A DNA stretch of 64,000 nt from Escherichia phage vB_Eco_F27. How positions within the stretch are numbered: position 1 is the first letter of the stretch; each line of letters begins with the position of its first letter. The stretch is taken from the sequence record OP870146.1; one strand, written 5' to 3'. Both the position numbers and the translations under genes were made by a program. Positions 1 to 64,000 of the stretch are shown here, one piece after another. The notes under the pieces are model-generated. The model made no database searches. It was not told where the DNA came from and saw only the letters and a list, made by a program, of their open reading frames with translations.

Positions 1-352
1 TGCCAATAAAACTACGAACAGAATCAGTAAATAAACGGAATCGAATATCATCGCTAGAATAACGAGAAAATTCTTTTTTAATGTTGCCAGCAGAAATTTT
101 AGCATAAGCTGAAGTATTAGAAAGAACAATAACTGTTCCACCATCATATAGCCAATTAACAGCAAAATTAGTTACTGCGGACGATTTACCTGATTGTCTG
201 CCGCCGTCTAAACGAAGTGTACAGTACTGCTTGAGTACGTCTTCAAATGGTGGGGCATAACCGTTCTTACAAATTTCTTCTACTCTAGCATCAGAATGGT
301 GTGTAAAAGCATTCATCAGGGATAGATAAGGTCCAGTTAAAAATGTTCTCAT
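1..352 (-). CDS. hypothetical protein with Walker A-like motif (GGRQSGKSS); 3' end runs off the window
   Basis: ATG at complement 350-352, frame open to position 1; translation begins MRTFLTGPYLSLMNAFTHHSDARVEEICKNGYAPPFEDVLKQYCTLRLDGGRQSGKSSAV; absent from ORF track because no stop lies inside the window. Confidence 0.4.
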   Translation of the reverse strand, partial: MRTFLTGPYLSLMNAFTHHSDARVEEICKNGYAPPFEDVLKQYCTLRLDGGRQSGKSSAVTNFAVNWLYDGGTVIVLSNTSAYAKISAGNIKKEFSRYSSDDIRFRLFTDSVRSFIG

Positions 353-462
353 TTAGTTTCTCTTTTAGGTTGGGCCATTCCGTGGCGCATGAATTGTCCA
401 TTTCTGTATTTACCCCTCCAAGTAATTATGAATATACTATCACAATTCTAGGAGATGTAAAC

Positions 463-861
463 TTATTTGTAGGTTTTCATCCAATTCTTGAACAAAGCCG
501 CGACGTCTTTCTCTTTAACGTTCAGTTTAATGTCCAACATTTTACCGCCCGCTGCTCTCGTTTGACGAATCTTAGCAGTACCGGTTTCACCATTCCACTC
601 AACATAATATTGCCCAGTGTTCATAGCGATACCGTTGCCAAAGTCTTCGTTATTAGAAGTAGTGAATGCCAACTTCATGGTCTTAGAGACACGGGCCGGC
701 ATGCCTGTCTGAAGGGCATTACGAACGCGAATAACCTGAGGAGTGGCCTGGGTCAGGTTCTCATTCAGTTCTTCGGTGAACTCTTCAGATTCAAACATCG
801 CCAAAAGTTCTTTAGATGCAGGAATTACATTCTCTGCGATAAATTCTTTATATGTTTTCAT
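463..861 (-). CDS. internal head protein-like (capsid-targeting-sequence N-terminus MKTYKEFIAE), 132 aa
   Basis: ORF track; ATG at 859-861 with AAGGAAAC SD; N-terminus matches the T4 IPIII capsid targeting sequence MKTYQEFIAE, which ends in an L/I-x-E prohead protease site. Confidence 0.5.
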   Translation of the reverse strand: MKTYKEFIAENVIPASKELLAMFESEEFTEELNENLTQATPQVIRVRNALQTGMPARVSKTMKLAFTTSNNEDFGNGIAMNTGQYYVEWNGETGTAKIRQTRAAGGKMLDIKLNVKEKDVAALFKNWMKTYK

Positions 862-925
862 TTTTTGTTTCCTTGTTTGTTTTGATAGAGTAATTATACC
901 ATATTAATACTTAAGCGTAAACCGT

Positions 926-1186
926 TTAAGCTTTACCGCCAGAAATAATTCCGAAGTTGTTAAAATCGTATCCAATATCGTCAACATCTACTTTAGGACT
1001 TACTACAACATAAGCAATTTCACTACGTTTTGCATAGGTGTTTATTTCTTTACCATCACCACCTAAGAAAGAATACCCATTACGTTTTAATGAGCCAAAG
1101 TCTTCCGCATCACCAATGAAAGCTTTAACTTTAAATTTAGGACCTTTGGCATCTGCTTCAACGATAAATTCTTGATACATTTTCAT
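926..1186 (-). CDS. internal head protein-like (N-terminus MKMYQEFIVE), 86 aa
   Basis: ORF track; ATG 1184-1186 with AAGGAAAA SD; CTS-like N-terminus. Confidence 0.5.
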   Translation of the reverse strand: MKMYQEFIVEADAKGPKFKVKAFIGDAEDFGSLKRNGYSFLGGDGKEINTYAKRSEIAYVVVSPKVDVDDIGYDFNNFGIISGGKA

Positions 1187-1192
1187 TTTTCC

Positions 1193-1390
1193 TTAGTAAA
1201 TTGATTTACCATAGTATTTGTACCAAGTCGGACGTTGAGCAATTTTTTCATCTAAGCGTGCTTGATTTATCGCAATGGACGCTTCGGACGGGTCATAATT
1301 TCCTCCAAGTAGTTGATGAATGTATAGTATCAAAACCCTTGGAGGAAGTAAACAACTATTTTTCTGAAGCGCCTGAAATATATTTTTCAA
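1193..1390 (-). pseudogene. denV: remnant of denV (endonuclease V, pyrimidine dimer glycosylase): C-terminal ~33 codons only
   Basis: Frame translates ...[33 protein letters not shown], matching the T4 DenV C-terminus ([34 protein letters not shown], from memory); no ATG in frame; stops at 1400-1405 upstream; N-terminal 100 codons absent. Confidence 0.5.
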
Positions 1391-1637
1391 GACGTTGTTT
1401 CATTAAAGAGCCGTTCTTAGCGATTTCTTCCGGTTTATCGCACATACGCAACAAGGCTTCGAGCTTAACGATATCGCTGGTACGTTCAAATTTGCGAGTA
1501 TCTATCTTACTAGCAAGTTCAGAAATACGTGCTAATAGACTTTCGGCTTCAACCAAAGCTGCACCTAGCTTAGTTGCAAATGTGTCAGTAGCTTCGTTAA
1601 GAATAGATTCTGATAAAAATTCACTATATGTTTTCAT
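1356..1637 (-). CDS. internal head protein-like (N-terminus [10 protein letters not shown]), 93 aa
   Basis: ORF track trimmed from TTG at 1652 to ATG at 1635-1637; CTS-like N-terminus; overlaps the denV remnant by 35 nt. Confidence 0.5.
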
Positions 1638-2122
1638 ATATACGCTTTCCAAGTTCCTGTTTTAAATGTTGAGATTACGCGTTTCGCGCGATTAGGTGTC
1701 TGACGATACCATTTAGATTGGGCTAGATTTACTGCCGCTTCGTCCCAACGTTTCTGTTGAAGCATACGAAGAGAATTAGTAAAACCGGCAACGCCTGCTA
1801 CGCCCATTTGGAAGACCATATTGACCAATGCACATCGACGAACAGCATCTAAAGAATCATATACCGGTTTAAGTTTAGCATTACCCAAGATTCCGCGAAC
1901 GGCTTTATCAACGTCTTCATTAAATAGCTTTTCAGCCTCATCAAGGGTAATTGTACCGTTGCATTTACGACCGATCATTCTGTCAAGTTCAGCTTTAGCT
2001 ACGGCTAAAGAAGGGTTCTTTGTTACTAAATGGCCTATGCCAATCGTCCAAAAGCCTTCAGTGTCTTTGTATAAAGTCAGTCTAAGACCTTCGTCATTAC
2101 GAAGCATTTCAAATATATTCAT
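1634..2122 (-). CDS. e: lysozyme (endolysin, T4 gene e homolog), 162 aa
   Basis: Translation [32 protein letters not shown]... is near-identical to T4 lysozyme over the full length; ATG 2120-2122 with GGGAGGTA SD. Confidence 0.93.
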
Positions 2123-2124
2123 AA

Positions 2125-2148
2125 TACCTCCCACGTTTATAGGAGGTA
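2125..2148 (-). promoter_or_regulatory. hairpin in the lysozyme 5' leader that pairs with the Shine-Dalgarno sequence
   Basis: mRNA sense UACCUCC-UAUAAACGUG-GGAGGUA followed by UU-AUG; 7-bp stem, 3' arm is the SD; loop carries a late-promoter-like TATAAAC. Confidence 0.45.
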
Positions 2149-2156
2149 TTTATTAC

Positions 2157-2615
2157 TTATAGGAGGGTAGTGAGCACCTTATATAATGATTTGCCCATTA
2201 CATATTCCCATTGAGAAGGTTTAATTAAAGCGAATGCATCAAATTCAGGAATCTGACGTCCGTCTGGGAATGTATGATAGGAATTACAAACACTGTTTCT
2301 GAATTGCTCGTGCTCTACAGGGATGGTATATAGGAACAGATGAATATTCTTATTGTCTGAGTAATGATGTTCACCTAGGTCTTTCAGGAAGGCAGGGTCA
2401 TATTGTGTAAACCCAGTTTCTTCTTCGCATTCACGAATAGCGGCTTCAATAGGAGATTCGCCAGGTTCGACACGGCCTTTAGGAATATCCCACCGATGAG
2501 CTAATGCACCTTTAGGACGAGAACCAGTTACACGGCCCATGAATAATTCTTTATCTTTTGTCATGAAGATAATACCAGCGGACAACTCTTTCACTTTATT
2601 TTTCTTACTCATCAT
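2157..2615 (-). CDS. nudE: Nudix hydrolase (T4 NudE / e.1 homolog), 152 aa
   Basis: Nudix box GRVEPGESPIEAAIRECEEETGF; position immediately downstream of e as in T4. Confidence 0.8.
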   Translation of the reverse strand: MMSKKNKVKELSAGIIFMTKDKELFMGRVTGSRPKGALAHRWDIPKGRVEPGESPIEAAIRECEEETGFTQYDPAFLKDLGEHHYSDNKNIHLFLYTIPVEHEQFRNSVCNSYHTFPDGRQIPEFDAFALIKPSQWEYVMGKSLYKVLTTLL

Positions 2616-2841
2616 CTCGGTCCCATGATTTGGCCATTAATTCGGACATAAATTCTTCAATGCGCGTTTCTTTAGATGGACTTTCACTATTAGAGACCGC
2701 AAGTTTGTAATCTGCAATAGGACAGAACATATCAAGGTCCATATTAAGGTCGTCTTTGATTTTTTCTTCTGACACATCTTTATCGTATGTGTACAGATAA
2801 CTATCACATGATTCTGATTTAATGTAAATTGCTATACTCAT
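2605..2841 (-). CDS. hypothetical protein (78 aa from ATG 2839-2841; alternative ATG at 2854-2856)
   Basis: ORF track; ATGA overlap with stop of upstream gene; AGGAA SD before the 2841 ATG. Confidence 0.4.
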   Translation of the reverse strand: MSIAIYIKSESCDSYLYTYDKDVSEEKIKDDLNMDLDMFCPIADYKLAVSNSESPSKETRIEEFMSELMAKSWDRDDE

Positions 2842-3329
2842 CTCAAATTCCTGCATTCGGTAATAAAACGTTCAACTTCATTATTCTTGGCCTTTATCTT
2901 GTCTTTACGTTCCTGTAAACTACTTTTAACAAGATTAATAATGATGCCTACAGTACCTCCACCAATAATACCACCAATAATACTTACAATAGTAGATGCT
3001 AATAAGATAGCGATAATATCTAGTACAGCAAAGGCACTTACTTTAGTACTAAAAAACCATACCGACGGTACAAATATAATCCATCCTGTTATCCATTGGC
3101 ACTTATTGAAAAACTTTTCAAGCTCAGCTTGAGTTGTTCGTATTACTTCATCGATAGGTTGATATCCATTAATGTATCTGTTCACAATAATACCTGCTGG
3201 CTGGTCGATTTTAAATTCTTGGCAAATATGTTTCACTAAGTAGGATGGACATCCTGTCCAATCTACCGAATAATACGAAATACCTTCGTTGCCATCGTCT
3301 ATATTAGACCAATATGTTTTGTTAATCAT
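2838..3329 (-). CDS. small membrane protein, C-terminal ERFITECR tail (ENFIKECR-tail family), 163 aa
   Basis: ORF track trimmed to ATG 3327-3329; hydrophobic segment AVLDIIAILLASTIVSIIGGIIGGGTVGIIINLV; conserved C-terminal tail. Confidence 0.5.
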   Translation of the reverse strand: MINKTYWSNIDDGNEGISYYSVDWTGCPSYLVKHICQEFKIDQPAGIIVNRYINGYQPIDEVIRTTQAELEKFFNKCQWITGWIIFVPSVWFFSTKVSAFAVLDIIAILLASTIVSIIGGIIGGGTVGIIINLVKSSLQERKDKIKAKNNEVERFITECRNLR

Positions 3330-4015
3330 TACCAACCTTCCATAGGGAATTCCAGATAAACTTGGGCATTGACACGAATTTCATTGGTAATCTTTTTAAC
3401 TCGGTCTGTATTACGAGATACACGTCCGAACCAACGCCATCCATTACTAATTGCACGAGAACCAGTGTGCCATGTTTGCCAATCAAACTGAAGAAGAGTA
3501 CGATCTGGAGCTTCCCATTTCTCTAGTTCACCTTTTTCAATTTTTTCGAGGACTTCTTTGTGCCACTGGCGATAGATAAGTTCGCCATCAGGAATCTGAC
3601 TGAACTCTGCAGTTCCTGTTGCAAAATGAGTAGGACACACATCAGCGTTAACAAGACCAAGAATATGTTCAGACAAATAGCGAGGATTGTCATAATCAGG
3701 TTGTCCTGCAGTAATAAAATGTTGTCCTGTTGGAATATCTGGGCGTGGTACGTCATCATGGTGATATCCAGGAATAGCAGGGTACCAACCAGGCATCAAC
3801 ATGTGGACTCGTGAATCAAATACTACATCCGAGTCTTTCCAATCGTCAGGGAGATTTTGAATAAAGCTACGAGTAATTGGGCCGCCATTATCAAAAGCAA
3901 AATTCAAATCGCAGTTAAAGAACATAGGCTCGTTTTTAATCTGGTCGTTTTTAATCGCATGAGCAAAACCACCTACTGCACGAGCTTGACTATTAAACAC
4001 TTTAGAACTATTCAT
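3329..4015 (-). CDS. hypothetical protein, 228 aa
   Basis: ORF track; ATG 4013-4015 with GAGGAAAA SD; no motif recognised. Confidence 0.5.
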   Translation of the reverse strand: MNSSKVFNSQARAVGGFAHAIKNDQIKNEPMFFNCDLNFAFDNGGPITRSFIQNLPDDWKDSDVVFDSRVHMLMPGWYPAIPGYHHDDVPRPDIPTGQHFITAGQPDYDNPRYLSEHILGLVNADVCPTHFATGTAEFSQIPDGELIYRQWHKEVLEKIEKGELEKWEAPDRTLLQFDWQTWHTGSRAISNGWRWFGRVSRNTDRVKKITNEIRVNAQVYLEFPMEGW

Positions 4016-4016
4016 A

Positions 4017-4322
4017 TTATTTTCCTCGACATTCTTTAATGAAATTTTCTAGATTGGTAGATTCAATAGCTTTTTTACGAGCTTCAACATGTTCTTCTTC
4101 AGACAATTTACATTTATAATTGACCCAGACATTATGGTCGAAACTAGTCGTGGCATATAATAACAAAGCTCCGACGAATAATAAAAACGGTGATAAGAAT
4201 ATACAACCAGGCACACCATCCATACTGTAAGCCTTTTGTAATACTGCAACAGAAAGAGTTGCGTAAAAAAGTGATGCAAATATTGTTAAAAGACCAATTC
4301 GGTTGGTTTCGCCTAATTTCAT
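4017..4322 (-). CDS. small membrane protein, C-terminal ENFIKECRGK tail, 101 aa
   Basis: ORF track; ATG 4320-4322 with GAGGAG SD; early promoter immediately upstream; hydrophobic segments. Confidence 0.55.
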   Translation of the reverse strand: MKLGETNRIGLLTIFASLFYATLSVAVLQKAYSMDGVPGCIFLSPFLLFVGALLLYATTSFDHNVWVNYKCKLSEEEHVEARKKAIESTNLENFIKECRGK

Positions 4323-4350
4323 AATATTCTCCTCATGTTTTAATAGGACT

Positions 4351-4379
4351 ACTATAACATAGTCCTATAATTGTGTAAA
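4351..4379 (-). promoter_or_regulatory. early (sigma70-type) promoter: -35 TTTACA, 17-bp spacer, -10 TATAGT
   Basis: Minus-strand sense GTTTACAcaattATAGGACTAtgTTATAGTAGTCCTAT; 9-bp inverted repeat around the -10. Confidence 0.55.
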
Positions 4380-4392
4380 CAGTTTTGCGAAA

Positions 4393-5349
4393 TTATTTGA
4401 AAGGTTTTACCATATGGAAATTTTGTTTGAAACGTTTGACGTAATCGTCATGTCCTAAGCTTTGGTACATACTTACTACTTTGCTGTAGTTTTCCCAGGC
4501 GTATTCACGGAACCAACCGGAGGTGATGCTTGTGCAGACTTTTTCTAATGCCATCATGAAACTGGCTTCAGGGTTAATTTTAAAGTCATTAGGAATCTGA
4601 GAACGTTCTAATGCTAGTACACATGATTCTTCATATACACCGGCCAATTTGACCATTTCTGGTAACGATTCGAACTTCTCGCGTGAGGTCATGACTTCAG
4701 AACCGTCTTTCATATAAAATGTATAAGCCGGACGGTCTGTTAGTGCAATGGCTTCATGAATAGTATCATGGTCATATGTATAGATGTCATCTTTAAAGAA
4801 CGCACTTTTAGAAGTGTCAAGAACCGGGTGAGCATAGTTCAAGGTTTCTTTCTGGCGTTTCAGCATAATTTCAGTAAGTTCATCGTTCAGTGTAACACCT
4901 TTACCACGAAGATACTGAATATGGTTCATAGTCTTTAAAAAGAATGGATTATTTTTCTTGAAACGATGAGACATCTTAATTGCAAGACATATCTCAGGAG
5001 TTGCCCAGTAAAACCCGTTCAAACGGTCTTTAGTCAAATTTTTCTTGGCGTATTTTAAAAGGTCATAAGAAGACGTGAAATCTTCAGGAGTGAGTTCACC
5101 GACTAATTCACGGACATTAGTGATTGCCGGAACAATATATGCTTCAAAATGAGTTTCGCGTCCATTATGGAAGCATTTGAAAACTTGGACATCAGGGTTA
5201 TCTTGGTGAACATATACACCCATCATTTGATTTTTGAATGCATTCCAAGAACCTTGGTCCGCAATAAAGTCCCAATCGCTATTTTTGATAGCGCTAGAAT
5301 CAATAAGACCATGATAGTGAAGTGCACGAGAACCAATAACTAACATCAT
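4393..5349 (-). CDS. hypothetical early protein, 318 aa; possible nucleotidyltransferase-like N-terminus
   Basis: ORF track; ATG-ATG start with GAGGAAA SD; N-terminal LVIGSRALHYHGLIDSSAIKNSDWDF resembles a GS...DxD motif (weak). Confidence 0.5.
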   Translation of the reverse strand: MMLVIGSRALHYHGLIDSSAIKNSDWDFIADQGSWNAFKNQMMGVYVHQDNPDVQVFKCFHNGRETHFEAYIVPAITNVRELVGELTPEDFTSSYDLLKYAKKNLTKDRLNGFYWATPEICLAIKMSHRFKKNNPFFLKTMNHIQYLRGKGVTLNDELTEIMLKRQKETLNYAHPVLDTSKSAFFKDDIYTYDHDTIHEAIALTDRPAYTFYMKDGSEVMTSREKFESLPEMVKLAGVYEESCVLALERSQIPNDFKINPEASFMMALEKVCTSITSGWFREYAWENYSKVVSMYQSLGHDDYVKRFKQNFHMVKPFK

Positions 5350-5377
5350 AATATTTTCCTCGGATTAATTCATTAAC

Positions 5378-5629
5378 TTAAATTTCACGACATGCGATAT
5401 TATATTCGTCCCAGAGGTCATCGTGTGAAGCCTCTACCAATGGAACGATTGTACCGTTTATGTCTTCATTATAAGGGCAAATTGTACAGTGCGCATCTTC
5501 GAATCGGATGCCTTTGTGTTCAGATTTTTTATAACGCATATCGAATATCTTTGCAAACTTTTCACGAGTAATGGTTTTAGCAACCACTTTGGTTCCGATA
5601 CTTTCGTAATAAATCATTGTGGACTCCAT
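5378..5629 (-). CDS. hypothetical protein, 83 aa
   Basis: ORF track; ATG 5627-5629; early promoter upstream. Confidence 0.45.
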   Translation of the reverse strand: MESTMIYYESIGTKVVAKTITREKFAKIFDMRYKKSEHKGIRFEDAHCTICPYNEDINGTIVPLVEASHDDLWDEYNIACREI

Positions 5630-5645
5630 TTAATTTGATAGGACT

Positions 5646-5674
5646 ACTATAACATAGCCCTATCTTGTTGTAAA
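5646..5674 (-). promoter_or_regulatory. early promoter (-35 TTTACA / -10 TATAGT)
   Basis: Same architecture and spacing as 4351-4379. Confidence 0.5.
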
Positions 5675-5679
5675 CTGTT

Positions 5680-5877
5680 TTAGCAAGAATAACTAGATGA
5701 TACCCAGCCTTGAACAGTGATACTATTATGGGATAATGAGATCGCGTCCTGGAGATTCAGACCTGCGTTATCTTCAATCCATAATGTAACTTCTTCGCGT
5801 TCTTCTGTTGCAATTTGGAACAGGTTTTCCAGAGCAGCTACTGCCGTACGTACAGCACAATCTAATTCACGAGACAT
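5680..5877 (-). CDS. small protein, tandem paralog A (C-terminal QGWVSSSYSC), 65 aa
   Basis: ATG 5875-5877 with AAGGAAAC SD overlapping the stop of the upstream paralog. Confidence 0.55.
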   Translation of the reverse strand: MSRELDCAVRTAVAALENLFQIATEEREEVTLWIEDNAGLNLQDAISLSHNSITVQGWVSSSYSC

Positions 5878-5886
5878 ATTGTTTCC

Positions 5887-6159
5887 TTAGCAAGTGTGAG
5901 AAGATGCGACCCAACCACCAGTTTCGAGGCTCAGGTTGTAGTCGTATTGGTAAACGTCAGCCCATTCAGCATAGCCGTTTTTTGTACAACGTTCAAGATC
6001 GGCTTTAAGATGTCCGGGTGAATGATAGGTTCCACCCATACCATAAGCTGGATACAAGTCGAATGTTGTGTTTTGTTTATCAGCAATTTCTTTGGCAGCC
6101 TCAATAGCTGCATAGATTTTTGCTACAGCTTCAGCCAGTTCGGTTTGTTCTTTAGACAT
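5887..6159 (-). CDS. small protein, tandem paralog B (C-terminal GGWVASSHTC), 90 aa
   Basis: ATG 6157-6159 with AAGGAA SD. Confidence 0.55.
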   Translation of the reverse strand: MSKEQTELAEAVAKIYAAIEAAKEIADKQNTTFDLYPAYGMGGTYHSPGHLKADLERCTKNGYAEWADVYQYDYNLSLETGGWVASSHTC

Positions 6160-6168
6160 AATGATTCC

Positions 6169-6474
6169 TTAGCACAACGCAGAAGACGAAACCCAAGCAC
6201 CTTCAGTAATAACGTAACCATTACCTTCACGCTTAACATCGCCACCATTATTTTCAATTTCATCTTTCATCCACTGGGATACGATTTCACCCTTAGGATA
6301 ATAAGTACGACCACTACCATAATCACCTACAGAAAATGATACGGCATATTGGTCTGCGATCTTTGTTGCTTCTTCTTCGATACGTTCAGCTTGATTCAGA
6401 AGTTTATAAATTGCATCTGAAGCGGATTTGGCATCATTAAACTCTGGTACTTTAATTTCAATAATCTTACTCAT
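6169..6474 (-). CDS. small protein, tandem paralog C (C-terminal GAWVSSSALC), 101 aa
   Basis: ATG 6472-6474 with AAGGAATG SD; ATGA overlap with upstream gene. Confidence 0.55.
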   Translation of the reverse strand: MSKIIEIKVPEFNDAKSASDAIYKLLNQAERIEEEATKIADQYAVSFSVGDYGSGRTYYPKGEIVSQWMKDEIENNGGDVKREGNGYVITEGAWVSSSALC

Positions 6475-6830
6475 TTTCTACATTCCTTAATAAAGTTTTC
6501 GATTGTTTCATTTTCACGTCTAGCTAGGAGTTCATTATAACTAATCGTTTGAGAAGCGTAAACCTTTTTATTTTTCTTGTTGTGGTTTATAAAATCGTAG
6601 TAAAAATAGACTACAGTACAAAATGATGCGATGGATGCAAAGGCTTGGGTATACCGTAAGTCCTGCCATTGGTCTGTGAATCCACCAGTGTTCCCTATAA
6701 ATCCTAACACAACGCCGTCAATAAGAAATCCAACTAATCCAAAGGCAAATCCCATGCCAATACTCATAATAAAAATTAGAATGTTCTCACCAAGAGAAGG
6801 CCATACGGTTAAGAGTTGAGGCTTTTGCAT
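6471..6830 (-). CDS. small membrane protein, C-terminal ENFIKECRK tail, 119 aa
   Basis: ATG 6828-6830 with AAGGAAAT SD; hydrophobic segments LIFIMSIGMGFAFGLVGFLIDGVVLGFIG. Confidence 0.55.
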   Translation of the reverse strand: MQKPQLLTVWPSLGENILIFIMSIGMGFAFGLVGFLIDGVVLGFIGNTGGFTDQWQDLRYTQAFASIASFCTVVYFYYDFINHNKKNKKVYASQTISYNELLARRENETIENFIKECRK

Positions 6831-7204
6831 CTTATTTCCTTAACGAATTCCATAGCTTCTTCATATTCATACTTTTTAACAGCTTCATCATACTGAGCTT
6901 GGGCTTTTGCGCACTGAACTTTCCATTCGCGTACTCGAGCTCTATAATGACGGCCTTGGTGCCAATATCCTGCCCAATTAATAGGCATTAATAAAAATGG
7001 CACAATAAACGGCCCGGCTATAATAAGTAAAAACACTGCATCAGACGATATAACTTCACTAGAATCTAAAACAGCTCCTATAATCATAAAGATTAAAAAT
7101 GCTAAAGCTAAAATAGGGCCAAATAGTACTTCATTTGGGATTAATTTACGTTTGTATTCGTATGCCCAGGGCTTAATTGGCATGTACAGGGTTGGCTTTG
7201 ACAT
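6809..7204 (-). CDS. small membrane protein (C-terminal EFVKEIRCK), about 131 aa from ATG 7202-7204
   Basis: ORF track trimmed; two hydrophobic segments; start embedded in the ECR-encoding tail of the upstream gene. Confidence 0.45.
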   Translation of the reverse strand: MSKPTLYMPIKPWAYEYKRKLIPNEVLFGPILALAFLIFMIIGAVLDSSEVISSDAVFLLIIAGPFIVPFLLMPINWAGYWHQGRHYRARVREWKVQCAKAQAQYDEAVKKYEYEEAMEFVKEIRCKSLNS

Positions 7205-7775
7205 ATTCTCTACATTCCATAATAAATTGCTCAAGGATTAAATTGTTAGTGAAATTAGGACTAACAACCATAGTTTCATAAAGCGCATCAATAGCACTTA
7301 AAGCATCAACTCTTTTAAGCAAAGGCTTGCCTTCATACATAGTTTCAGAATCGATGATTAACGTAAAGTAATATTTTTTATTATCGACTAGAACTTCCGT
7401 ATCGATATAAAACATATTAGACCTCAGAAGCTTATCTCTAAAACCATAATAATCTTCAGAGCGTTCGCTGATATATTCCCATTCAGTGTTTAAACAACAA
7501 ACAGACCATGTAGGAGCAACGAAATCGGTGAATCTAATATCATGGTCTGCAACTAGTTTAGCAATAGCTCCGATATCATGAATCATAATACCTGGGGCTA
7601 ATAAAGATTTTCTGCTATGGCTAGCCGTTTTCTCAGTAGTCTCATAAGAAGACGACCAGTACCATTTACGTCCAGTTGCAACATATCGTAATGAATCAAC
7701 TAAAGATGTAGGTGGATTTACCTTATCTCGGAACTCTTCGAACATTGAGTCAATATCATTATTTTGGTTTCGCAT
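7173..7775 (-). CDS. hypothetical protein with FIMECR motif near C-terminus, 200 aa
   Basis: ORF track trimmed to ATG 7773-7775 with AAGGAG SD. Confidence 0.5.
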   Translation of the reverse strand: MRNQNNDIDSMFEEFRDKVNPPTSLVDSLRYVATGRKWYWSSSYETTEKTASHSRKSLLAPGIMIHDIGAIAKLVADHDIRFTDFVAPTWSVCCLNTEWEYISERSEDYYGFRDKLLRSNMFYIDTEVLVDNKKYYFTLIIDSETMYEGKPLLKRVDALSAIDALYETMVVSPNFTNNLILEQFIMECREYVKANPVHAN

Positions 7776-7798
7776 GTTAACTCCTTTATTATCCAAAA

Positions 7799-7816
7799 GG
7801 AGGACCGGAGTCCTCC
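7799..7816 (-). terminator. rho-independent terminator hairpin GGAGGAC-uccg-GUCCUCC followed by U-run (minus-strand sense)
   Basis: Perfect 7-bp GC-rich stem directly after the stop of CDS 7825-8418. Confidence 0.6.
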
Positions 7817-7824
7817 GTATTATT

Positions 7825-8418
7825 TTATTTCAAAGAGTTAATATATTCTTGTACATCAGCAGAAGTGGTTTCGACGCCGGCTGGAGTGCCATTGAACGTT
7901 TCAACACGAGTCAGAGTGTCTTCGATATCAACCTTAGTCAGTGCAGCGATTTCAATTACATCATCGGCCGTAGAGATACCAAGGGCATTGGCTGCTCGAG
8001 TTTCACGAATGTATTCGAGTTTGATTGCCAGGTTCTGACGAGCATCGTCAAGTTCAACCACCTTACGAGCAATTTCAATTCGCATAGCGGCATACCCGTC
8101 AGCTTTTGTATTAAGTTGTTCGGCAGTTCGACGATACAGAAGACCAAGCTTAGCATGCATGGTAACATCTTGTCCTTCAGCCAGGAGCTTACGAATTTCA
8201 CGTTCCTTAGAAGCGGCTTGCTTGTTCTTTTCATTAACAAGTTCGCGAATACGTTTTTCTTCATTAATAGATTTAACAGAAGCCGTTTTTAGTTCTTTGA
8301 TTTGGGTAATCAACTTATCTGCAGCTGCGTTATACTGTTCTTCGACAGTCAGATTTTTAGCCATAGCAGTACCAAGTTTAGTGCGGATGAATTCAACAAG
8401 TTTCTTCAGTGTGTTCAT
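7825..8418 (-). CDS. coiled-coil protein, possibly PspA/IM30-like, 197 aa
   Basis: ORF track trimmed from TTG to ATG 8416-8418; heptad-rich, charged sequence; family call is tentative. Confidence 0.4.
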
Positions 8419-8488
8419 ATTATTACCTTTCAATTGGTGGTTTATTATCCAACGAGAGCATTATACTCTGCTCTCAAGAGATTGTAAA

Positions 8489-8716
8489 TTATTTTTTAAT
8501 CAAATTGACATAAAACTCGGCGTCTTCCGGGTGCATGCCTTCGCAGTATTCTTCAACCATGAACTTCTTAACAGCTTCATAAGGACCGCTCAGATTAAGC
8601 TCAGTTGTCCAGAACTTGGAATCTTGGACCGAATCGATACGAACTTCAGGGTGACGGTTGCGAATAACTTCTTCAGTGTATTCATAATCAACGACATCAA
8701 TACTAACTGTAGCCAT
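8489..8716 (-). CDS. hypothetical protein, 75 aa
   Basis: ORF track; ATG 8714-8716; early promoter upstream. Confidence 0.45.
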   Translation of the reverse strand: MATVSIDVVDYEYTEEVIRNRHPEVRIDSVQDSKFWTTELNLSGPYEAVKKFMVEEYCEGMHPEDAEFYVNLIKK

Positions 8717-8745
8717 TTTGTTTCTCCTCTTGATTTGATGTGATT

Positions 8746-8774
8746 ACTATAACATAAACGTACTTAGATGTAAA
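8746..8774 (-). promoter_or_regulatory. early promoter (-35 TTTACA / -10 TATAGT)
   Basis: ATTTACAtctaagtacgtttatgtTATAGT on the minus strand. Confidence 0.5.
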
Positions 8775-8928
8775 TTATTTCAACGTCACCTTTAGCGGCT
8801 TTATAACCTTCAGCCCAAGATACAACAGAGTTTTTATCCGAGGATTCAAATTCAGGCATTGGACTTTCACCAATATTCACACAGTATGTTTCTTCATTTT
8901 CATCGAACCAAATAATTAAAGTAGTCAT
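8764..8928 (-). CDS. small hypothetical protein, 54 aa (MTTLIIWFDENEETYCVNIGESPMPEFESSDKNSVVSWAEGYKAAKGDVEIIYI)
   Basis: Not in ORF track (under 60 aa); ATG 8926-8928 preceded by GAGGAG SD within a promoter-leader cassette identical to the one at 45127-45173. Confidence 0.4.
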   Translation of the reverse strand: MTTLIIWFDENEETYCVNIGESPMPEFESSDKNSVVSWAEGYKAAKGDVEIIYI

Positions 8929-8958
8929 TTTGTTTACTCCTCTGTAGTTGATAAGTCT

Positions 8959-8987
8959 ATAGTATCACCATCCTTGGTGCTTGTACA
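8959..8987 (-). promoter_or_regulatory. early promoter (-35 TGTACA / -10 TACTAT)
   Basis: 17-bp spacing; leader carries GAGGAG SD. Confidence 0.45.
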
Positions 8988-8996
8988 TCATTATTT

Positions 8997-9302
8997 TTAA
9001 TTTTTCCAACTTAACAACTTGTAGTGTCCTTCATTCATACGTGGTTTATCCCAAGAAATACTAATATATGATTCGCTGTCAATAGAAGTCGCCGGGTTTT
9101 TCTCTACCGTAAGACCTTCACTTTCCAGCCATTCAATAGTATTTGCGCATAAATCAGAAGAACACCTAATCGGAAACCGGCAAGATTTTTCACCTTTAGC
9201 TGCAGTGTTATACATCTTTTCTAAAATACGCTTTTGCACGTTTTTAAAAATAGTTTCAGCAGATTCTTCAGATTTTTTATTCAGTTCAGTGTAAAGACTC
9301 AT
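8997..9302 (-). CDS. hypothetical protein, 101 aa
   Basis: ORF track; ATG 9300-9302; leader cataatattctcctcatgtttt is identical to that of CDS 4017-4322. Confidence 0.5.
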   Translation of the reverse strand: MSLYTELNKKSEESAETIFKNVQKRILEKMYNTAAKGEKSCRFPIRCSSDLCANTIEWLESEGLTVEKNPATSIDSESYISISWDKPRMNEGHYKLLSWKN

Positions 9303-9330
9303 AATATTCTCCTCATGTTTTGATAGGTCT

Positions 9331-9358
9331 ATAGTAACACATCTAGGGAAGAAGTAAA
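9331..9358 (-). promoter_or_regulatory. early promoter (-35 TTTACT / -10 TACTAT)
   Basis: Same cassette family. Confidence 0.45.
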
Positions 9359-9411
9359 CAACTTTTTCAGTAAGTTATAAACCCCCTAATGGGGACCGAA
9401 GTCCCCATTCT

Positions 9412-10038
9412 TTACTTACGAGTTTTTGCATATTGAGCAGCGTCAGCAGCCAAACGACCTGCCTGACGAAGTTTTTCTTTAATCGCATCGTGAAGTGGTT
9501 GAGTGTACTTCAAACCTTCGATAGTCAAATAAAGACGATAAAGGTCCGGGGTATCAAGGTTGTTGATATGTTGGCCATTACGAAGAATATTGAATTCACG
9601 AACGAGTGAAGATGTATCGGATTCAATATCACGAACAAGCGAAGATAGTTGTTTATATTTTTTTTCCAGACTAGAAGTATCAAACTTAAGAGCAGGAGCT
9701 TTAGGAGTTGCTTTTACTTCAGGCTTAGGCTCAGGTTTTGCTATTGCTTTAGGGGTCGCAGGTTTAGGAATGGAAGGAGTAGGTTTTACTTTAGGCGAAC
9801 CCGATTTAGCAGAAACACCACCACTAACAATATCTTTGAATGCTTTAGAAGCTCTGTAATATTCTTTTTGGCTGGAAGTGTCGATACCGTACATGGCTTG
9901 AACGTTTTTGAAAAACTCTGTACTAGTTTTTGTACCAGAAATAGCATCGTAAGCAGCTTGCCATTTCTCTTTTGTCATACGTACACCGGCTTCGGTGATT
10001 ACTTCCGTTTCGGCTAAAAATTCATTAAAAGTATACAT
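9412..10038 (-). CDS. internal head protein-like (N-terminus MYTFNEFLAE) with Pro/Lys-rich linker, 208 aa
   Basis: ORF track; ATG 10036-10038; late promoter TATAAATA about 36 nt upstream; PKVKPTPSIPKPATPKAIAKPEPKPEVKATPKAP segment. Confidence 0.5.
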   Translation of the reverse strand: MYTFNEFLAETEVITEAGVRMTKEKWQAAYDAISGTKTSTEFFKNVQAMYGIDTSSQKEYYRASKAFKDIVSGGVSAKSGSPKVKPTPSIPKPATPKAIAKPEPKPEVKATPKAPALKFDTSSLEKKYKQLSSLVRDIESDTSSLVREFNILRNGQHINNLDTPDLYRLYLTIEGLKYTQPLHDAIKEKLRQAGRLAADAAQYAKTRK

Positions 10039-10073
10039 CGATGGTCCTTAGAAAGTAGGTTTATTGTTTACTA

Positions 10074-10081
10074 TATTTATA
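10074..10081 (-). promoter_or_regulatory. late promoter TATAAATA (minus strand)
   Basis: Plus-strand tatttata; T4 late promoter consensus. Confidence 0.55.
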
Positions 10082-10082
10082 C

Positions 10083-10111
10083 AAAAAAGCCCCAACCTTT
10101 CGGAAGGGGCT
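10083..10111 (-). terminator. rho-independent terminator after the RNA gene cluster
   Basis: Minus-strand sense AGCCCCUUCCGAAAGGUUGGGGCU followed by UUUUUU. Confidence 0.65.
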
Positions 10112-10153
10112 ATATACCTTGTCGGGGTTTCCACCTACTAAGGCAAGTGTTTG

Positions 10154-10312
10154 TACGAAACGCCGGGATTCGAACCCGGTTATTGAGTAGTTGACGCTAC
10201 TCAATATTTTTAAAAGGCCATATCTCGACCATATCCGAACGTTCCGTCAAAAACGCTACTCGGCTTACGGCAAAGATATTTCCTCGAATCGATAATTCGG
10301 TGCGCCGTTTCT
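10154..10312 (-). ncRNA. tRNA-like small stable RNA (analogous to T4 rnaC/rnaD species); boundaries approximate
   Basis: 3' end has a canonical T-arm CCGGG-TTCGAAT-CCCGG followed by CGTTTCG, which can pair with GAAACG about 150 nt upstream; internal 8-bp hairpin TTGAGTAG/CTACTCAA; no ORF; sits in the tRNA cluster. Confidence 0.35.
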
Positions 10313-10414
10313 GCTGTGATGTAAGGGGATATTAACAAATCGTAAAGATTTATTAAGACCAGTCCTTACTCAGGGAACATCAGTCCGACGACTTACCGGT
10401 AGCGACCCGGCTTC

Positions 10415-10759
10415 TTATTTTGGCATATCATCAATTTGCTCTCGACGCCGACGCCATAGATTAATCGCTTCATAAACACATTCTGCGTTTGGTATATGAC
10501 GGCAATAATATAATGATTCGCGTTTCTGGAATCGATGTTGCAATGGGATTTCGTTTAAAAGGTCTTTACGGTCAAAGTATTCAAAACTAGTTAACCCGGA
10601 ACGGTTTTTAATGAACTTCCAATGACCAAATTCATTTTGAACATAGATGTAATCTGCATGTTGGTATAACAAATTAATCAATCGGTCTGAAATAACTGTA
10701 TCATGTTCGTTAAAATAAAACGTTAAATCATGAACTACTAAGTAAACATTACCTTTCAT
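10415..10759 (-). CDS. hypothetical protein within the RNA gene cluster, 114 aa
   Basis: ORF track trimmed to ATG 10757-10759 with GAGGAAA SD, 19 nt downstream of tRNA-Arg; no GIY-YIG or HNH motif seen. Confidence 0.45.
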   Translation of the reverse strand: MKGNVYLVVHDLTFYFNEHDTVISDRLINLLYQHADYIYVQNEFGHWKFIKNRSGLTSFEYFDRKDLLNEIPLQHRFQKRESLYYCRHIPNAECVYEAINLWRRRREQIDDMPK

Positions 10760-10777
10760 ATTTTCCTCACTTAAAAT

Positions 10778-10854
<77 letters not shown>

Positions 10855-10954
10855 ATGATGCGGCTTTGGGTGTTTCAGTGTTACTCGTTTGTAGGTTCTA
10901 CTTTTAACCCTTATTCGAACAACTTACCTACCTAAGAGCGTACTCACCGCGAAT

Positions 10955-11029
10955 TGGTGGCCCTGGCTGGTTTCGATCCAGCTACCTATCAGTTATGAGC
11001 TGACAGCTCTCCCATTGAGCTACAGGGCC
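10955..11029 (-). tRNA. tRNA with CAU anticodon (elongator Met, or Ile2 if lysidine-modified), 75 nt, CCA encoded
   Basis: Manual cloverleaf: acceptor GGCCCTG/CAGGGCC, D-arm GCTC-AATGGGA-GAGC, anticodon loop CTCATAA, T-arm GCTGG-ATCGAAA-CCAGC; ends resemble E. coli tRNA-Ile2. Confidence 0.85.
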
Positions 11030-11091
11030 TAAATAAATTTCTATTATGAAAGGCCCTTGAGGGAGCACCTTTGGTAATAGAGGGTAGATTA

Positions 11092-11118
11092 ATAATAACA
11101 CATAATTCTTAAAGCAAA
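11092..11118 (-). promoter_or_regulatory. possible MotA-dependent middle promoter upstream of the tRNA genes
   Basis: Minus-strand sense TTTGCTTTA then 11 nt then TTATTAT. Confidence 0.25.
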
Positions 11119-11125
11119 TTACGTT

Positions 11126-11416
11126 TTACCGTACCATATTAATGTAGTTATATTCAATGCAACGTAATTTCAAAGGGTTCTTGAAAATATCATATTCAAG
11201 AGGGCCTTTTTCTGTTTCAATAAAGAAATCAAAGTTAACTGTGTTAAATTTAACGTCTTCACAGAGTAATTTAACTTGTGAAGATGAACGGTCGATATAA
11301 ACCTTTTCAACCTCAAAGATAGTCAGAATACCGTAGTCATTAACCAGTGCTTTAGCTGCACGTTGGTCGCTTTCATATCCGTTCTCAATGGACGATACTT
11401 TAGCATAAAGAATCAT
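11126..11416 (-). CDS. hypothetical protein, 96 aa
   Basis: ORF track; ATGA overlap with upstream gene. Confidence 0.45.
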   Translation of the reverse strand: MILYAKVSSIENGYESDQRAAKALVNDYGILTIFEVEKVYIDRSSSQVKLLCEDVKFNTVNFDFFIETEKGPLEYDIFKNPLKLRCIEYNYINMVR

Positions 11417-11775
11417 GAATGTTCCACCATTTCAAAGGTATGAGCATCAACAATATGATACCAGTCAAAATTTTCTTCCGCGTTTTTATAAATTTCGCGA
11501 AGAGCTTCAACAGTTTTTCCTGTAGCAACAAGATCGTCAATACCACCAAGAGGATAACAGTAATAACCAGCAAACAGAAGGAAATTAATAGTTTCTGTAG
11601 GTTCTGGATGCAGAACACCGTTATCGTCTACCACTTCAAAGAAAGTGTAAGAAGGAGTACAAGTTTTAATCCAAGCCCATGCTTGAGCTGCTGAATCAAA
11701 TGGTCTGCGTATCAAACGACAATCAGGGTCTTTAGAAGGATTTGCTTCAAAATCCGCATATACGTGATATTTCAT
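11413..11775 (-). CDS. hypothetical protein, 120 aa
   Basis: ORF track trimmed to ATG 11773-11775 with AAGGTGA SD. Confidence 0.5.
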   Translation of the reverse strand: MKYHVYADFEANPSKDPDCRLIRRPFDSAAQAWAWIKTCTPSYTFFEVVDDNGVLHPEPTETINFLLFAGYYCYPLGGIDDLVATGKTVEALREIYKNAEENFDWYHIVDAHTFEMVEHS

Positions 11776-11776
11776 T

Positions 11777-11983
11777 TTACTCACCTTTTGCAATTTTATC
11801 CATAACGATAGCGATTAAGCCGATTAGAAATGCTACTACCAATGAGATAGAGTTTTCAGTTGTTGTCAGTAGTCCACAAATGAATCCTACAAACATCGAA
11901 AAACTAAAAGCCATTGAAGCAATTACTACAGCAACATTACGAATCAGTTCAGCGCGTTTCATTTTATTTCTCCATTTACTCAT
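11777..11983 (-). CDS. small membrane protein, 68 aa
   Basis: ATG 11981-11983; early promoter upstream; two hydrophobic segments. Confidence 0.45.
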   Translation of the reverse strand: MSKWRNKMKRAELIRNVAVVIASMAFSFSMFVGFICGLLTTTENSISLVVAFLIGLIAIVMDKIAKGE

Positions 11984-11999
11984 TTGTTTTGATAGGACT

Positions 12000-12028
12000 A
12001 CTATAACATATCCCTATAGGCTTGTATA
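12000..12028 (-). promoter_or_regulatory. early promoter (-35 TATACA / -10 TATAGT)
   Basis: Cassette family, 17-bp spacer. Confidence 0.45.
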
Positions 12029-12031
12029 CCT

Positions 12032-12295
12032 TTATTTCAAATATATTGCGTATTTTTTATAGCCACCAGGCTCGTGTCGAAGACCTTTATCATTCGCAAA
12101 ACGTTGAATGTTATTGAACTGATTTTCATCAAGTTCGGATGTGTCAAATATGAAAAAGTTTCGTTTGTTGCCAAGCGTGATATGCGGAGTTAAGTCAATG
12201 TTATACAAATTAAGAATATCAGCAATAACCTGATTGACCGCTTTGTTAATTTTCACACCAGACGATTCTGAGATGAATTCGTTGAAAGTTTTCAT
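12032..12295 (-). CDS. internal head protein-like (N-terminus MKTFNEFISE), 87 aa
   Basis: ORF track trimmed to ATG 12293-12295; CTS-like N-terminus. Confidence 0.45.
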   Translation of the reverse strand: MKTFNEFISESSGVKINKAVNQVIADILNLYNIDLTPHITLGNKRNFFIFDTSELDENQFNNIQRFANDKGLRHEPGGYKKYAIYLK

Positions 12296-12327
12296 TTTAG
12301 GTTCCATTTGGTTGTTTTGATAGGACT

Positions 12328-12356
12328 ACTATAACATAATCCTATCGTGTTGTAAA
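12328..12356 (-). promoter_or_regulatory. early promoter (-35 TTTACA / -10 TATAGT)
   Basis: ATTTACAacacgataggattatgtTATAGT. Confidence 0.5.
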
Positions 12357-12668
12357 TTATTTTATGCCTTTAGAAGAAATGGTGTTTTGGCGTTTGGTCC
12401 CTGTTTGTGAAAAATCGTGGTTATCGATTTGGTCGACTCGCATAACACCAAATGCAGATTTAATTTTAGCCTTTGAACCTTTTTTGATACTAATTATCAT
12501 ATAAGTATCATTTTTCTTATATTCGAAATTTGTTACTTCAACGCCTTGATTAGAAATTGACTTAATAATAGCATTAGCGTATTCATCATCTAACGGACCG
12601 GTGGTGTTAATAATAAAATTTTTATCGGCTTTAGTAGCTTCAGCGATAAACTCTTGATAAGTTTTCAT
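12357..12668 (-). CDS. internal head protein (N-terminus MKTYQEFIAE, identical to the T4 capsid targeting sequence), in the ipI map position, 103 aa
   Basis: ORF track trimmed to ATG 12666-12668; adjacent to 57B as ipI is in T4. Confidence 0.6.
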   Translation of the reverse strand: MKTYQEFIAEATKADKNFIINTTGPLDDEYANAIIKSISNQGVEVTNFEYKKNDTYMIISIKKGSKAKIKSAFGVMRVDQIDNHDFSQTGTKRQNTISSKGIK

Positions 12669-12704
12669 TTGTTTTTTCCGTTTGGTTTGAGATTTGATAG
12701 GATG

Positions 12705-12733
12705 ATAGTAACACACCATCATCCTTATGTAAA
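12705..12733 (-). promoter_or_regulatory. early promoter (-35 TTTACA / -10 TACTAT)
   Basis: Arms AGGATGAT / ATCATCCT keep the inverted repeat around the -10 through different bases. Confidence 0.5.
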
Positions 12734-12747
12734 CTGTTTTGTGAAAA

Positions 12748-13433
<686 letters not shown>

Positions 13434-13437
13434 TTTA

Positions 13438-14172
13438 TTACCTTAAGATTGTTTCAATTTTAGAATAAAGCTCTTCTAAAGAGCCGTCGTTTGTAATAAC
13501 TAAATCGCCTTCTTCAATAGGCAACCCAGCTTCTGTAATATGTTTATCAGTGGATTCCGTACCAGAGCGAACCACATGAATAACTGTAGCACCCATCGCT
13601 CTAGCGGTTTCCATTTCATGGACTTGGCGTGTATCGGTTACAACATAGTAATCGAAATCACTTCCAATATAATCCATATAGTTTAATGCAAAAAGCTTAA
13701 CCCAATACATACGGTCAAATAAATTAACGACAACATCCGTACCGAGGGCTTGCATAAGACGGCGGATTGACCATGTGTCGTTGATATTATTTATAGCTTC
13801 ACGCAGGGCTTCATATGGTTTAATATCTAGATATGAATACCCACCTTCTAATGATGATAATACTTTAACATTATTAATTGGTAAATATTGACTTTGTAAA
13901 TAAATTAGCGCTTCTTCCAATAATTCAATAACATCCAACTTATTGATATTTAATGGTGTTTCACGGTCATATCCGACACCTTCAAAGTATTCGTATTTCA
14001 ACTCTGTGAATACATCAGGATCTTCAGCATGTTTACGTCCCCAGGCTATTGCTAGAGCGTCTTTAATCGGATATGCCAATTGGTATTTTACGGATTTAAA
14101 GTTTGAATTGATGTAATCAGCAGTAGTGTCTTTACCACTACGTTTGATGCCGCTTAAAAAGATTAGCTCCAT
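13438..14172 (-). CDS. 1: gp1 deoxynucleoside monophosphate kinase, 244 aa
   Basis: Translation MELIFLSGIKRSGKDTTADY... with P-loop; strong match to T4 gp1. Confidence 0.9.
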   Translation of the reverse strand: MELIFLSGIKRSGKDTTADYINSNFKSVKYQLAYPIKDALAIAWGRKHAEDPDVFTELKYEYFEGVGYDRETPLNINKLDVIELLEEALIYLQSQYLPINNVKVLSSLEGGYSYLDIKPYEALREAINNINDTWSIRRLMQALGTDVVVNLFDRMYWVKLFALNYMDYIGSDFDYYVVTDTRQVHEMETARAMGATVIHVVRSGTESTDKHITEAGLPIEEGDLVITNDGSLEELYSKIETILR

Positions 14173-14225
14173 AGGTTTTCCTCATATAATTTATGAGTGA
14201 TTATAACATACGGAGCTAGAAGCGA

Positions 14226-14810
14226 TTAACGCAAAGAAGGGTGTCTAGAAATGGATTTAGATTCGGCTGCCTGACGTGGTTGTTGAGATACAATGACTTC
14301 ACCATCTTTTTCTATCGTCATATACGCATAGTGAATAGTTGCTACGCACGTAACAGCAGGGTCAGAGTCTTCAGTGTAACTAAATTCAATTTCACTCAAA
14401 TCAGAAATCCATGGTTTATAGAAATTTGCCGTCAAAACGACTTCAGTCTTATTGTTGTTTAAAATGTGCAAAGTAACAAACTCAGGACCATCGGAGTGGG
14501 CTGTATTATGTCCGGTTATATAGTTATTAGTGCTGAGCATCCATTTATACATGTTCATCCAGGACGTCATGTCTTCATCAACTATAAATCGTACAACAAA
14601 AGGGTCATATTCAAATGTGGTGCCTGCACGCATTGCACGCCCTAACCCCATTGTGCCTGTCACAGTTTCAACAACAGGAATTCTCACACCTGGCAATGGT
14701 GCCGTTTGGGCATTGAGCACAAAACCTGAAGTTCGTGTACTATCCGGGATATCCACAACAAAGTTTGTTATATTTGTTTGGTTAAAAATCTGTCTCGTTG
14801 GACGAGTCAT
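14226..14810 (-). CDS. 3: gp3 tail tube terminator / sheath stabilizer, 194 aa
   Basis: ORF track trimmed from GTG to ATG 14808-14810 with GAGGTG SD; T4 order 1-3-2-4. Confidence 0.75.
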   Translation of the reverse strand: MTRPTRQIFNQTNITNFVVDIPDSTRTSGFVLNAQTAPLPGVRIPVVETVTGTMGLGRAMRAGTTFEYDPFVVRFIVDEDMTSWMNMYKWMLSTNNYITGHNTAHSDGPEFVTLHILNNNKTEVVLTANFYKPWISDLSEIEFSYTEDSDPAVTCVATIHYAYMTIEKDGEVIVSQQPRQAAESKSISRHPSLR

Positions 14811-14912
14811 AAGCACCTCAAAAACGCTTTAATAAAAATGCAGTATAATGGTTTTAGGTCTCTTCCATTAATCTGGTTCAACAGAATATCAGAAGAACGG
14901 AAGAGAATAGAA

Positions 14913-15734
14913 TTAAGATTTCCAAACAGTATTCGCAGAGAAACGTTTTCCTTTTGACATAAACTGCTGAGTAGGTAACATGATTATGTTAGCCCAGTCT
15001 TTAGGAGCTATTTCTGTTATTGTTCCTCTAATGTGGCCTGGCAGGTATGCTTTAATCATTTTGTCAGCACCTTGAAATCCTTTCACCTTGCTCCAGTCTA
15101 TCTTCAACTTTGTGTTATTAGTAATAGTAGTTGTGCTAGCGTATTGCTTCAGCAATTCTTCAAGAAACTGTTGACGTGCTTTAGGTGGGATATAGTGCAA
15201 GTTTAACCCGTACATCAAATTATGTTTACCTAATCCCAAATAAATAATTAAAGGATATCGGTCCCAGTATGGCAGAGTATCTTTATGTTTAGCATCATAC
15301 ATGTAAGTATAAATTTTGCCTGGCGTAGGCTTGACTACTTTATGACCCTTTACACTTTTCTTAATTGTTTCAGCAAACCACTTAGATGATTTGTTGTTTA
15401 CTGCTGCGCCTTCATTTCTAATCTTTTCTCGTATTGAACTGCGAAACGAGTTTATCATCAGAAGTTGACGTTCTTGCTTATTGAGTTTATTTTTAGGTTT
15501 AGATTCAAGCGTTTCAATTTTCTGTGCAGTCTTAATAGATGATGCATATCTAGACATTGCGGATGTAAACGACGAGTATTTTATTCCTTTTGATTCTGCA
15601 AATGCTTTTGCAGTGATTCCTTTCTCTTTAGCTTTCTTGTATTCTAATCCTATCTCAATCCATTTTCTTTCATTCATAGACTGAGCAATCTTAGGGGCTT
15701 GTACGCCTTCAGATATAATTTGGAATATGCTCAT
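14913..15734 (-). CDS. 2: gp2 DNA end protector protein, 273 aa
   Basis: Size (T4 gp2 is 274 aa) and position. Confidence 0.8.
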
Positions 15735-15736
15735 AA

Positions 15737-16189
15737 TTACCCCTTGTATCCGAGTTTTCTAAGACCATCTTCGGTTAGAACTCGAAATTTTATATTTCTC
15801 TTTTCAGCAACAGCTGAGGCAGCTTTCCATTTGTCACAGTTCACAGACCACGTGTAGATTTCATTCATATAACGTTTCTTTGCTGCAGTCGTAAGATTTG
15901 CAGGCTTAATAGGTGGTTGAGTTTCTTTCTTTGGTTTTATTTCTACAAAGAACTCTTGACCTGATGCATCTTTCATCCATATGTCCATATAGTATCGACG
16001 TTTCTTACCTTCAGCATTACAAAAATATGGAATTACTGCTGTTTCACTACCCCATGCAATAATTTCTGGATTTTTATCTAACCATTCGAAAAAGAATTTT
16101 TCCCAGTTTGAACGATACGTTATTTTGGTATGGTCTCCACGGTATTTTTTTAAATTTTTTGGGACCCATTTACCAGAGTAGGCCATGTT
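15737..16189 (-). CDS. 4: gp4 head completion protein, 150 aa
   Basis: ORF track trimmed to ATG 16187-16189 with AAGGAGG SD; late promoter upstream. Confidence 0.8.
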
Positions 16190-16197
16190 GTCCTCCT

Positions 16198-16205
16198 TAT
16201 AAATA
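16198..16205 (+). promoter_or_regulatory. late promoter TATAAATA for gene 53
   Basis: Exact consensus about 40 nt upstream of the gene 53 start. Confidence 0.55.
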
Positions 16206-16212
16206 GTATTAT

Positions 16213-16220
16213 TATTTATA
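16213..16220 (-). promoter_or_regulatory. late promoter TATAAATA for gene 4 (divergent)
   Basis: Plus-strand tatttata about 24 nt upstream of the gp4 ATG. Confidence 0.55.
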
Positions 16221-16247
16221 CCAATTTCATATTGGAAGGAGACTATC

Positions 16248-16823
16248 TTGTTATTTACATTCTTCGACCCAATAGGATATAGTGCTAAAACAGTTAATAA
16301 GAATGCACCTACTATTCCTATGACAGACATATTTCGTAATTATAAAGAGTACTTTAAGCGTGTGGCTGCCAATTATAGATTACGTTCTTATTATATTAAA
16401 GGCTCTCCACGTCCTGAAGAACTAGCGAATATCATTTATGGCAACCCGCAATTATACTGGGTTCTTTTGATGTGTAATGATAACTATGATCCGTATTATG
16501 GTTGGATTACATCTCAGGAAGCAGCGTATCAAGCTTCTATTCAGAAATATGCTAATGCCGGCGGCGACCAAATTCTTTATCATATTAACGAGAACCGTGA
16601 GAAATTTTACAATTTAGTTTCATATCCTGACGAGCCTTTAGTGTGGTACGATAAAGGTGATGAAGCTCGTAAGTATCCGCAATATAAAGGACCTTTAGCT
16701 GCAGTAGATATTTATGAAGCGGCTGTATTAGATAACGAAAAACTTCGTAAAATAAAAATTGTTGCAAAAGAAGATATAAACTCGTTTATTACTGATTTGA
16801 TTCGTGAGATGGAGATTGCATAA
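16248..16823 (+). CDS. 53: gp53 baseplate wedge subunit, 191 aa; apparent TTG start
   Basis: MLFTFFDP... N-terminus; GGAAGGAG SD 7 nt upstream of TTG; first in-frame ATG is at codon 25. Confidence 0.8.
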   Translation: MLFTFFDPIGYSAKTVNKNAPTIPMTDIFRNYKEYFKRVAANYRLRSYYIKGSPRPEELANIIYGNPQLYWVLLMCNDNYDPYYGWITSQEAAYQASIQKYANAGGDQILYHINENREKFYNLVSYPDEPLVWYDKGDEARKYPQYKGPLAAVDIYEAAVLDNEKLRKIKIVAKEDINSFITDLIREMEIA

Positions 16824-18556
16824 TGGAAATGATTAGCAGTAGCCTTAATTGGTTCGTGGGTGTTGTCGAGGACAGAATGGACCCATTAAAACAAGGGCGA
16901 GTTCGAGTTCGAGTCGTTGGTCTTCATCCAGCACAGAGAGCACAAGGTGATGTACAAGGTATTCCTACAGAAAAACTTCCATGGATGACTGTTATTCAAC
17001 CTATTACGTCTGCATCAATGTCAGGTATTGGTGGTTCTGTTACAGGTCCTGTTGAAGGAACTCGAGTATATGGTCATTTCTTAGACAAATGGAAAACAAA
17101 CGGGATTGTACTTGGTACATACGGCGGAATCGTACGTGAAAAGCCTAATAGACTTGAAGGTTTTTCAGACCCGACAGGCCAATATCCGCGACGTTTAGGT
17201 AATGATACGAACGTATTAAACCAAGGTGGTGAAGCTGGTTATTATTCGAACTCTAACGTAATTCAAGATAACAACTTGGATTATGGTATAAACCCAGACG
17301 ATACAGATTTAGCAAATATTCCAGAAGATGATGACCCTAATTTTACAATAACAGAAATGTTACGTCGTGACGAAGGTCTTCGTGATAAAGTGTATTGGGA
17401 CCATCTCGGATATCCTACCGTAGGTATTGGACACCTTATCGTAATGGAAAAGACCAGAGATATGTCTCGAATTAATAAATTGTTATCCGATCAAGTAGGG
17501 CGTGAAGTAACAGGAAATCCGGGAACTATTACATTAGAAGAAGCAACAGCGTTATTTGAGAAAGACCTTGCTAAGATGCAGAAAGACATTCGTTCTAATT
17601 CTAAAGTAGGTCCTGTTTATGCTAAAATGAACAGGTCTCGTCAAATGGCATTAGAAAACATGTGTTTCCAAATGGGCGTTGGTGGTGTAGCAAAATTCAA
17701 TACTATGCTTAAAGCAATGGCCACAGGCGATTGGAAAACTGCATACAAATCTGGACGCGATTCATTATGGTTCCAACAGACTAAAGGACGCGCTTCACGT
17801 GTAACAACAATTATTTTAACCGGTAACATGGAATCATACGGTGTTCCTGTTAAAACTCCGCCTTCACCAGGAGTTGGTGCCGATTTAGTTACTAGAAATA
17901 CCGATCCAGAAGACCCGGCCGGTCCTCCTGTTCCATTAGATTCACGTATCCTTTTTAAAGAACCAGAATCAAGTTATCGTGGTGAGTATCCATACGTTCA
18001 TGCTATGGAAACAGAAAGTGGTCATATCCAAGAATTTGACGATACTCCAGGTAATGAACGTTATCGCTTAGTTCATCCAACAGGGTCATATGAGGAAGTT
18101 TCTCCATCCGGCCGTCGTACTCGTAAAACTGTAGAAGACCTTTTTGACATCACTAATGGCGATGGGAACTTTTTGATTTCTGGCGATAAGCTTGTTAACG
18201 TTGGTGCTAATGAAATATATTATAACATGGCAGACCGCCTCCATCAAATAGACGGCAATGACACAATCTTTATTCGTGGTAACCAATCTAAAACTGTTGA
18301 AGGCGATGGAACTCTTTACGTTAAGGGTAATATCAAAATAGTTGTTGACGGAAATGCAGATATTCTTGTTAAAGGTGATGCTAAAACTCAGGTCGAAGGG
18401 AATCATGATTACACCGTCAACGGAAACGTTAAATGGACTGTTAATGGTAATGTTGATATGACTGTTGCCGGGGATTGGGCAGAAACAATGTCTACAATGA
18501 GCTCAGTAGCTTCAGGACAATACACCGTTGACGGATCTCGTATTGATATTGGGTAA
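16823..18556 (+). CDS. 5: gp5 baseplate hub subunit and tail lysozyme, 577 aa
   Basis: Lysozyme-like middle domain (EMLRRDEGLRDKVYWDHLGYPTVGIGHL) and C-terminal VxGxxxxxV beta-helix repeats; TAATG coupling to 53. Confidence 0.9.
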   Translation: MEMISSSLNWFVGVVEDRMDPLKQGRVRVRVVGLHPAQRAQGDVQGIPTEKLPWMTVIQPITSASMSGIGGSVTGPVEGTRVYGHFLDKWKTNGIVLGTYGGIVREKPNRLEGFSDPTGQYPRRLGNDTNVLNQGGEAGYYSNSNVIQDNNLDYGINPDDTDLANIPEDDDPNFTITEMLRRDEGLRDKVYWDHLGYPTVGIGHLIVMEKTRDMSRINKLLSDQVGREVTGNPGTITLEEATALFEKDLAKMQKDIRSNSKVGPVYAKMNRSRQMALENMCFQMGVGGVAKFNTMLKAMATGDWKTAYKSGRDSLWFQQTKGRASRVTTIILTGNMESYGVPVKTPPSPGVGADLVTRNTDPEDPAGPPVPLDSRILFKEPESSYRGEYPYVHAMETESGHIQEFDDTPGNERYRLVHPTGSYEEVSPSGRRTRKTVEDLFDITNGDGNFLISGDKLVNVGANEIYYNMADRLHQIDGNDTIFIRGNQSKTVEGDGTLYVKGNIKIVVDGNADILVKGDAKTQVEGNHDYTVNGNVKWTVNGNVDMTVAGDWAETMSTMSSVASGQYTVDGSRIDIG

Positions 18557-18559
18557 TAT

Positions 18560-19075
18560 ATGGCACAAATACTTCCTTTAAATACCGACTTAGGAGAAGA
18601 CATGGAAGGGGCGTCTATTGACGTCCTTTTTACTCCACAGTTAGAAACAACCGAAACTTTAGTGTCAATAAATATAACAGATTATGAACCGACACAAGGC
18701 ATTACGGTAGATGGTAATCGTTTATATGGAACATATGAAAGTGTGTTTAGCTTTTCTTCGGACGCATTGAAATACCGATTAAATGATGATTTTGAAACTG
18801 CATCTTCATGGGATGATTTACCAAAAGATGAGTCTACACAGTTATATTTGTGGAGAGCTCCTCAGAATCTTCGTAAAGTGTTTAGTTATACGGTTGAAAT
18901 GATTTATAACTACCAAGAAGAAAGTTCATCAGGCGGTTCTAGAAGTGACTCTGGTACAGAACCTCCACCGGCTCCAGTACAAAAAACTCTTACTAAGGTT
19001 TATACAAAAACTATAGTAGGAAATTGGAGCAAATGGGCTCATCAATTACGAAACTATGTTTATGTGAGGCCGTGA
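18560..19075 (+). CDS. 5.1: gp5.1-like hypothetical protein, 171 aa
   Basis: ATG start; position between 5 and 5.4. Confidence 0.6.
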
Positions 19076-19077
19076 AA

Positions 19078-19371
19078 ATGTCTGGCTTAAGTTACGACAA
19101 GTGCGTTACAACAGGTCATAAAGCATGGCCTCCTACTGTAATAAATGCTTCCCAATCTAAAGTGTTCACCGGCGGTATTCCTGTTCTTGTGGCAGGAGAC
19201 CAAATAACACCTCATACAGAAATTAAAAAACCATACGAGACTCATGGAGGTGTTACTGAACCTCGTACATCTAAAGTATACGTCACCGGTAAAAAGGCCG
19301 TTCAAATGGCTGACCCAATTTCATGCGGGGATACTGTTTCTCAGGCCTCGTCAAAAGTCTTTATAAAATAG
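19078..19371 (+). CDS. 5.4: gp5.4 PAAR-repeat spike tip protein, 97 aa
   Basis: ORF track trimmed to ATG 19078; [46 protein letters not shown]... matches T4 gp5.4. Confidence 0.85.
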
Positions 19372-19379
19372 GAATTAAA

Positions 19380-21353
19380 ATGGCAAACACTCCTGTAAAT
19401 TATCAATTAACACGAACAGCGAATGCTATTCCCGAGATTTTTATCGGGGGCACATTTGCCGAAATCAAACAGAACATTATCGAATGGCTCAATGGACAGA
19501 ATGAATTTCTTGATTATGATTTTGAAGGTTCACGCTTAAACGTATTGTGCGACCTTTTAGCATATAACACTCTTTACATCCAACAGTTCAGTAATAGTGC
19601 AGTGTATGAAAGTTTTATGCGTACTGCAAACTTGCGTAGTTCTGTTGTACAAGCGGCTCAAGATAACGGATATCTGCCTTCATCTAAATCAGCAGCACAA
19701 ACAGAAATTATGCTCACATGTACAGATGCATTAAATAGAAACTATATCACCATTCCACGTGGCACTCGTTTCTTAGCATACGCTAAAGATACTTCTGTTA
19801 ACCCGTATAACTTTGTTTCTACTGAAGATGTCATTGTAGTTAAAGACAAAAATAACCAATATTTTCCACGTCTTCGATTAGCTCAAGGACGTATTGTTCG
19901 CACTGAATTAACATTTGATAGATTAAAACCTATCATTATTCGTGATAAGAATATTGACCGTAATTTGGTTAAGTTGTATGTTGACGGAGCAGAATGGATT
20001 AACTGGACTCGTAAGTCGATGGTTCACGCTGGTTCTACGTCAACAATCTATTATATGCGTGAAACAGTTGATGGGAACACCGAATTTTATTTTGGTGAAG
20101 GCGAAATCTCTATTAACACATCAGAAGGTGCGTTAACATCTAACTATATTGGTGGCCTTAAACCTGTTCAGGGTTCTAAAATCGTAATTGAGTATATTTC
20201 TACTAATGGCGCAGATGCTAACGGTGCTGTAGGATTTTCTTATGCTGATACATTAGCTAATATCACGGTAATCGATATTAACGAGAACCCTAGCAATAAC
20301 CCAGACTTTGTCGGGGCCATCGGCGGCGGTGACCCTGAAGATATTGAACGTATCCGCGAATTAGGCACAATTAAACGCGAAACTCAACAACGTTGTGTAA
20401 CCGCTTCCGACTATGACACATTCGTCTCTGAGCGGTTTGGTTCTATTATTCAAGCGGTTCAAACATTCACAGATTCATCTAAACCAGGGTACGCATATAT
20501 TGCTGCTAAGCCTAAATCTGGATTGTATTTGACTTCTGTCCAACGCGATGATATCAAAAACTATTTGAATGATTATAACTTAGGGACTATTACACCTGTT
20601 GTTATTTCGCCTGATTATTTGTTTATCAAAATGAATATCAAAGTTACATACGCGTTGAATAAACTCCAAGAATCAGAACAATATCTTGAAGGGCAGATTA
20701 TTAATAAAATAGACCGTTATTATATTGAAGATGTAGAAATTTTTAACTCATCGTTTGCAAAATCTAAAATGCTAACTTATGTCGATGATGCAGATATTTC
20801 TATTATTGGTTCTTCAGCTACTATTCAAATGGTTCGCGAAGTACAAAACTTCTATAAAACGCCTGAGGCCGGTATTAAATACAATAATCAGATTAAAGAT
20901 AGATCGATGGAATCTAATATATTCTCGTTTGATTCGCACAGACCTAATCCAGAAAATGTAAATGAAACTATTAAATACGGTGTTCGCATAGTATCTTCTG
21001 ACCGTAATGATCGTGGCATAGGTCAAGTTATTATTGGTCCATTTGCAGACGGTGATGTTGTTGAAAACGAAAATATACAACCTTATACAGGTAATGATTT
21101 TAATAAACTTACTGTTACTGACGGACGAAACAAATACTATTCAATTGGTGAAGTGAATTATCCTGCCGATTCGATTTATTGGAACATTGCTAAAATTGAC
21201 CTCACTTCAGACCGTTTTGAAGTTCAAACAATTGAACTTTATTCCGACCCTGCAGATGATATTATTTTTACAAAGGATGGTTCTTTAATCGTATTCGAAA
21301 ATGACTTACGTCCTCAGTACTTAACTATAGATTTGGAGCCTATTTCACAATGA
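19380..21353 (+). CDS. 6: gp6 baseplate wedge subunit, 657 aa
   Basis: ORF track trimmed to ATG 19380 with AGGAA SD. Confidence 0.88.
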   Translation: MANTPVNYQLTRTANAIPEIFIGGTFAEIKQNIIEWLNGQNEFLDYDFEGSRLNVLCDLLAYNTLYIQQFSNSAVYESFMRTANLRSSVVQAAQDNGYLPSSKSAAQTEIMLTCTDALNRNYITIPRGTRFLAYAKDTSVNPYNFVSTEDVIVVKDKNNQYFPRLRLAQGRIVRTELTFDRLKPIIIRDKNIDRNLVKLYVDGAEWINWTRKSMVHAGSTSTIYYMRETVDGNTEFYFGEGEISINTSEGALTSNYIGGLKPVQGSKIVIEYISTNGADANGAVGFSYADTLANITVIDINENPSNNPDFVGAIGGGDPEDIERIRELGTIKRETQQRCVTASDYDTFVSERFGSIIQAVQTFTDSSKPGYAYIAAKPKSGLYLTSVQRDDIKNYLNDYNLGTITPVVISPDYLFIKMNIKVTYALNKLQESEQYLEGQIINKIDRYYIEDVEIFNSSFAKSKMLTYVDDADISIIGSSATIQMVREVQNFYKTPEAGIKYNNQIKDRSMESNIFSFDSHRPNPENVNETIKYGVRIVSSDRNDRGIGQVIIGPFADGDVVENENIQPYTGNDFNKLTVTDGRNKYYSIGEVNYPADSIYWNIAKIDLTSDRFEVQTIELYSDPADDIIFTKDGSLIVFENDLRPQYLTIDLEPISQ

Positions 21354-24300
21354 CAGTAAAAGCGCCAGCAGTCACAAGTCTCAGAATATCCAAGTTGTCC
21401 GCTAACCAAGTTCAAATACGCTGGGATGACGTTGGTGCTAATTTCTACTATTTTGTAGAAATCGCTGAGACTAAAACGGCAGACGGGGAAATAATTCCCA
21501 CTGCCAGCTACAGATGGATAAATTTAGGATATACTCCTAATAGCAACTGGTTCGAAAGTAGCTTAGACCCATTAACTTCTTATATTATTCGTGTATCAAC
21601 TGCCGCCGAAGGCTTCGAGAGATCTGATTGGGTATATACCGAAATATTTGAATCATTTCAGACTAACGCGTATACATTTCAACATATGATTGAAATGCAA
21701 TTGGCTAACACTTTTATTAGAGAAAAATTTACAAATAACAACATGGCTTATGTCGATTTTAATACCGACACTATAATGGCAGCTCTAATGAATGAATCGT
21801 TCCAATTTAGCCCTGCTTATGCGGATATTTCATCTATTAAAAATTTCATTATTGGCGAAAATGAGTATCATGAAATTCAAGGTTCGATTCAACAGGTGTG
21901 TCATGATATAAACCGTGTTTATTTGATGGAATCCGAAGGAATTCTTTATTTGTTTGAACGGTATCAGCCTGTGGTTAAAGTCTCTAATGATAAGGGACAA
22001 ACCTGGAAATCGGTTAAATTGTTTAATGACCGTGTAGGGTACCCTGTATCAAGAACAGTGTATTACCAGACAGATTATACCACGTATGTTCTTGGGTACG
22101 ATAAATTATTTTACGGTCGTAAATCAACTGACGTTCGTTGGTCTGCTGATGATGTGAGATTTAGTTCTCAAGATATAACATTTGCTAAAATTGGTGACCA
22201 GTTAAATTTAGGATTTGATGTAGAAATATTTGGTAACTATGCATCATTACCTGCTAACGTATCACGTATTGCAGAAGCTATCGTTTGCAATGACGATTAT
22301 GTATACGTTGCTGCTCGAGATAAAGTTCGTTTTATTAAAACTAGTAATGCCCCTATTGATTCAGACCCGTTATCTCCGACATATTCCGAACGTTTGTTTG
22401 AACAAGAAACATTTAACATCACAGGTAACCCTAAGGCAGTTTGCTATAAAATGGATTCTGTCGGTGGTAAGATATTTGCACTGATTATCGGTGAAGTTGT
22501 TAATCTTAACGATGACCCGAGGACTACTCCTATTGTTGATTCTTCTGATAAGGGTATTTACGTTCTAGACCATGACGCTGGCACATTTAAACGTGTGTTT
22601 GGTAATACTGAAGAAGAACGTCGCCGTATTGAACCAGGGTACACCAGTATGTCTACTGATGGTGTTGAGTTATCTATTTCATCTAGTAATTTTAAATTTC
22701 TAGAATCAGATATTGTTGATGACCCAAAAACACAAGTCAAGTACGGTTTAATCGGTGCTGTTAAATATGAGTATCCTCGTGAATGGCTGGCTGATAAACA
22801 TTACCATATGATGGCATTTATTTCAACTGAAGACTCTCAATGGGAATCGTTCACTCCCCAACCGATGGAATACTATGCCGAGCCGTTCTTTAGTTATTCT
22901 AGAAAGTCTGGTACTCGTTGTTGGATTAATAACTCAGACAAGGCCGTTGTAATTTATTCTGATTTACTTTACACTAAGGTTATTGAGAATCATCCACTTA
23001 GTTCTTCAGACCGTGAAGTTCATGAATATTGGAAGGACGGTGACTGTACAATAGTGATGCCTAACGTAGATTTCACCGGATTTAAAAAATATGCATCCGG
23101 CATGATTTTCTATAAATCATCAGGTGAGATTATTTCTTATTATGATTTTAGTTATCGTGTTAGAGATAATGTTTCTATAATTTGGAAGCCTACTAATATA
23201 TTCTTAACAGCATCATTACAAAACCAAGAAAAAGATACCACATGGACTCCTGTGGAAGAGAATGGTATTGCGGACCCAGATTTACGACCATTGCTCACTA
23301 CAATGATGCCGGAGTCTTATCTTTTAGATAATACAAACTTCGAAGCATTCTGCGAGGCTTATATTCAGTATCTTTCTGACGGTTATGGGACCCATTATAA
23401 CAACCTTTTGAATCTTATTAAAAATCAATATCCGCGCGAAGAACATGCGTGGGAATACTTATGGTCTGAGATTTATAAACGAAACATTTACTTAAACGCC
23501 GAAAAACGCGATTTAGTGTCTCGTTTCTTTGAATCAAGAAGTTATGACTTCTATTCAACTAAAGGAACTGAAGCATCGTATAAATTCTTGTTTAAAGTGC
23601 TTTATAACGAAGATGTTGAAATTGAAATTGAATCTAGTTCCGGGACCGAATATGATATCATCATTGAATCTGATTCGCTGACAGAAGATTTGGTCGGACA
23701 AACCATATACACCGCGACAGGACGTTGTAATGTGACGTATATCGAGAGAAGTTACTCTAAAGGTAAATTACAATGGACTGTAACAATTCACAACCTCTTA
23801 GGTCGTTTAATCCAAGGACAGGAAGTTAAAGCTGAAAGACTCCCTGGTTTTGAAGGTGAAATTGTTCGTGGTATTAAAGGTAAAGAGCTTTCTCAGAACA
23901 ACATCGATTACATAAATCGTGGTAGAGCATACTACGTAATGAAGATTAAATCTAAACTTCCATCATCTCGTTGGAAATCAGACGTATTACGTTTTGTTCA
24001 TCCGGTTGGATTTGGATTTATCGCAATTACACTTCTCACAATGTTTATTAACACCGGTTTAACACTTAAACATGTTGAAACCATTATTAATAAATACAAA
24101 AACTATAAGTGGGATTCTGGATTACCGACTAAATATGCAGACCGAGTGGCTAAATTAGACCCACAAGGAAATGTTGAGTTTGACCCTATTACAGGTAAAG
24201 CGATATATGAAATAGGCCCTATGGCTGGTCAAGATTATCCATTACCTGAAGATTATAACGCTGAAAACAATAACTCCATATTTCAAGGTCAACTTCCATC

Positions 24301-24448
24301 GGAACGACGTAAACTGATGAGCCCATTATTTGATGCGTCCGGAACAACATTCTCTAGATTTAGAGATTTGGTTGAACAACGGTTAATCGATAATGTAGGA
24401 AATCCAAGAGACCCCGTGAATCCACCACAGGTTAAATTAGATGAATGA
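21350..24448 (+). CDS. 7: gp7 baseplate wedge initiator, 1032 aa
   Basis: Same length as T4 gp7; ATGA overlap with gene 6. Confidence 0.9.
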   Translation: MTVKAPAVTSLRISKLSANQVQIRWDDVGANFYYFVEIAETKTADGEIIPTASYRWINLGYTPNSNWFESSLDPLTSYIIRVSTAAEGFERSDWVYTEIFESFQTNAYTFQHMIEMQLANTFIREKFTNNNMAYVDFNTDTIMAALMNESFQFSPAYADISSIKNFIIGENEYHEIQGSIQQVCHDINRVYLMESEGILYLFERYQPVVKVSNDKGQTWKSVKLFNDRVGYPVSRTVYYQTDYTTYVLGYDKLFYGRKSTDVRWSADDVRFSSQDITFAKIGDQLNLGFDVEIFGNYASLPANVSRIAEAIVCNDDYVYVAARDKVRFIKTSNAPIDSDPLSPTYSERLFEQETFNITGNPKAVCYKMDSVGGKIFALIIGEVVNLNDDPRTTPIVDSSDKGIYVLDHDAGTFKRVFGNTEEERRRIEPGYTSMSTDGVELSISSSNFKFLESDIVDDPKTQVKYGLIGAVKYEYPREWLADKHYHMMAFISTEDSQWESFTPQPMEYYAEPFFSYSRKSGTRCWINNSDKAVVIYSDLLYTKVIENHPLSSSDREVHEYWKDGDCTIVMPNVDFTGFKKYASGMIFYKSSGEIISYYDFSYRVRDNVSIIWKPTNIFLTASLQNQEKDTTWTPVEENGIADPDLRPLLTTMMPESYLLDNTNFEAFCEAYIQYLSDGYGTHYNNLLNLIKNQYPREEHAWEYLWSEIYKRNIYLNAEKRDLVSRFFESRSYDFYSTKGTEASYKFLFKVLYNEDVEIEIESSSGTEYDIIIESDSLTEDLVGQTIYTATGRCNVTYIERSYSKGKLQWTVTIHNLLGRLIQGQEVKAERLPGFEGEIVRGIKGKELSQNNIDYINRGRAYYVMKIKSKLPSSRWKSDVLRFVHPVGFGFIAITLLTMFINTGLTLKHVETIINKYKNYKWDSGLPTKYADRVAKLDPQGNVEFDPITGKAIYEIGPMAGQDYPLPEDYNAENNNSIFQGQLPSERRKLMSPLFDASGTTFSRFRDLVEQRLIDNVGNPRDPVNPPQVKLDE

Positions 24449-25445
24449 TTCAAGTGTTATCTATCGTGCAATAGTTACATCAAAATTTAGAACAGAAAAA
24501 ATGCTGAATTTTTATAATTCAGTTGGGGATGGAGATGATAAGAACTCCATTTATATTACGTTTGGACGTTCAGAGCCTTGGGCGTCAAATGAAAATGAGG
24601 TGGGCTTCGCCCCACCTTATCCTACAGATTCTGTTCTTGGTGTTACTGATATGTGGACCCATATGATGGGTACCGTTAAAGTTTTACCTTCAATGTTAGA
24701 TTCTGTTATTCCTAGACGTGATTGGGGAGATGTGCGATATCCAGACCCTTACACGTTTAGAATTAATGATATAGTCGCATGTAATACTGCTCCGTACAAC
24801 GCGACAGAAGTTGGAGCCGGTTGGTTAATTTACCGTTGTTTAGATGTCCCTGACGTAGGGCTCTGTTCAATAGAATCTTTAGATAATAAAGATGAATGTC
24901 TTAAATTGGGTGGTAAATGGACTCCGTCTGTTCGTTCTATGTCTCCTCCTGAAGGCAGAGGCGATGCTAATGGGGTTATCGAAACCGGTGATGGATATAT
25001 TTGGGAATATCTTTACGAGATTCCTGCCGATGTGTCAATTAACCGTTGCACTAATGAATATCTTGTAGTTCCGTGGCCGGAAGAAATTAAAGAAGACCCC
25101 ACCCGTTGGGGATATGAAAATAACTTAACTTGGCAACAAGACGACTACGGCTTGATTTACCGTGTTAAAGCTAATACGATGCGGTTTAAAGCATATTTTG
25201 ATTCTGTTTATTTCCCTGAGGCAGCTTTGCCTGGTAACAAGGGTTTTAGACAGATATCAATTATCGCAAACCCGTTAGAAGCTAAGAAAAATCCAAATGA
25301 CCCTAATGTTAAAGCAGAAAAGGATTATTATGACCCTAGAGACCTGCAACGTCATTCTGGTGAAATGATTTATATGGAAAACCGACCACCTGTTATTATG
25401 GCAATGGACCAAACAGAAGAAATTAACATTTTGTTTATGTTTTAA
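24441..25445 (+). CDS. 8: gp8 baseplate wedge subunit, 334 aa
   Basis: Length and order as T4. Confidence 0.9.
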   Translation: MNDSSVIYRAIVTSKFRTEKMLNFYNSVGDGDDKNSIYITFGRSEPWASNENEVGFAPPYPTDSVLGVTDMWTHMMGTVKVLPSMLDSVIPRRDWGDVRYPDPYTFRINDIVACNTAPYNATEVGAGWLIYRCLDVPDVGLCSIESLDNKDECLKLGGKWTPSVRSMSPPEGRGDANGVIETGDGYIWEYLYEIPADVSINRCTNEYLVVPWPEEIKEDPTRWGYENNLTWQQDDYGLIYRVKANTMRFKAYFDSVYFPEAALPGNKGFRQISIIANPLEAKKNPNDPNVKAEKDYYDPRDLQRHSGEMIYMENRPPVIMAMDQTEEINILFMF

Positions 25446-25448
25446 TTA

Positions 25449-25472
25449 GGGAGCCTTCGGGCTCCCATTTTT
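25449..25472 (+). terminator. rho-independent terminator GGGAGCC-UUCG-GGCUCCC then UUUUU
   Basis: Directly after the gene 8 stop. Confidence 0.7.
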
Positions 25473-25477
25473 GTATC

Positions 25478-25485
25478 TATAAATA
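25478..25485 (+). promoter_or_regulatory. late promoter TATAAATA for gene 9
   Basis: Exact consensus. Confidence 0.6.
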
Positions 25486-25517
25486 GAATATAATATCGGA
25501 CAACAAAAGGCAGAATT

Positions 25518-26390
25518 ATGGCATTTTTTAAGCAAACTCCTAAACAATTAATCGATACCGGCGAAATTGGTAATGCCTCAACAGGTGATATCTTATTCGA
25601 CGGTGGTAATAAAATAAATGACGATATCAACGCTATTTACAATGCATTTGGCGATCAACGTAAAATGGCCGTGGCAGATGGAACCGGACCTACAGGTCAA
25701 ACTATTCATGCCACAGGTTATTATCAAAAAGGAAAGGCGGTCGATTATCAAACTCCTATTAAACCAGGCACTATGCATGATATTGATGCTTCTGATGGTG
25801 GTGTGATTGTTATTATTGACCGTCCTGAATTAGGTGACTCTGTAGAATTCATAAACTCTAATGGGTCTATTTCTGTTAACAATCCTTTAAGTATCCAAGT
25901 AACCGATGGTTCGATTAAAGGTGTTCTTAATAATCTTGTTATTTCCACCCCTTATACCCATGTTGTTCTTCGTTGTGTTGAAATTAATGGGCCAACTTCA
26001 GTATGGAATTATTCTACTGATAGCATGTTTGGGCAGAAAGAATCTCCTGTTGATGGGACTTGGAGTCTTACAGGAAACTCAGTTTCTATTCCTCTGTTTT
26101 ATCGCACAGATTATAACATGGCTAAATTGCTTGTTACATGCCAATCCGCCGACGGTAGAAAAATAAAAACATGTGAAATAAATATTCTAATAGATACAAT
26201 TAACTCAGAAGTTCTTTCTACCGAATTTGCAGTAATGCGAGTTGGTAATGTAGATGAAACCGACGAGATTGCTAATATTAGCTTTAGTATTATTAACAAC
26301 TTTGCTACTATGACGATTACATCCGATATTATTGGATTACGTTCAGCAGTTAAAATTATCTCAACTCAGAAAATTGGGGTCGCTCAATAA
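25518..26390 (+). CDS. 9: gp9 baseplate wedge / long tail fiber socket, 290 aa
   Basis: Length and order. Confidence 0.88.
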   Translation: MAFFKQTPKQLIDTGEIGNASTGDILFDGGNKINDDINAIYNAFGDQRKMAVADGTGPTGQTIHATGYYQKGKAVDYQTPIKPGTMHDIDASDGGVIVIIDRPELGDSVEFINSNGSISVNNPLSIQVTDGSIKGVLNNLVISTPYTHVVLRCVEINGPTSVWNYSTDSMFGQKESPVDGTWSLTGNSVSIPLFYRTDYNMAKLLVTCQSADGRKIKTCEINILIDTINSEVLSTEFAVMRVGNVDETDEIANISFSIINNFATMTITSDIIGLRSAVKIISTQKIGVAQ

Positions 26391-28195
26391 TGAAACAAAA
26401 TATTAAAATTGGTAACGTCGTTGATGACGGACAAGGCGATTACCTTCGTCGAGGTGGTGAAAAAATAAATGAGAACTTTGACGAAATCTATTATGAATTA
26501 GGTGATGGTGAAGTTCCTTATGCCGCTGGTGCATGGAAGACTTATGATGCGGCTGATGGTCTTAATCTTAAGGCTGCTTGGGGTAAATCTTATGCAATTA
26601 ATACTACTTCTGGGCGAGTTTCGGTAAATCTTCCTAAAGGGACAATTGCAGACTATAATAAAGTTATTCGTGCTCGTGACGTATTTGCAACTTGGAACAT
26701 TAACCCTGTTACTTTAATTCCGGCAAACGGAGACACGATTAAAGGTTCTTCATCTCCGGTAGAAATTAACGTTCAGTTCTCTGATTTAGAATTAGTTTAT
26801 TGTGCTCCTGGACGTTGGGAATACATCAAGAACAAACAAATTGACAAAATAGTTAGCTCTGACATTAGTAACGTTGCTCGTAGAGAATATCTGGTTGAAA
26901 CCCAAGGTCAGACCGATTTCATGGATGTTTTTAACGGGACCTCTTATAACGTTAACAACATTCGCGTAAAACATCGTGGCAACGAATTGTACTATGGTGA
27001 TGTATTCAGTGATAACAGTGATTTTGGTTCTCCAGGCGCTAATCCTGGTGAACTGGTTGCACTTGATGGATTTAATATTAGATTACGCCAACCATGTAAT
27101 GTTGGAGACACTGTACAAATTGAGACATTCCTAGATGGTGTTTCTCAGTGGCGTAGTTCATATACTCGTCGCCAAGTTCGCATTTTAGATAGTAAATTGA
27201 CTGCTAAAAAGTCTATTGACGGAAGTATTTACGTCACCGATTTGAGTACTTTCCGGTCTATTCCATTTACAGCATTTGGTATTAATCCTACGGAACCACC
27301 TAACCCAAATTCATTAGAAGTTCGCTTCAATGGTATTCTCCAAGAATTAGCTGGTACTGTTGGAACTCCTATTTTCCGTTGTGAAGGTGTGGATGCTGAT
27401 TCTGAAGAGTCATGCGCTAATCTCGGTGGGACATGGACCCAATCATATACAGATTATGCGATTGAATATACTGATAATATCCCTAGCGCAATTCTGTTTG
27501 ACCGTCAATTTGAAGACCAAGACATTATTACCATCACATGGTTTAATAACGATTTAGGAACTCTTCTTGAAATGGAAGAAATCCTTGATGTCGCTGATGA
27601 GAAATATGTTTCTCAAGGGTCTAACATTGAAATTACTGGTGACGTTGCATTAACCGATTTCGATAAAATTGGATGGCCTAATGTAGAACCTGTTCCTAAG
27701 TATGAACGTGAATTCTCGACTATCTCAGCAATATTTGACACAATTTATCCTGTCGGGACTATTTACGAAAATGCGGTTAACCCTAATAATCCGGCCACTT
27801 ATTTAGGTTTTGGTTCGTGGAAAATTTGGGGACAAGGCAAAGTATTAGCAGGTTGGAATGACGACGCGGCGGATCCTAATTTTGCATTAAATAATAATGA
27901 CCTTGACGTCAATGGTAACCCTACTCATACCGCAGGTGGTACTGTTGGTGTAACAACTATCACATTAGAAAATGCTGATTTACCAGCTACACAAACCGAT
28001 GAAAAGGTTCTTATTTCTGATGATAATGGTACGGTAATTATAGGCGGTTGCCAATATGACCCGGATGCAGAAGGTCCTATTTACACTAAATATCGTGAAG
28101 ACCATGCAAAGACTAATGGATCTCATGTTCCAGCGCGTTCTATAACTAATATTCAGCCATCTATAACTGTATACCGTTGGGTAAGGATTGCATAA
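26390..28195 (+). CDS. 10: gp10 baseplate wedge subunit and tail pin, 601 aa
   Basis: Length and order. Confidence 0.88.
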
Positions 28196-28854
28196 TGACT
28201 GTACTTAATACAAAGGCTGGAGTTATTTCCCGTCATGCTGATTTTTTGAATTACAGAAAAAATCCAGCTCAAATTGATGTTTTAAACAACCAAGCTGTAG
28301 GTTCCGTGACTATTTCTCAGTTAGCTCGCGGTTTTTATGATGCTAACGTAGAATCTGCAATAAATGATGTCCATAATATGGCACGAGCTGATATTGGTAC
28401 TGTTGTCACAAACACTTCAGGCATATCGCCTGAAGGTACAGCACAAGTTGATTATTGGACTTTTTCTGGTGATGTTCTCGACGATACTTTGGCCCCTGGA
28501 ACGCCGGTCGTTATTAACGTATTTGGACTTGCTGTTAAAGCAACAATCGGTATGACTGATAACGAATTAACGGCACAAGTTCGTATAGCTTTACAAGAAG
28601 CCATTGCTAATCAAATCGCTATTTCTTCTTATAAAGACCATCCGTCTGAAGGTAATAAACTTCAGGTGACATATTTAGATAACCAACGTCATGTGTTGCC
28701 AACATATGCTTCGTTTGGTGTAACAATTTCGCAAGAAATTTTGTCTGAAGCAAAATCCGGATACGGAACATGGAATTTATTGGGTGCCCAAACGGTTACT
28801 CTTGATAACCATGATACTCCTACCGTTTTCTACCACTTTGTGAGAGCCTCATGA
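28195..28854 (+). CDS. 11: gp11 baseplate wedge subunit and tail pin, 219 aa
   Basis: ORF track trimmed from TTG to ATG 28195 (TAATG coupling to gene 10). Confidence 0.88.
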
Positions 28855-30434
28855 GTAATAACAATACATACCAACACGTTTCAAACGAATCCATTTACGT
28901 TGAATTCGACCCTACGGGGTCGAATTTTCCAGATACAGTCACTAATGTCCAAGCCGCATTAGCTGCTATTTCTCCTTCAGGTGTTAATGGCGTACCAGAA
29001 GCAACAACTACCACACCTGGAATTATTCAAATAGCTACTCCACAAGAAGTTATTGATGGATTAGATAATAGTAAAGCTGTTACTCCGGCAACACTGAATG
29101 CTCGTCTACAATATCCTAATGCAACCGAAACTCAATATGGCTTAACTCGTTATGCTACTGAAGATGAAGCAGTAACAGGAACTATTGACGATGCATCAAT
29201 TACTCCGCTTAAATTGAATCAAAAAATAGACGATGTATTTCAGACAAAAGTGTCAACAGAAGCAACAAATGGTGTAATTAAAATTTCAACTTCTGCTGCG
29301 GCATTAGCTGGTTCTGATGATACAACGGCAATGACCCCGTTAAAAACACAACAATTAGCAATTAAACTTATTTCACAAATTGCTCCAAATAATAGTGACG
29401 CCACCGAATCTATTACCGGTGTTGTTCGTTTAGCTACAGTTGCACAAGCACAACAAGGCACCCTGCGTGAAGGCTATGCAATTTCACCTTATACCTTTAT
29501 GAATTCAGTAGCATCAGAAACTAATAAAGGTGTCGTTAAACTAGGGACCCAGACTGAAGTAAATAGTAACAACTCTTCAGTTGTAGTGACCGGCGCAACA
29601 TTAAACGGGCGTGGGGCTACAACTTCTTTACGTGGAGTTGTTCGTTTAACTACACAAGCGGGTAACCAATCAGGTGGTGATGGTTCTTCTGCCCTTGCTT
29701 GGAATGCTGATGTTATCCACCAACGAGGCGGACAAACTATTAATGGCACGCTTCGCGTTAATAATACGTTGACGGTTGGTTCTGGCGGTGCTAATATAAC
29801 GGGTAATGTCAATATGACTGGTGGTTATATTCAAGGCAATCGTATTGTGACTCAAAACGAATTAGACCGAATTCTTCCAGTTGGCGCTATTACAATGTGG
29901 GCTGCAGATAGTTTACCAAGTTCTGATTGGCGCTTCTGCCACGGTGGGACCGTTTCTGCTTCAGAATGTCCGGTATATGCTTCCAGAATTGGGACACGAT
30001 ATGGTGGTAGTTCTTCTAACCCAGGCTTGCCTGATATGCGTGGATTATTTGTTCGCGGCTCAGGTCGTGGTAACCATTTAACTAACCCTAATGTTAATGG
30101 TAATGACCAATTCGGTAAGCCTCGACTGGCAGTAGGTTGTACTGGTGGATATGTCGGTGAAGTGCAAAAACAACAGATGTCGTATCATAAGCATGCTGGT
30201 GGTTTTGGCGAACATGACGATTCCGGTGCATTTGGTAATACTCGTCGTTCAAACTTTGTTGGTACTCGTAAAGGACTTGACTGGGATAACCGTTCATATT
30301 TTACTAACGAAGGATATGAAATTGATCCAGCGTCTCAGCGTAACTCTAAATATACCATGAATCGTCCAGAATTAATTGGAAATGAAACTCGTCCATGGAA
30401 TATTTCTTTAAACTATATCATTAAGGTAAAATAA
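28851..30434 (+). CDS. 12: gp12 short tail fiber, 527 aa
   Basis: Same length as T4 gp12. Confidence 0.9.
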
Positions 30435-31882
30435 TGGCTGATATAACTCTGGTAGATTTACCATATGTTGACGGCCCGCCAGACGCGGGTCAGAGTCGTA
30501 TTGAATGGATTAAAAACGATGAAGAAATAACAGGTGCTGACACAAAATACGGTTCTGAAGGTGTAATGAACCGTCCTATTGTTGAAGTTCAACGTAACGT
30601 AGAAGCGTTAGATGTTAATATTAAAACTATAGCATCTTCTTTGAATACGGCCAATGAAGATATCAAAGTTATTCAAGGTATTTTAGATGTTTCTGGGGAT
30701 GTTGATGCTCTTGCACAGATAGGCCAGAACACCCAAGATATCGATGTCATTAAAGTCACAGTTCAAACCCATGCCAGTGAATTGAATGATTTGAATGAAC
30801 ATATTGATGCGAATACTGATGATATTGGTGTTTATAATCAGGAAACAGATTCAGTTTATAGAACGGTTCGTAACGACCTGCTTTGGATTAAAAATGAATT
30901 AGGACAATATACTGGTCAAGATATTAATGGGGTTCCTACTCCAGGAAATGATAGCACTGGTATGAAACGCCGTATTATGTCTAATAGCTCCGTAATTGTT
31001 GACCATGGTGTTCGATTAACTGATTTAGAAACTAAATTTGCTGATTCTGATGTTGGCTCTTTAACTACTGAAGTCGAACACTTGCGTGAAGAAATGGGAC
31101 CTCGCACTTCTTTCACTACTCCAGTGTTTAGTCGTCTTTCTAGTATTGATTTAACTTTGTCGCGTCAAAATGCTGACTTGGATGGCATTAAACAGTCTAT
31201 TGGGTATCCTAATATGACTTCTATTATTACTACCACTAATGCAAATAGTTCAGCAATAAATGACATTAATCTTGAGCTCAATCAATCCGGTGGTATTAAA
31301 CCTCGTTTGACTACAGTAGAAACTGCCATTGGCGCCGATGATTTGCCTACTACAATCCAAGGACGTATTAAACTAAATACTGATGCTATCGGAGCATTGA
31401 ACACTGTTGTCGGCTCTGATTCTTCTTCAGGATTGCGTTTTAATGTGTCATGGTTAAATAACGTAGTTGGTGTTGACGCTTCAGGTGGGAAACCGGAACC
31501 AGACGGCTCTTTGCTTTATCGTACTCGAGAGCTTGAAGGAACTATCAGTGGGATGAGTAATGACATCCAGAACATTCAAACTGATGTTGGGACTAATTCC
31601 ACAGGAATTAAGGGTTCTGTAAACACATTAAATACTCTTATAAACGGCACCCACCCAAATGGTTCGACTGTTGAAGAACGCGGTATATTGCCTACAGTTA
31701 AAAGTCATGATACGACAATTAATGGTTTAACTTCTAGAATTGCTACTCTTGAAACTGATTTGGCCGCTGCAGAAGCTGAAATCCAAACTCTTAAGGACGC
31801 TGGATATATTGAAGATGCTCCTTCAGACGGTAAATTCTATGTTCGCAAAGATGGTGCATGGGTTGAACTTCCTACAGCTTAA
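30434..31882 (+). CDS. wac: fibritin (whisker, wac), 482 aa
   Basis: Coiled-coil-rich; position after gene 12. Confidence 0.88.
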   Translation: MADITLVDLPYVDGPPDAGQSRIEWIKNDEEITGADTKYGSEGVMNRPIVEVQRNVEALDVNIKTIASSLNTANEDIKVIQGILDVSGDVDALAQIGQNTQDIDVIKVTVQTHASELNDLNEHIDANTDDIGVYNQETDSVYRTVRNDLLWIKNELGQYTGQDINGVPTPGNDSTGMKRRIMSNSSVIVDHGVRLTDLETKFADSDVGSLTTEVEHLREEMGPRTSFTTPVFSRLSSIDLTLSRQNADLDGIKQSIGYPNMTSIITTTNANSSAINDINLELNQSGGIKPRLTTVETAIGADDLPTTIQGRIKLNTDAIGALNTVVGSDSSSGLRFNVSWLNNVVGVDASGGKPEPDGSLLYRTRELEGTISGMSNDIQNIQTDVGTNSTGIKGSVNTLNTLINGTHPNGSTVEERGILPTVKSHDTTINGLTSRIATLETDLAAAEAEIQTLKDAGYIEDAPSDGKFYVRKDGAWVELPTA

Positions 31883-31914
31883 TGAAAAGGGCCTTCGGGC
31901 CCTAAAGGATTTAT

Positions 31915-32841
31915 ATGTCAGGTTATAACGCACAAAACCCTAAAGAATTAAAGGATGTAATATTACGTCGTTTAGGCGCTCCTATTGTAAATGTTGAATT
32001 AACTACAGATCAAATTTATGATTGTATTTCACGAGCGTTAGAACTTTATGGTGAATACCATTTTGACGGGTTGAATAAAGGTTTCCATGTATTTTTTGTT
32101 GATGACGAAGAAAAATACCGTCACGGCGTATTTGATATGCGTGGTTCTAACGTATTTGCTGTAACAAGAATTATAAGAACAAACGTTGGCTCTATTACTT
32201 CAATGGATGGTAATGCAACTTATCCATGGTTCACTGATTTCCTTTTAGGAATGGCTGGTGTTTCAGGTGGTATGGGTAGTAATTGTGGTAAATTCTACGG
32301 CCCGAACGCTTTTGGCGCTGACCTTGGGTATTATTCTCAATTAGTATCTTATATGGGTATGCTTCAAGATATGATTGCTCCTCTTCCAGATTTTTGGTTT
32401 AACTCTGCAAACGAGCAATTAAAAGTAATGGGTAACTTTAGACAGAAAGATGTCATTATCGTTGAATCGTATGTTCGCTCTTATATCGAGACCCATAAGA
32501 TGGTAGGAAATACAGTAGGGTACGGTCAGGTAGGTCCTCGTGATTCATGGTCTATTTCTGAACGTTATGATAATCCAGACCATAATTTGGTCGGACGCCG
32601 AGTTGGTGAAGATCCTGCAACCAAACAAGGCGCATATAACAACCGCTGGGTTAAAGATTATGCAACTGCATTAGCTAAAGAGCTTAATGGACAAATTCTT
32701 GCTAAACATCAAGGTATGATGTTACCCGGTGGCGTTACTGTTGATGGTGTTCGATTAATTGAAGAAGCTCGTTTAGAGAAAGAAGCTTTACGAGAAGAGT
32801 TATATTTACTGGACCCTCCTGCAGGTATTTTGGTAGGTTAA
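31915..32841 (+). CDS. 13: gp13 neck protein, 308 aa
   Basis: Length and order. Confidence 0.88.
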
Positions 32842-32842
32842 T

Positions 32843-33607
32843 ATGGCAACTTATGATAAAAATCTTTTCGCCAAGCTAGAAAATCGTGGTGGGTATTCTA
32901 AAACCAATGAAACCGAGATTTTAAACAAATACGTGAACTTCAACAAATACGAAAATAGTCAAACCCTAGCTGATGTTCTAGTGGCAGAAAGCATACAAAT
33001 GCGCGGTATTGAATGTTTTTATGTTCCACGTGAATATGTTGCCGTGGACCTTATCTTTGGTGAGGACCTTAAAAATAAATTTACTAAAGCATGGAAATTT
33101 GCTGCATATCTGAACTCTTTTGAAGGTTATGAAGGAGCGAAATCGTTCTTCAGCAACTTCGGAATGCAAGTTCAAGACGAAGTTACATTATCTATTAACC
33201 CAGGTCTTTTCAAACACCAGGTCAACAATCAGGAGCCCAAGGAAGGTGATTTAATATACTTCCCAATGGACAACAGTTTGTTTGAGATTAACTGGGTTGA
33301 ACCATATGACCCATTCTATCAAGTAGGTAAAAATGCGATTCGTAAAATTACTGCAGGCAAGTTTATTTACTCTGGCGAAGAAATCAATCCGGTGCTTCAG
33401 AAAAATGAAGGTATCAATATACCTGAATTTAGTGACTTGGAACTTAACCCTGTTAGAAATCTTGACGGTATCCATGACATTAATATCGATGAATATTCTG
33501 AAGTTGAGCAAATCAATTCAGAGGCAAGTGAATACGTTGAACCGTATGTAGTAGTTAACAACCGTGGTAGACAAAATTCACCATTTGACGATGGGTTTAT
33601 GAATTAA
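32843..33607 (+). CDS. 14: gp14 neck protein, 254 aa
   Basis: Length and order. Confidence 0.88.
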
Positions 33608-33656
33608 TAAATAGATAAGATAAAGCAAACACCGGTCGAAAGGCCGGTTAGGAGAA

Positions 33657-34481
33657 ATGATGTTTGGTTATTTTTACAACTCGTCGTTCAGGCGATATAT
33701 CACAATGATGGGCGATTTGTTTTCAAATATCCAAGTTAACCGTCAATTGTCTACAGGCAATAAATTAATTAGAGTTCCTATTACGTATGCATCTAAAGAG
33801 CACTTTATGATGAAACTTAATAAATGGACCTCTATAAACTCACAAGAAGATGTGGCTAAAGTCGAAACTATTCTACCACGTATAAATCTCCAAATGGTAG
33901 ATTTCGTTTATAACCCAACGTTTAAAACGAATATATTGAATAACTCTCTTTTGAGTAAATCGACTAAGGATATTGTAGACCAATACAACCCATCACCAAT
34001 TAAAATGATTTTTGAACTGAGCATCTTTACTCGTTATGAAGATGATATGTTCCAAATCGTTGAGCAAATTATTCCATATTTTCAGCCGCATTTTAATACG
34101 ACTATGATTGAGCAATATGGGCAGGATATTCCATTTGAAAGGGATATTAAAGTCGTATGGATGGCAGCAGCAATGGATGAACAAATAGACGGTGATAATT
34201 TATCTCGTCGACGTTTAGAGTGGTCATTAACATTTGAAGTAAATGGATGGATGTATCCTCCGGTAGGCGCAGCTGAAGGCCTTATTAAAACGACTTATCT
34301 TGATTTTCATGCTAACGAACGAGACCTTCAAACAGCCGCCAGTGTTTTTGAATCAGTTGATACAGAAATTAAACCGAGAGACGTTGAAGCACAAGATTGG
34401 AATGGCGAAGTTGAACAAACTTATACTCATGATATTCCAATCCCGACTCCACCAACCCCTCCTGGTCCTAGAAAACAATAA
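33657..34481 (+). CDS. 15: gp15 tail sheath stabilizer and completion protein, 274 aa
   Basis: Length and order. Confidence 0.88.
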   Translation: MMFGYFYNSSFRRYITMMGDLFSNIQVNRQLSTGNKLIRVPITYASKEHFMMKLNKWTSINSQEDVAKVETILPRINLQMVDFVYNPTFKTNILNNSLLSKSTKDIVDQYNPSPIKMIFELSIFTRYEDDMFQIVEQIIPYFQPHFNTTMIEQYGQDIPFERDIKVVWMAAAMDEQIDGDNLSRRRLEWSLTFEVNGWMYPPVGAAEGLIKTTYLDFHANERDLQTAASVFESVDTEIKPRDVEAQDWNGEVEQTYTHDIPIPTPPTPPGPRKQ

Positions 34482-34490
34482 GAGGTAAAT

Positions 34491-36807
<2,317 letters not shown>

Positions 36808-36834
36808 AAATAAAGCAAATTAAGAGGAATTAAA

Positions 36835-38817
36835 ATGGCACTTCTCTCTCCGGGCGTTGAGCTCAAAGAAACTACCGTACAGAGTACTGTAGTTAATAAC
36901 TCCACTGGTACTGCTGCCCTGGCTGGAAAATTCCAATGGGGACCTGCATTCCAGATTAAACAAATCACTGATGAAGTTGCATTGGTTGATATGTTTGGTA
37001 CTCCTAATACAGATACAGCAGATTATTTCATGTCTGCTATGAACTTCCTTCAATATGGTAATGACCTTCGTGTTGTACGCGCAGTTGATCGTGATACTGC
37101 TAAGAACTCATCTCCTGTAGCAGGCAATATTGAATTCACAATCTCTGCTGCTGGTAGTAACTATGCAGTTGGTGATAAAATTATCGTTAAGTATTTGACC
37201 GAAACTGTTGAAGCAGATGGTTATGTCACTTCAGTTGATGTCGATGGTAAAATTCTTAACATTTATATCCCAACCGGTAAAATTATTGCTCGTGCAAAAG
37301 AAATTAATGAATATCCGGCATTGGGTTCTAACTGGACCGCCGAAGTTGCCAGTTCTTCTTCTGGACTCTCTGGCGTTATTACAATTGGTTCTATCGTAAC
37401 CGATTCAGGTATTCTGTTAACTGAAGTTGAAACTTCTGAAGAAGCTATTACTTCTCTAACTTTCCAAGAATCTATTAAAAAATATGGTGTCCCGGGCGTA
37501 GTTGCTCTTTATCCTGGTGAACTTGGCGACCAGCTCGAAATTGAAATCGTATCTAAAGCAGACTATGACAAAGGTGCTTCAGCCCAGTTAAAAATTTATC
37601 CTGATGGTGGTACTCGTGCATCTACGGCTAAAGCAATCTTTGGGTATGGCCCACAAACTGATGACCAATATGCAATTATCGTTCGTCGTAACGATGCTGT
37701 AGTTCAGAGCGTAATTCTTTCTACTAAACGCGGTGAACGCGATATTTATGGTAGTAATATCTTTATTGATGATTTCTTTGCTAAAGGCGCAAGCAATTAT
37801 ATTTTCGCTACTGCACAAGGTTGGCCAAAAGGTTTCTCTGGCGTAATCAAACTGGGTGGTGGCTTATCATCTAATGAAACGGTTGACGCTGGTGATTTAA
37901 TGGAAGCTTGGGATTTGTTTGCTGACCGCGAATCTGTTAATGCGCAGTTGTTTATTGCCGGTTCTTGTGCAGGTGAATCTTTAGAAGTTGCTTCTACAGT
38001 TCAGAAACATGTTGTAGCAATTGGTGATTCTCGCCAAGATTGCTTGGTTCTTTGCTCACCACCACGTGCAACTATAGTCGGTATTCCTGTTAATCGTGCA
38101 GTTGATAATCTGGTTGATTGGCGTACTGCGTCAGGAACTTACACTGATAATAACTTTAATGTAAGTTCTACTTACGCGGCTATTGATGGTAACTATAAAT
38201 ATCAATATGACAAATATAATGATGTGAATCGTTGGGTTCCATTAGCTGCTGATATTGCTGGTCTTTGTGCTCGCACAGACAATATTTCTCAGCCTTGGAT
38301 GTCTCCTGCCGGTTATAACCGTGGACAAATTCTTAACGTTATTAAGCTTGCAATTGAAACTCGCCAAGCGCAGCGTGATCGTTTGTACCAGGAAGCTATT
38401 AACCCTGTTACTGGTACAGGTGGTGATGGGTATGTTCTGTACGGTGATAAAACTGCCACTTCTGTTCCTTCACCATTTGACCGTATTAACGTTCGTCGTT
38501 TGTTCAATATGGTTAAAACGAACATTGGTTCAGCATCTAAATATCGTCTGTTTGAATTGAACAACGCATTTACCCGTTCTTCTTTCCGTACAGAGACTTC
38601 TCAATATCTACAGGGTATTAAAGCTCTCGGTGGTGTATATAACTTTAAAGTTGTTTGTGATACTACCAATAACACCCCAGCAGTTATCGACCGTAATGAA
38701 TTTGTAGCTACTTTCTACTTACAACCTGCCCGCTCGATAAATTATATTACGTTGAACTTTGTAGCAACAGCAACTGGTGCCGATTTCGACGAACTGATTG
38801 GTGCTGTAGGTAGTTAA
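36835..38817 (+). CDS. 18: gp18 tail sheath protein, 660 aa
   Basis: Length and order. Confidence 0.92.
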   Translation: MALLSPGVELKETTVQSTVVNNSTGTAALAGKFQWGPAFQIKQITDEVALVDMFGTPNTDTADYFMSAMNFLQYGNDLRVVRAVDRDTAKNSSPVAGNIEFTISAAGSNYAVGDKIIVKYLTETVEADGYVTSVDVDGKILNIYIPTGKIIARAKEINEYPALGSNWTAEVASSSSGLSGVITIGSIVTDSGILLTEVETSEEAITSLTFQESIKKYGVPGVVALYPGELGDQLEIEIVSKADYDKGASAQLKIYPDGGTRASTAKAIFGYGPQTDDQYAIIVRRNDAVVQSVILSTKRGERDIYGSNIFIDDFFAKGASNYIFATAQGWPKGFSGVIKLGGGLSSNETVDAGDLMEAWDLFADRESVNAQLFIAGSCAGESLEVASTVQKHVVAIGDSRQDCLVLCSPPRATIVGIPVNRAVDNLVDWRTASGTYTDNNFNVSSTYAAIDGNYKYQYDKYNDVNRWVPLAADIAGLCARTDNISQPWMSPAGYNRGQILNVIKLAIETRQAQRDRLYQEAINPVTGTGGDGYVLYGDKTATSVPSPFDRINVRRLFNMVKTNIGSASKYRLFELNNAFTRSSFRTETSQYLQGIKALGGVYNFKVVCDTTNNTPAVIDRNEFVATFYLQPARSINYITLNFVATATGADFDELIGAVGS

Positions 38818-38849
38818 TAAGACGCCTGATGGGCTATTTCGGTAGCCCA

Positions 38850-38857
38850 TATAAATA
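38850..38857 (+). promoter_or_regulatory. late promoter TATAAATA for gene 19, preceded by hairpin 38829-38850
   Basis: Exact consensus; 8-bp stem ATGGGCTA/TAGCCCAT just upstream. Confidence 0.55.
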
Positions 38858-38929
38858 TACTATATCGTTTAAAAATTAATTCTATGGGCATCCGGTTAAT
38901 CCTAAGCCCATATTACTACAGAGGCTAAT

Positions 38930-39421
38930 ATGTTTGTAGATGACGTAACTCGCGCCTTCGAATCTGGTGATTTCGCTCGCCCTAACCTGTTCGAAGTAGA
39001 AATCTCTTATCTTGGGCAAAACTTTAGCTTCCAGTGTCGTGCTACGGCTCTTCCTGCTGCGATCGTTGAAAAGGTTCCTGTTTCTTATATGAACCGTAAA
39101 ATTAACGTGGCCGGTGATCGTACATTCGATGATTGGACTATTACAGTAATGAACGATGATGCTCATAGCATTCGTCAGAAATTTGTTGATTGGCAAGGTA
39201 TTGCAGCAGGACAAGGTAATGAAATTACCGGTGGTAAACCTGCTGAATATAAAAAGTCTGCTATCGTTCGTCAATTTGCTCGTGATGCTAAAACGGTCAC
39301 TAAAGAAGTTGAAATTGTCGGCTTGTGGCCTACTAACGTTGGCGAAGTATCTCTTGATTGGGATTCGAATAACGAGATTGAAACGTTCGAAGTAACTCTT
39401 GCTCTTGATTGGTGGGAATAA
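38930..39421 (+). CDS. 19: gp19 tail tube protein, 163 aa
   Basis: Same length as T4 gp19. Confidence 0.92.
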   Translation: MFVDDVTRAFESGDFARPNLFEVEISYLGQNFSFQCRATALPAAIVEKVPVSYMNRKINVAGDRTFDDWTITVMNDDAHSIRQKFVDWQGIAAGQGNEITGGKPAEYKKSAIVRQFARDAKTVTKEVEIVGLWPTNVGEVSLDWDSNNEIETFEVTLALDWWE

Positions 39422-39469
39422 TCTGGTTGGGGAGAAATCCCCAGCTTCCCGTGATGACGGAGAAGTCCA

Positions 39470-39477
39470 TATAAATA
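39470..39477 (+). promoter_or_regulatory. late promoter TATAAATA for gene 20
   Basis: Exact consensus 29 nt upstream of ATG. Confidence 0.6.
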
Positions 39478-39505
39478 TAACTATAATTCCCATTCGGAGA
39501 ATACA

Positions 39506-41077
39506 ATGAAATTTAATATCTTAAGTTTGTTTGCTCCATGGGCAAAAATGGACGAACGTGATTACAAAGACCAAGAAAAAGAAAATTTAGAATCTATCAC
39601 CGCACCAAAATTAGATGACGGCGCTAAAGAATACGAAGTATCTGAAAATGAAGCACAGCAAACATATAATGCTATGTTTCAGAGAATGTTCGGTAGTCAA
39701 GAACCAGGGCTCAAATCAACCCGTGAATTAATCGATACGTATCGAAATTTGATGACGAACTATGAAGTGGATAATGCAGTCTCCGAAATAGTTTCCGATG
39801 CTATCGTATATGAAGATGATACAGAAGTCGTTTCTATAAATTTAGACAACACAAAATTTAGTCCAAATATCAAATCAATGATGTTGGATGAATTTAACGA
39901 AGTGTTAAATCATTTATCTTTCCAACGTAAAGGTTCAGATCATTTTAGACGTTGGTATGTGGATTCTCGAATTTTCTTCCATAAAATTATTGACCCTAAA
40001 CGCCCCAAAGAAGGTATTAAAGAGCTTCGTCGTTTAGACCCACGTCAAGTTCAATATGTCCGTGAAGTTATTACAACCACTGAAGCCGGTGTTAAAATAG
40101 TCAAGGGTTATAAAGAATATTTCATTTATGACACATCACACGAATCTTATGCTTGTGATGGTCGCATATATGAAGCTGGCACAAAAATAAAAATCCCTAA
40201 AGCCGCGATTGTTTATGCCCATTCTGGTTTAGTTGATTGTTGTGGTAAAAATATCATCGGTTATTTGCATCGGGCTATTAAGCCAGCGAACCAATTAAAA
40301 CTTCTTGAAGATGCTGTCGTAATTTATCGTATTACTCGTGCTCCCGATCGTCGTGTATGGTACGTTGATACAGGTAATATGCCTTCAAGAAAAGCAGCCG
40401 AACATATGCAACATGTTATGAATACGATGAAAAACCGTATTGCATATGATGCTACTACAGGCAAGATTAAAAACCAGCAGCATATTATGTCGATGACCGA
40501 AGATTATTGGTTACAACGACGTGATGGTAAAGCAGTAACAGAAGTTGACACATTACCAGGTGCAGATAATACTGGAAATATGGAAGATGTACGTTGGTTC
40601 CGTAATGCGCTTTATATGGCTTTACGTATTCCTATTACCCGTATTCCAAGTGACCAAGGTGGTATACAGTTTGATGCTGGTACTTCTATTACACGAGATG
40701 AATTGACATTTGGTAAATTTATTCGTGAGCTGCAACATAAATTTGAAGAGATATTCCTAGACCCGCTTAAAACTAATTTAATTCTTAAAGGAATTATTAC
40801 AGAAGATGAGTGGAATGATGAAATAAATAATATTAAGATAAAATTTCATCGGGATAGTTATTTCTCGGAATTAAAGGATGCTGAGATTCTGGAGCGTCGC
40901 ATTAATATGCTTCAGATGGCCGAACCATTTATTGGTAAATATATTTCTCACAGAACAGCTATGAAAGATATTCTTCAGATGTCTGACGAGGAAATTGAAC
41001 AAGAGGCTAAGCAAATTGAAGAAGAGTCGAAAGAGGCTCGTTTCCAAGACCCCGACCAAGAACAAGAGGATTTTTAA
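39506..41077 (+). CDS. 20: gp20 portal vertex protein, 523 aa
   Basis: Length and order. Confidence 0.92.
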
Positions 41078-41313
41078 TGGACGATTTAATTCAAGCTATT
41101 AAATCAAACGACCTCGTTGCTACTCGAAAGTTTTTTGAAAGTGCAATGGCAGAAAAAACGGTTCGTTTGATTGAAGCACGCAAAGCAGAAATCGCTTCTC
41201 AATTTTTGATTGAAGGCGAAGAACCTGAAGAAGAAAAGAAAGCTAAAGCTTCGGAAGACGACGCTGATGAAGGCGATGACGACGAAGACGAAGATGATGA
41301 GGACGATGAATAA
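41077..41313 (+). CDS. 67: gp67 prohead core protein, 78 aa, acidic C-terminus
   Basis: Poly-Asp/Glu tail; position after 20. Confidence 0.8.
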
Positions 41314-41738
41314 TGTATCTTATCCCTGAATCTTATGAATTGGTACTCGAAAATGTCGAAGCACTTATTCCTGAAGCACAGGGCCGAATCGATGCATTGT
41401 CTTCTGCTCTCGATATTGACGATATAAATACTATTATCGAGAACATGCTTGAAACTGAAACGGATTTAGCTGTTGCAATGGCTTCCATTATTAATGAAGA
41501 ACAGTTAAATGAGTTTATCGTTAAACATGTTTCTTCTCGTGGTGAAGTCACCCGCACTAAAGACCGTAAAACTCGTGAACGTAACGCGTTCCAAACCACT
41601 GGTCTTTCTAAAGCAAAACGTAGACAAATCGCTCGTAAGGTCGTTAAAGCTAAAAAAGCTAACCCTTCAGGCCAAGTTAAAGGCTTGCGTAAGCGTAAAA
41701 AGGCTCTTAAACGTCGTAAAGCATTAGGATTAAGCTAA
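41313..41738 (+). CDS. 68: gp68 prohead core protein, 141 aa
   Basis: Position; basic C-terminus. Confidence 0.8.
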
Positions 41739-42379
41739 TGAATAAACCCGAGTTACTTATTGAAACTTGGGGTCAACCCGGTGAGATTATTGATGGCGTT
41801 CCAATGTTGGAATCTCATGATGGAAAAGATTCTGGCTTAAAACCAGGGCTTTATATAGAAGGTATTTTTCTTCAGGCAGAGGTTGTTAACCGAAATAAAC
41901 GTTTATATCCTAAACGCGTTTTGGAAAAAGCAGTAAGTGACTATATTAAAGAACAAGTCGCAACCAAACAAGCCCTTGGAGAATTAAACCATCCACCTCG
42001 TGCAAATGTTGACCCTATGCAAGCCGCTATCATTATTGAAGATATGTGGTGGAAAGGAAACGATGTATATGGACGTGCTAGAATTATTGAAGGCGACCAT
42101 GGTCCCGGTGATAAATTAGCTGCTAATATACGAGCTGGTTGGATTCCAGGTGTTTCCTCTCGTGGTCTTGGTTCTTTAACCGACACCAATAAAGGGTACC
42201 GTATCGTGAACGAAGGATTTAAATTAACCGTCGGCGTAGATGCCGTATGGGGACCTTCTGCTCCAGATGCTTGGGTTACTCCTAAACAAATATCAGAATC
42301 AGAAAATTCGGTGGAAATCACCAAAAACAGTGCTGACGAAGCATTTAAAGCTCTCGCAGAGAGTTTAAAAGCATTATAA
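41738..42379 (+). CDS. 21: gp21 prohead core protein and protease, 213 aa
   Basis: Length and order. Confidence 0.9.
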   Translation: MNKPELLIETWGQPGEIIDGVPMLESHDGKDSGLKPGLYIEGIFLQAEVVNRNKRLYPKRVLEKAVSDYIKEQVATKQALGELNHPPRANVDPMQAAIIIEDMWWKGNDVYGRARIIEGDHGPGDKLAANIRAGWIPGVSSRGLGSLTDTNKGYRIVNEGFKLTVGVDAVWGPSAPDAWVTPKQISESENSVEITKNSADEAFKALAESLKAL

Positions 42380-42382
42380 ATA
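42375..42382 (+). promoter_or_regulatory. late promoter TATAAATA for gene 22
   Basis: Exact consensus overlapping the gene 21 stop. Confidence 0.6.
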
Positions 42383-42412
42383 ATAATGTAATCTAAACCA
42401 CAGGACACTAAA

Positions 42413-43225
42413 ATGATCAAAGAACAACTTTTGAAAGAAGCTCAGAATATCGAGACTTCAGTTGCTCTTAATAGTGTTTTCGAATCAGTAGAACTGTCTC
42501 CGGACGTTAAAGCTAATTTCAGCACTGTATTCGAAGCCACCGTTAAGCAGGAAGCAGTCAAACTGGCTGAATCTCATATCAAAGCCATCGCCGAAAAGGC
42601 CGAAGAAGAAGTTGAAAAGGCTAAAGAAGATGCTGAAGAGAAAGCTGATAAAAAATTGGCTGAACAAGCTTCTAAATTCCTAGACCATCTTGCAAAAGAA
42701 TGGCTCGCAGAAAACCAAATCGCAGTTGATAAAGGCATTAAAGCTGATTTGTTCGAATCCATGCTTGGTGGTCTGAAAGAACTGTTTGTTGAACATAACG
42801 TTGTTGTTCCAGAAGAATCTGTAGATGTTGTAGCAGAAATGGAAGAAGAGCTGGCCGAACATAAAGAAGAAACCGCTCGTTTGTTCGAAGAAGTTACCAA
42901 ACGTGATGCATATATCAATTACGTTCAGCGTGAAACCGCTATTAATGAAAGCGTAAAAGACCTGACTGAATCTCAGAAAGAAAAAGTTATTGGCCTGGTT
43001 GAAGGTATGGATTATTCTGACGCATTTGGTACTAAGTTAACTGCTATTGTAGAAATGGTTAAAGGTTCTACTAAAGAAGAAGCCGCTATTACCGAAAGTA
43101 TAAATACAGTTGACAATGACGCTGCCGGTCTTAATTTTGTTGCCGAAGCAGTTGACACTACCACAACTCAGGTAGAACAGAATTCTAATGTAAGTTTATA
43201 TGCGAAAGTCGCATCTCGTTTCTAA
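42413..43225 (+). CDS. 22: gp22 prohead core scaffold protein, 270 aa
   Basis: Acidic coiled-coil; length as T4 gp22. Confidence 0.9.
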   Translation: MIKEQLLKEAQNIETSVALNSVFESVELSPDVKANFSTVFEATVKQEAVKLAESHIKAIAEKAEEEVEKAKEDAEEKADKKLAEQASKFLDHLAKEWLAENQIAVDKGIKADLFESMLGGLKELFVEHNVVVPEESVDVVAEMEEELAEHKEETARLFEEVTKRDAYINYVQRETAINESVKDLTESQKEKVIGLVEGMDYSDAFGTKLTAIVEMVKGSTKEEAAITESINTVDNDAAGLNFVAEAVDTTTTQVEQNSNVSLYAKVASRF

Positions 43226-43242
43226 TTTAAAGGTTAACACAA

Positions 43243-44811
43243 ATGACTACTATCAAAACTAAAGCTCAGCTCGTAGACAAATGGAAAGAACTGCTGGAAG
43301 GTGAAGGCCTGCCGGAAATCGCTAATAGCAAGCAGGCTATTATCGCTAAAATCTTCGAAAACCAGGAAAAAGATTTCGAAGTATCCCCTGAATATAAAGA
43401 CGAGAAAATCGCTCAGGCATTTGGTTCTTTCTTGACCGAAGCTGAAATTGGTGGTGACCATGGTTATAATGCTCAGAACATCGCAGCAGGTCAAACCTCT
43501 GGTGCAGTAACCCAAATTGGGCCGGCAGTTATGGGTATGGTTCGTCGTGCTATTCCTAATCTGATCGCTTTTGATATTTGTGGTGTTCAGCCTATGAACA
43601 GCCCGACCGGTCAGGTATTTGCTCTCCGTGCAGTATATGGTAAAGACCCTATCGCTGCTGGCGCTAAAGAAGCTTTCCATCCGATGTATGCTCCAGATGC
43701 GATGTTCTCTGGTCAGGGTGCTGCTAAGAAATTCCCAGCTCTGGCTGCTGACACTACTACTGTTGTAGGTGATATCTATACTCACTTCTTCCAAGAAACT
43801 GGTACTGTATATCTGCAAGCTTCTGCTGTCGTAACACTTGATTCTGGTGCAACTGACGCATCTAAATTAGATGCCGAAGTTAAGAAACAAATGGAAGCTG
43901 GTGCACTGGTAGAAATCGCTGAAGGTATGGCTACTTCTATCGCTGAACTCCAGGAAGGTTTCAACGGTTCTACCGATAACCCATGGAATGAAATGGGCTT
44001 CCGTATCGATAAACAAGTTATCGAAGCTAAATCTCGCCAGCTGAAAGCTGCTTACTCTATCGAATTAGCACAAGACCTCCGTGCAGTACACGGTATGGAT
44101 GCTGATGCTGAACTGAGCGGTATTCTGGCTACAGAAATTATGCTAGAAATCAACCGTGAAGTTGTTGATTGGATTAACTACTCTGCACAGGTTGGTAAAT
44201 CTGGTATGACCCTGACTCCGGGTTCTAAAGCTGGTGTATTTGACTTCCAGGACCCGATTGATATCCGTGGTGCTCGTTGGGCCGGTGAAAGCTTTAAATC
44301 TCTGTTGTTCCAGATTGATAAAGAAGCAGTTGAAATTGCTCGTCAAACCGGTCGTGGTGAAGGTAACTTCATTATCGCTTCCCGTAACGTAGTTAACGTA
44401 CTGGCTTCAGTTGATACTGGTATTTCTTACGCTGCACAGGGCCTGGCTTCTGGTTTTAATACCGACACTACTAAGTCTGTATTTGCCGGTGTACTTGGTG
44501 GTAAATACCGCGTATACATCGACCAGTATGCTAAACAGGATTACTTCACCGTTGGTTACAAAGGCGCTAACGAAATGGATGCAGGTATTTACTATGCTCC
44601 TTACGTTGCACTTACCCCACTGCGTGGTTCCGATCCTAAGAACTTCCAGCCGGTAATGGGCTTTAAAACTCGTTACGGTATCGGTGTTAACCCGTTTGCT
44701 GAAAGTTCCCTGCAGGCTCCAGGTGCTCGCATCCAGTCCGGTATGCCGTCTATCCTGAACAGCCTTGGTAAGAACGCTTACTTCCGCCGTGTATATGTAA
44801 AAGGCATCTAA
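43243..44811 (+). CDS. 23: gp23 major capsid protein, 522 aa
   Basis: Length and order; high-expression codon usage. Confidence 0.93.
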   Translation: MTTIKTKAQLVDKWKELLEGEGLPEIANSKQAIIAKIFENQEKDFEVSPEYKDEKIAQAFGSFLTEAEIGGDHGYNAQNIAAGQTSGAVTQIGPAVMGMVRRAIPNLIAFDICGVQPMNSPTGQVFALRAVYGKDPIAAGAKEAFHPMYAPDAMFSGQGAAKKFPALAADTTTVVGDIYTHFFQETGTVYLQASAVVTLDSGATDASKLDAEVKKQMEAGALVEIAEGMATSIAELQEGFNGSTDNPWNEMGFRIDKQVIEAKSRQLKAAYSIELAQDLRAVHGMDADAELSGILATEIMLEINREVVDWINYSAQVGKSGMTLTPGSKAGVFDFQDPIDIRGARWAGESFKSLLFQIDKEAVEIARQTGRGEGNFIIASRNVVNVLASVDTGISYAAQGLASGFNTDTTKSVFAGVLGGKYRVYIDQYAKQDYFTVGYKGANEMDAGIYYAPYVALTPLRGSDPKNFQPVMGFKTRYGIGVNPFAESSLQAPGARIQSGMPSILNSLGKNAYFRRVYVKGI

Positions 44812-44835
44812 TCTTAATTGATTAAATCTTATTTT

Positions 44836-44859
44836 GGGAGACTTCGGTCTCCCATTTTT
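44836..44859 (+). terminator. rho-independent terminator GGGAGAC-UUCG-GUCUCCC then AUUUUU, after gene 23
   Basis: Perfect 7-bp stem with UUCG tetraloop. Confidence 0.7.
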
Positions 44860-44863
44860 GGTT

Positions 44864-45133
44864 TTATTTCTGTGCAATTTCGATGTAAGTTTTCAAAATA
44901 TTTTGCCAATTAGGCATACCTTCTTGGACATATGCCGGAGAACCATCTTTGTTTTTGAATGATGCAAGTTTATCAGTGGCCCAATAACCTTTAGCTCGAG
45001 CTTCAGAATCAACTTTCATCCATACTTTGTTGAAGGCATTACCATTAACTTTTGCACCATATTTTTCTACTAACTTAACCGCTTCAGCTTCCAGAACTTT
45101 TAAAGTATCTCGTAAGAAACGTGCTTTAGTCAT
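44864..45133 (-). CDS. hypothetical protein, 89 aa, antisense insert between genes 23 and 24 (T4 segD position)
   Basis: ATG 45131-45133; driven by an early promoter-leader cassette identical over 47 nt to the one at 8922-8968. Confidence 0.5.
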   Translation of the reverse strand: MTKARFLRDTLKVLEAEAVKLVEKYGAKVNGNAFNKVWMKVDSEARAKGYWATDKLASFKNKDGSPAYVQEGMPNWQNILKTYIEIAQK

Positions 45134-45163
45134 TTTGTTTACTCCTCTGTAGTTGATAAGTCT

Positions 45164-45192
45164 ATAGTATCACATACCAAATACGTTGTAAA
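45164..45192 (-). promoter_or_regulatory. early promoter (-35 TTTACA / -10 TACTAT)
   Basis: 17-bp spacer; GAGGAG SD in leader. Confidence 0.5.
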
Positions 45193-45199
45193 CAATCTT

Positions 45200-45207
45200 T
45201 ATAAATA
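45200..45207 (+). promoter_or_regulatory. late promoter TATAAATA for gene 24
   Basis: Exact consensus 27 nt upstream of ATG. Confidence 0.6.
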
Positions 45208-45234
45208 ATCTATATCACATAAGGAAAAAATGCA

Positions 45235-46518
45235 ATGAGTAAAATCCAAAAATTATTGCGTGAATCTACAACGTCTACTAGCAACTCAATCGGTCGCCCA
45301 AATCTCGTTGCTTTGACTCGCGCTACGACTAAATTAATATATTCTGACATTGTAGCAACACAAAGAACTAATCAACCTGTTGCTGCTTTTTATGGTATCA
45401 AATATCTTAACCCAGACAACGAATTAACATTTAAAACTGGTGCTACTTATGCAGGCGAAGCTGGATATGTAGACCGAGAAAAAATTACCGAACTCACAGA
45501 AGAATCAAAAGTCACATTAAATAAAGGCGATTTTTTCAAATATAATAATATCGTCTATAAAGTGTTAGAAGATGCACCATTTGCAGATATTCAAGAAAGT
45601 GATCTAGAATTAGCTCTTCAGATTGCGGTCGTTCATTTAAAGGTACGGTTATTTTCGGATGCAGCGGTAACAAGCAAATTTGAAAGCTCTGGTAGCGAAA
45701 TTTCTGATGCAAGATTCCAGATTAATAAATGGCAAACTTCAGTCAAATCTCGTAAACTTAAAACCGGCCTCACGGTTGAATTAGCGCAAGATTTGGAAGC
45801 AAATGGATTTGATGCCCCTAACTTCTTAGAAGATTTGCTTGCTACTGAAATGGCTGATGAAATTAATAAAGATATTCTTCAGTCTTTAATTACTGTATCG
45901 AAACGTTATAAAGTTACTGGAATTACTGACACTGGATTTATTGACTTGAGCTATGCGTCTGCTCCAGAAGCAGGCCGTTCGTTATACCGAATGGTATGTG
46001 AAATGGTTTCGCATATCCAAAAAGAGTCAACTTATACTGCAACGTTTTGCGTAGCTTCAGCTCGTGCAGCTGCTATTCTTGCTGCTTCTGGTTGGTTAAA
46101 ACATAAGCCAGAAGATGACAAGTATCTTTCACAAAATGCTTATGGATTCTTGGCAAATGGATTACCTCTTTACTGCGATACCAACAGTCCGTTAGATTAT
46201 GTTATTGTGGGTGTTGTAGAAAATATCGGTGAAAAAGAAATTGTAGGGTCCATCTTTTATGCTCCATACACTGAAGGAGTAGATTTAGATGACCCGGAAC
46301 ATGTTGGTGCTTTTAAAGTTGTAGTTGATCCAGAAAGCTTGCAACCGTCTATCGGATTATTGGTTAGATATGCTTTATCAGCAAATCCTTACACAGTAGC
46401 AAAAGACGAAAAAGAAGCGAGAATAATTGATGGCGGGGACATGGATAAAATGGCAGGACGTTCAGACTTGTCTGTTTTACTCGGTGTTAAATTGCCTAAA
46501 ATTATTATAGATGAATAA
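45235..46518 (+). CDS. 24: gp24 head vertex protein, 427 aa
   Basis: Same length as T4 gp24; gp23-like fold expected. Confidence 0.9.
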   Translation: MSKIQKLLRESTTSTSNSIGRPNLVALTRATTKLIYSDIVATQRTNQPVAAFYGIKYLNPDNELTFKTGATYAGEAGYVDREKITELTEESKVTLNKGDFFKYNNIVYKVLEDAPFADIQESDLELALQIAVVHLKVRLFSDAAVTSKFESSGSEISDARFQINKWQTSVKSRKLKTGLTVELAQDLEANGFDAPNFLEDLLATEMADEINKDILQSLITVSKRYKVTGITDTGFIDLSYASAPEAGRSLYRMVCEMVSHIQKESTYTATFCVASARAAAILAASGWLKHKPEDDKYLSQNAYGFLANGLPLYCDTNSPLDYVIVGVVENIGEKEIVGSIFYAPYTEGVDLDDPEHVGAFKVVVDPESLQPSIGLLVRYALSANPYTVAKDEKEARIIDGGDMDKMAGRSDLSVLLGVKLPKIIIDE

Positions 46519-46526
46519 ACGAAAAA

Positions 46527-46551
46527 GGGACCGTAAGGTCCCTTTTTTTTT
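46527..46551 (+). terminator. bidirectional rho-independent terminator GGGACC-GUAA-GGUCCC flanked by A-run and U-run
   Basis: Between convergent genes 24 and rnlB. Confidence 0.7.
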
Positions 46552-46552
46552 G

Positions 46553-47551
46553 TTATGATACTAATTCAATCCATGCAGGACGCAGAACATCTTGCACCAT
46601 TCGGACTAATTCTTTCTTAACAAGATTCGGATTATCGGATGATGTTAATACAATACCTTCACGAGAAGTTTCTTCCAGAATATCTTGAACAGTCAATCCC
46701 ATCACTTTGCCAAAATCTTTTGGCGTTACAGTCCCAATCTTAGAAATCACATTATTAACACGATTTAATGTAACATAACAAGCTAGAACATCAAGCAAGT
46801 TTTTGTCAATTTCGGTTAATGGAAGCTGAGTTTTAATAGGCTTATCAGACTTTTTCTTTTCACTGAATTTAGAGTTCTTGCACTTAATAGCTACACGAGT
46901 ACCGTTTGGCAGCCATTTAGGGAAACAAGGCTTCAGAACATAACCTTCTGCTGTATTATCGCCAATAACATTAGCATCAAATACACAATTATTTGCTTCT
47001 ACAAGGTCTTCTGACGCAGTAGCATTATAAGCGGCTAAAACGGAATCAAGGTCATTTGGAATCGCGATAAGAGCATCGAATGTTCCACGTCCGAGCATTG
47101 GTGCCATTTTAAAACCGAATTCATTACAGAAATCTTGCATTTCGTAATCGGTCAAATACGTATTATCACCACTTTCTGTATTGATAAGGATATCGAACAC
47201 ATAAAAATCTTTTTCACCATAGTCAACACCTTTCTGTATTCCACCACCAGCGAATTCACCGAATACTTGATATGATACGGCTCGAGCTGTGTACATGAAT
47301 TCCTGAACGGCTTTAATAGCTTTATCATACTTCTTAAGTACGATTTCATAACCATAAAAATCTTCTGCTGGAAGAATAGGGCCTGTGCGCTTGGCGCATG
47401 TGACGTTGTCACGTTCAATTATTAACGAGAAGTTGGTCCCGTGGATTTTCTCACGTGCTACCCAAACACCAGTAGTCAAACCATTAGTGTAGAGTTTTTC
47501 AATAAACTTGTTGTTGTAGTGGTTTTCAAGACTGCTGTATTTCTTAAACAT
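46553..47551 (-). CDS. rnlB: RNA ligase 2 (RnlB), 332 aa
   Basis: Nucleotidyltransferase motif I KIHGTN; length and position as T4 rnlB (24.1). Confidence 0.85.
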
Positions 47552-47670
47552 AAATCACCATTATAAATAATAATATCAAAATAATTAGCAGAGACTCTGT
47601 CTCCGACCGGATGTTTAATTTGAATGGATAGAACCTAGATTCATTATACCATCAAAAAATGTAAAGCATA

Positions 47671-47922
47671 TTAGAACTTGATTTCTATCCAATGTCCGTC
47701 ACGTTGGTCATGATTAATTTTATACTGAAAGCCGTTATCACGAAGCCATTGACCGACTTGTTCAGTTATAGTTAAATCGTTCTTTGACGGGTAGTATGTA
47801 AATTGTGTCTGGCCTTTGTCAGCGGCTTTCTCTGCCATCGCAGAGAAGTTAGTAATAAAATCACTCAACAAATTGGCTTTAGTGGCCAGAGCCCTTTCTC
47901 TTAATTCCTGTGCAAAACTCAT
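47671..47922 (-). CDS. hypothetical protein, 83 aa
   Basis: ORF track; ATG start. Confidence 0.45.
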   Translation of the reverse strand: MSFAQELRERALATKANLLSDFITNFSAMAEKAADKGQTQFTYYPSKNDLTITEQVGQWLRDNGFQYKINHDQRDGHWIEIKF

Positions 47923-48113
47923 TTCTTCACCTTTTTATTAATCAGACGTTTACGGTATACAACTTTTTCTTTTGCTTTAAACTTTGACCGAGCTGTCTCG
48001 GCTTTAGTCCATAGTAATCCAACTTCTTTAGGTTGTAAACCGATTTTTTGAGCAATTTCTACGAATGAAAATCCCGCCTCATGTAATGTATAAACTTCAA
48101 CTTCAGCTCTCAT
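47919..48113 (-). CDS. hypothetical protein, 64 aa, possible helix-turn-helix
   Basis: ORF track trimmed from TTG to ATG 48111-48113. Confidence 0.4.
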   Translation of the reverse strand: MRAEVEVYTLHEAGFSFVEIAQKIGLQPKEVGLLWTKAETARSKFKAKEKVVYRKRLINKKVKK

Positions 48114-48181
48114 AATCAATCCCGTATTATTTGGTTTGTGCCATTATACACATCAATCTCAAGTTGTGTTTTGTATGCTTT

Positions 48182-48209
48182 AAAAACGAAGAAAGGGGCC
48201 GAAGCCCCT
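48182..48209 (-). terminator. terminator hairpin AGGGGC-uucg-GCCCCU then U-rich tract (minus-strand sense), after hoc
   Basis: Plus-strand aaaggggccgaagcccct. Confidence 0.6.
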
Positions 48210-48214
48210 TACGA

Positions 48215-49345
48215 TTACGGATATGTATAGATGATACCAGTTTCCAAAGCAGTTTTATGGATGATGTATCCATTACGTGATTCTTGAACATCAACTTCCG
48301 GATAGTCTTTCATCATCTTCTGAAGAGTGTAACGATGCAGGTAGTATTTACTATCTGGATCTTCAGTTTTCCAATCTTTACCTTCTTCAGTCATTTTTTG
48401 GATTTCATCCATAACCCACCAACCGCACCAGATGTAAGCTGAAGTACGATGTGGAAGAGGATGAACATAAGGTAGTTCACCTTCTGGTTCTGGAGCAACT
48501 TTATCAGTCACTTGAACTTGGCCTTCTGCTGTAATAGTTTTGCTATCATAGTCATCTGCAGTAACGACGGCAGTCACTTCAATAGTTTGACTTCCAACAG
48601 ATGAAGTATCAACAGTATATACATTAGTTGACCCTTCTACAGGAGAAGAATCTTTCTTCCATGAATAAGTAATTTGTGCCGGTTCTGGTGCACCAGTGAC
48701 ATTAGCGGTAAATGTAGCTGAAGCATCTTGCTGAACGTTAATAGAAGGAGGAGTCAATGTAACCTGTGGATTCATTGTCTTTTTATTAACAGTCAGTGAC
48801 ACTTCATTAGAAGTAACGCTTAGTGCGTCATAATCTGTTGCGGTTACTTGGGCTACACATTTAATTCTTTTTACCCCGCTTTCAGCAGGAGTGTAATTGA
48901 ATGTAGCGTTAGTTGCTTCGCCAACAGGAGAATCATCTACATACCATTGATAAGTAGCAGACGCTCCAACCGGTTGAGAAGCTAAGGCCGCAGTAAATTG
49001 AACTGGGGTTCCAATTACTCCAGCTGAAGGGCTATTAGGAGTTACAGCTAAGGTAGTCGTTTGTGTCTTATTTTTAACCGTGATAGTCGTAGTAATTTCT
49101 GCTGTTTCAGCATCAGTATCAGGAATAGTATTTGTTGCAACAACTTTAATTGTTTTTGTTCCAGCGGGTCCTTTTAACACATAATCAAAAGTTTCTGCCG
49201 ATCCTACTTGAGGAGCATCGTCTACACTCCATGCATAGGTAATAGTTCCACCTCCAGTTTCACCACTGGGAGTAGCAGTAAACTGCTTAGTCTCATCTAT
49301 AACCCCAGTAGGTGTTTTAGGAGTTATATCAACTGTAAAAGCCAT
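48215..49345 (-). CDS. hoc: Hoc, highly immunogenic outer capsid protein with tandem Ig-like domains, 376 aa
   Basis: Same length as T4 Hoc; three repeated modules of the type ITYAWSVDD / ATYQWYVDD / ITYSWKKD. Confidence 0.85.
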   Translation of the reverse strand: MAFTVDITPKTPTGVIDETKQFTATPSGETGGGTITYAWSVDDAPQVGSAETFDYVLKGPAGTKTIKVVATNTIPDTDAETAEITTTITVKNKTQTTTLAVTPNSPSAGVIGTPVQFTAALASQPVGASATYQWYVDDSPVGEATNATFNYTPAESGVKRIKCVAQVTATDYDALSVTSNEVSLTVNKKTMNPQVTLTPPSINVQQDASATFTANVTGAPEPAQITYSWKKDSSPVEGSTNVYTVDTSSVGSQTIEVTAVVTADDYDSKTITAEGQVQVTDKVAPEPEGELPYVHPLPHRTSAYIWCGWWVMDEIQKMTEEGKDWKTEDPDSKYYLHRYTLQKMMKDYPEVDVQESRNGYIIHKTALETGIIYTYP

Positions 49346-49354
49346 AAGTTATCC

Positions 49355-50023
49355 TTATTTTAATGTTACGAAAGAAGAATTACGAGTTTCACGAATTAGA
49401 ACTGATCCATCGCGATTAATATAATAAATTAAGCTAAATAATGTTTGGTGAGCAGAAGCGTGCACAAAACTGGTTGGACGAGATTTCCAATCTGGAGTTT
49501 CGGCTATCCATTGATAAATCCACCAAGGAACAGTAACATACCCTGGGCCTTTGCCTAATTTAATGAGTGTAGGACTAAAATTTTCAGGCAGAACAAATTT
49601 TACTTCTTTATTTACCTCTGACTCGGGCTCTTTTTCGGATTCAACAACCTGAGTAATTGCTTCTTCGAATTTATCGTGGTCGAATTCTTTTTCTTGTTCG
49701 ACAACTTCTAATACTTCAACTTGTTCTGTTGGAGAATCAAACAACAGAATAGCTTCTTCTTTAACTTCTTCGTTGGTGAAATTAACACCGTCTACATCAT
49801 CTGCGGCAGTAATTAAATCGGTGATAGATAATCCATCAGTTTCAGGTAATGGTTCATCAGCCAGTGCGTTAAGAGCTTCTTCGATATCAATAACAATATT
49901 ATCGAATGATTTTGTTTTCTTAACACTAATACCAAATTGTGCCGCGTATTCAAACAGTTTAGCTTTGGCTTCCTTTTTATCAGAAAGAGCACGTAACTCT
50001 TCAATATAGTCTTTATCGATCAT
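49355..50023 (-). CDS. inh: Inh, inhibitor of prohead protease gp21, 222 aa
   Basis: Position next to hoc; acidic middle region; size close to T4 Inh. Confidence 0.7.
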   Translation of the reverse strand: MIDKDYIEELRALSDKKEAKAKLFEYAAQFGISVKKTKSFDNIVIDIEEALNALADEPLPETDGLSITDLITAADDVDGVNFTNEEVKEEAILLFDSPTEQVEVLEVVEQEKEFDHDKFEEAITQVVESEKEPESEVNKEVKFVLPENFSPTLIKLGKGPGYVTVPWWIYQWIAETPDWKSRPTSFVHASAHQTLFSLIYYINRDGSVLIRETRNSSFVTLK

Positions 50024-50036
50024 GTTATTTCCTCAT

Positions 50037-50044
50037 TATAAATA
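50037..50044 (+). promoter_or_regulatory. late promoter TATAAATA for uvsW
   Basis: Exact consensus 30 nt upstream of ATG. Confidence 0.55.
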
Positions 50045-50073
50045 TAACTATATTTATTACATGGTAATTTGAC

Positions 50074-51588
50074 ATGACTGACATTAAAGTACATTTTCAT
50101 GATTTTAGTCACGTGCGCATTGAATGCGACGAAAGTACGTTTTACGAACTTCGTGACTTTTTTAGCTTTGAAGCCGATGGGTACAAATTCAACCCGCGTT
50201 ACAAATATGGGAACTGGGATGGTAGAATTCGACTTTTAGATTACAATCGTTTGTTACCATATGGACTTGTAGGACAAATAAAAAAGTTCTGTAACAATAT
50301 GAGTTATTCTGTATGGATTGACCCTAAAATCTTTGAGACCGAAGACCTTACCAGGGAAGATTTTGACGCATGGCTTTCTAAACAAGAAATTTATTCCGGC
50401 AATGCCAAAATCGAACCACATTGGTATCAAAAAGATGCAGTATATGAAGGACTAGTTAATCGTCGTAGAATTTTAAACCTTCCGACATCAGCAGGTAAAT
50501 CACTAATCCAAGCACTTTTAGCTCGATATTATCTAGAGAACTATGAAGGTAAAATTCTCATTATTGTCCCTACAACAGCATTGACAACCCAGATGGCTAA
50601 TGATTTTGTTGATTATCGCTTGTTTAGTCATTCGATGATTAAGAAAATTGGCGGTGGCGCTGATAAAGCGGACAAATCTAAAAACGACGCTCCAATTATT
50701 GTTGGCACATGGCAAACGGTAGTTAAGCAGCCTAAAGAATGGTTCTCGCAGTTCGGTATGATGATGAATGATGAATGCCACTTAGCAACAGGCAAAAGTA
50801 TTTCTTCAATCATCTCAGGATTAAATAATTGCATGTTTAAATTCGGTTTATCCGGCTCATTAAGAGACGGAAAAGCCAATGTAATGCAGTACGTAGGTAT
50901 GTTCGGCGAAATCTTCCGTCCTGTTAGCACGTCTAAATTAATGGAAGACGGTCAGGTAACTGAGCTTAAGATTAATAGTATTTTCCTTCGTTATCCAGAC
51001 GAATTCACTGTTAAATTAAAAGGTAAAACATACCAAGAAGAAGTTAAAATTATTACCGGACTAAAACGACGTACAAAGTGGATTGCTCAACTTTCAGTCA
51101 AATTGGCTAAGAAAGACGAGAACGCCTTTGTAATGTTTAAACACGTTACACACGGTAAAGAAATATTTGAAGCTATTAAAGAGCTTGGATACGAAAAAGT
51201 TTATTACGTATCAGGTGAAGTTGATACTGAAACACGTAACGCGCTTAAAGTCATGGCAGAAAATGGTAAAGGCGTTATTATTGTCGCATCATATGGAGTA
51301 TTCTCTACTGGTATTTCAGTAAAGAATCTTCATCATGTTATTTTTGCCCATGGTGTTAAATCAAAAATTATCGTACTTCAAACCGTAGGTCGCGTGCTTC
51401 GTAAGCATGGTTCTAAAGCTGTTGCTACAGTTTGGGATCTCATCGATGACGCAGGTGTAAAACCTAAATCATTAAATACTAAAAAGAAGTATACTCATCT
51501 TAATTACTTGTTAAAACACGGTATTGATCGTATCCAACGTTACGCTGATGAGAAATTTAACTATGTAATGAAAACAATTAATTTATAA
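50074..51588 (+). CDS. uvsW: UvsW DNA/RNA helicase (SF2), 504 aa
   Basis: Walker A PTSAGKS, DECH box (MMMNDECHLA); length as T4 UvsW. Confidence 0.9.
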   Translation: MTDIKVHFHDFSHVRIECDESTFYELRDFFSFEADGYKFNPRYKYGNWDGRIRLLDYNRLLPYGLVGQIKKFCNNMSYSVWIDPKIFETEDLTREDFDAWLSKQEIYSGNAKIEPHWYQKDAVYEGLVNRRRILNLPTSAGKSLIQALLARYYLENYEGKILIIVPTTALTTQMANDFVDYRLFSHSMIKKIGGGADKADKSKNDAPIIVGTWQTVVKQPKEWFSQFGMMMNDECHLATGKSISSIISGLNNCMFKFGLSGSLRDGKANVMQYVGMFGEIFRPVSTSKLMEDGQVTELKINSIFLRYPDEFTVKLKGKTYQEEVKIITGLKRRTKWIAQLSVKLAKKDENAFVMFKHVTHGKEIFEAIKELGYEKVYYVSGEVDTETRNALKVMAENGKGVIIVASYGVFSTGISVKNLHHVIFAHGVKSKIIVLQTVGRVLRKHGSKAVATVWDLIDDAGVKPKSLNTKKKYTHLNYLLKHGIDRIQRYADEKFNYVMKTINL

Positions 51589-51613
51589 GGGCTTCGGCCC
51601 TTAGGAGATAAAA

Positions 51614-51844
51614 ATGGTACTTGAATTTAAACAATTTTTATACGAAGCATCTATTGACGAATTCATGGGTAAAATTGCTAGTTGCCATACCCTAGAAGGG
51701 CTTGAAGAATTGGAAGCTTATTATAAGAAACGTATAAAAGAAACGGAATTAAAAGATACAGATGATATTTCTGTCAGGGATGCCTTAGCAGGTAAGCGTG
51801 CCGAACTTGAAGGCGATGATGAGGATGCGGAAGAAGACTTCTAA
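51614..51844 (+). CDS. uvsW.1: UvsW.1 accessory protein, 76 aa
   Basis: Size and position; SD AGGAG. Confidence 0.7.
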   Translation: MVLEFKQFLYEASIDEFMGKIASCHTLEGLEELEAYYKKRIKETELKDTDDISVRDALAGKRAELEGDDEDAEEDF

Positions 51845-51846
51845 TT

Positions 51847-51876
51847 AAAAAAAGGCCCGACCTTTTTGGAAGGGCC
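51847..51876 (-). terminator. bidirectional terminator hairpin GGCCC...GGGCC flanked by A-runs on both sides
   Basis: Between convergent uvsW.1 and the small minus-strand gene. Confidence 0.55.
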
Positions 51877-51902
51877 AAAAACCATAGGCAAAAAAGGTAA
51901 CA

Positions 51903-52070
51903 CTATAGTAAAAGTTGGGTTTCGTTCAATTGCTCTTCTGAACTTTCTGAAACCGGCAATTGTTGGACATAGTTATAACAAGGACCAGGATGTGCTGGGC
52001 CTTTGTCTGTTTCAACAACCAATGCAGAATCGATTGGAGTTTTACAGACAACACAAATCTTATCTGACAT
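51903..52070 (-). CDS. small Cys-containing protein, 55 aa (MSDKICVVCKTPIDSALVVETDKGPAHPGPCYNYVQQLPVSESSEEQLNETQLLL); uvsY.-2 position
   Basis: Not in ORF track; ATG 52068-52070 preceded by strong GGAGG SD; hand translation. Confidence 0.5.
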   Translation of the reverse strand: MSDKICVVCKTPIDSALVVETDKGPAHPGPCYNYVQQLPVSESSEEQLNETQLLL

Positions 52071-52102
52071 GATTGCCTCCTAAGTTGAAATTACATATCT
52101 AT

Positions 52103-52327
52103 TTATACAACTCTCATATGCATATCAATGCCCATATCTTTAGAATAAAAATATTCATCAAGATATCCGGCAAATTTTCCTTTAATATAAAGGACGTCTT
52201 CACCACACGGGTGGTCTGCCAGGATACGAATATCCTGACGACGTAGACGATACTTTTCCATTAAGAATTTAATTTCAGTTTCAAATTCTTCGTCATTATT
52301 AAAGGCATCTTCAATTGAATAACGCAT
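52103..52327 (-). CDS. UvsY.-1-like small protein, 74 aa
   Basis: Position immediately downstream of uvsY with overlapping stop/start. Confidence 0.55.
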   Translation of the reverse strand: MRYSIEDAFNNDEEFETEIKFLMEKYRLRRQDIRILADHPCGEDVLYIKGKFAGYLDEYFYSKDMGIDMHMRVV

Positions 52328-52740
52328 TATTGCCCCGCTTCAAATTCTCGCATATCCTGGATATGTTTAAGTGCAAAACTACGAGACTTAACTGCGTCAA
52401 GTGCACCACTACAGAACTCAAGTAAAATTCCCCAGTATTGTAAAGTAGTCTCTATTTTAAGCACATCTTTATCTGCAGCCAGGACAGTTTTCATTTCAGA
52501 TTTCTCGTATCGGTCCATACTGAATTCATCACCGTCACCTCGTCCCGAGTAGTAGTCTAATCTTGCTTTTAGAGCAGTTTTCTTCTGAGTCTCTATACGC
52601 AACATTTCTTTACGAATAAATGAGTGCTTACGTAGCCATTTGCTGTATAACTTAACATTATTCGCTGTCTCATATTGCAACTTTGTTGTATCAATAGCTA
52701 AGTCTGCGTCTAACTCTTCCTGTAAATCTTCCAGCTTCAT
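52327..52740 (-). CDS. uvsY: UvsY recombination mediator protein, 137 aa
   Basis: ORF track trimmed to ATG 52738-52740; MKLEDLQEEL... closely matches T4 UvsY. Confidence 0.88.
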   Translation of the reverse strand: MKLEDLQEELDADLAIDTTKLQYETANNVKLYSKWLRKHSFIRKEMLRIETQKKTALKARLDYYSGRGDGDEFSMDRYEKSEMKTVLAADKDVLKIETTLQYWGILLEFCSGALDAVKSRSFALKHIQDMREFEAGQ

Positions 52741-52820
52741 AATATTCTCTCTTTTAACTAATAATCTCCCGGCTGTATCGGAAGGACCTAAAACCATTAT
52801 ACATAGGTTGCCTTGAAGCA

Positions 52821-53219
52821 TTACACTCTATTGCTTGACGCTAACTGAAGTTTAATTTGTTCAATATCGTCAGGGTTGTCTACGACCGAAAATCTAATCT
52901 CTACTATAACCGTATAGTCATCATATACTGGCGTTACACTTACAGAAAGTTTGTCGATGCGTGGCTCATAGTTACGGACAGCTGCCTGGATATTACGCTC
53001 AATCGTATCGGCTGTAAGTGGTGTCATGTTCTCGAAAAGTTCGTCGACCAAATCACATCCAAATTCAGGGTCGAAGGGGCGTGAGCCTTTTCTAGTTGTC
53101 ACTATGCCAAGAAGACTATTTTTAATAGAACGAAGTCCTACAGAACGAGCAACGTCCTTGTTCCAATCCATACGCATTTCTGGGTCGATATCTGAATAAA
53201 GTTTATTGATATTAGACAT
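52821..53219 (-). CDS. 25: gp25 baseplate wedge subunit, 132 aa
   Basis: Same length as T4 gp25. Confidence 0.9.
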   Translation of the reverse strand: MSNINKLYSDIDPEMRMDWNKDVARSVGLRSIKNSLLGIVTTRKGSRPFDPEFGCDLVDELFENMTPLTADTIERNIQAAVRNYEPRIDKLSVSVTPVYDDYTVIVEIRFSVVDNPDDIEQIKLQLASSNRV

Positions 53220-53845
53220 TATAGTAACTCAAAGAATTCTTTGAGGCCTCGTATTGTGTGAACGTGTGACGCCCCACATTTGGGACATTTAATAGGGGTT
53301 GCCAGATAAATCGATGGCGATACCAAAAGATTTTTAATATTGATCATGTCATCTTCTGTTATAAGGCCGTAAAGGTCGTTTATTTCTGCTTCAGTTAAAT
53401 CTTCAACAGGGATGGACTCTCCATTGACAAAAACGGCCTCAATACATGAAGCAATCATTAATGCGATATTTTTATCGTCAAATAATTTAGGTTGACGGAA
53501 CTTAATTTTAATACCACTAAACGAATACCAGGGATCGGCCTGTTCATCTAATTGAGTGTGCAATAAATTCATATAGACTTGAAATGAATGCCCACAGGAA
53601 CAATTCCAGGTGTGTTCTTGATTCACTTCACCTAATGAGTGTGCCCAAAGATTTACCAACAATAACTCGGCTTCTTGTTTAGTCAAGTTTTTAGCGTTAG
53701 AACAATTAGTGATAATATTGTTCACTGCGGATTCAATAGTACCGGTAGCCCGCGCACCTATGAGTCCTAAATATTCTTTTAAAGTAAAGGCTCTACAATT
53801 CACTTCTTTATCGCCTAAACGTACTGTAAACGTATATTTGTACAT
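53219..53845 (-). CDS. 26: gp26 baseplate hub subunit, 208 aa
   Basis: Same length as T4 gp26; AAGGAG SD. Confidence 0.85.
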   Translation of the reverse strand: MYKYTFTVRLGDKEVNCRAFTLKEYLGLIGARATGTIESAVNNIITNCSNAKNLTKQEAELLLVNLWAHSLGEVNQEHTWNCSCGHSFQVYMNLLHTQLDEQADPWYSFSGIKIKFRQPKLFDDKNIALMIASCIEAVFVNGESIPVEDLTEAEINDLYGLITEDDMINIKNLLVSPSIYLATPIKCPKCGASHVHTIRGLKEFFELL

Positions 53846-53863
53846 GTTAACTCCTTTATTGTG

Positions 53864-53875
53864 TATTTATAAATA
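53864..53875. promoter_or_regulatory. overlapping divergent late promoters TATTTATAAATA for gene 26 (minus) and gene 51 (plus)
   Basis: Both orientations of TATAAATA share the central TATA. Confidence 0.5.
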
Positions 53876-53892
53876 ATAGAAAAGGAGTAATT

Positions 53893-54645
53893 ATGGCTAA
53901 TATAATTCGTTGTAAATTACCGGATGGTGTTCATCGTTTTAAGCCGTTCACTGTGGCGGATTATAGAGACTTTTTACTAGTTAGAAATGATATCGAACAT
54001 CGTTCGCCGCAAGAACAAAAAGAAATAATTGCCGATCTGATTGATGATTATTTTGGCGAGTACCCTAAAACATGGCAACCATTTATATTCCTGCAAGTTT
54101 TTGCAGGCTCTATAGGCAAAACAAAAGTTCCCGTTATTTTCACTTGCCCTAAATGCTCTAAAGAAAAAACTGCACCATTTGAGATATATCAAAAAGAACT
54201 AGTCGAACCTGAACTTGATGTTGCTGGTATAAAAATACGTTTTTCTTTCCCTGAAAAATTTTATGACAACAAGGCATTAATGATAAGTGAAAACATAAAA
54301 GAAATATATTATAATAACGAATGGTACCCATGGAATGATTTGACTGAAGAGAACCAAATCCAAGTAATAGAAGCAATAGACATTGACTCGCTCGAGAAGG
54401 TTATTGCTTCTATGAACCCTATTAATTTGACCCTTAGATTAGGTTGTTGTGAACGTCATGTTAAAACATATACTGATATCTTAGAGGTTTTTAAATTGTT
54501 AGTTAACCCTGATGAGATTTTTACATTCTATCAGATAAACCATTCACTAGTAAAGAGTCAATACACATTGGATTCTATTATGCAAATGATTCCTGTTGAA
54601 CGTGGTATTGCTTTAACATTAGTAGAAAAGGACCATAAAAAATGA
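53893..54645 (+). CDS. 51: gp51 baseplate hub assembly catalyst, 250 aa
   Basis: Length and order. Confidence 0.85.
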
Positions 54646-55814
54646 CAGTATTCCAACGTCCAGGATATCCTAACTTAAGCGTTAAATTATACCAAGATTA
54701 TTCGGCTTGGCACGAAAATAGATACGTTGAACTCGCAGCAACAATAACAACTTTAACCATGCGAGATTCACTATATGGAAGAAATGAAGGGATTCTTCAA
54801 TTTTATGACACTAAAAACATCCACACTAAAATGGATGGTAGACAGATAGTCCAAATCTCTGTTTCAAATTCAAACACACCTCTCCAAGTTAGAACTCGAA
54901 TTTACGGATGTAGACATTATTCTGTGTCTGTGGACTCAAAAGGTGACAATATTATTGCAATTGAGCTTGGAACAATACATTCTATAGAGAACCTTAAATT
55001 TGGGCGACCATTCTTCCCAGACGCAGGAGAATCTATACGTGAAATGTTAGGTGTCATATATAAAGACCGTACGTTAATTACTCCGCCAATAAACACTATT
55101 AATGCTTATGTTCCTGATATTCCTTGGACAAGCACATTTGATGATTATTTGGCATATGTCAGAGAATTAGGACTTGCTACAGCGAGTGATAAGTTCGTAT
55201 TCGTATGGCAAGATATTTTAGGCGTAAACATGATTGACTACGATACTCTTATTGGTCAGGAAGGCATTAAGATGGTTGTAGGCGAGCCAAATACCGTAGG
55301 TCAGTATATTCAAGAGCTTGAGTATCCATTAGTATGGGATTTCACCTGGATGACTAAAGCTAACCAATTTACAAGAGACCCTATTAAAAACGCCACGATA
55401 TTCGCCCATTCATTTTTAGATACATCTATTCCGGTTATTGTTACAGGCGATGGTGATAATGCTATTGTTGTGTCAAGATCCGGTGGATATTCCGAAATGA
55501 CCTATCGTAATGGATTTGAAGAAGCAAGTCGTCTTCAGACAATGGCTCAATATGACGGATATGCTAAATGCACTACTACCGGTAATTTTAACATAACGCC
55601 TGCTACTAAAATTATATTTGTTGACCAAAAGAACCAATTCAAATCCGAATTTTACGTCGATGAAGTTATTCATGAGTTATCAAATAACAACTCACAAACT
55701 CATCTGTACATGTTTACCAACTCAATGGTGTTAGAACCTGTTAACCCAGTTAAGGTTAAAAATGAACTTAAATCTGATTCTACCTCTAAAGAAAATAATT
55801 CTACCACAGTCTAA
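54642..55814 (+). CDS. 27: gp27 baseplate hub subunit, 390 aa
   Basis: Length and order. Confidence 0.88.
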
Positions 55815-56295
55815 TAAAAAGGTAATGATTCCCAAATTAGGGCTCAAACATTATAATCTTTTAAAGGACGTTAAAGGCCCTGATGAAAACATGAAAATCT
55901 TAGCTGATTCTATTTGTAAAAATATGAGTCCCGCAGATTTTGATTTTGCATGTCTACACATATTGGAATTTAATAACAAACTTAAGTCTGAAGTTGAAAA
56001 AGACGGATTCACTTATAAACTAGACGACGTCTATGTATGCCAACGAACAGAATTCCAATTCCAAGGCAATACTTTTTATTTTAGACCCCCAGGCAAATTT
56101 GAACAATTCGCTACAATCAGTGAAATGCTATCAAATTGCTTAATAAAAGTTAATGACGAAGAGAAAGAAATTTCTTTCCTTGAGATGCCTGCTTTTGTAA
56201 TCAAATGGGCAGAAGACCTTTCGACAACTATTGCTATTACAGGCCCTAATGGTCCTATTAAGGGTATAGCAGAAATTATTGGATTGCTTGAATGA
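55762..56295 (+). CDS. 28: gp28 baseplate hub distal subunit, 177 aa (overlaps 3' end of gene 27)
   Basis: Same length as T4 gp28; [12 protein letters not shown]-terminus. Confidence 0.8.
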
Positions 56296-58064
56296 AACCT
56301 GAAGAAATGAAATCCATGCGTAGAAATAAGGTCATTGCCGATAATAAACCACAAAAAGTAGCTGCTGTTGCAGCTACCGATTCATTAGAAGCATTGAATA
56401 ACATTTCATCAAAACTAGACGATGTCCAAGCCGCGTCTGAACTCACATCACAAAGTGTAGAAGATAAAGGCAATGGAATCATTGAATCAATTGGAGACTT
56501 AAAGAATTCGACAGATAATACTGCTGAAGGCACAGAGCTTATCGCAGAAGTTATTGAAAAACAAACTGAAGTCACTAAAAGTATAAACGAAGTTTCTAGT
56601 GCAATAAGCTCTAAGTTAGACCGATTAGCTACATTATTAGAGCAAAAATTACAAACATCTACCGCTATTCAAAATACAGGAGGCACCTCTCTTGAAGTAA
56701 TTGAGAACGCAATACCTGTTAAAGTGGTTGAGAATGAAACTTCTGATGAGTTGTTTAAAGCATTCCCTACACCTGAAAAGATTGATAATAAGCCAGACGA
56801 AGATTTCTTCCCAGCGCCGGTTCAAGAAAGTGCTAATTCTACTTCCGATTCTAAAGGCGGAATTAGCTTTAAATTGAGCGATAAAATTGCAATGCTCACC
56901 AAAACAGTTCAAACCGGGTTTAATAAATCAATATCAATTTCAGACAGAATTGCTGGAATGCTTTTCAAATACACTATAACGGCTGCTATTGAAGCAGCAA
57001 AAATGGCCGCACTTATTCTTGGTATTGTTATCGGTATTGATTTATTGATAGTCCATTTCAAATATTGGACAGACAAGTTCACTTCTGCCTGGGATTTATT
57101 TGATGAAAACTTTACTAAATTCTCCGATGAAGCTAAAGAGTGGGGTAAATTCTTAAGTGATATATTCACTTCTATTGACTCGATAAAACAAATGTGGGAA
57201 GCTGGAGACTGGGGTGGTTTAACCGTTGCTATTGTCAAAGGTGTAGGAACAGCATTAATGAACTTAGGTGAACTAATTCAATTAGGAATGGCTAAACTCT
57301 CTGCGTCTATATTGCGTGCTATAGGTTTTGGCGATACCGCAGACGAAATAGAAGGACGTGCTTTAGAAGGATTCCAAGAAACTACTGGGAACAAATTAAA
57401 GAAAGAAGACCAAGAGAAAGTCGCTAAATATCAAATGAAGCGTGACGATGGGGAATTAGGAACCGTTTCTAAAGGTCTTGATATGTTACAACGTGGCAAA
57501 ACATTCGTTACTAACTGGGTTCGTGGTAATGACAATAAAGAAGAGTTTAGTACAAGCGATGAGCGTGCTGCGGAATCGGCAAAATTAAAAGAGTTACCTG
57601 AAGAGGAGCGTAAAGAGGCGTATATAAAAGCTAATGAAACTCGTGCGGCACTGGTTAGATTTGAGGATTATATCGATAAAATCGATATGACTAATCCGGA
57701 AAATGCTAAAAACGTCGAGAAGTCTTATGCTGATTTAAGTAAACTTATTAAAGACCCTGAACTTAATAAAACTCCTGTTGTTAAAAAGGAATTAGATGCT
57801 AGATTTGAAAAGCTAAATAATAAAATGGCTGAAGCCAAAAAGGCTCAGACAACAGTTAAGCCTGAATCTTCGTCTAAATCTCCGGAAGCAAAACAAGTTC
57901 AGTCAATAGAGAAAGGACGTGCTTCTGAATCTAAACAACAGCAACCGGTAGCGGCGATTAGTAACACAAATAATGTCGTCAAAAAGAATACCGTAGTCCA
58001 GAATATGACCCCTGTAACAAGTACAACGGCTCCTGGAATTTTCCATGCCACCGGTGTTAATTAA
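56292..58064 (+). CDS. 29: gp29 baseplate hub subunit / tail length determinator, 590 aa
   Basis: Same length as T4 gp29. Confidence 0.88.
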   Translation: MKPEEMKSMRRNKVIADNKPQKVAAVAATDSLEALNNISSKLDDVQAASELTSQSVEDKGNGIIESIGDLKNSTDNTAEGTELIAEVIEKQTEVTKSINEVSSAISSKLDRLATLLEQKLQTSTAIQNTGGTSLEVIENAIPVKVVENETSDELFKAFPTPEKIDNKPDEDFFPAPVQESANSTSDSKGGISFKLSDKIAMLTKTVQTGFNKSISISDRIAGMLFKYTITAAIEAAKMAALILGIVIGIDLLIVHFKYWTDKFTSAWDLFDENFTKFSDEAKEWGKFLSDIFTSIDSIKQMWEAGDWGGLTVAIVKGVGTALMNLGELIQLGMAKLSASILRAIGFGDTADEIEGRALEGFQETTGNKLKKEDQEKVAKYQMKRDDGELGTVSKGLDMLQRGKTFVTNWVRGNDNKEEFSTSDERAAESAKLKELPEEERKEAYIKANETRAALVRFEDYIDKIDMTNPENAKNVEKSYADLSKLIKDPELNKTPVVKKELDARFEKLNNKMAEAKKAQTTVKPESSSKSPEAKQVQSIEKGRASESKQQQPVAAISNTNNVVKKNTVVQNMTPVTSTTAPGIFHATGVN

Positions 58065-58072
58065 GGATTATT

Positions 58073-59182
58073 ATGATTAGTGTAAAAGAAATAGTAGTAG
58101 ATGCAAAGGATTTAAATAAAGCAATCCCAGTCTCAGAAAGTGCCGGGCAAAGCACTAAAACCGAAACAACTACTAAAACTTATGTTGCTCAATTTCCTAC
58201 AGGAAGAGCAGCCGGAAATGACTCCACAGGAGACTTCCAGGTAACAGACCTTTATAAGAATGGATTATTATTTACCGCGTACAATATGTCTGCACGCGAT
58301 TCAGGATCCCTCAGGAATTTACGTCCGGCGTATGCCGGTACTTCATCTAATGGTATCATATCAGATTTAACTGATAATGTGAAAGATGCAGTGACTAAAT
58401 TCTCAAACGGATTGCTTCCTGCCGGAGCTAATAAGTCTACTATAAATAAAACTCCTGTTGCCAATATCCTTTTGCCACGTTCCAAATCTGACGTTGATAC
58501 AACTTCACATCGTTTTAATGATGTCGGTGATAGCCTTATTACTAAAGGTGGAGGTACTGCTACAGGTGTTTTAAGTAACATTGCTTCTACTGCAGTTTTT
58601 GGTGCATTAGATTCTATTACTCAAGGGCTTATGGCCGATAATAACGAACAGATTTATACGACTTCTCGTAGTATGTATGGCGGTGCTGAGAACCGTACTA
58701 AAGTCTTTACATGGGATTTAACTCCGCGTTCAACTGAAGACCTTATGGCTATTATAAACATTTACCAGTATTTTAACTATTTCTCTTATGGTGAAACTGG
58801 TAAATCACAGTATGCCCAAGAGATTAAAAGTTATTTAGACGAATGGTACCGTTCAACGTTTATTGAGCCTATGACACCAGACGATGCAGTAAAAAATAAG
58901 ACATTGTTTGAAAAGATTACTGCGTCATTAACAAACGTATTAGTTGTAAGCAACCCTACAATTTGGATGGTTAAAAACTTTGGTTATACATCTAAATTTG
59001 ATGGATTAACTGACGTATTTGGCCCGTGTCAAATTCAAAGCGTACGTTTTGATAAAACTCCAAATGGACAATTTAATGGTCTCGCTGTTGCTCCTAACTT
59101 ACCATCAACATTTACGTTAGAGATAACAATGCGAGAAATTATTACATTAAACCGTTCTTCACTTTATGCGGGGACTTTCTAA
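58073..59182 (+). CDS. 48: gp48 baseplate tail tube cap, 369 aa
   Basis: Length and order. Confidence 0.88.
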   Translation: MISVKEIVVDAKDLNKAIPVSESAGQSTKTETTTKTYVAQFPTGRAAGNDSTGDFQVTDLYKNGLLFTAYNMSARDSGSLRNLRPAYAGTSSNGIISDLTDNVKDAVTKFSNGLLPAGANKSTINKTPVANILLPRSKSDVDTTSHRFNDVGDSLITKGGGTATGVLSNIASTAVFGALDSITQGLMADNNEQIYTTSRSMYGGAENRTKVFTWDLTPRSTEDLMAIINIYQYFNYFSYGETGKSQYAQEIKSYLDEWYRSTFIEPMTPDDAVKNKTLFEKITASLTNVLVVSNPTIWMVKNFGYTSKFDGLTDVFGPCQIQSVRFDKTPNGQFNGLAVAPNLPSTFTLEITMREIITLNRSSLYAGTF

Positions 59183-60144
59183 TGTACTCTTTAGAAGAAT
59201 TTAATAACCAAGCTATAAATGCAGATTTCCAACGAAACAATATGTTTAGTTGTGTATTTGCTACTACCCCATCGACCAAATCATCTTCACTAATTTCGTC
59301 AATTGGTAGTTTTGCTTATAATAACTTAGGGTTGGATTCTGATTGGCTAGGATTGTCTCAAGGTGATATCAATCAGGGCGTAACAACCCTGATTACAGCA
59401 GGAACACAGAAATTAATTCGAAAATCGGGTATAAGTAAATATCTGATTGGAGCAATGAGCCAACGTACGGTACAAAGCTTGTTAGGTGAGTTCACAGTAG
59501 GAGCTTATCTGATAGACTTCTTCAATATGGCATATAATAATACAGGTTTAATGATTTATTCTGTAAAAATGCCTGAGAACCGATTATCTTATGAAACGGA
59601 TTTCAACTATAACTCACCGAACATCCGAATTACCGGTCGTGAAATGGACCCGTTAGTAATAAGCTTTAGAATGGATTCTGAAGCATCTAACTTTAGAGCA
59701 ATGCAAGACTGGGTAAACTCAGTCCAAGACCCTGTAACAGGTCTTCGTGCTTTACCACAAGACGTCGAAGCAGATATTCAGGTTAATTTACATGCACGAA
59801 ATGGTTTACCACATACCGCTGTCATGTTCACTGGATGTATTCCTGTTAGTGTCTCTTCTCCTGAGTTAACGTATGATGGTGATAATCAGATAACAGTTTT
59901 TGATGTAACATTTGCTTATCGCGTTATGCAATCAGGTGCTGTAAATAGACAGGCTGCTTTAGAATGGCTGGAATCAGGACTTATTAGTAGTGTTTCAGGA
60001 ATGTTTGGAAATAATCAGAATGATTCTGGACTAGGAAGTGCAGTATCAAGACTTTCTAGATTAGGTGGGACTGCTGGTGGTGTGTCTAATATAAACACAT
60101 TGACAGGTGTGGTGAATTCTGCGTCAAGAGTTTTAGGACTATAA
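59182..60144 (+). CDS. 54: gp54 baseplate tail tube initiator, 320 aa
   Basis: Same length as T4 gp54. Confidence 0.88.
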   Translation: MYSLEEFNNQAINADFQRNNMFSCVFATTPSTKSSSLISSIGSFAYNNLGLDSDWLGLSQGDINQGVTTLITAGTQKLIRKSGISKYLIGAMSQRTVQSLLGEFTVGAYLIDFFNMAYNNTGLMIYSVKMPENRLSYETDFNYNSPNIRITGREMDPLVISFRMDSEASNFRAMQDWVNSVQDPVTGLRALPQDVEADIQVNLHARNGLPHTAVMFTGCIPVSVSSPELTYDGDNQITVFDVTFAYRVMQSGAVNRQAALEWLESGLISSVSGMFGNNQNDSGLGSAVSRLSRLGGTAGGVSNINTLTGVVNSASRVLGL

Positions 60145-60150
60145 GAAAAA

Positions 60151-60170
60151 GGGAGACAACGTCTCCCTTT
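60151..60170 (+). terminator. rho-independent terminator GGGAGAC-aac-GUCUCCC then UUU
   Basis: After the gene 54 stop; A-run on the other side makes it bidirectional. Confidence 0.65.
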
Positions 60171-60176
60171 AGGGGT

Positions 60177-60470
60177 TTATTTACGGAATGAAAGGAATGC
60201 TGGTGCTCGGAATGGAGTATCATCTTTAGAGTATTTAACTAATACGACCATTGGTACCTCTGTTTCTAAATGACCTGTCACCACACCGATAAAAATTTGA
60301 TCAGTGTGCTCAGGGTCACGAAAGTTTTTAAGAGGTTCCATAGCAATATGGAATGCACCTGGGAATACTCGATTCAATTCGTCAATCACAGCTTCGTTAA
60401 AAGCATCATCCGCCGGGATAGCATCTTCAACTACTAGTTCTTGACCGTTAAAGCGAAGCATAGATTTCAT
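60177..60470 (-). CDS. hypothetical protein, 97 aa (alt-adjacent)
   Basis: ORF track trimmed to ATG 60468-60470 with GAGGAAA SD; early promoter upstream. Confidence 0.5.
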   Translation of the reverse strand: MKSMLRFNGQELVVEDAIPADDAFNEAVIDELNRVFPGAFHIAMEPLKNFRDPEHTDQIFIGVVTGHLETEVPMVVLVKYSKDDTPFRAPAFLSFRK

Positions 60471-60499
60471 AACGTTTTCCTCATGTTGTTGATGGGATG

Positions 60500-60528
60500 A
60501 TAGTATCACACATCCATGTGTTTGTAAA
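60500..60528 (-). promoter_or_regulatory. early promoter (-35 TTTACA / -10 TACTAT)
   Basis: AGTTTACAaacacatggatgtgtgaTACTAT on the minus strand. Confidence 0.5.
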
Positions 60529-62616
60529 CTATCCTTGGACAAATTTAAACGGAACTGATTCTAAATCCATTAAAGATGCTAACAATTTCAAACCTTTAGG
60601 TGCACTAGTTTTTTCTACAAATGAGGAGAACGATACCGGCTCAACTGATTCGATTTCACCCGTCATAGCAACCACCTCGCCTGTTTCCATGAGAACATCA
60701 CCATCGTAAATGACAGCTTCATCTAACTGGTCTGAGGACATGACTTCAGCTTGAATAAATTTAAGGTTGGATTCTAAACCTGCACCAGTGTCAGATGACG
60801 CATCTGTAATTTTATTTATCTGCAAGAGAATGCCTCTAGGCAAAATAATTTCTTGCTCATTAGGGTGATTACTCAACTGTCCCGGATAAATCACGTTAAC
60901 TTTATGGGCGCCATCAATAGCCCATCCAACGTTAACACGGATTTGTTCTGGTGCATGCATAGCTGTTCTTACTTGACTAGGAGAAATAGTAACACCTTCG
61001 TCATTATTGTCAATGTTAAGCTCTTTGCGAACTTCTTCAGGAGCAAGTCCAAGGGCAACGTTCTCTTTAAACCCACCGAAAATAATAGGAGCTAGTGAAG
61101 TGGAAACATAGTTTCTGAAATAGAATACCTTATTTTTAACCATTGCTTCGTAAATAGGCATTCTGATAGACTGAGCTCTATATAACGTTAGTCCTTCAGG
61201 TAAACGGTCTCCATTTAAAAACGCCGAATCAAGACCATCAATAGCGCGTTTAACTTCATCTTCATCTGCAACATCGTAAAAATCTGGTTTATAACGACCT
61301 AACAACATATTATTGATATCGGTATACGCAGAAGAGGCATATTCACGAATAGCTCGTTTTTCAGCAACAGAGTATTGTTTAGGGTCCCGATTCATTGTTA
61401 TATTAAAGGTGCCTCTAGCCGATTCTCGTGCATAAGTATACATCACATTAGACAAGAACGCTGATTTACGTTGTTTCCAAGTTTTTTCAGATACTTCAGC
61501 TAAAACATCGTCGGCCAGTTGGAAATTATCACGTCTAAAATCTTCAAACCATTCGTCTTTAATAGAGTCTGCAATTTCATTTGCAGCTTCAACAAAAGCA
61601 GCTAATGCTTTAACAGATGTTGTTTTTTCAGTTTTAATTTTCTTAGCAAACTTTTCTAAAGTTGGCTTAATAACACTACCATAAGAAACTTCATCAGCAA
61701 ATCTAAAGGATTCATCAATACGATTATAAATCTTATTTTCGATATCAGCAACTAAAGTGCCTTTTGCTGTGGATGATGCTTGGGCCAGTACGATTTCATA
61801 TGCTTCAGGAAGTAATTCGGCTGTAGCTGGGCCGCTAACTTCTTTAGCAGAATTTTCGTATTTCTGGAATAACTCACCTTCTTGGCGGTCAGCTTCTAAA
61901 GATTGACTTGCTGCAATAGCACGACGAGAAATTTTAGTACGAGCAATAACAGGCTTATCTTTACGTTTTTCTTCTACAGCAGCAATAGAACCAGCGATAG
62001 CCGTTTCTTTGGTGACCTTTTCGCCGGTCTTTTTACTCACATAAACTTCGCCAACATCAGAATCTACTTTCGCGTACAACTCTGTGTTAATGTTAGGGAT
62101 GCCTTTAATATCTTCAATGTTGGCATTTTTACGAACCATCATCACATAGGTGTGTTTACCTGTGAATTGATACATTGCCGACAATACTTTAAAACGACCA
62201 CTGGTTTTAGTAGAAACTAAACGAGCAAGAAGAGTTTGAAGCTGCTGTCCGCGTCCTTTCAATTTCTTGGTAGGGAATCGGAACAGAACCGCATCCATAC
62301 GAAGAGCTTTAACCTGTTCATACACTGTATTGAAAATGGTGTTGATTGCATCAATAGGAGCAGGACCAAGGCCATTTTTCAATTCAGCTAGATTACCCTT
62401 TTCAGACAGACTCATAATAACAACATGAGCGTATTTGTCGCCAAGTTTAACTTGTTTTACAGCGTCGCCTTCGGAAAGGTAAGAGAATAAACGAACTACA
62501 ATATTTGTATCGATATCACCAATTTTCCAGACTTGTGGAACTTTAGCTTTAGGGTTCAAATTGACGACAGGAAGACTGCCTTCAGATTCAAACACTTCAT
62601 TTAATTGTTCAGACAT
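60529..62616 (-). CDS. alt: Alt ADP-ribosyltransferase (head-packaged, injected), 695 aa
   Basis: Size and position between 54 and 30 as in T4; AAGGAAA SD; family call from synteny. Confidence 0.75.
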   Translation of the reverse strand: MSEQLNEVFESEGSLPVVNLNPKAKVPQVWKIGDIDTNIVVRLFSYLSEGDAVKQVKLGDKYAHVVIMSLSEKGNLAELKNGLGPAPIDAINTIFNTVYEQVKALRMDAVLFRFPTKKLKGRGQQLQTLLARLVSTKTSGRFKVLSAMYQFTGKHTYVMMVRKNANIEDIKGIPNINTELYAKVDSDVGEVYVSKKTGEKVTKETAIAGSIAAVEEKRKDKPVIARTKISRRAIAASQSLEADRQEGELFQKYENSAKEVSGPATAELLPEAYEIVLAQASSTAKGTLVADIENKIYNRIDESFRFADEVSYGSVIKPTLEKFAKKIKTEKTTSVKALAAFVEAANEIADSIKDEWFEDFRRDNFQLADDVLAEVSEKTWKQRKSAFLSNVMYTYARESARGTFNITMNRDPKQYSVAEKRAIREYASSAYTDINNMLLGRYKPDFYDVADEDEVKRAIDGLDSAFLNGDRLPEGLTLYRAQSIRMPIYEAMVKNKVFYFRNYVSTSLAPIIFGGFKENVALGLAPEEVRKELNIDNNDEGVTISPSQVRTAMHAPEQIRVNVGWAIDGAHKVNVIYPGQLSNHPNEQEIILPRGILLQINKITDASSDTGAGLESNLKFIQAEVMSSDQLDEAVIYDGDVLMETGEVVAMTGEIESVEPVSFSSFVEKTSAPKGLKLLASLMDLESVPFKFVQG

Positions 62617-62650
62617 AGTGTTTTCCTTTTAGTAATAATTTATATTTATG

Positions 62651-62672
62651 CCAAAAAGAGCCCGAAGGCTCT
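62651..62672 (-). terminator. terminator hairpin AGAGCC-uucg-GGCUCU then UUUUUGG (minus-strand sense)
   Basis: Plus-strand agagcccgaaggctct preceded by an A-run. Confidence 0.6.
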
Positions 62673-62860
62673 TAATCCACAATCGGAAGCAAAGTACGAT
62701 AAACTTCAAAATTAGAGCCTTTTTCGTACTTATCGAAATTGTCCATAAAAATATGATAGGAATCGTTATTAGGAAAATCTAATATAATCTGAGAGCAAGA
62801 GGTGGAAACATCTCCACCATCCTTCTTAGCTACAATAACTGTTTCTAAATAAGCTTTCAT
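62672..62860 (-). CDS. hypothetical small protein, 62 aa
   Basis: ORF track trimmed to ATG 62858-62860 (TAATG coupling with gene 30 stop). Confidence 0.45.
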   Translation of the reverse strand: MKAYLETVIVAKKDGGDVSTSCSQIILDFPNNDSYHIFMDNFDKYEKGSNFEVYRTLLPIVD

Positions 62861-64000
62861 TATAAACCTGTCTGGGACCACGGTCCAAATACGTCTTCAA
62901 ACGAATCCGCTTCTGTTTTATCAAAACGGAACCCTTTAATAATTGGGAGGAAAATACCTACAGTGCCTTCACGTCCTTTAGAATGAACCCAACCATTGCA
63001 TTCACAATCAGCAATACGTCCAATCAATTTACCTTCACGAGCTTCGGTCATTAATCGTTCACGGTCCAAATCATGTCGCTCATCTAAAGGAATAAGAACC
63101 TTTACACCATCAACTGTTTTATGAGTTGTATCTTTAAACCCTGAACCACAATCGGTTGTAATACGACGACAACGTGATACGAGTTCGACACCACCTAATT
63201 TGTTAGGGTCTTTAGAGTGTTCATAGTATCCTACAACTTCTAAAGCGATATCAATAACTTCTTTAAATTTAATTAGGTTCTTAGAACGTTTGTTTTCCCA
63301 ATATGAATCACGGTTTTTAAGGATAATACCTTCAAGACCTTGGTCAACATATTTTTTATAAACCACTTTAGCTTCGTCAAGATTACGAACTAACTGATTT
63401 TCAATTGGCTCAATTCGTTTAAAGCCTTCAGCCATATTTTCAAGAGCAGCAAAACGAACATCGTATTTCTGACCTTTAATTTTGCCATCAGAATAGACTT
63501 CATCTAAAGGAACATAGTCCCAGGCTTGAAGAACCATACCTTCAGCTTCTTTAGGAGAAATAGTCCCTTGAAGAGATTTATTTGCTAAACCGTTTGAAGT
63601 GCTACGGTCTGCAACTTGTACTTCTTCGGATTCTTCATTATCACCAAATAAGAACGACAGGTCATTTCCTGAGCTCACAGCCTTTTTAATATCGAATGAA
63701 TGATAAACTAATTCACCGTCGATTAAAACCCCATTAGGGTGTCTTTCACGAGCTTCTTTAGTCATTTCCATTAGTTCATCCGCTAATAGGGTAAGACCAT
63801 GGTATTCATTACCAGCACGAGAAAAGAATTGAACACCATCATCGCGAACTTCAGCGAAACAACGAGCACCATCTGCTTTTAATTGAGCAAATGCAGGCCA
63901 TTTAATATTTTTAGTAATCAATTTCTCATCATATGCAGATGCTAACATCTGTGGTTGCAATTGAATAAGTCCAGGCCACACCTTATTCGCGATAGACACT
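62860..64000 (-). CDS. 30: gp30 DNA ligase, C-terminal ~380 codons; 5' end lies beyond the window
   Basis: Contains adenylation motif KADGAR and ...IANKVWPGLI... CECNGW...; matches T4 DNA ligase from about residue 110 onward. Confidence 0.9.
   Translation of the reverse strand, partial: VSIANKVWPGLIQLQPQMLASAYDEKLITKNIKWPAFAQLKADGARCFAEVRDDGVQFFSRAGNEYHGLTLLADELMEMTKEARERHPNGVLIDGELVYHSFDIKKAVSSGNDLSFLFGDNEESEEVQVADRSTSNGLANKSLQGTISPKEAEGMVLQAWDYVPLDEVYSDGKIKGQKYDVRFAALENMAEGFKRIEPIENQLVRNLDEAKVVYKKYVDQGLEGIILKNRDSYWENKRSKNLIKFKEVIDIALEVVGYYEHSKDPNKLGGVELVSRCRRITTDCGSGFKDTTHKTVDGVKVLIPLDERHDLDRERLMTEAREGKLIGRIADCECNGWVHSKGREGTVGIFLPIIKGFRFDKTEADSFEDVFGPWSQTGL

Follow-up and report, generated by a model that had tools for sequence, protein, structure and literature searches.

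Selected hairpins embedded in T4-type early promoters of a Mosigvirus accompany the end of the upstream gene

Several early promoters of Escherichia phage vB_Eco_F27 contain a hairpin whose pairing is selected and whose presence depends on where the preceding gene ends. The DNA analysed here, a stretch of 64,000 nucleotides (OP870146.1; the window), belongs to a Mosigvirus, an RB69-like relative of T4, and shares 98.6% identity with vB_EcoM_G2469. In five of its promoters (-35 first base at 4379, 5674, 8488, 12356 and 12733), a stem of 10-12 bp, counting G.U pairs, extends from the spacer to about +2, and each of the five was more stable than all of its dinucleotide shuffles (0/200, z -3.9 to -6.0). 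Composites of promoter and stem-loop (PeSLs) are already described in T4-like phages. We consider it on balance probable that the hairpins reported here are their T-even/RB69-type form, a 3'-end or boundary RNA hairpin of the upstream cistron packed into the free positions of the next early promoter.

About 15 T4-type early promoters were found in the window, on the minus strand (Table 1). TTTACA-N17-TATAGT matched exactly four times (4351, 5646, 8746 and 12328; 0.03 expected), as did TTTACA-N17-TACTAT (12705, 45164, 48011 and 60500; 0.02 expected), all on the minus strand, which makes eight matches against about 0.05 by chance. The match at 48011 was rejected as an early promoter, since it has neither TG nor SD-ATG, and the first-pass annotation of the sequence had rightly omitted it. 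All ten minus-strand promoters proposed in that annotation exist. Seven match a pattern exactly, three have one mismatch in the -35 (TGTACA at 8959, TATACA at 12000 and GTTTACT at 9331), and the extended -10 TG is present in every one. At least five promoters of the same type had been overlooked (-35 first base at 8488, 6562, 1352, 921 and 461). The sites had been called near-identical, which is true of the core elements only; the 65-nt cassettes (repeat family D1) are 65-77% identical. A leader with GAGGAG or GAGGAAA, resembling an SD, is present downstream at six of the ten sites, the other four having TGGAG, TGGAA or CGGAA. The 19 nt upstream of the promoters contain 48% A, compared with 31% for the whole strand. 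The A-rich UP region, GTTTAC(A/T), 17-bp spacer, TGn, TAnnnT and downstream SD-ATG all match the published UP/-35/TGn/-10 consensus of T4 early promoters (Hinton 2010, PMC2988021; Nolan et al. 2006, PMC1524935). Every element tested thus fits, and the sequence supports the earlier designation of these sites as early promoters of the T4 type. Their position before small early ORFs and internal-protein genes is also shared, and nothing essential differs.

Table 1. Early promoters and stem-loops of the window
Feature	Positions	Strand	Details
Early promoter	4351..4379	-	-35 TTTACA 4379-4374, TGT, -10 TATAGT 4356-4351; ATG 4322
Embedded hairpin AUAGGACUAU / GUAGUCCUAU	4343..4368	-	Loop GUUAUA; -12.7 kcal/mol, z -4.66
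Early promoter TTTACA-17-TATAGT, with TG	5646..5674	-	ATG 5617
Embedded hairpin GAUAGGGCUAU / GUAGUCCUAUC	5637..5664	-	One G.U pair; -16.0 kcal/mol, z -5.98
Early-type promoter TTTACA-17-TATAAT, without TG	8460..8488	-	ATG 8418; overlooked in the first-pass annotation
Embedded hairpin, unrelated arms GAGAGCAG / AUGCUCUC plus outer 4-bp helix	8447..8482	-	-14.6 kcal/mol, z -3.90
Early promoter TTTACA-17-TATAGT	12328..12356	-	Precedes internal-protein-like gene MKTFNEFISE..., ATG 12295
Embedded hairpin GAUAGGAUUAU / GUAGUCCUAUC	12319..12346	-	One U.G pair; -14.3 kcal/mol, z -5.75
Early promoter TTTACA-17-TACTAT	12705..12733	-	Precedes internal-protein-like gene MKTYQEFIAE..., ATG 12668
Embedded hairpin, second geometry, AGGAUGAUGGUG / UACUAUCAUCCU	12699..12725	-	-15.4 kcal/mol, z -5.26
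Early promoter TATACA-17-TATAGT with decayed hairpin	12000..12028	-	Stem span 11992-12017; -5.6 kcal/mol, not significant
Early promoter TTTACA-17-TACTAT	60500..60528	-	GGAUG/CAUCC remnant only, not significant
Early promoter TTTACA-17-TACTAT	45164..45192	-	No significant hairpin
Early promoter GTTTAC-17-TACTAT, no embedded hairpin	9331..9359	-	Upstream stop codon distant, at -90
Separate stem-loop GGGGAC-UUCG-GUCCCC	9388..9409	-	-15.9 kcal/mol; between upstream stop codon and promoter 9359
Early promoter TGTACA-17-TACTAT	8959..8987	-	No hairpin around -10
Early promoter TTTACA-17-TATAGT	8746..8774	-	No hairpin (0 to -0.3 kcal/mol)
Additional early-type promoter TTTACG-17-TATAAT	6534..6562	-	No hairpin
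Additional early promoter TTTACT-17-TACTAT, with TG	1324..1352	-	No hairpin
Additional early promoter TTTACG-17-TATAAT, with TG	893..921	-	Precedes internal-protein-like gene MKTYKEFIAE, ATG 861
Additional early promoter TTTACA-16-TAGTAT, with TG	434..461	-	Weak stem -6.2 kcal/mol, z -1.78

Concerning the inverted repeats, arms of 7-9 bp had been proposed at 4351 and 12705. The pairs ATAGGACTAT/GTAGTCCTAT (4343-4368) and AGGATGATGGTG/TACTATCATCCT (12699-12725) are real, but the stems are longer, 10-12 bp including G.U pairs. In the latter, the -10 hexamer lies within the 3' arm and the loop UGU occupies -15 to -13. The claim that many promoters carry such a repeat was generous, as the hairpin is significant in only five of about 15. 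The remaining promoters have weak remnants or no hairpin: repeats at 12000, 60500 and 461 were not individually significant against dinucleotide shuffles, and 8746, 8959, 9331 and 45164 have essentially none. The arm sequence common to 4379, 5674, 12356 and the decayed 12028 marks paralogous copies of one repeat family, which do not count as independent. On the other hand, the pair GAGAGC/GCTCTC at 8488 is unrelated to the other two arm types of the window.

The hairpin was then followed in T4-like relatives. Among 181 promoters from T4-like contigs, picked blind to their arms, 26% folded at -10 kcal/mol or below, compared with 2.6% of chimeras joining real left and right halves, a ten-fold difference, and stems of at least 10 bp occurred in 17% and 2.0%, respectively; as the relatives were gathered using three -10 variants as seeds, these frequencies are not genome-wide estimates. 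The dominant symmetry centre is at -11.5, with a second register at about -14. In an alignment of 77 promoters, 56.7% of cells were paired (51.0±1.0% in shuffles) with a covariation score of 0.296 (0.226 in shuffles), and neither value was reached in 500 shuffles. When the register was slid, 33-47% of cells were paired, and the covariation is specific to the register centred at -11.5. The arms fall into at least 22 distinct sequences (22 clusters among 41 hairpins). At orthologous promoters both arms have been replaced and the hairpin kept, that is, by compensatory changes: orthologues of the 8488 promoter have GAGGAC/GTCCTC or TGTGTAGGAG/CTCCTACACA arms. An orthologue of the 12028 promoter, in locus L053, has a perfect stem. 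Taking into account the folding of real promoters relative to chimeras, the diversity of arms, the compensatory changes and the covariation in one register, the hairpin is selected. The first-pass annotation had suggested an operator-like or structural element rather than chance, to be abandoned if the arms did not covary in a larger sample of promoters. They do covary, and the structural part of this suggestion stands.

The fold was better on the sense RNA than on the antisense RNA in 61 of 78 promoters and 32 of 41 clusters. With promoter-fixed positions masked, the bias became smaller, 18 versus 11 (p 0.10), or 9 versus 3 by cluster (p 0.04). Interior stem mismatches were of the G.T type 19 times and of the A.C type twice; a fixed-register count of G.T versus A.C was not significant.

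The occurrence of the hairpin depends on the upstream gene. Of 135 promoters that have a co-oriented ORF ending no more than 110 nt upstream, 46 carry the hairpin, compared with two of the 40 promoters lacking such an ORF (odds ratio 9.8, p 1e-4). Where the upstream co-oriented stop codon lies right at the -35 (short intergenic regions), 53% of promoters had an embedded hairpin and 1% an upstream hairpin; for long intergenic regions the values were 9% and 69% (short versus long, p 9e-8). The stem-loop at 9388-9409 with promoter 9359 is an example of the latter arrangement. Embedded hairpins and ordinary terminators are therefore mutually exclusive in these intergenic regions. The embedded hairpin is nevertheless dispensable, as only about half of the short-intergenic promoters carry one. 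The upstream hairpins qualify as canonical terminators: the 8 nt that follow their stems contain 4.05 T on average. Like intrinsic terminators, the embedded hairpins are stable stem-loops that immediately follow a stop codon and occupy the same functional slot, but their stems are more AT-rich, no U-tract follows (1.2 T per 8 nt, compared with 4.05 for true terminators of these loci), and a terminator scan called none of them. They are thus not canonical intrinsic terminators, and classical termination is unlikely. The operator-like part of the earlier suggestion does not hold: the half-sites have no conserved sequence and hence are not the recognition site of one protein, and the hairpin tracks the upstream stop codon and excludes ordinary terminators.

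This exclusivity and the tracking of the stop codon suggest that the hairpin serves the upstream cistron at the transcript level rather than controlling its host promoter, and it most likely acts as RNA. The small early genes of the window form a head-to-tail array, each with its own promoter. Host sigma-70 RNA polymerase would read these promoters, and the stem-loop would occupy positions that the polymerase ignores, namely -28 to -16 in the spacer and -6 to about +6 in the discriminator/start region. Because it lies mostly upstream of its own start site, the hairpin would form only in read-through RNA initiated at the preceding gene's promoter, where it would attenuate read-through, block 3' exonucleases, or both. 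Its location within the next promoter would follow from the upstream stop codon abutting the -35, with no space left elsewhere; in a long intergenic region, a terminator with GC-stem and U-run upstream of the promoter would serve the same job. The searchable literature yielded no mapped 3' ends of transcripts from T4-like phages. We lean towards 3'-end protection or a processing boundary, for example once RegB or RNase E has cleaved the downstream leader, over efficient termination.

A possible but unlikely alternative is that the element acts in DNA recombination, a hairpin, cruciform or plain homology block directing exchange between cassettes and being kept for shuffling small early and internal-protein genes. 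Passages of two papers describe PeSL-PeSL recombination and mini-circles in RB49/phi1, with crossovers in or beside the stem-loop (Arbiol et al. 2010, PMC2839356), and PeSLs adjoining indels in PST/T4 (Comeau et al. 2014, PMC4122927). In the window, ORFans and six internal-protein-like genes are flanked by the cassettes, which form repeat families of 41-65 nt, and apparent chimeras are found: the G2469 orthologue of promoter 8774 has a AGTCCTATC right arm with no matching left arm, and in many promoters a ACTCCTACAC right arm stands beside unrelated spacers. However, homologous exchange requires identity and not self-complementarity, leaving unexplained the compensatory change inside one promoter, the loss of the hairpin where a normal upstream terminator exists, and the sense-strand G.U preference. 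Regulation of its own promoter at the DNA level, through an operator for a dimeric protein of phage or host, or through a cruciform that forms under supercoiling and shuts the promoter down, we regard as improbable. The symmetry does centre on the -10 box, and T4 early-promoter shut-off and the 'additional regions of consensus' lack an explanation (Hinton 2010, PMC2988021); a cruciform switch, if true, would bear on the former. Yet a sequence-specific protein could not read at least 22 unrelated half-sites, the repeat is present in only about a quarter to half of early promoters, and such regulation gives no reason for dependence on an upstream gene end and a missing upstream terminator, or for the near absence from promoters without a co-oriented upstream gene. 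Very improbable, finally, is a functionless quirk inherited from one duplicated cassette, possibly perfected by quasi-palindrome templated repair and recurring by paralogy, which would suit the single repeat family with essentially the same arms and a promoter consensus that is partly self-complementary (51% paired already expected in shuffles), but not the unrelated arms that the window itself contains at 8488 and 12733, the arm clusters in relatives, the pairing kept through replacement of both arms, the rarity of folding chimeras or the strong context dependence.

The proposed boundary RNA hairpin agrees with the PeSL cassettes of RB49/phi1 (Arbiol et al. 2010, PMC2839356) and of PST/T4 and nt-1/KVP40 (Comeau et al. 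2014, PMC4122927), as described in passages of these papers. The shared layout begins with the stop codon of the upstream gene, within AT-rich sequence, and continues with early promoter, stem-loop, SD and ATG. Also shared are a stem-loop often 'between -35 and -10 or overlapping the -10' (Arbiol 2010), G.T pairs in stems, concentration among small variable and internal-protein genes, and repeated homology blocks. PST/T4 PeSLs are given as TTTACW-N17-TAYWAT with AGNA-loop-TCNT stems (Comeau 2014), a consensus that the AGGA...TCCT stems of the window fit, suggesting the same structure. A single RB49 stem-loop was assayed, and the drop in downstream lacZ expression that it caused was similar to that with rrnB T1 (Arbiol 2010). 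Our own RB49 control recovered both geometries, with bracketing of the -10 in a minority of PeSLs, e.g. GGGGATAT/ATATCCCC; RB49 stems are mostly G4-7...C4-7 and wholly inside the spacer, whereas in the window and its T-even relatives the stem straddles the -10 at the two preferred centres, because TG and the GT-rich spacer end are fixed. The passages concerned mention neither a missing U-tract nor that the hairpin varies with intergenic length and excludes canonical terminators. T-even internal-protein genes are likewise flanked by conserved early-promoter blocks (Repoila et al. 1994, via Arbiol 2010, PMC2839356). As in the window, where three of the six internal-protein-like genes (MKTYxEFIAE-like) lie directly behind early promoters, these homology blocks lie upstream and downstream of genes with a conserved 11-residue leader; in the Arbiol passages their stem-loops are characterised solely as 'weaker, more AT-rich, of variable sizes'.

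Reviews of T4 early promoters point out further consensus that lacks an explanation, as well as sequence rich in G and T on the 5' side of -12 (Hinton 2010, PMC2988021; Nolan et al. 2006, PMC1524935). Part of this consensus coincides with the innermost pairs of the hairpin stem (T-15.G-8; A/G-16 with T-7). As a repeated homology block, the cassette may also shuffle the flanking small genes, a role in recombination that is compatible with the RNA hairpin as its secondary consequence, not as its replacement.

Exact matches to TTTACA-N17-TATAGT and TTTACA-N17-TACTAT were each found four times in the window, all on the minus strand, while only 0.03 and 0.02 occurrences were expected, respectively. 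The first-pass annotation had listed ten near-identical early promoters, and the presence of these was confirmed: the eight exact matches are far above expectation, the other three listed sites have one mismatch in the -35 element, and all ten display an extended -10 TG followed by an SD sequence and ATG. A relaxed scan added five promoters of like build (8488, 6562, 1352, 921 and 461; names refer to the first base of the -35 element on the minus strand). Among these 15 promoters, the -35 element followed GTTTAC(A/T), with exact TTTACA at eight sites and a difference at one position at the seven others. The spacer was 17 bp in 13 promoters and 16 bp in two, and TG was missing only at 8488 and 6562 (13/15). 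The 19 nt 5' of the -35 element formed an A-rich, UP-like region (48% A and 76% A+T vs 31% and 62% for the whole strand). Based on the pattern matches, TG, SD-ATG and A-rich upstream region, the sites can be regarded, judging from sequence, as T4-type early promoters by the consensus of the reviews (Hinton 2010, PMC2988021; Nolan 2006, PMC1524935). The term near-identical applies to their core elements, but not to the whole cassettes, which were 65-77% identical over 65 nt. One exact TTTACA-N17-TACTAT match, at 48011-48039, had neither TG nor a downstream SD-ATG, and probably represents a chance occurrence or a vestige within a coding region, not a promoter.

By plain count, 13 of the 15 promoters lie at 1-13 kb, among small hypothetical and internal-protein-like genes. 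This left 13 kb of the window harbours small minus-strand genes, two tRNA genes (tRNA-Arg(TCT), 10778-10854, and tRNA-Met(CAT), 10955-11029, both on the minus strand within the early-gene run) and internal-protein-like genes in series, and is the kind of region termed hyperplastic in T4-like phages. Over the 9 kb that contain most promoter sites, identity to Escherichia phage vB_EcoM_G2469 is 98.6%; the record of that phage is classed as Mosigvirus, which is the RB69 group within the Tevenvirinae. A conserved internal-protein leader, also detected as DNA repeat families D3 and D5, opens six small minus-strand genes (ATGs at 861, 1186, 1637, 10038, 12295 and 12668). The internal-protein-like genes form three groups (861-1637; 10038; 12295-12668), recalling the polymorphic IP loci of T-even phages. 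Promoter 1352 (window 1270-1352) is followed by an SD sequence and ATG at 1296 with a frame of only nine codons (MTRPKRPLR), and the close relative G2469 has unrelated sequence in its place; a remnant, a recently rearranged stretch or a leader peptide would each be conceivable.

The region from -30 to +8 of each promoter was folded as RNA and compared with 200 dinucleotide shuffles per promoter. Five promoters contained a stem-loop extending from the spacer across the -10 element to the start region, and in each case none of the 200 shuffles was as stable as the real fold.

Stem-loops embedded in early promoters of the window (arms, the two halves of the stem-loop)
Promoter	Strand	MFE (kcal/mol)	z	Arms	Remark
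4379	minus	-12.7	-4.66	ATAGGnnTAT / GTAGTCCTAT	
5674	minus	-16.0	-5.98	ATAGGnnTAT / GTAGTCCTAT	
12356	minus	-14.3	-5.75	ATAGGnnTAT / GTAGTCCTAT	
12733	minus	-15.4	-5.26	AGGATGATGGTG / TACTATCATCCT	
8488	minus	-14.6	-3.90	GAGAGC / GCTCTC	absent from the first-pass annotation

The arms common to three of these promoters are also present as a decayed copy at 12028. The folds of 12028, 60528 and 461 were not significant against the shuffles, and no notable fold was found at 8774, 8987, 9359, 45192, 6562, 1352 and 921. Five of the 15 promoters thus have the layout of a PeSL (promoter-early stem-loop), that is, a stop codon at the 5' edge (here at -38 to -52), a promoter with a stable stem-loop, and SD-ATG at the 3' edge; a significant embedded stem-loop was found in none of the remaining ten.

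A larger sample was obtained by three pattern scans of a viral contig collection, each fixing only GTTTACA, TG and a -10 variant, which yielded about 340 loci (3.0 Mb in total). Promoters were called blind to the arms, from the fixed elements and a downstream SD-ATG, and retaining loci with at least two promoters left 181 unique promoters. Folds of -10 kcal/mol or lower were found in 26% of these vs 2.6% of control chimeras consisting of the left half of one promoter and the right half of another, and uninterrupted stems of at least 10 bp in 17% vs 2.0%. Of the 59 stems of at least 8 bp, 24 had their symmetry centre at -11.5; in a minor group near -14, the TACTAT hexamer itself was part of the stem. 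In a gap-free alignment (A1) of 77 promoters with short upstream intergenic regions, the structure -28..-15 / -8..+6 had 56.7% of cells paired (51.0±1.0 in column shuffles) and a covariation score of 0.296 (0.226±0.012 in shuffles), with 0 of 500 shuffles as high in either measure. Registers shifted by 1-3 columns gave 33-47% paired cells and scores of 0.13-0.18. A second register (centre -14.5), which applies to a TACTAT subclass, was marginal on the whole alignment, with 8 of 500 shuffles matching the percentage paired and 6 of 500 the covariation score.

When orthologous promoters were matched via their downstream gene, both arms were found altered with the hairpin kept. The arms were GAGAGC/GCTCTC, GAGGAC/GTCCTC and TGTGTAGGAG/CTCCTACACA in the 8488 family, and ATAGGACTAT/GTAGTCCTAT, ATAGGGTA/TACCCTAT and GGGCTtTAGT/ACTATAGCCC in the 12028 family. 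The 41 hairpin-bearing promoters of A1 fell into 22 arm-sequence clusters. The chimera, covariation, orthologue and cluster evidence all indicate that selection maintains the hairpin, with pairing kept while the sequence varies. The first-pass annotation had suggested an operator-like or structural element, a view to be abandoned if the arms did not covary in a larger sample; the arms do covary, in A1 and among orthologues, and it is the structural reading that stands. The arms are too diverse for a palindromic operator bound by a protein, which rules out that reading: the half-sites are unconserved, with three unrelated sequences in the window and at least 22 in relatives. T4 itself has a perfect 15-bp stem (-21.7 kcal/mol) where gene 41 and dmd are separated by 58 bp. 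This stem, AGCTGACAAGACTAT / GTAGTCTTGTCGGTT, brackets the -10 element of the dmd promoter (NC_000866, start near 20576) and provides a handy model locus; a second T4 promoter near 8182 (motB.2) has a fold of -11.5. No promoter features are annotated in the RefSeq T4 record. Over the loci from the three scans, the 5' arms contained 213 G vs 43 C and the 3' arms 162 C vs 69 G, a skew with no clear counterpart in upstream terminators that was not used as evidence. Many hairpin-less promoters retain a right-arm-like start region, ACTCCTACAC or AGTCCTATC, which suggests that this sequence has its own role in the promoter or 5' leader.

Pure paralogy of one cassette does not account for the results of the orthologue comparisons or of the chimera control. 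A role of the repeat in recombination is compatible with the data as a secondary consequence: repeat families of 41-65 nt are present in the window, and apparent chimeric promoters, combining a conserved right arm with an unrelated spacer, are common in relatives. Promoters 8987 and 45192 (window 8928-8964 and 45133-45169, minus strand), 36 kb apart, are identical from the -10 element through the start codon, TACTATAGACTTATCAACTACAGAGGAGTAAACAAAATGACT, and differ in spacer and coding sequence; 4379 and 9358 (the promoter also named 9359) likewise have ATCAAAACATGAGGAGAATATTATGA in common. Both pairs look as though cassettes had been exchanged, with the breakpoints at the -10 element. In vB_EcoM_G2469 (97-99% identity), the orthologue of 8774 has the common AGTCCTATC right arm without a matching left arm, where the window has AATCACATC, and that of 12733 has a C-to-A change breaking one G-C pair. 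These differences therefore point to recent turnover or recombination within these promoters.

The occurrence of the hairpin depended on the upstream gene. Of 135 promoters preceded by a co-oriented ORF whose end lies no more than 110 nt upstream, 46 had the hairpin, compared with 2 of 40 lacking such an ORF (odds ratio 9.8, p 1e-4), and in hairpin-bearing promoters the upstream stop codon was nearly always at -38 to -55, abutting the -35 element. With the stop codon at -56 or closer (n=77), 53% of promoters had an embedded hairpin and 1% a separate hairpin upstream of -30; with the stop codon at -57 to -160 (n=55), the values were 9% and 69% (p 9e-8 for the embedded hairpin). The anticorrelation of embedded and upstream hairpins emerged only with this division, the unstratified test not being significant (odds ratio 0.62, p 0.19). 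The upstream hairpins were ordinary intrinsic terminators: their stems were GC, their loops frequently of the UUCG type, and the following 8 nt contained 4.05 T on average. The window obeys the rule found in the larger sample: its five embedded hairpins occur only at close stop codons, and 9359, with its stop codon at -90, has a separate GGGGAC-UUCG-GUCCCC stem-loop without an embedded one. Seven promoters without a significant embedded hairpin (60528, 12028, 8987, 6562, 1352, 921 and 461) also have a stop codon at -38 to -47, and a short intergenic region is therefore no guarantee of a hairpin. The hairpin thus tracks the upstream gene and not the promoter that holds it. A cruciform-type switch of the promoter may operate, but would not predict this dependence on context.

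Strand bias was examined in a set chosen by Watson-Crick-only helices, a strand-symmetric criterion. The sense strand folded better than the antisense strand at 61 vs 17 promoters (32 vs 9 by arm cluster), and interior mismatches were of the G.T type in 19 cases and the A.C type in 2. Promoter-fixed positions (T-15.G-8 and G-16.T-7) supply part of this bias; with these masked, the counts were 18 vs 11 (p 0.10), or 9 vs 3 by cluster (p 0.04), and the G.T vs A.C count in the fixed register was not significant. As many of the mismatches lie at consensus-fixed positions and the masked bias is of this order, the asymmetry was not accepted as proof of RNA-level structure; the results are suggestive of a sense-strand, single-stranded structure. 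Most of the stem lies upstream of the promoter's own start. Its RNA form would therefore be confined to transcripts that read through from upstream, in line with the dependence on the upstream gene.

We propose that the hairpin is a transcript-boundary structure of the upstream cistron, encoded by those positions of the next promoter that the polymerase does not read, since space is lacking elsewhere. A canonical intrinsic terminator was rejected: the stem is present, but neither strand has a U-tract (the sense strand has 1.2 T in the 8 nt that follow the stem, and the 2.9 A preceding it correspond to the antisense tail), and none of the embedded hairpins was called by the terminator scan. The separate hairpin near 9359 (window 9388-9409, 3' of a 208-aa gene), followed on the transcribed minus strand by AUUAGGGGG with no U-run, is not a textbook terminator either. 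Lacking a U-tract, the embedded stems are unlikely to be efficient intrinsic terminators; more plausibly they would block 3' exonucleases, following endonucleolytic cuts in the downstream A-rich, GGAG-containing leader, the kind of site that RegB targets according to the literature. The literature searched yielded no 3'-end maps for T4-like phages. By analogy with one RB49 stem-loop, the hairpin may instead attenuate or terminate transcription arriving from upstream, for which the mutual exclusion of embedded hairpins and canonical terminators would be indirect support; the missing U-tract and the negative terminator scan cast indirect doubt on it. A mechanistic coupling of promoter and transcript boundary within one 40-bp element seems improbable to us: a hairpin without U-tract, with the extended -10 element in or beside its loop, would stop or release incoming polymerases only when acting together with the sigma-70 signals embedded in it, for instance by sigma-dependent pausing at the -10 element or by collision with a polymerase bound at the very strong promoter. 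If true, transcription in E. coli would have a way to end without a U-tract, one that evolved where genes lie about 60 bp apart.

The window element belongs to the described PeSL class, as a composite of promoter and stem-loop in an RB69-like phage. According to Arbiol 2010 (PMC2839356), the PeSLs of RB49 and phi1 are early promoters with a stem-loop mostly between the boxes or overlapping the -10 element, with G.T pairs; one RB49 stem-loop lowered downstream lacZ to a degree similar to rrnB T1, and mini-circles arose from recombination between PeSL copies. PeSLs were extended to PST/T4 by Comeau 2014 (PMC4122927), with the promoter TTTACW-N17-TAYWAT and stems 'often AGNA-loop-TCNT', a consensus that fits the AGGA...TCCT stems of the window. 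Our scan of 30 kb of RB49, as a positive control, revealed that most of its stem-loops (GGGGATC...GATCCCC) lie entirely within the spacer, whereas a minority (GGGGATAT/ATATCCCC and GGGTGTAT/ATACACCC) bracket the -10 element as in the window. The accessible text of both papers contains no mention of the -11.5 register, the switch with intergenic length or the absence of a U-tract.

None of this alters how T4 transcription is currently understood, and the class of element has a name in the literature already. What the results reveal is how a dense phage genome overlays two signals on one 40 bp: the polymerase reads the -35 element, TG and the -10 element, and the leftover positions are free for an RNA structure serving the neighbouring gene. 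The hairpin also accounts for some of the 'extra consensus' that was noted long ago in T4 early promoters. A testable rule follows, in which a stop codon abutting the -35 element is accompanied by an embedded hairpin, and an ordinary terminator is found where room is available. Annotation pipelines requiring a U-tract will overlook such transcript boundaries, and synthetic phage cassettes could borrow this arrangement of promoter and hairpin.

Follow-up and report, generated by a model that had tools for sequence, protein, structure and literature searches.

A predicted nucleotidyltransferase family of large phages and its genetic linkage to small acidic proteins with a conserved C-terminal tail

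Several enzymes of the Pol-beta fold act on proteins. MntA-HepT (the MNT-HEPN, or type VII, toxin-antitoxin system), GlnE, GlnD and CitX/MdcG modify a hydroxyl side chain of a partner protein by transferring an NMP or a nucleotide-derived group, and the partner is often encoded adjacent to the enzyme. The acceptors in these systems are Tyr residues (or the Ser of ACP) within folded proteins. Other nucleotidyltransferases (NTases) of the superfamily, such as ANT(2'')-Ia and LnuA, are proteins of about 160-180 aa with antibiotics as substrates, carried on resistance elements. Large phages encode the Pol-beta-superfamily NTases RlaP and CCA-adding enzymes (PMC7824862). The toxin MenT1 extends the 3' ends of tRNAs; its 68-aa antitoxin, encoded immediately upstream, covers the active site and induces auto-phosphorylation of the toxin via an N-terminal helix (PMC7450476, PMC10435456, PMC11375011). 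The antitoxin, MenA1, has been described as MazE-related (PMC7450476). The auto-phosphorylated Ser or Thr lies two residues ahead of the first catalytic Asp, at T39 in MenT1 and S78 in MenT3 (PMC10435456, PMC11375011).

The gene described here was found in a stretch of 64,000 nucleotides (the window) from Escherichia phage vB_Eco_F27 (OP870146.1), an RB69-type T4-like phage (Mosigvirus). The initial annotation, made from the sequence alone, had placed a 318-aa ORF with a strong ribosome-binding site at 4393-5349, and had likened its N-terminal segment to NTases. The ORF is present at these positions, stop codon included, on the minus strand; the quoted segment is identical to residues 3-28 of the protein (LVIGSRALHYHGLIDSSAIKNSDWDF), and a Shine-Dalgarno sequence precedes the ATG. 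The gene, its signals and the ORF preceding it are as follows:

4393..5349, minus strand: predicted NTase gene (318 aa plus stop), the counterpart of RB69ORF134c; Pfam DUF7277 and DUF7275, phrog_2141
5357..5361, minus strand: Shine-Dalgarno GAGGA of the NTase gene, 8-9 nt 5' of the ATG, read off the sequence
5378..5629, minus strand: 83-aa ORF, RB69ORF135c, phrog_3723, between the partner genes (see below) and the NTase gene
5646..5674, minus strand: match to a sigma-70/T4-early-like promoter, TTTACA-17-TATAGT with a TG extension (consensus match only)
4351..4379, minus strand: second promoter match, TTTACA-17-TATAGT with a TG extension, directly after the NTase stop codon and before the next gene (consensus match only)
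6534..6562, minus strand: match to a sigma-70-like promoter, TTTACG-17-TATAAT, just 5' of the gene for partner 1 (consensus match only)

Modular early-promoter cassettes have been described for T4-type phages, and the near-identical promoter-like sites at 4351-4379(-) and 5646-5674(-), which flank the ORF135c-NTase unit, are consistent with these. The site at 5674..5646(-), 5' of the 83-aa ORF, heads the two-gene unit ORF135c-ORF134c. Early expression of the NTase gene, which had also been proposed, is plausible, as the promoter matches fit early transcription without proving it. At the DNA level the ORF is 99.8% identical to that of Escherichia phage mogra and 98.1% identical to that of RB69, where its counterpart, recorded as a 'hypothetical protein', lies in the e.2-e.3 segment, with nudE/e on one side and the tRNA cluster on the other. 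Above the curated cut-off, the protein matches DUF7277 (E=1e-27, aa 2-101) and DUF7275 (E=5e-79, aa 120-305); its match to the phrog_2141 profile has E=3e-150.

Conservation in the family and a structure model suggest the following organization of the protein:

5035..5349, minus strand: predicted N-terminal Pol-beta-type NTase core, aa 1-105 (up to about 130), of strand-helix-strand units with the putative catalytic residues; DUF7277 at aa 2-101
5329..5334, minus strand: codons of G6-S7, the hG[GS] motif at the end of strand 1 (conservation and structure model)
5269..5277, minus strand: codons of D25-W26-D27, the predicted metal-binding DxD at the start of strand 26-31 (conservation and structure model)
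5143..5145, minus strand: codon of E69, candidate third catalytic carboxylate within predicted strand 64-73 (conservation and structure model)
4396..5034, minus strand: predicted C-terminal helical region, aa 106-318, with DUF7275 at aa 120-305 and many invariant residues

Conservation was counted over 340 unique homologs, with a minimum of 29% and a median of 48% identity to the query. The hG[GS] motif is V4-I5-G6-S7, where the model has a strand (2-5) followed by a helix (6-12); G6 is kept in 334 homologs and S7 in 330, with Thr in two more. In the metal-pair motif, D25-W-D27-F, D25 is found in 333 homologs (Glu in another three) and D27 in 337. Position 69 carries Glu in 316 homologs and Asp in a further 19. 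The near-invariance of G6, S7, D25 and D27 places the NTase-like motif, first noted in a single sequence, well beyond chance. The motif spacing had been called longer than canonical. This holds for the query, in which 17 residues separate G-S from DxD; in the family, 17 is the mode of a range that runs from 10 to 22 residues in all save three homologs, and 27 members fall within the canonical 9-13. On the alignment, the spacing reads as a variable loop and does not count against an NTase fold.

Structure prediction, which the initial annotation had named as a check on its reading, gave an NTase fold and not an unrelated one. The predicted model has overall structural similarity to solved NTases; the best matches are the toxins MenT1, MenT3 and MenT4, and the core is structurally closest to MenT1 and ANT(2''). 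As judged from the model, the protein belongs, at the level of fold, to the Pol-beta NTase superfamily. Together, the computed fold and residue conservation make it very probable that the protein is an active NTase of a phage-only family.

The C-terminal helical region is family-specific, extremely conserved and uncharacterised. Its invariant residues include K125 (kept in 340 of 340 homologs, within helix 118-127 of the model), H128, K139, H194-D195, H198, E240-E241, E248-R249 and a loop, T273-S-I-T-S-G278. When residues 130-318 were modelled alone, no solved structural relative was found. An HD-domain phosphohydrolase, with its H...HD...D metal motif on an HD fold, was considered as a candidate identity of the region.

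The phage NTase differs from each of the described systems. Compared with MenT enzymes, which belong to cellular toxin-antitoxin or Abi modules, it carries about 150 extra, highly conserved C-terminal residues, and its family is phage-restricted. It differs from ANT(2'')-Ia and LnuA in its large extra conserved domain, its protein partner and its location in the early region of a lytic phage. From RlaP and CCA-adding enzymes it differs in domain architecture and in lacking a conserved link to genes for RNA ligase or tRNA, and neither the query nor any of 95 diverse members gave a Pfam match to these enzymes. No sequence relationship to MntA-HepT, GlnE, GlnD or CitX/MdcG was detected, save one sub-threshold MdcG match. 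At the family level, an identity as MenT/AbiEii, ANT, RlaP or CCA-adding enzyme was rejected; the protein represents a separate family, DUF7277+DUF7275.

The family is large. There are 2,212 relatives of the NTase in a large protein database, and an exhaustive profile search yielded 1,580 clusters at 50% identity, nearly all of about 300 aa with both domains. By tblastn, the family was found in 733 of 50,697 phage genomes (Escherichia 259, Acinetobacter 68, Aeromonas 59, Pseudomonas 51 and Vibrio 38 by host, with Gordonia and Streptomyces phages as well). The carriers comprise T4-like phages of enterobacteria, Aeromonas, Acinetobacter and Pseudomonas, jumbo phages and actinophages. T4 is absent among the tblastn matches listed, and the RB69 record gives no T4 homolog for ORF134c. 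A search of cellular genomes, with one genome for each of 185,579 bacterial and archaeal species, found only five loci, each of them on a MAG contig. In effect, the family is confined to viruses.

Upstream of the NTase gene lie genes for three small acidic proteins, which we refer to as partners:

6169..6474, minus strand: partner 1, 101 aa, pI 4.6, phrog_899; helix, DYGSGRTYY, linker and an end in ...GAWVSSSALC
5887..6159, minus strand: partner 2, 90 aa, pI 4.8, phrog_899; helix, AYGMGGTY, acidic linker and an end in ...GGWVASSHTC
5680..5877, minus strand: partner 3, 65 aa, pI 4.2, phrog_4882; divergent body and an end in ...QGWVSSSYSC

These three are the only ones among the 310 ORFs of at least 40 aa in the window to carry the tail motif, and they are immediately upstream of the NTase unit. 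The generality of the arrangement was surveyed by clustering all ORFs within 5 kb on either side of the NTase gene at 85 loci. The sample was pattern-seeded from IMG/VR and is dominated by Straboviridae; it forms 22 groups at 60% identity and includes contigs of 350-390 kb. One family of small proteins (median 82 aa) was found in 72 of the 85 loci, often in multiple copies. Its members have an N-terminal helix (...AExIADEHGLxF) and a YG(M/S)G(G/R)TYY core, joined by an acidic linker, whose length varies widely, to a tail, G-x-W-x-x-S-S-x-x-C, that ends the protein with its Cys; A26, G40, G42, W83, S86, S87 and C90 are invariant. Counted by motif, partners are present in 77 loci and in 20 of the 22 NTase groups, and the next commonest neighbour family reaches just six of the groups. 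The count rises to at least 79 loci when variant tails are included, such as those of the partner at locus L080, which ends in ...NWDGSSC, and of Pseudomonas phage PspYZU05 gp28, which ends in ...SSWVQSSC and has an internal DWNSSSC. The 201 motif ORFs all run in the direction of the NTase gene and 197 are upstream of it, mostly less than 2 kb away, with one to four copies per NTase where partners are present.

The linkage is also seen from the side of the partners. When IMG/VR was scanned for back-translated YGMGGTYY, a pattern independent of the NTase, all 24 matches were partners. The NTase gene was downstream in 17 of them, often 4-80 bp away; of the other seven, six were on contigs known to carry the NTase and one was at the end of the available sequence. 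A tblastn search with one partner found 391 phage genomes, of the same genera as the NTase carriers, and Acinetobacter phage DLP3 has the partner-NTase arrangement of the other loci. The partner is very common beside the NTase yet not universal: none was recognised within 5 kb in six of the 85 loci (one lineage of four, L028 and L003), or beside either actinophage homolog. This two-way gene linkage makes it likely that the NTase and the tail-motif partners are functionally linked.

With a median pI of 4.4 and a net charge of -8, the partners are acidic; their families, phrog_899 and phrog_4882, have no assigned function. Comparison with Pfam and the PDB revealed no relative, save compositional helix matches and one sub-threshold Nif11 match. 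The tail is, judged from its codons, selected at the protein level: across 119 distinct tail DNA sequences, each of the two invariant Ser positions is encoded by every one of the six Ser codons, and both codons for Cys and all three stops occur.

Some loci depart from the common arrangement. In PspYZU05, gp28 (18398-18643(-)), directly upstream of the NTase gene gp27, has the tail motif twice, without the YGxG core, and the module sits elsewhere in the genome, between exonuclease A and DNA helicase. In an ENA metagenome contig (L118, 107-1240), a 377-aa protein is an apparent partner-NTase fusion through an in-frame TAG; under code 11 the partner, which ends in ...QWNSSGGPACW, and the NTase are two genes. 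The apparent fusion reflects either an alternative code used by the gene caller or TAG recoding by the phage.

Other neighbours are less constant. The 83-aa ORF in the window contains ...CTICPYNEDINGT... and ends in ...NIACREI. Its type occurs in 12 of the 85 loci and, because it is confined to close relatives, it is probably not a core part of the module and probably an insertion into it. Two genes downstream of the NTase gene is a 228-aa ORF (RB69ORF132c, phrog_1843, 3329-4015(-)) without a Pfam match, which co-occurs in 23 loci. Five ORFs of the window, at 2838-3335(-), 4017-4322(-), 6471-6830(-), 6809-7234(-) and 7173-7796(-), have in common a C-terminal motif, ...FI(K/T/M)ECR... or FVKEIRC, with ends such as NFIKECRGK, NFIKECRK, RFITECRNLR and QFIMECREYV. 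Two of the ECR-motif ORFs match phrog_2203, 'membrane protein', and the RB69 counterparts e.2, e.3 and e.4 are predicted membrane proteins. The ECR-motif ORFs appear to be members of a gene family that is paralogous or recombining, or else to share a conserved 3' cassette that lies beside early promoters. At locus L043 (6198-6977(+)) and 13 others, from three NTase groups, a protein of about 247 aa beginning ...VFVIGDIHGNYG... is encoded just downstream of the NTase; we take this motif to suggest a calcineurin-like or lambda-type Ser/Thr phosphatase. In DLP3, a 'putative ADP-ribosyl transferase' (3853-4167(+)) lies two genes downstream of the NTase, and such a gene is not among the recurrent NTase neighbours at other loci.

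How might the NTase and its partners act together? Our working model, which we put forward tentatively and as somewhat less than probable, is that a competent phage NTase modifies the tail of the acidic partners encoded upstream, and that these act as early effectors. G6-S7 and D25/D27/E69 would bind NTP-Mg2+, the flexible tail of a partner would dock onto the conserved C-terminal region of the NTase, and an NMP would be moved onto a Ser hydroxyl of the tail. The nucleotidylylated partners would be the actual early effectors. An enzyme-substrate interface is suggested because a short invariant terminal motif is paired with an extremely conserved enzyme domain, and a tail Ser is favoured as the acceptor because the invariant nucleophiles of the tail sit at the end of a flexible linker. 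That the tail is the NMP acceptor is nonetheless a rather doubtful step; another or an additional acceptor is possible, since no partner could be recognised within 5 kb at six loci or beside either actinophage homolog. The proposed transfer to the product of a neighbouring gene resembles that of MntA-HepT, GlnE, GlnD and CitX/MdcG, but the acceptor would be located in a C-terminal W-x-x-S-S-x-x-C tail. Against tail modification, the closest characterised structural relatives, MenT1, MenT3 and MenT4, act on tRNA 3' ends and not on proteins (PMC7450476, PMC10435456). In addition, a small protein encoded upstream is also the layout of the MenA1-MenT1 toxin-antitoxin pair, and the conserved tail could equally be an inhibitory plug.

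In an improbable extension of the tail-modification model, the tail would mature in a RiPP-like manner, with the NTase O-nucleotidylylating a tail Ser and the C-terminal region then giving a ring or a stable adduct. The C-terminal region, rich in His, Asp, Glu and Cys, would catalyse both an elimination and the attack of the thiol of the terminal Cys, which would generate a lanthionine-like C-terminal ring; the alternative end would be a stable nucleotide-protein adduct. Either way, the products would be modified small acidic effectors early in infection. If true, such modification would proceed by a new chemical route, with Ser activated by nucleotidylylation.

The main alternative, which we consider unlikely, is that the pair is MenAT-like. 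The NTase would extend the 3' ends of tRNAs or other RNAs, resulting in host translation shut-off or altered tRNA pools, and the upstream acidic proteins would be inhibitors or timers on the active-site face, as MenA1 is on MenT1. The rank of the MenT toxins among the structural matches fits this alternative, as does the fact that the partners of the phage NTase are also encoded upstream, are small and acidic and start with a helix. The invariant K125 resembles the motif III lysine of MenT (K137 in MenT1, K189 in MenT3) and is a plausible equivalent of it. However, the MenT/AbiEii profile (DUF1814, PF08843) has no match to the query at E<=10 and matches merely one of 95 diverse members (E=0.021). 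The position of the MenT phospho-acceptor Ser/Thr is Asn23 in the query and is variable across the alignment. At the place of the motif IV Asp (D152 in MenT1, +15 from the Lys; D211 in MenT3) the phage NTase has, by sequence register only, the invariant K139/T140 at +14/+15, and the 340 homologs have no invariant Asp between K125 and D193. The phage NTases are near neutral (median pI 6.2) and not electropositive. The partners are unrelated to MenA1 and the other known MenA families; that they come as one to four paralogs, and are missing at some loci, is unlike an obligatory antitoxin, and simple steric inhibition leaves the invariant Ser-Ser...Cys-COOH tail unexplained.

Two further roles are less likely, because neither a conserved RNA-repair or tRNA context nor a defence-related signal is seen. 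In RNA or tRNA repair, to which we assign a low probability, the NTase core would, in the manner of CCA-adding enzymes or RlaP, add back 3' nucleotides, and the C-terminal region, rich in His and Asp, would serve as a metal phosphoesterase that cleans ends damaged by host anticodon or acceptor-end nucleases. tRNA genes, however, are within 5 kb in just seven of 45 loci, and no RNA ligase family is among the recurrent NTase neighbours. With a similarly slim chance, the NTase acts on a small molecule: it would modify or inactivate a metabolite or an antibiotic-like compound, in the way of ANT(2'') and LnuA, or it would produce or cap a nucleotide signal against defence, a variant corresponding to the suggestion in the initial annotation that the protein might counter a nucleotide-based defence.

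One homolog, from Klebsiella phage vB_KpnM-VAC36 (73% identical), is annotated in GenBank as 'prohead assembly scaffold protein', a label that could propagate; the NTase fold and the location in the early region mark it as almost certainly a mis-annotation. That the protein is a non-enzymatic structural or scaffold protein merely keeping an NTase-like fold, as this single label would have it, is extremely improbable, given that the catalytic residues specifically stay near-invariant within a diverged N-terminal domain, that the gene lies among early-region genes (the e.2-e.3 segment) and not among head genes, and that nearly all other records listed say 'hypothetical', with one, from DLP3, saying 'putative nucleotidyltransferase'.

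As the DLP3 record already carries that label, the NTase resemblance alone is not new. What is new is the conserved partnership with W-x-x-S-S-x-x-C tail proteins, together with the uncharacterised C-terminal region. We found no paper mentioning DUF7277, DUF7275, the PHROGs or the RB69 ORFs, and no published report of an NTase paired with W-x-x-S-S-x-x-Cys tail proteins. A large family with a predicted NTase role is still filed as two domains of unknown function. The pairing suggests that hundreds of large phages carry a previously unstudied module of enzyme and partner, and makes a single testable system out of two sets of hypothetical early genes. With the partner tail as substrate, the module would constitute a pathway of protein nucleotidylylation specific to viruses. 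With the partners as inhibitors, lytic phages would carry MenAT-like toxin modules, possibly for host shut-off. Either outcome would be relevant to early host takeover by phages that serve as models and therapeutics.

Follow-up and report, generated by a model that had tools for sequence, protein, structure and literature searches.

Tandem small proteins with a Trp/Ser-Ser/terminal-Cys tail are linked to a predicted nucleotidyltransferase gene in T4-like and other large phages

Three consecutive small genes in Escherichia phage vB_Eco_F27 encode paralogous proteins whose shared C-terminal tail, with a Trp, a Ser-Ser pair, and a terminal Cys, is constrained at the protein level. The family to which they belong appears to be restricted to phages, and it is linked near-obligatorily to a gene for a DUF7277+DUF7275 protein predicted to have a Pol-beta nucleotidyltransferase fold. 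The evidence points to a two-part phage module. Our best reading is that the small proteins serve the enzyme as regulators, adaptors, or substrates, a mode of action that we infer, and the explanation ranked first, with a probability of roughly 0.4, is that they are partner subunits that dock on the nucleotidyltransferase and regulate or retarget it.

The window is the whole stretch of DNA analyzed, 64,000 nucleotides of the phage record OP870146.1. At 98.8% identity, the region matches Escherichia phage APCEc01 and further members of Mosigvirus (RB69-like, T4-type). In annotated relatives, the array lies between e.2 and e.3 in a small early-gene block, with lysozyme and tRNA genes adjoining; its three open reading frames (ORFs) correspond to RB69ORF136c-139c, each annotated as a hypothetical protein. 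In the window, genes for tRNA-Arg(tct) and tRNA-Met(cat) are found at 10778-10854 and 10955-11029 on the minus strand, about 4.3 kb upstream of the array and on the same strand. The features of the array and its surroundings are as follows, in the direction of transcription.

6534..6562, minus strand: promoter-like site (gTTTACGCTT...TATAAT) that precedes the array and falls within the 3' end of e.3; 10/12 in a consensus scan, a consensus match only
6169..6474, minus strand: paralogue 1, 101 aa, long form, with a helix, a YGSGRTYYP hairpin, an insert, and the tail GAWVSSSALC
6160..6168, minus strand: 9-nt spacer GGAATCATT, forming TAAGGAA with the upstream TAA
5887..6159, minus strand: paralogue 2, 90 aa, long form, with a YGMGGTYHSP hairpin and the tail GGWVASSHTC
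5878..5886, minus strand: 9-nt spacer GGAAACAAT, forming TAAGGAA with the upstream TAA, a Shine-Dalgarno/stop overlap
5680..5877, minus strand: paralogue 3, 65 aa, short form, with a helix and the tail QGWVSSSYSC, lacking the YGxGG hairpin
5646..5674, minus strand: T4 early-like promoter directly after the 65-aa gene (TTTACA-17-TATAGT with a TG; consensus scan)
5378..5629, minus strand: intervening 83-aa gene between the array and the enzyme gene, PHROG 3723, function not assigned
4393..5349, minus strand: partner gene, 318 aa, DUF7277+DUF7275, RB69ORF134c orthologue, predicted Pol-beta-fold nucleotidyltransferase of the MenT/AbiEii/ANT type

The coordinates, minus-strand orientation, and lengths (65, 90, and 101 aa) of the three ORFs, together with their tails, were confirmed from the sequence as given in a first-pass annotation of this DNA. 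The same annotation had described 9-nt separations in which each Shine-Dalgarno sequence overlaps the preceding stop codon, and this is what we see: the junctions read tgc TAA GGAATCATT ATG and tgc TAA GGAAACAAT ATG, with TAAGGAA at both and the AAGGA Shine-Dalgarno beginning within the prior stop codon. At the head of the array, the start of the 101-aa gene and the stop of e.3 overlap as ATGA (6471-6474). A common MS(K/R)E start had also been proposed, from which the 101-aa protein departs by starting MSKI. When all six frames of the 64-kb window were scanned, tails of the W..S...C or SS..C kind were present in these three ORFs only.

Both the array and the enzyme unit are probably early in expression, since early or middle promoter-like sites precede each of them. 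The site at 6534..6562 is a T4 middle-promoter-like element in the annotation of phage SA35RD, and transcription from the early-like promoter at 5646..5674 would cover the 83-aa gene and that of the nucleotidyltransferase. A rho-independent terminator is annotated within this latter interval in a relative; a scan of the window found none there. The 83-aa gene is probably not part of the module because its conservation does not extend beyond close relatives. In the window phage, the array and the enzyme gene do not constitute one strict operon, and in many other phages a small gene abuts or overlaps the start of the enzyme gene.

The window also contains a second paralogous set with its own common C-terminal motif, at 4017-4322, 6471-6830, 6809-7234, and 7173-7796, all on the minus strand. 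The e.3 product ends in ...ENFIKECRK and the RB69ORF133c-like protein in ...ENFIKECRGK, both being predicted membrane proteins, while the ORF at 7173-7796, which annotated relatives list as e.5, has ...EQFIMECREY close to its C-terminus, and that at 6809-7234 (e.4) has ...MEFVKEIRC. In a related phage (L064, 4452-5504), three consecutive proteins have similar ...F(I/V)xxCR(K/R) endings.

Word-indexed and exhaustive profile searches of 1.84 billion representatives (E<=1e-3) showed that the tail is the hallmark of a large phage family, comprising at least 359 clusters at 50% identity, with matches that always reach the last residue. Members have a median length of 86 aa, nearly all falling between 65 and 150 aa, and are acidic, with a median pI of 4.5 and 84% below pI 5. 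The family consensus consists of a helix (..EAE.IADEHG..F.F), the motif YGMGGTYYP, a variable acidic insert, and GWVSSSxxC. A C-terminal Cys is present in 136 of 146 representatives, 7 have one extra residue after the Cys, and all three window ORFs end in the family tail W-x-[SAGP]-S-S-x-x-C with the Cys last. The long proteins P0175, P0259, and P0298, also returned by the profile search, proved to be repeat or low-complexity false positives. One subfamily carries the motif twice, first as an internal DWxSSSCYGE... and then as a shortened terminal W..SSC or W.ESNC; it was seen just upstream of the enzyme gene at L034 3371-3631, L041 3746-3961, and L069 3209-3454.

Profile matches and sequence comparison bear out the paralogy of the three window genes. 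The 101-aa and 90-aa proteins match phrog_899 (E 1.3e-22 and 3.5e-19, respectively) and the 65-aa protein matches phrog_4882 (E 7.7e-37), with PHROG 899 and PHROG 4882 both listed without an assigned function. The middles of the proteins had been called divergent, which is accurate only in part: the two longer proteins share the N-terminal amphipathic helix and a YG(M/S)G(G/R)TY(Y/H) hairpin in addition to the tail, and they match the family HMM even without the tail (E 4e-14 for the 101-aa protein and 3e-20 for the 90-aa protein). The 65-aa protein has the helix only, scores 3.5 bits against the family once its tail is removed, and resembles the long form mainly through that tail. Searches of Pfam, NCBIfam, and PADLOC with the three proteins gave no meaningful match, no solved fold was found for the family, and no relevant publication came up for DUF7275, DUF7277, the names of the RB69 ORFs, the motifs, or the PHROG ids.

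An AlphaFold model of the 101-aa protein (pLDDT 89.5, pTM 0.76) has a long helix at residues 15-43 and a small sheet. Here, the final beta-strand is made of the W-V-S of the tail, SSAL follows as a short turn at the C-terminus, and this block has a pLDDT of 84; in this prediction, the tail belongs to the folded core and is not a loose appendage. A back-translated YGMGGTYY pattern run against 185,579 bacterial and archaeal genomes gave 3 chance matches and no family member, and the family appears to be phage-restricted.

Selection on the tail acts at the protein level. One could suppose that the likeness of the tails comes from an overlapping DNA or RNA regulatory element at the stop/Shine-Dalgarno junction rather than from protein function, as TAAGG overlaps follow two of the three window tails and several tails elsewhere. 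Across 56 distinct homologous tails from the fetched loci, however, synonymous variation is extensive at every conserved codon, which places the constraint on the protein and not on the DNA. Ser(-4) is encoded by all six codons, TCN as well as AGY; the terminal Cys by TGC in 39 tails and TGT in 17; and the Val in the three window tails by gta, gtc, and gtt. The Trp is invariant in the 56 tails, and the stop codon and downstream sequence vary, with many homologues ending in TGA or TAG before unrelated sequence. A Shine-Dalgarno sequence directly follows only some of these tails, and the last gene of the window array retains its tail without any such sequence. Codon usage thus rules out the regulatory-DNA explanation, to which we attach a negligible probability; the first-pass annotation had named such an element as what would refute its reading, and the tails show otherwise.

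The array had been interpreted as a local triplication followed by diversification, a proposal that did not survive comparison with other phages. Other T4-like phage groups of Enterobacteriaceae have a separate orthologue for every one of the three types: the first of about 100-106 aa ending in ...G(A/V)W(V/I)SSSEMC, the second of 93-94 aa ending in ...GGWVSSSMEC, and the third of 65 aa ending in ...GWQSSSxxC, with GWQSSSYQC in Enterobacter and Klebsiella T4-like phages. As these orthologues occur in the same order, comparison of the sequences indicates that the array is old, not a recent local triplication, and that its copy number is plastic. Arrays in very different phages contain from one to nine copies. 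Four copies with 9-nt spacers are present in an Escherichia-phage group whose enzyme is about 75% identical to that of the window, and two copies with 9-10-nt spacers occur in contigs of 355-371 kb, the 371-kb one being a jumbo phage with 9-nt spacing. In the metagenome-assembled contig L126 (2588-5919), nine tandem paralogues lie directly upstream of a DUF7277/7275 gene, and the array itself is closely preceded by a gene for peptidyl-tRNA hydrolase 2; some tails in this contig are degenerate (GWNSSNC, FWDTSEVCW, and HWDSSSEQC plus an extension). Individual copies can also be broken. In RB69 (L131, 3735-4041), the 101-aa copy is frameshifted into ORF138c and ORF139c next to intact genes for the 90-aa protein, the 65-aa protein, and the enzyme, and phage mar005P1 has a frameshifted 90-aa copy (P0012).

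The main evidence for a module is the linkage between this family and the DUF7277+DUF7275 gene, which in the window begins 331 nt after the array ends and has the same orientation. We looked at this linkage from both sides. Among IMG/VR loci fetched with one distant jumbo-phage member as the query, all 24 that had a tail ORF and enough 3' flank carried a DUF7275 gene downstream, in the same orientation and 0.1-1.6 kb away, and the distant members P0193, P0231, and P0301 are directly upstream of the enzyme gene. From the enzyme side, at least one family ORF (1-6) was present within 3.5 kb in 72 of 80 IMG/VR loci, nearly always upstream; two further loci have divergent family variants, and at six to eight of the 80 no member was detected within this distance. 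In the loci surveyed, the small proteins never occur without the enzyme, and the enzyme at times occurs without them.

As a control, all same-strand ORFs around the 80 enzymes, which represent 16 clades at 60% identity, were clustered. The small-protein family was found in 14 of the 16 clades (71 loci, 172 ORFs) and the next-best neighbor family in 3, making the small proteins the sole conserved neighbor of the enzyme gene. The pairing recurs in T4-like phages, Otagovirus, Phapecoctavirus, Menderavirus, Acinetobacter and Aeromonas phages, and the contigs of 355-371 kb. Deposited genomes with the pair include Pseudomonas phage phiPsa374 (4 copies), E. coli phage phAPEC8 (3 copies), Stenotrophomonas phage Ps15 (small gene downstream), Acinetobacter phage Maestro, and Aeromonas phage B614. 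Near distant, partial enzyme homologues in Streptomyces, Gordonia, Vibrio, and Roseobacter phages, no family member was detected. The linkage is near-obligatory, and it is a signature of functional coupling and not of the shared ancestry of a gene block.

Two other associations were considered and set aside. A 1.4-kb contig (L124, 94-1352) in which an RlaP gene is followed directly by a tail gene hinted at a second partnership, with RlaP enzymes. The family is missing from 26 of 28 RlaP loci, and its specificity is therefore for the DUF7275 enzyme; in the other two loci, the tail gene abuts a DUF7275 gene. Two contigs, L132 and L133 (339-3472), have the order tail gene, DUF7275 enzyme, calcineurin-like phosphoesterase, and RlaP nucleotidyltransferase. 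A general RNA-repair neighborhood of the enzyme was likewise not confirmed: the one such gene seen repeatedly inside 3.5 kb codes for a metallophosphoesterase (11 of 80 loci), Rnl2 and a phosphoesterase were seen once each, and the link to RNA-repair genes is only sporadic. In several unrelated phages, RNA-repair genes (Rnl1, PNKP, Rnl2, phosphoesterases) lie a few kb from DUF7275, as do NAD-salvage (nicotinamide phosphoribosyltransferase) or Gad2 genes, all sporadically (L003 105-15402; L037 1265-2810; L038 45-917; flanks of L035, L037, and L042).

The DUF7277+DUF7275 proteins form a family of more than 2,200 members in the metagenome collection and are encoded by 733 of about 50,700 deposited phage genomes, where all are unnamed; no publication, Pfam function, or structure was found for the enzyme or for the small-protein family. 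Across 25 diverse homologues, G6, S7, D25, D27, and E69 are invariant and correspond to the hG[GS], DhD, and third carboxylate of Pol-beta enzymes, and K125, H128, and R129 are also invariant. The structure model (pLDDT 90, pTM 0.84) predicts a Pol-beta-fold nucleotidyltransferase with a MenT/AbiEii-like fold and its catalytic residues intact. Its closest structural relatives act on tRNA 3' ends or antibiotics, not on proteins, and because relatives such as MenT act there, RNA 3' ends are our best guess, by analogy, for the substrate. At the profile level, Pfam matches at E<=0.1 were limited to DUF7275 and DUF7277, with none to DUF1814 or RlaP; the enzyme profile had no MenT or AbiEii match in the PDB; and hhalign gave a probability of 0.4% against an RlaP. 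The helical DUF7275 lobe (residues 120-305) has invariant H128, H174, H194, D195, H198, E240, E241, C243, E248, and C272, an arrangement suggestive of a metal site or second active site; no match to an HD domain or another known fold was found for this lobe.

We propose that the small proteins work together with the adjacent early nucleotidyltransferase as its partner subunits. The conserved core, with its invariant Trp, Ser-Ser, and terminal Cys, would dock on the enzyme, and docking would gate or retarget nucleotidyl transfer, in a manner resembling the control of MenT1 by MenA1, a helical antitoxin of 68 aa. Diversity in what the complex acts on or responds to may then come from the variable insert and from the presence of one to nine copies. 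This reading is ranked first because the small proteins depend on the enzyme and because the core is invariant where the insert and copy number vary. Their acidic character (median pI 4.5) would suit the binding of an electropositive nucleic-acid cleft, and both the long N-terminal helix and the early or middle promoter-like sites of the two units are in keeping with such a role. We infer the physical binding, the direction of regulation, and the substrate, which by analogy is probably RNA 3' ends. Several points count against a partner role: a promoter-like site, a terminator in a relative, and the unrelated 83-aa gene separate the array from the enzyme; no family member was detected at some enzyme loci or beside the distant homologues from Vibrio phages and phages of Gram-positive hosts; the small proteins have no sequence or fold similarity to MenA1; several paralogues per enzyme are unusual for antitoxins; and the 65-aa form lacks the hairpin motif. 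The frameshifted 101-aa copy beside an intact enzyme gene in RB69 implies that individual copies are dispensable in the laboratory.

Alternatively, the small proteins may be substrates of the enzyme, which would place an NMP on the Ser-Ser of the tail or a Tyr of YGxGGTYY and so switch them on or off. Pol-beta-fold enzymes are known to nucleotidylylate proteins, with GlnD acting on PII, GlnE on glutamine synthetase, and MNT on HEPN toxins. The gene linkage speaks for this idea as much as for partner subunits, the one-sided dependence of the small proteins on the enzyme fits a dependent substrate, and the invariant W, S-4, S-3, and C0, which we count as hydroxyl- or thiol-bearing, sit at the extreme C-terminus. 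Nonetheless, we consider it unlikely, given that the tail is predicted to lie within a folded core and not in a free peptide, and that the closest structural relatives of the enzyme act on tRNA 3' ends or antibiotics and not on proteins. A bolder version, and a long shot, is that the enzyme covalently modifies the C-terminal S-S-S-x-x-C by Ser O-nucleotidylylation, perhaps activating an elimination that leads to a thioether ring from Ser-3 to Cys0, with a metal site formed by H128, H174, H194, H198, C243, and C272 of DUF7275. If this holds, large lytic phages would possess a novel, enzyme-installed type of modification at protein C-termini and apply it to carrier proteins that can be diversified.

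It is also conceivable, if quite unlikely, that the small proteins are independent host-takeover or anti-defense factors that merely co-reside with the nucleotidyltransferase gene in an early accessory island. Their separate transcription unit in the window, the decay of single copies in some phages, and the tandem amplification and hypervariable insert, both typical of arms-race proteins, would all be explained in this way. Mere co-residence does not account for the absence of any other neighbor conserved across enzyme clades (at best 3 of 16, against 14 of 16), for adjacency between phage groups that have no other local gene order in common, or for the many members that abut or overlap the start of the enzyme gene. 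Finally, the tails could be precursors of processed or cross-linked, RiPP-like peptides, with a GG or GA site before WVxSSxxC. The S-x-x-C-COOH spacing resembles the one in C-terminal rings of the epidermin type, most members have G-G, G-A, or x-G before the Trp, and Ser(-3)-x-x-Cys(0) is invariant. We regard this as highly improbable. In RiPP families it is the leader that is conserved and the core that varies, whereas here the putative core is conserved and the variable part lies upstream; the neighbors that were tested carry no domain of a dehydratase, cyclase, decarboxylase, radical-SAM enzyme, peptidase, or exporter; and the structure prediction places the tail inside the folded domain.

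Bacterial toxins able to disable tRNAs and to abort phage infection are the nearest structural relatives of the enzyme. A phage version with amplifiable partners could be a host-shutoff weapon held in check by the small proteins, a counter-defense or RNA-end repair device, or a protein-modification system. The Trp/Ser-Ser/terminal-Cys signature and the one-to-one linkage make these early "hypothetical" genes of T4-like and jumbo phages testable.

Among known systems, several pair a nucleotidyltransferase with a dedicated protein. In MNT-HEPN, GlnD-PII, and GlnE-GS, a Pol-beta nucleotidyltransferase is accompanied by a protein with a conserved hydroxyl acceptor; no homology to these was detected, and the acceptor residue and modification in the phage proteins are hypothetical. 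RlaP (PF10127) is an RNA-ligase-associated nucleotidyltransferase that adds 1-2 NMP to RNA 3'-OH ends (PMC12776372; PMC7824862). It is likewise a phage-borne Pol-beta enzyme on RNA ends, and in L132 and L133 it is encoded about 0.9 kb downstream of the tail-gene and DUF7275 pair, but the window enzyme has no profile similarity to it. AbiEii is the abortive-infection member of the MenT nucleotidyltransferase family (PMC3985639), and the type IV AbiEi-AbiEii system, MenT3, and MenT4 have in common with the phage enzyme the nucleotidyltransferase fold, hG[GS] and DxD motifs, and a C-terminal helical lobe (PMC3985639, PMC7450476). Their partners AbiEi and MenA3/4 are large wHTH proteins, whereas those of the phage enzyme are small and acidic, and AbiE is a host defense, whereas the DUF7275 module is phage-encoded and probably early.

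The nearest known arrangement, a small protein with a MenT-type enzyme, is MenAT1, the type VII-like MenA1-MenT1 system of Mycobacterium tuberculosis. MenT toxins add nucleotides to tRNA 3' ends (PMC10435456, PMC11375011, PMC7450476), and MenA1, a small helical protein of 68 aa encoded upstream of MenT1, obstructs the active site and prompts the enzyme to autophosphorylate its motif-I Thr (PMC10435456, PMC11375011). The likeness lies in a small protein encoded upstream of a MenT-fold nucleotidyltransferase. Unlike MenT1, the phage enzyme is not a DUF1814 member at the sequence level, and toxin and antitoxin roles are putative here. The phage small proteins, for their part, have no sequence or fold similarity to MenA1; they add a predicted beta-domain with YGxGGTYYP and GWxSSSxxC motifs, and they are found as one to nine tandem paralogues in lytic phages rather than on bacterial chromosomes. 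What is new relative to MenAT1 is therefore a phage-borne pairing in which the partner is unrelated to MenA1, bears a terminal Trp/Ser-Ser/Cys signature, and is arrayed in up to nine copies.

What the first reader, a model, noticed from the sequence alone, without database searches (positions are those of the whole stretch)
7825..8418. Coiled-coil protein with possible PspA/IM30-like character, isolated by its own terminator
The 197-aa protein is almost entirely heptad-like and charged, with a segment ([51 protein letters not shown]) that resembles the PspA/Vipp1 membrane-stress family. A strong terminator (7799-7816) follows it. A phage-encoded PspA-like protein could stabilise the inner membrane during infection or against holin-like toxins.
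Basis: inference. Interest (0 to 1): 0.4.

Follow-up and report, generated by a model that had tools for sequence, protein, structure and literature searches.

The report
Phage T4 e.6: a PspA-like protein
This gene is the counterpart of phage T4 gene e.6, still labelled "hypothetical", and it turns out to be a very divergent phage copy of the bacterial membrane-protecting protein PspA/Vipp1, made early in infection; its actual role is untested.

Summary
The ORF is real. It lies at 7825-8418 on the minus strand and encodes 197 aa. The protein is identical to RB69 e.6 and 88% identical to T4 e.6, and about 1,100 sequenced phages carry a homologue. It has its own sigma-70-type early promoter and a stable 3' hairpin.

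The protein itself does not hit Pfam PspA_IM30. Three other lines still link it to PspA/Vipp1:
- **Profile comparison:** a 44-sequence family profile aligns end to end with PspA/Vipp1 in hhalign (92-94% probability, score 49). Reversed controls score 18-19 and block-shuffled controls at most 40.
- **Divergent members:** members of the same family and PHROG (phrog_1203) hit PspA_IM30 directly. Two exceed Pfam's gathering score, and an e.6 orthologue from a T4-like phage has PspA_IM30 as its top hit.
- **Predicted structure:** the AlphaFold model has the alpha0 / long hairpin / alpha4-5 layout. Its best Foldseek matches among solved structures are Vipp1, then archaeal ESCRT-III.

It is not wholly new: a 2022 paper proposed phrog_1203 as PspA from a Salmonella Kuttervirus. 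T4/RB69 e.6 was not named there and remains unannotated.

Function is inferred, most likely membrane and proton-motive-force protection during infection. T4 e.6 knock-down had no fitness effect in a laboratory host.

The parts
8460..8488 (-). Sigma-70-type (T4 early-type) promoter, TTTACA-17 nt-TATAAT, directly upstream of the gene
   Evidence: The consensus scan gives 11 of 12 matches, the best site in 7000-10500. T4 has TTTACA-17-TATTAT at the same place upstream of e.6. T4 e.6 RNA is classed as early (PMC9697503 supplement).
8426..8430 (-). Shine-Dalgarno-like AAAGG, 7 nt before the ATG
   Evidence: Read directly from the sequence.
7825..8418 (-). CDS of 197 aa, the orthologue of T4/RB69 gene e.6 (phrog_1203); a divergent PspA/Vipp1 (ESCRT-III superfamily) protein
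   Evidence: ORF and orthology. Homology to PspA/Vipp1. Fold.
8353..8412 (-). Residues 3-22: predicted N-terminal cationic amphipathic helix (alpha0 equivalent)
   Evidence: Helix 3-20 or 3-22 in the two models, at low pLDDT. Hydrophobic moment is 0.43, against 0.42 for E. coli PspA and 0.57 for Vipp1, and net charge is +4. It aligns with PspA/Vipp1 residues 1-22.
8179..8346 (-). Residues 25-80: first arm of the long helical hairpin (alpha1)
   Evidence: Models have pLDDT 84-97 here. Heptad-like periodicity has p about 0.004. It aligns with PspA alpha1.
7984..8163 (-). Residues 86-145: second arm of the hairpin (alpha2/alpha3).
   Evidence: Structure. Invariant K90, L91, L94 and R96 in the close family. 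It aligns with the PspA 'LARAAL' region.
7828..7983 (-). Residues 146-197: short C-terminal part with predicted helices 152-160, 166-174 and 186-196 (shortened alpha4 and alpha5 equivalents). DTLTRVETF aligns with PspA EAMARFESF, and [10 protein letters not shown] with PspA AISEQLAQLK
   Evidence: Global hhalign and the models. pLDDT is low (48-61) for residues 151-180.
7799..7816 (-). Stable 3' hairpin, GGAGGAC-UCCG-GUCCUCC, followed by UUUU: a partial terminator and/or RNA-stabilising element
   Evidence: Detected and folded (-14.4 kcal/mol). It is annotated as a putative terminator in G2469. T4 has a different hairpin (UUCG loop, no U run) at the same place.

Best explanation
The gene encodes the RB69/T4 e.6 protein. 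It is a compact (197 aa), highly divergent phage member of the PspA/Vipp1(IM30) branch of the ESCRT-III superfamily. It has an N-terminal cationic amphipathic helix, a long alpha1-alpha2/3 hairpin, and shortened alpha4 and alpha5.

**Shown or well supported:** it is transcribed from its own early promoter, and in T4 the RNA is early and the protein is detected.

**Inferred by analogy with PspA/Vipp1:** it binds the cytoplasmic face of the inner membrane through alpha0 and the hairpin. It self-assembles through hairpin packing and alpha5-to-hairpin contacts. It thereby limits ion leakage and keeps the proton-motive force up during infection. This would matter because T4-type phages shut off host gene expression, so the host cannot induce its own psp operon. 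The membrane is meanwhile stressed by DNA injection, superinfection, phage membrane proteins, holin accumulation or membrane-depolarising abortive-infection effectors.

Homology is well supported. The membrane-protection mechanism is inference.
For: **Identity and family**
- Identical to RB69 e.6 and 88% identical to T4 e.6; assigned to phrog_1203 at E 4.6e-87.
- An exhaustive HMMER search finds a narrow family of 45 clusters, mostly about 200 aa plus some shorter fragments.

**Profile-profile comparison**
- hhalign of the family (A2) against PspA+Vipp1 (A3): 92.5% probability, E 4.9e-7, starting at residue 1 of both.
- Global mode: 94%, E 2.5e-8, covering the C-terminal motifs as well.
- Controls: reversed alignments score 18.5 and 18.9 (about 1% probability). 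Block shuffles reach at most 25.9, 27.2 and 39.7.
- Without the five Pfam-hitting members the result is still 84.4%, E 7e-6. Against Vipp1 alone it is 90.3%.

**Direct Pfam PspA_IM30 hits in family members**
- P0063 scores 39.0 bits and P0057 35.1 bits, both above the gathering score of 33.9. P0062 scores 22.3, P0060 22.1 and P0052 12.3 bits (E 0.13).
- Klebsiella phage May gp064 scores 32.1 bits. Straboviridae phage Lw1 'E.6' scores 20.9 bits as its top hit.
- The five P-numbered members match the e.6 profile full length at E 1e-17 to 1e-29.

**Other sequence and structure evidence**
- A profile search against PDB sequences puts Vipp1 among six weak top hits, in a collinear alignment.
- AlphaFold layout: H3-22, H25-80, H86-145, then short helices.
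- Foldseek against PDB: ranks 1-8 are Vipp1, followed by CdvB2.
- Foldseek against BFVD: after family members come a Snf7 protein and a phage 'PspA/IM30 family protein'.
- The alpha0 helix is amphipathic and carries +4 charge.

**Expression and prior proposal**
- Early promoter. T4 e.6 is 'early RNA / middle protein', and the protein is detected (PMC9697503 supplement).
- phrog_1203 was independently proposed as PspA from HHpred against 4WHE (PMC9409062).
Against: **Sequence**
- The protein itself and T4 e.6 give no PspA_IM30 hit in Pfam, and nothing in NCBIfam.
- A profile of close T4-like sequences alone is at background against PspA/Vipp1 (8.3%, score 25.9, against 23.6 for the reversed control).
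- Identity to PspA in the alignment is only 10-11%.
- The PspA side of the comparison has low diversity (Neff 1.8).

**Structure**
- Foldseek E-values are modest (1.7e-3 at best).

**Context and phenotype**
- No pspB/pspC/pspF- or liaI-like partner is present. Membrane-protein neighbours are not conserved across T4-like genera.
- T4 e.6 knock-down by CRISPRi-ART was 'Not Fit', meaning no fitness effect in a laboratory host (PMC11879866 supplement).
- No experiment on membrane binding or oligomerisation exists.
Confidence: 0.55

Rival explanations
1. e.6 is a generic helical coiled-coil protein with no common ancestry with PspA. The resemblance comes from shared heptad composition, and the protein does something unrelated, for example acting as a scaffold or adaptor.
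For: - No direct Pfam or PDB sequence hit for this protein.
- The close-family profile is at background against PspA/Vipp1.
- Many weak coiled-coil Pfam hits appear.
- Identity to PspA is only 10-11%.
Against: - Reversed and block-shuffled controls keep composition and local periodicity. They score 18-40, against 49 for the real comparison.
- The alignment is collinear from residue 1 to the C-terminus of both families.
- PspA_IM30 is the only family that diverse members hit at E 1e-7 to 1e-9.
- The top Foldseek PDB hits are exclusively Vipp1 or ESCRT-III.
Confidence: 0.1
2. e.6 is a PspA mimic that acts on host machinery rather than on the membrane itself. It could co-polymerise with or displace host PspA, bind PspF/PspBC, or disturb a defence system that uses PspA rods as a platform. 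One such case is a Bacillus CBASS cyclase that is conjugated to PspA.
For: - Homology to PspA.
- Early expression, as is typical of host-takeover and anti-defence genes.
- Dispensable in a defence-poor laboratory host.
- The CBASS cyclase-PspA conjugation is described in bioRxiv 10.1101/2023.09.29.560134.
Against: - The family profile resembles cyanobacterial Vipp1 more than the host's own PspA: 90.3% against 21.9% when each is used alone. A mimic of the E. coli protein should show the opposite.
- T4-type host shut-off, which is established knowledge and was not tested here, makes control of PspF-dependent transcription unnecessary.
- The CBASS link is shown only in Bacillus.
Confidence: 0.12
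3. e.6 remodels membrane for the phage's own purposes, for example by organising membrane-associated replication or assembly sites or by producing vesicles, rather than by repairing damage.
For: - ESCRT-III superfamily proteins remodel membranes (PMC8281802).
- In T4 and RB69 the gene sits just upstream of small membrane proteins e.4 and e.3.
- In Ackermannviridae it is followed by the phrog_11433 membrane protein.
Against: - Knock-down has no fitness effect, so it is not needed for replication or assembly in standard conditions.
- The membrane neighbours are not conserved in Lw1 or Aswh_1.
- No such compartment is known for T4-like phages (my own knowledge).
Confidence: 0.1

Closest known systems
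Bacterial PspA / cyanobacterial and plastid Vipp1 (IM30) / LiaH (Pfam PF04012, ESCRT-III superfamily)
   Same: - Collinear profile alignment over the whole length.
- An N-terminal amphipathic helix, a long alpha1-alpha2/3 hairpin, and alpha4 and alpha5 equivalents.
- Best Foldseek matches among solved structures.
   Different: - 197 aa instead of about 220-270, with alpha4 and the linkers much shortened.
- The 'AEDP' junction motif is replaced by N-(L/T)-(S/T)-x-E-(D/E).
- Too divergent for the Pfam model.
- Phage-encoded, expressed from an early promoter, with no pspBC/pspF or liaI partner.
phrog_1203 member Gp_125 of Salmonella phage SeF3a (Kuttervirus), proposed as a phage PspA and anti-abortive-infection factor (Gendre et al. 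2022, PMC9409062)
   Same: - Same PHROG family.
- Same length class.
- The same inference of PspA homology, and the same kind of functional hypothesis.
   Different: - The Ackermannviridae members are much closer to PspA: direct Pfam hits at 32-39 bits.
- They are followed by a phrog_11433 membrane protein.
- They share only about 22-23% identity with the window protein.
- The paper does not mention T4-like e.6.
Phage T4 gene e.6 (P39224; 'conserved hypothetical protein')
   Same: Orthologue: 88% identity, same length, and the same promoter-gene-hairpin layout.
   Different: - In T4 the upstream neighbours are e.7 and e.8. Here they are a FRD3-like ORF and others.
- The hairpin sequence differs.
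Archaeal and eukaryotic ESCRT-III (CdvB, Snf7/CHMP)
   Same: Hairpin-based fold. CdvB2 and Snf7 appear among the structural matches.
   Different: No detectable sequence relationship was tested or found here. There is no Vps4-type ATPase or MIM motif context.
Canonical PspA/IM30 proteins annotated in other phages (for example Acinetobacter phage vB_AbaM_ME3, A0A172Q0S7)
   Same: Phage-encoded PspA-type fold.
   Different: Those are recognisable by standard annotation and are 229 aa long. The match to the e.6 model is weak (E 5e-2), so this is probably a separate acquisition or lineage.

Membership tests
PspA/IM30 family (Pfam PF04012) | The protein itself matches the Pfam PspA_IM30 model at or above the gathering score (33.9 bits) | tested here: not met
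   No PspA_IM30 hit at E <= 10 for the window protein or for T4 e.6.
PspA/IM30 family (Pfam PF04012) | Family-level profile-profile similarity to PspA/Vipp1, collinear and above coiled-coil background | tested here: met
   hhalign gives 92.5% (local) and 94% (global) probability, score 49.2. Reversed controls score 18.5-18.9 and shuffled controls at most 39.7. The result is 84.4% without the Pfam-hitting members. Caveat: the close-family-only profile is not significant.
PspA/IM30 family (Pfam PF04012) | Transitive link: undoubted relatives of the protein are themselves members | tested here: met
   P0063 (39.0 bits) and P0057 (35.1 bits) exceed the gathering score. May gp064 scores 32.1, P0062 22.3, P0060 22.1 and Lw1 E.6 20.9 bits. 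The P-numbered members match the e.6 profile full length at E 1e-17 to 1e-20. May gp064 is in the same PHROG.
ESCRT-III superfamily (PspA/Vipp1/Snf7/CdvB) | Core helices alpha1-alpha5 with a long alpha1-alpha2/3 hairpin | tested here: met
   Two AlphaFold models show H25-80, H86-145 and short helices at 152-160, 166-174 and 186-196. The hairpin has pLDDT 85-97. This is a prediction, and the alpha4 region has low confidence.
ESCRT-III superfamily (PspA/Vipp1/Snf7/CdvB) | N-terminal amphipathic helix alpha0 used for membrane binding | tested here: met
   Helix 3-22, hydrophobic moment 0.43 (PspA 0.42, Vipp1 0.57), charge +4, no transmembrane segment. Membrane binding itself was not tested.
ESCRT-III superfamily (PspA/Vipp1/Snf7/CdvB) | Closest structural neighbours are family members | tested here: inconclusive
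ESCRT-III superfamily (PspA/Vipp1/Snf7/CdvB) | Self-assembly into rings, rods or carpets on membranes through hairpin packing and alpha5-to-hairpin contacts | not testable with these tools
   This needs purified protein, electron microscopy or multimer modelling.
Bacterial Psp / Lia stress system | Genomic association with pspB/pspC/pspF or liaI-type partners | tested here: not met
   The neighbours are phage ORFs of unknown function. The membrane proteins e.4 and e.3 lie downstream here and in T4, but no membrane protein is found next to the gene in Lw1 or Aswh_1.
Intrinsic (Rho-independent) terminator | G+C-rich hairpin immediately followed by a U run | tested here: inconclusive
   The hairpin is stable at -14.4 kcal/mol, but only four U follow it. 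The T4 counterpart has no U run. The next gene starts 24 nt downstream without a promoter.
T4-type early (sigma-70) promoter | -35 and -10 hexamers with 17 nt spacing upstream of the gene, and early transcription | tested here: met
   TTTACA-17-TATAAT with 11 of 12 matches, conserved in T4. T4 e.6 RNA is classed as early (PMC9697503 supplement). No transcript mapping exists for this phage.

The most novel reading that the evidence does not exclude
T4-type and Vi1-type phages, about 1,100 sequenced genomes including T4 itself, carry their own early-expressed ESCRT-III/PspA-like membrane-repair polymer. It would replace the host phage-shock response that the phage has shut off. It would also act as a general counter-defence against abortive-infection systems that kill by depolarising the inner membrane, such as Rex-like channels and membrane-targeting CBASS or retron effectors. 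This would explain why it is dispensable in defence-poor laboratory strains.
Probability: 0.3. Interest if true: 0.75.

Novelty: new member of a known kind. Interest (0 to 1): 0.45.

Why it matters
T4 is the reference phage, and roughly half of its genes still have no function. e.6 is listed as unknown in GenBank, in PHROGs v4 and in a 2025 genome-wide knock-down study.

Placing it in the PspA/Vipp1/ESCRT-III superfamily gives a concrete, testable function for a gene conserved in more than a thousand phage genomes. It extends a 2022 in-silico proposal for a few Kutterviruses to the whole T4-like group.

If the protein really protects the host membrane, it would be a virus-encoded ESCRT-III-type system in bacteria. 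It would also be a new type of anti-abortive-infection strategy, based on repair rather than inhibition. Its compact size (197 aa) could make it a useful minimal model for PspA/Vipp1 assembly.

Tried and rejected
- **Literature searches on 'e.6':** the term matches numbered items in unrelated papers, and no main-text mention of T4 e.6 was found. Only supplementary tables mention it.
- **Direct sequence searches:** Pfam, NCBIfam and phmmer against PDB for the protein itself returned nothing useful.
- **Diversifying the PspA profile:** both the large protein search and the genome-contig scan returned only Enterobacterales PspA at 80-100% identity. The PspA side therefore rests on E. coli-type PspA plus Synechocystis Vipp1, whose sequence was read from PDB alignments.
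- **AlphaFold database (afdb50):** not available.
- **Conserved membrane-protein partner:** e.5 is unrelated to the Ackermannviridae downstream membrane protein. Lw1 and Aswh_1 have no membrane protein next to the gene. The idea is rejected for T4-like phages, although the phrog_1203 + phrog_11433 pair is kept in two Ackermannviridae genera.
- **'Host specificity protein' and 'tail completion protein':** these names are attached to orthologues in UniRef and GenBank. Nothing in the sequence, the fold or the literature seen here supports them.

Full report
**What is there**

The window is a T4-like phage of the genus Mosigvirus. Bases 7000-9500 are 98.8% identical to Escherichia phage vB_EcoM_G2469. 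The protein is identical to RB69 e.6 and 88% identical to T4 e.6, which is annotated 'conserved hypothetical protein'. tblastn finds a full-length homologue in 1,101 of 50,697 phage records from Escherichia, Klebsiella, Shigella, Aeromonas, Enterobacter and other hosts. It belongs to phrog_1203, 'unknown function'. An exhaustive HMMER search of 1.84 billion cluster representatives finds only 45 clusters, mostly about 200 aa plus some shorter fragments, so this is a narrow, phage-restricted family.

**Observation check**

- Two AlphaFold models (mean pLDDT 76.7 and 78.2) are 78-83% helical. They show H3-22, H25-80, H86-145 and short helices at 152-160, 166-174 and 186-196.
- 32% of residues are charged. 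Heptad-like periodicity is significant for residues 25-80 (p about 0.004) and weak for residues 86-145 (p about 0.12).
- The hairpin at 7799-7816 is real: GGAGGAC-UCCG-GUCCUCC, -14.4 kcal/mol.
- It is followed by only four U. T4 has a different hairpin (GGGGC-UUCG-GCCCC) without a U run at the same place.
- The next gene, e.5, starts 24 bases downstream with no promoter in between. The hairpin is therefore a conserved 3' element that probably terminates only partly or stabilises the RNA.
- The gene also has its own strong sigma-70-type promoter, TTTACA-17-TATAAT at 8488-8460. It is conserved in T4 as TTTACA-17-TATTAT.

**Is it PspA-like?**

Direct tests fail. There is no PspA_IM30 hit in Pfam even at E <= 10, nothing with phmmer against PDB sequences, and nothing in NCBIfam. 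A profile of 22 close homologues against PDB sequences gave six weak hits. Three of them are Synechocystis Vipp1 (E 0.8-1.8), aligned collinearly with query 6-139 matching Vipp1 6-141.

I then built a 44-sequence alignment (A2) from the exhaustive search. I compared it with an alignment of E. coli-type PspA plus Synechocystis Vipp1 (A3).
- hhalign gives 92.5% probability, E 4.9e-7 and score 49.2, with e.6 residues 1-161 aligned to PspA 1-159.
- In global mode it gives 94% and E 2.5e-8 over both full lengths. This pairs e.6 DTLTRVETF with PspA EAMARFESF, and the C-terminal [10 protein letters not shown] with AISEQLAQLK.

Coiled coils produce spurious matches, so I ran controls.
- Reversing either alignment gives scores of 18.5 and 18.9, about 1% probability.
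- Forty block shuffles at each of 7, 14 and 28 columns give maxima of 25.9, 27.2 and 39.7.
- Removing the five members that hit Pfam themselves still gives 84.4% and E 7e-6.
- Vipp1 alone gives 90.3%, but E. coli PspA alone gives only 21.9%.
- The close T4-like profile alone is at background, at 8.3%. This explains why standard annotation misses the relationship.

**Transitive evidence**

Scanning each family member against Pfam shows that PspA_IM30 is the only family hit at strong E-values, by 5 of 44 members.
- P0063 scores 39.0 bits (E 8.9e-10) and P0057 35.1 bits (E 1.4e-8). Both exceed the gathering score of 33.9.
- P0062 scores 22.3, P0060 22.1 and P0052 12.3 bits.
- All alignments are collinear, with protein residues 2-156 matching model positions 2-158.
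- These five proteins match the e.6 profile over their full length at E 1e-17 to 1e-29, and they carry the e.6-specific C-terminal motifs.
- P0063 is about 85% identical to proteins of Ackermannviridae such as Klebsiella phage May gp064. That protein is in phrog_1203 and scores 32.1 bits on PspA_IM30.
- Within Straboviridae, the Lw1 protein annotated 'E.6' has PspA_IM30 as its top Pfam hit, at 20.9 bits and E 3e-4.

**Structure**

- Foldseek of the model against the PDB ranks Vipp1 entries 1-8 (best E 1.7e-3), then archaeal CdvB2.
- Against viral models, the five family members are followed by a Megaviridae Snf7 protein and a 'PspA/IM30 family protein' of an Acinetobacter phage.
- The N-terminal helix is amphipathic, with a hydrophobic moment of 0.43 (PspA 0.42, Vipp1 0.57), and carries +4 charge. 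The protein has no transmembrane segment.
- These features match the defining anatomy described for the superfamily: alpha0 for membrane binding, a hairpin, hinges, and an alpha5 needed for assembly (PMC8281802).

**Context and expression**

- In T4 and here, e.6 is followed by e.5 (soluble) and the small membrane proteins e.4 and e.3.
- In Ackermannviridae it is followed by a phrog_11433 membrane protein.
- In Lw1 it lies between nrdD and nrdG, and in Aswh_1 it has no membrane neighbour. No partner is therefore conserved across T4-like phages.
- In T4, e.6 RNA is early and the protein is detected and classed as middle (PMC9697503 supplement).
- CRISPRi-ART knock-down of T4 e.6 gave no fitness effect in a laboratory host. 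That study still lists the gene as unknown, phrog_1203 (PMC11879866 supplement).

**Prior art**

Gendre et al. 2022 (PMC9409062) reported that Gp_125 of Salmonella phage SeF3a (phrog_1203) is homologous to PspA by comparison with pdb70 (4WHE). They proposed renaming phrog_1203 'phage_shock_protein_A' and suggested an anti-abortive-infection role through preservation of the proton-motive force. They do not mention T4-like e.6. I found no experimental work.

**Interpretation**

Homology to the PspA/Vipp1 branch of the ESCRT-III superfamily is well supported; I put it at about 0.85. The mechanism is inferred by analogy. It assumes early synthesis, membrane binding through alpha0 and the hairpin, and self-assembly. 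The result would be protection of the inner membrane and the proton-motive force while the host cannot mount its own Psp response.

Three rivals remain:
- a generic coiled coil (0.1);
- a PspA mimic acting on host Psp proteins or on PspA-dependent defence such as the Bacillus CBASS cyclase-PspA conjugate (bioRxiv 10.1101/2023.09.29.560134) (0.12);
- membrane remodelling for the phage's own purposes (0.1).

**Verdict**

The terminator is weaker than claimed. The family-level idea was already published in silico for a distant member. Novelty: a new member of a known kind. Interest: moderate (0.45).

Noticed in passing
window 6169-6474, 5887-6159, 5680-5877 (all minus strand): Three tandem small ORFs (101, 90 and 65 aa) look like paralogues. 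All start MSK or MSR and end in an invariant WV-x-SS-xx-C motif (GAWVSSSALC, GGWVASSHTC, QGWVSSSYSC). The first matches phrog_899, unknown function.
   Followed up: partly
window 6471-7201 (minus strand): e.3 (6471-6830) and e.4 (6809-7201); e.5 at 7173-7775: e.4 and e.3 are small predicted membrane proteins just downstream of e.6 and e.5. e.5 and e.4 overlap by 29 nt, and e.4 and e.3 by 22 nt, which suggests translational coupling.
   Followed up: partly
window 7799-7816 and T4 locus L003 5600-5615: The hairpins after e.6 have UNCG-type tetraloops (UCCG here, UUCG in T4) on completely different stems. The position is conserved but the sequence is not.
   Followed up: partly
window 10778-10854 and 10955-11029 (minus strand): tRNA-Arg(tct) and tRNA-Met(cat) genes, as annotated in the G2469 relative.
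   Followed up: yes
window 8489-8716 (minus strand): A 75-aa ORF is annotated 'FRD3 protein' in relatives. It matches only the C-terminal 74 positions (317-390) of the 391-position phrog_1764 profile.
   Followed up: no
database names of e.6 orthologues (no window coordinates): UniRef and several GenBank records call e.6 orthologues 'Host specificity protein'. The Ackermannviridae homologue in Klebsiella phage UPM 2146 is called 'tail completion protein'. Nothing seen here supports either name.
   Followed up: partly
L085 (Escherichia phage Lw1) 2998-3594: In this Pseudotevenvirus the e.6 homologue lies between nrdD and nrdG. The gene therefore moves independently of the e.2-e.8 block.
   Followed up: no
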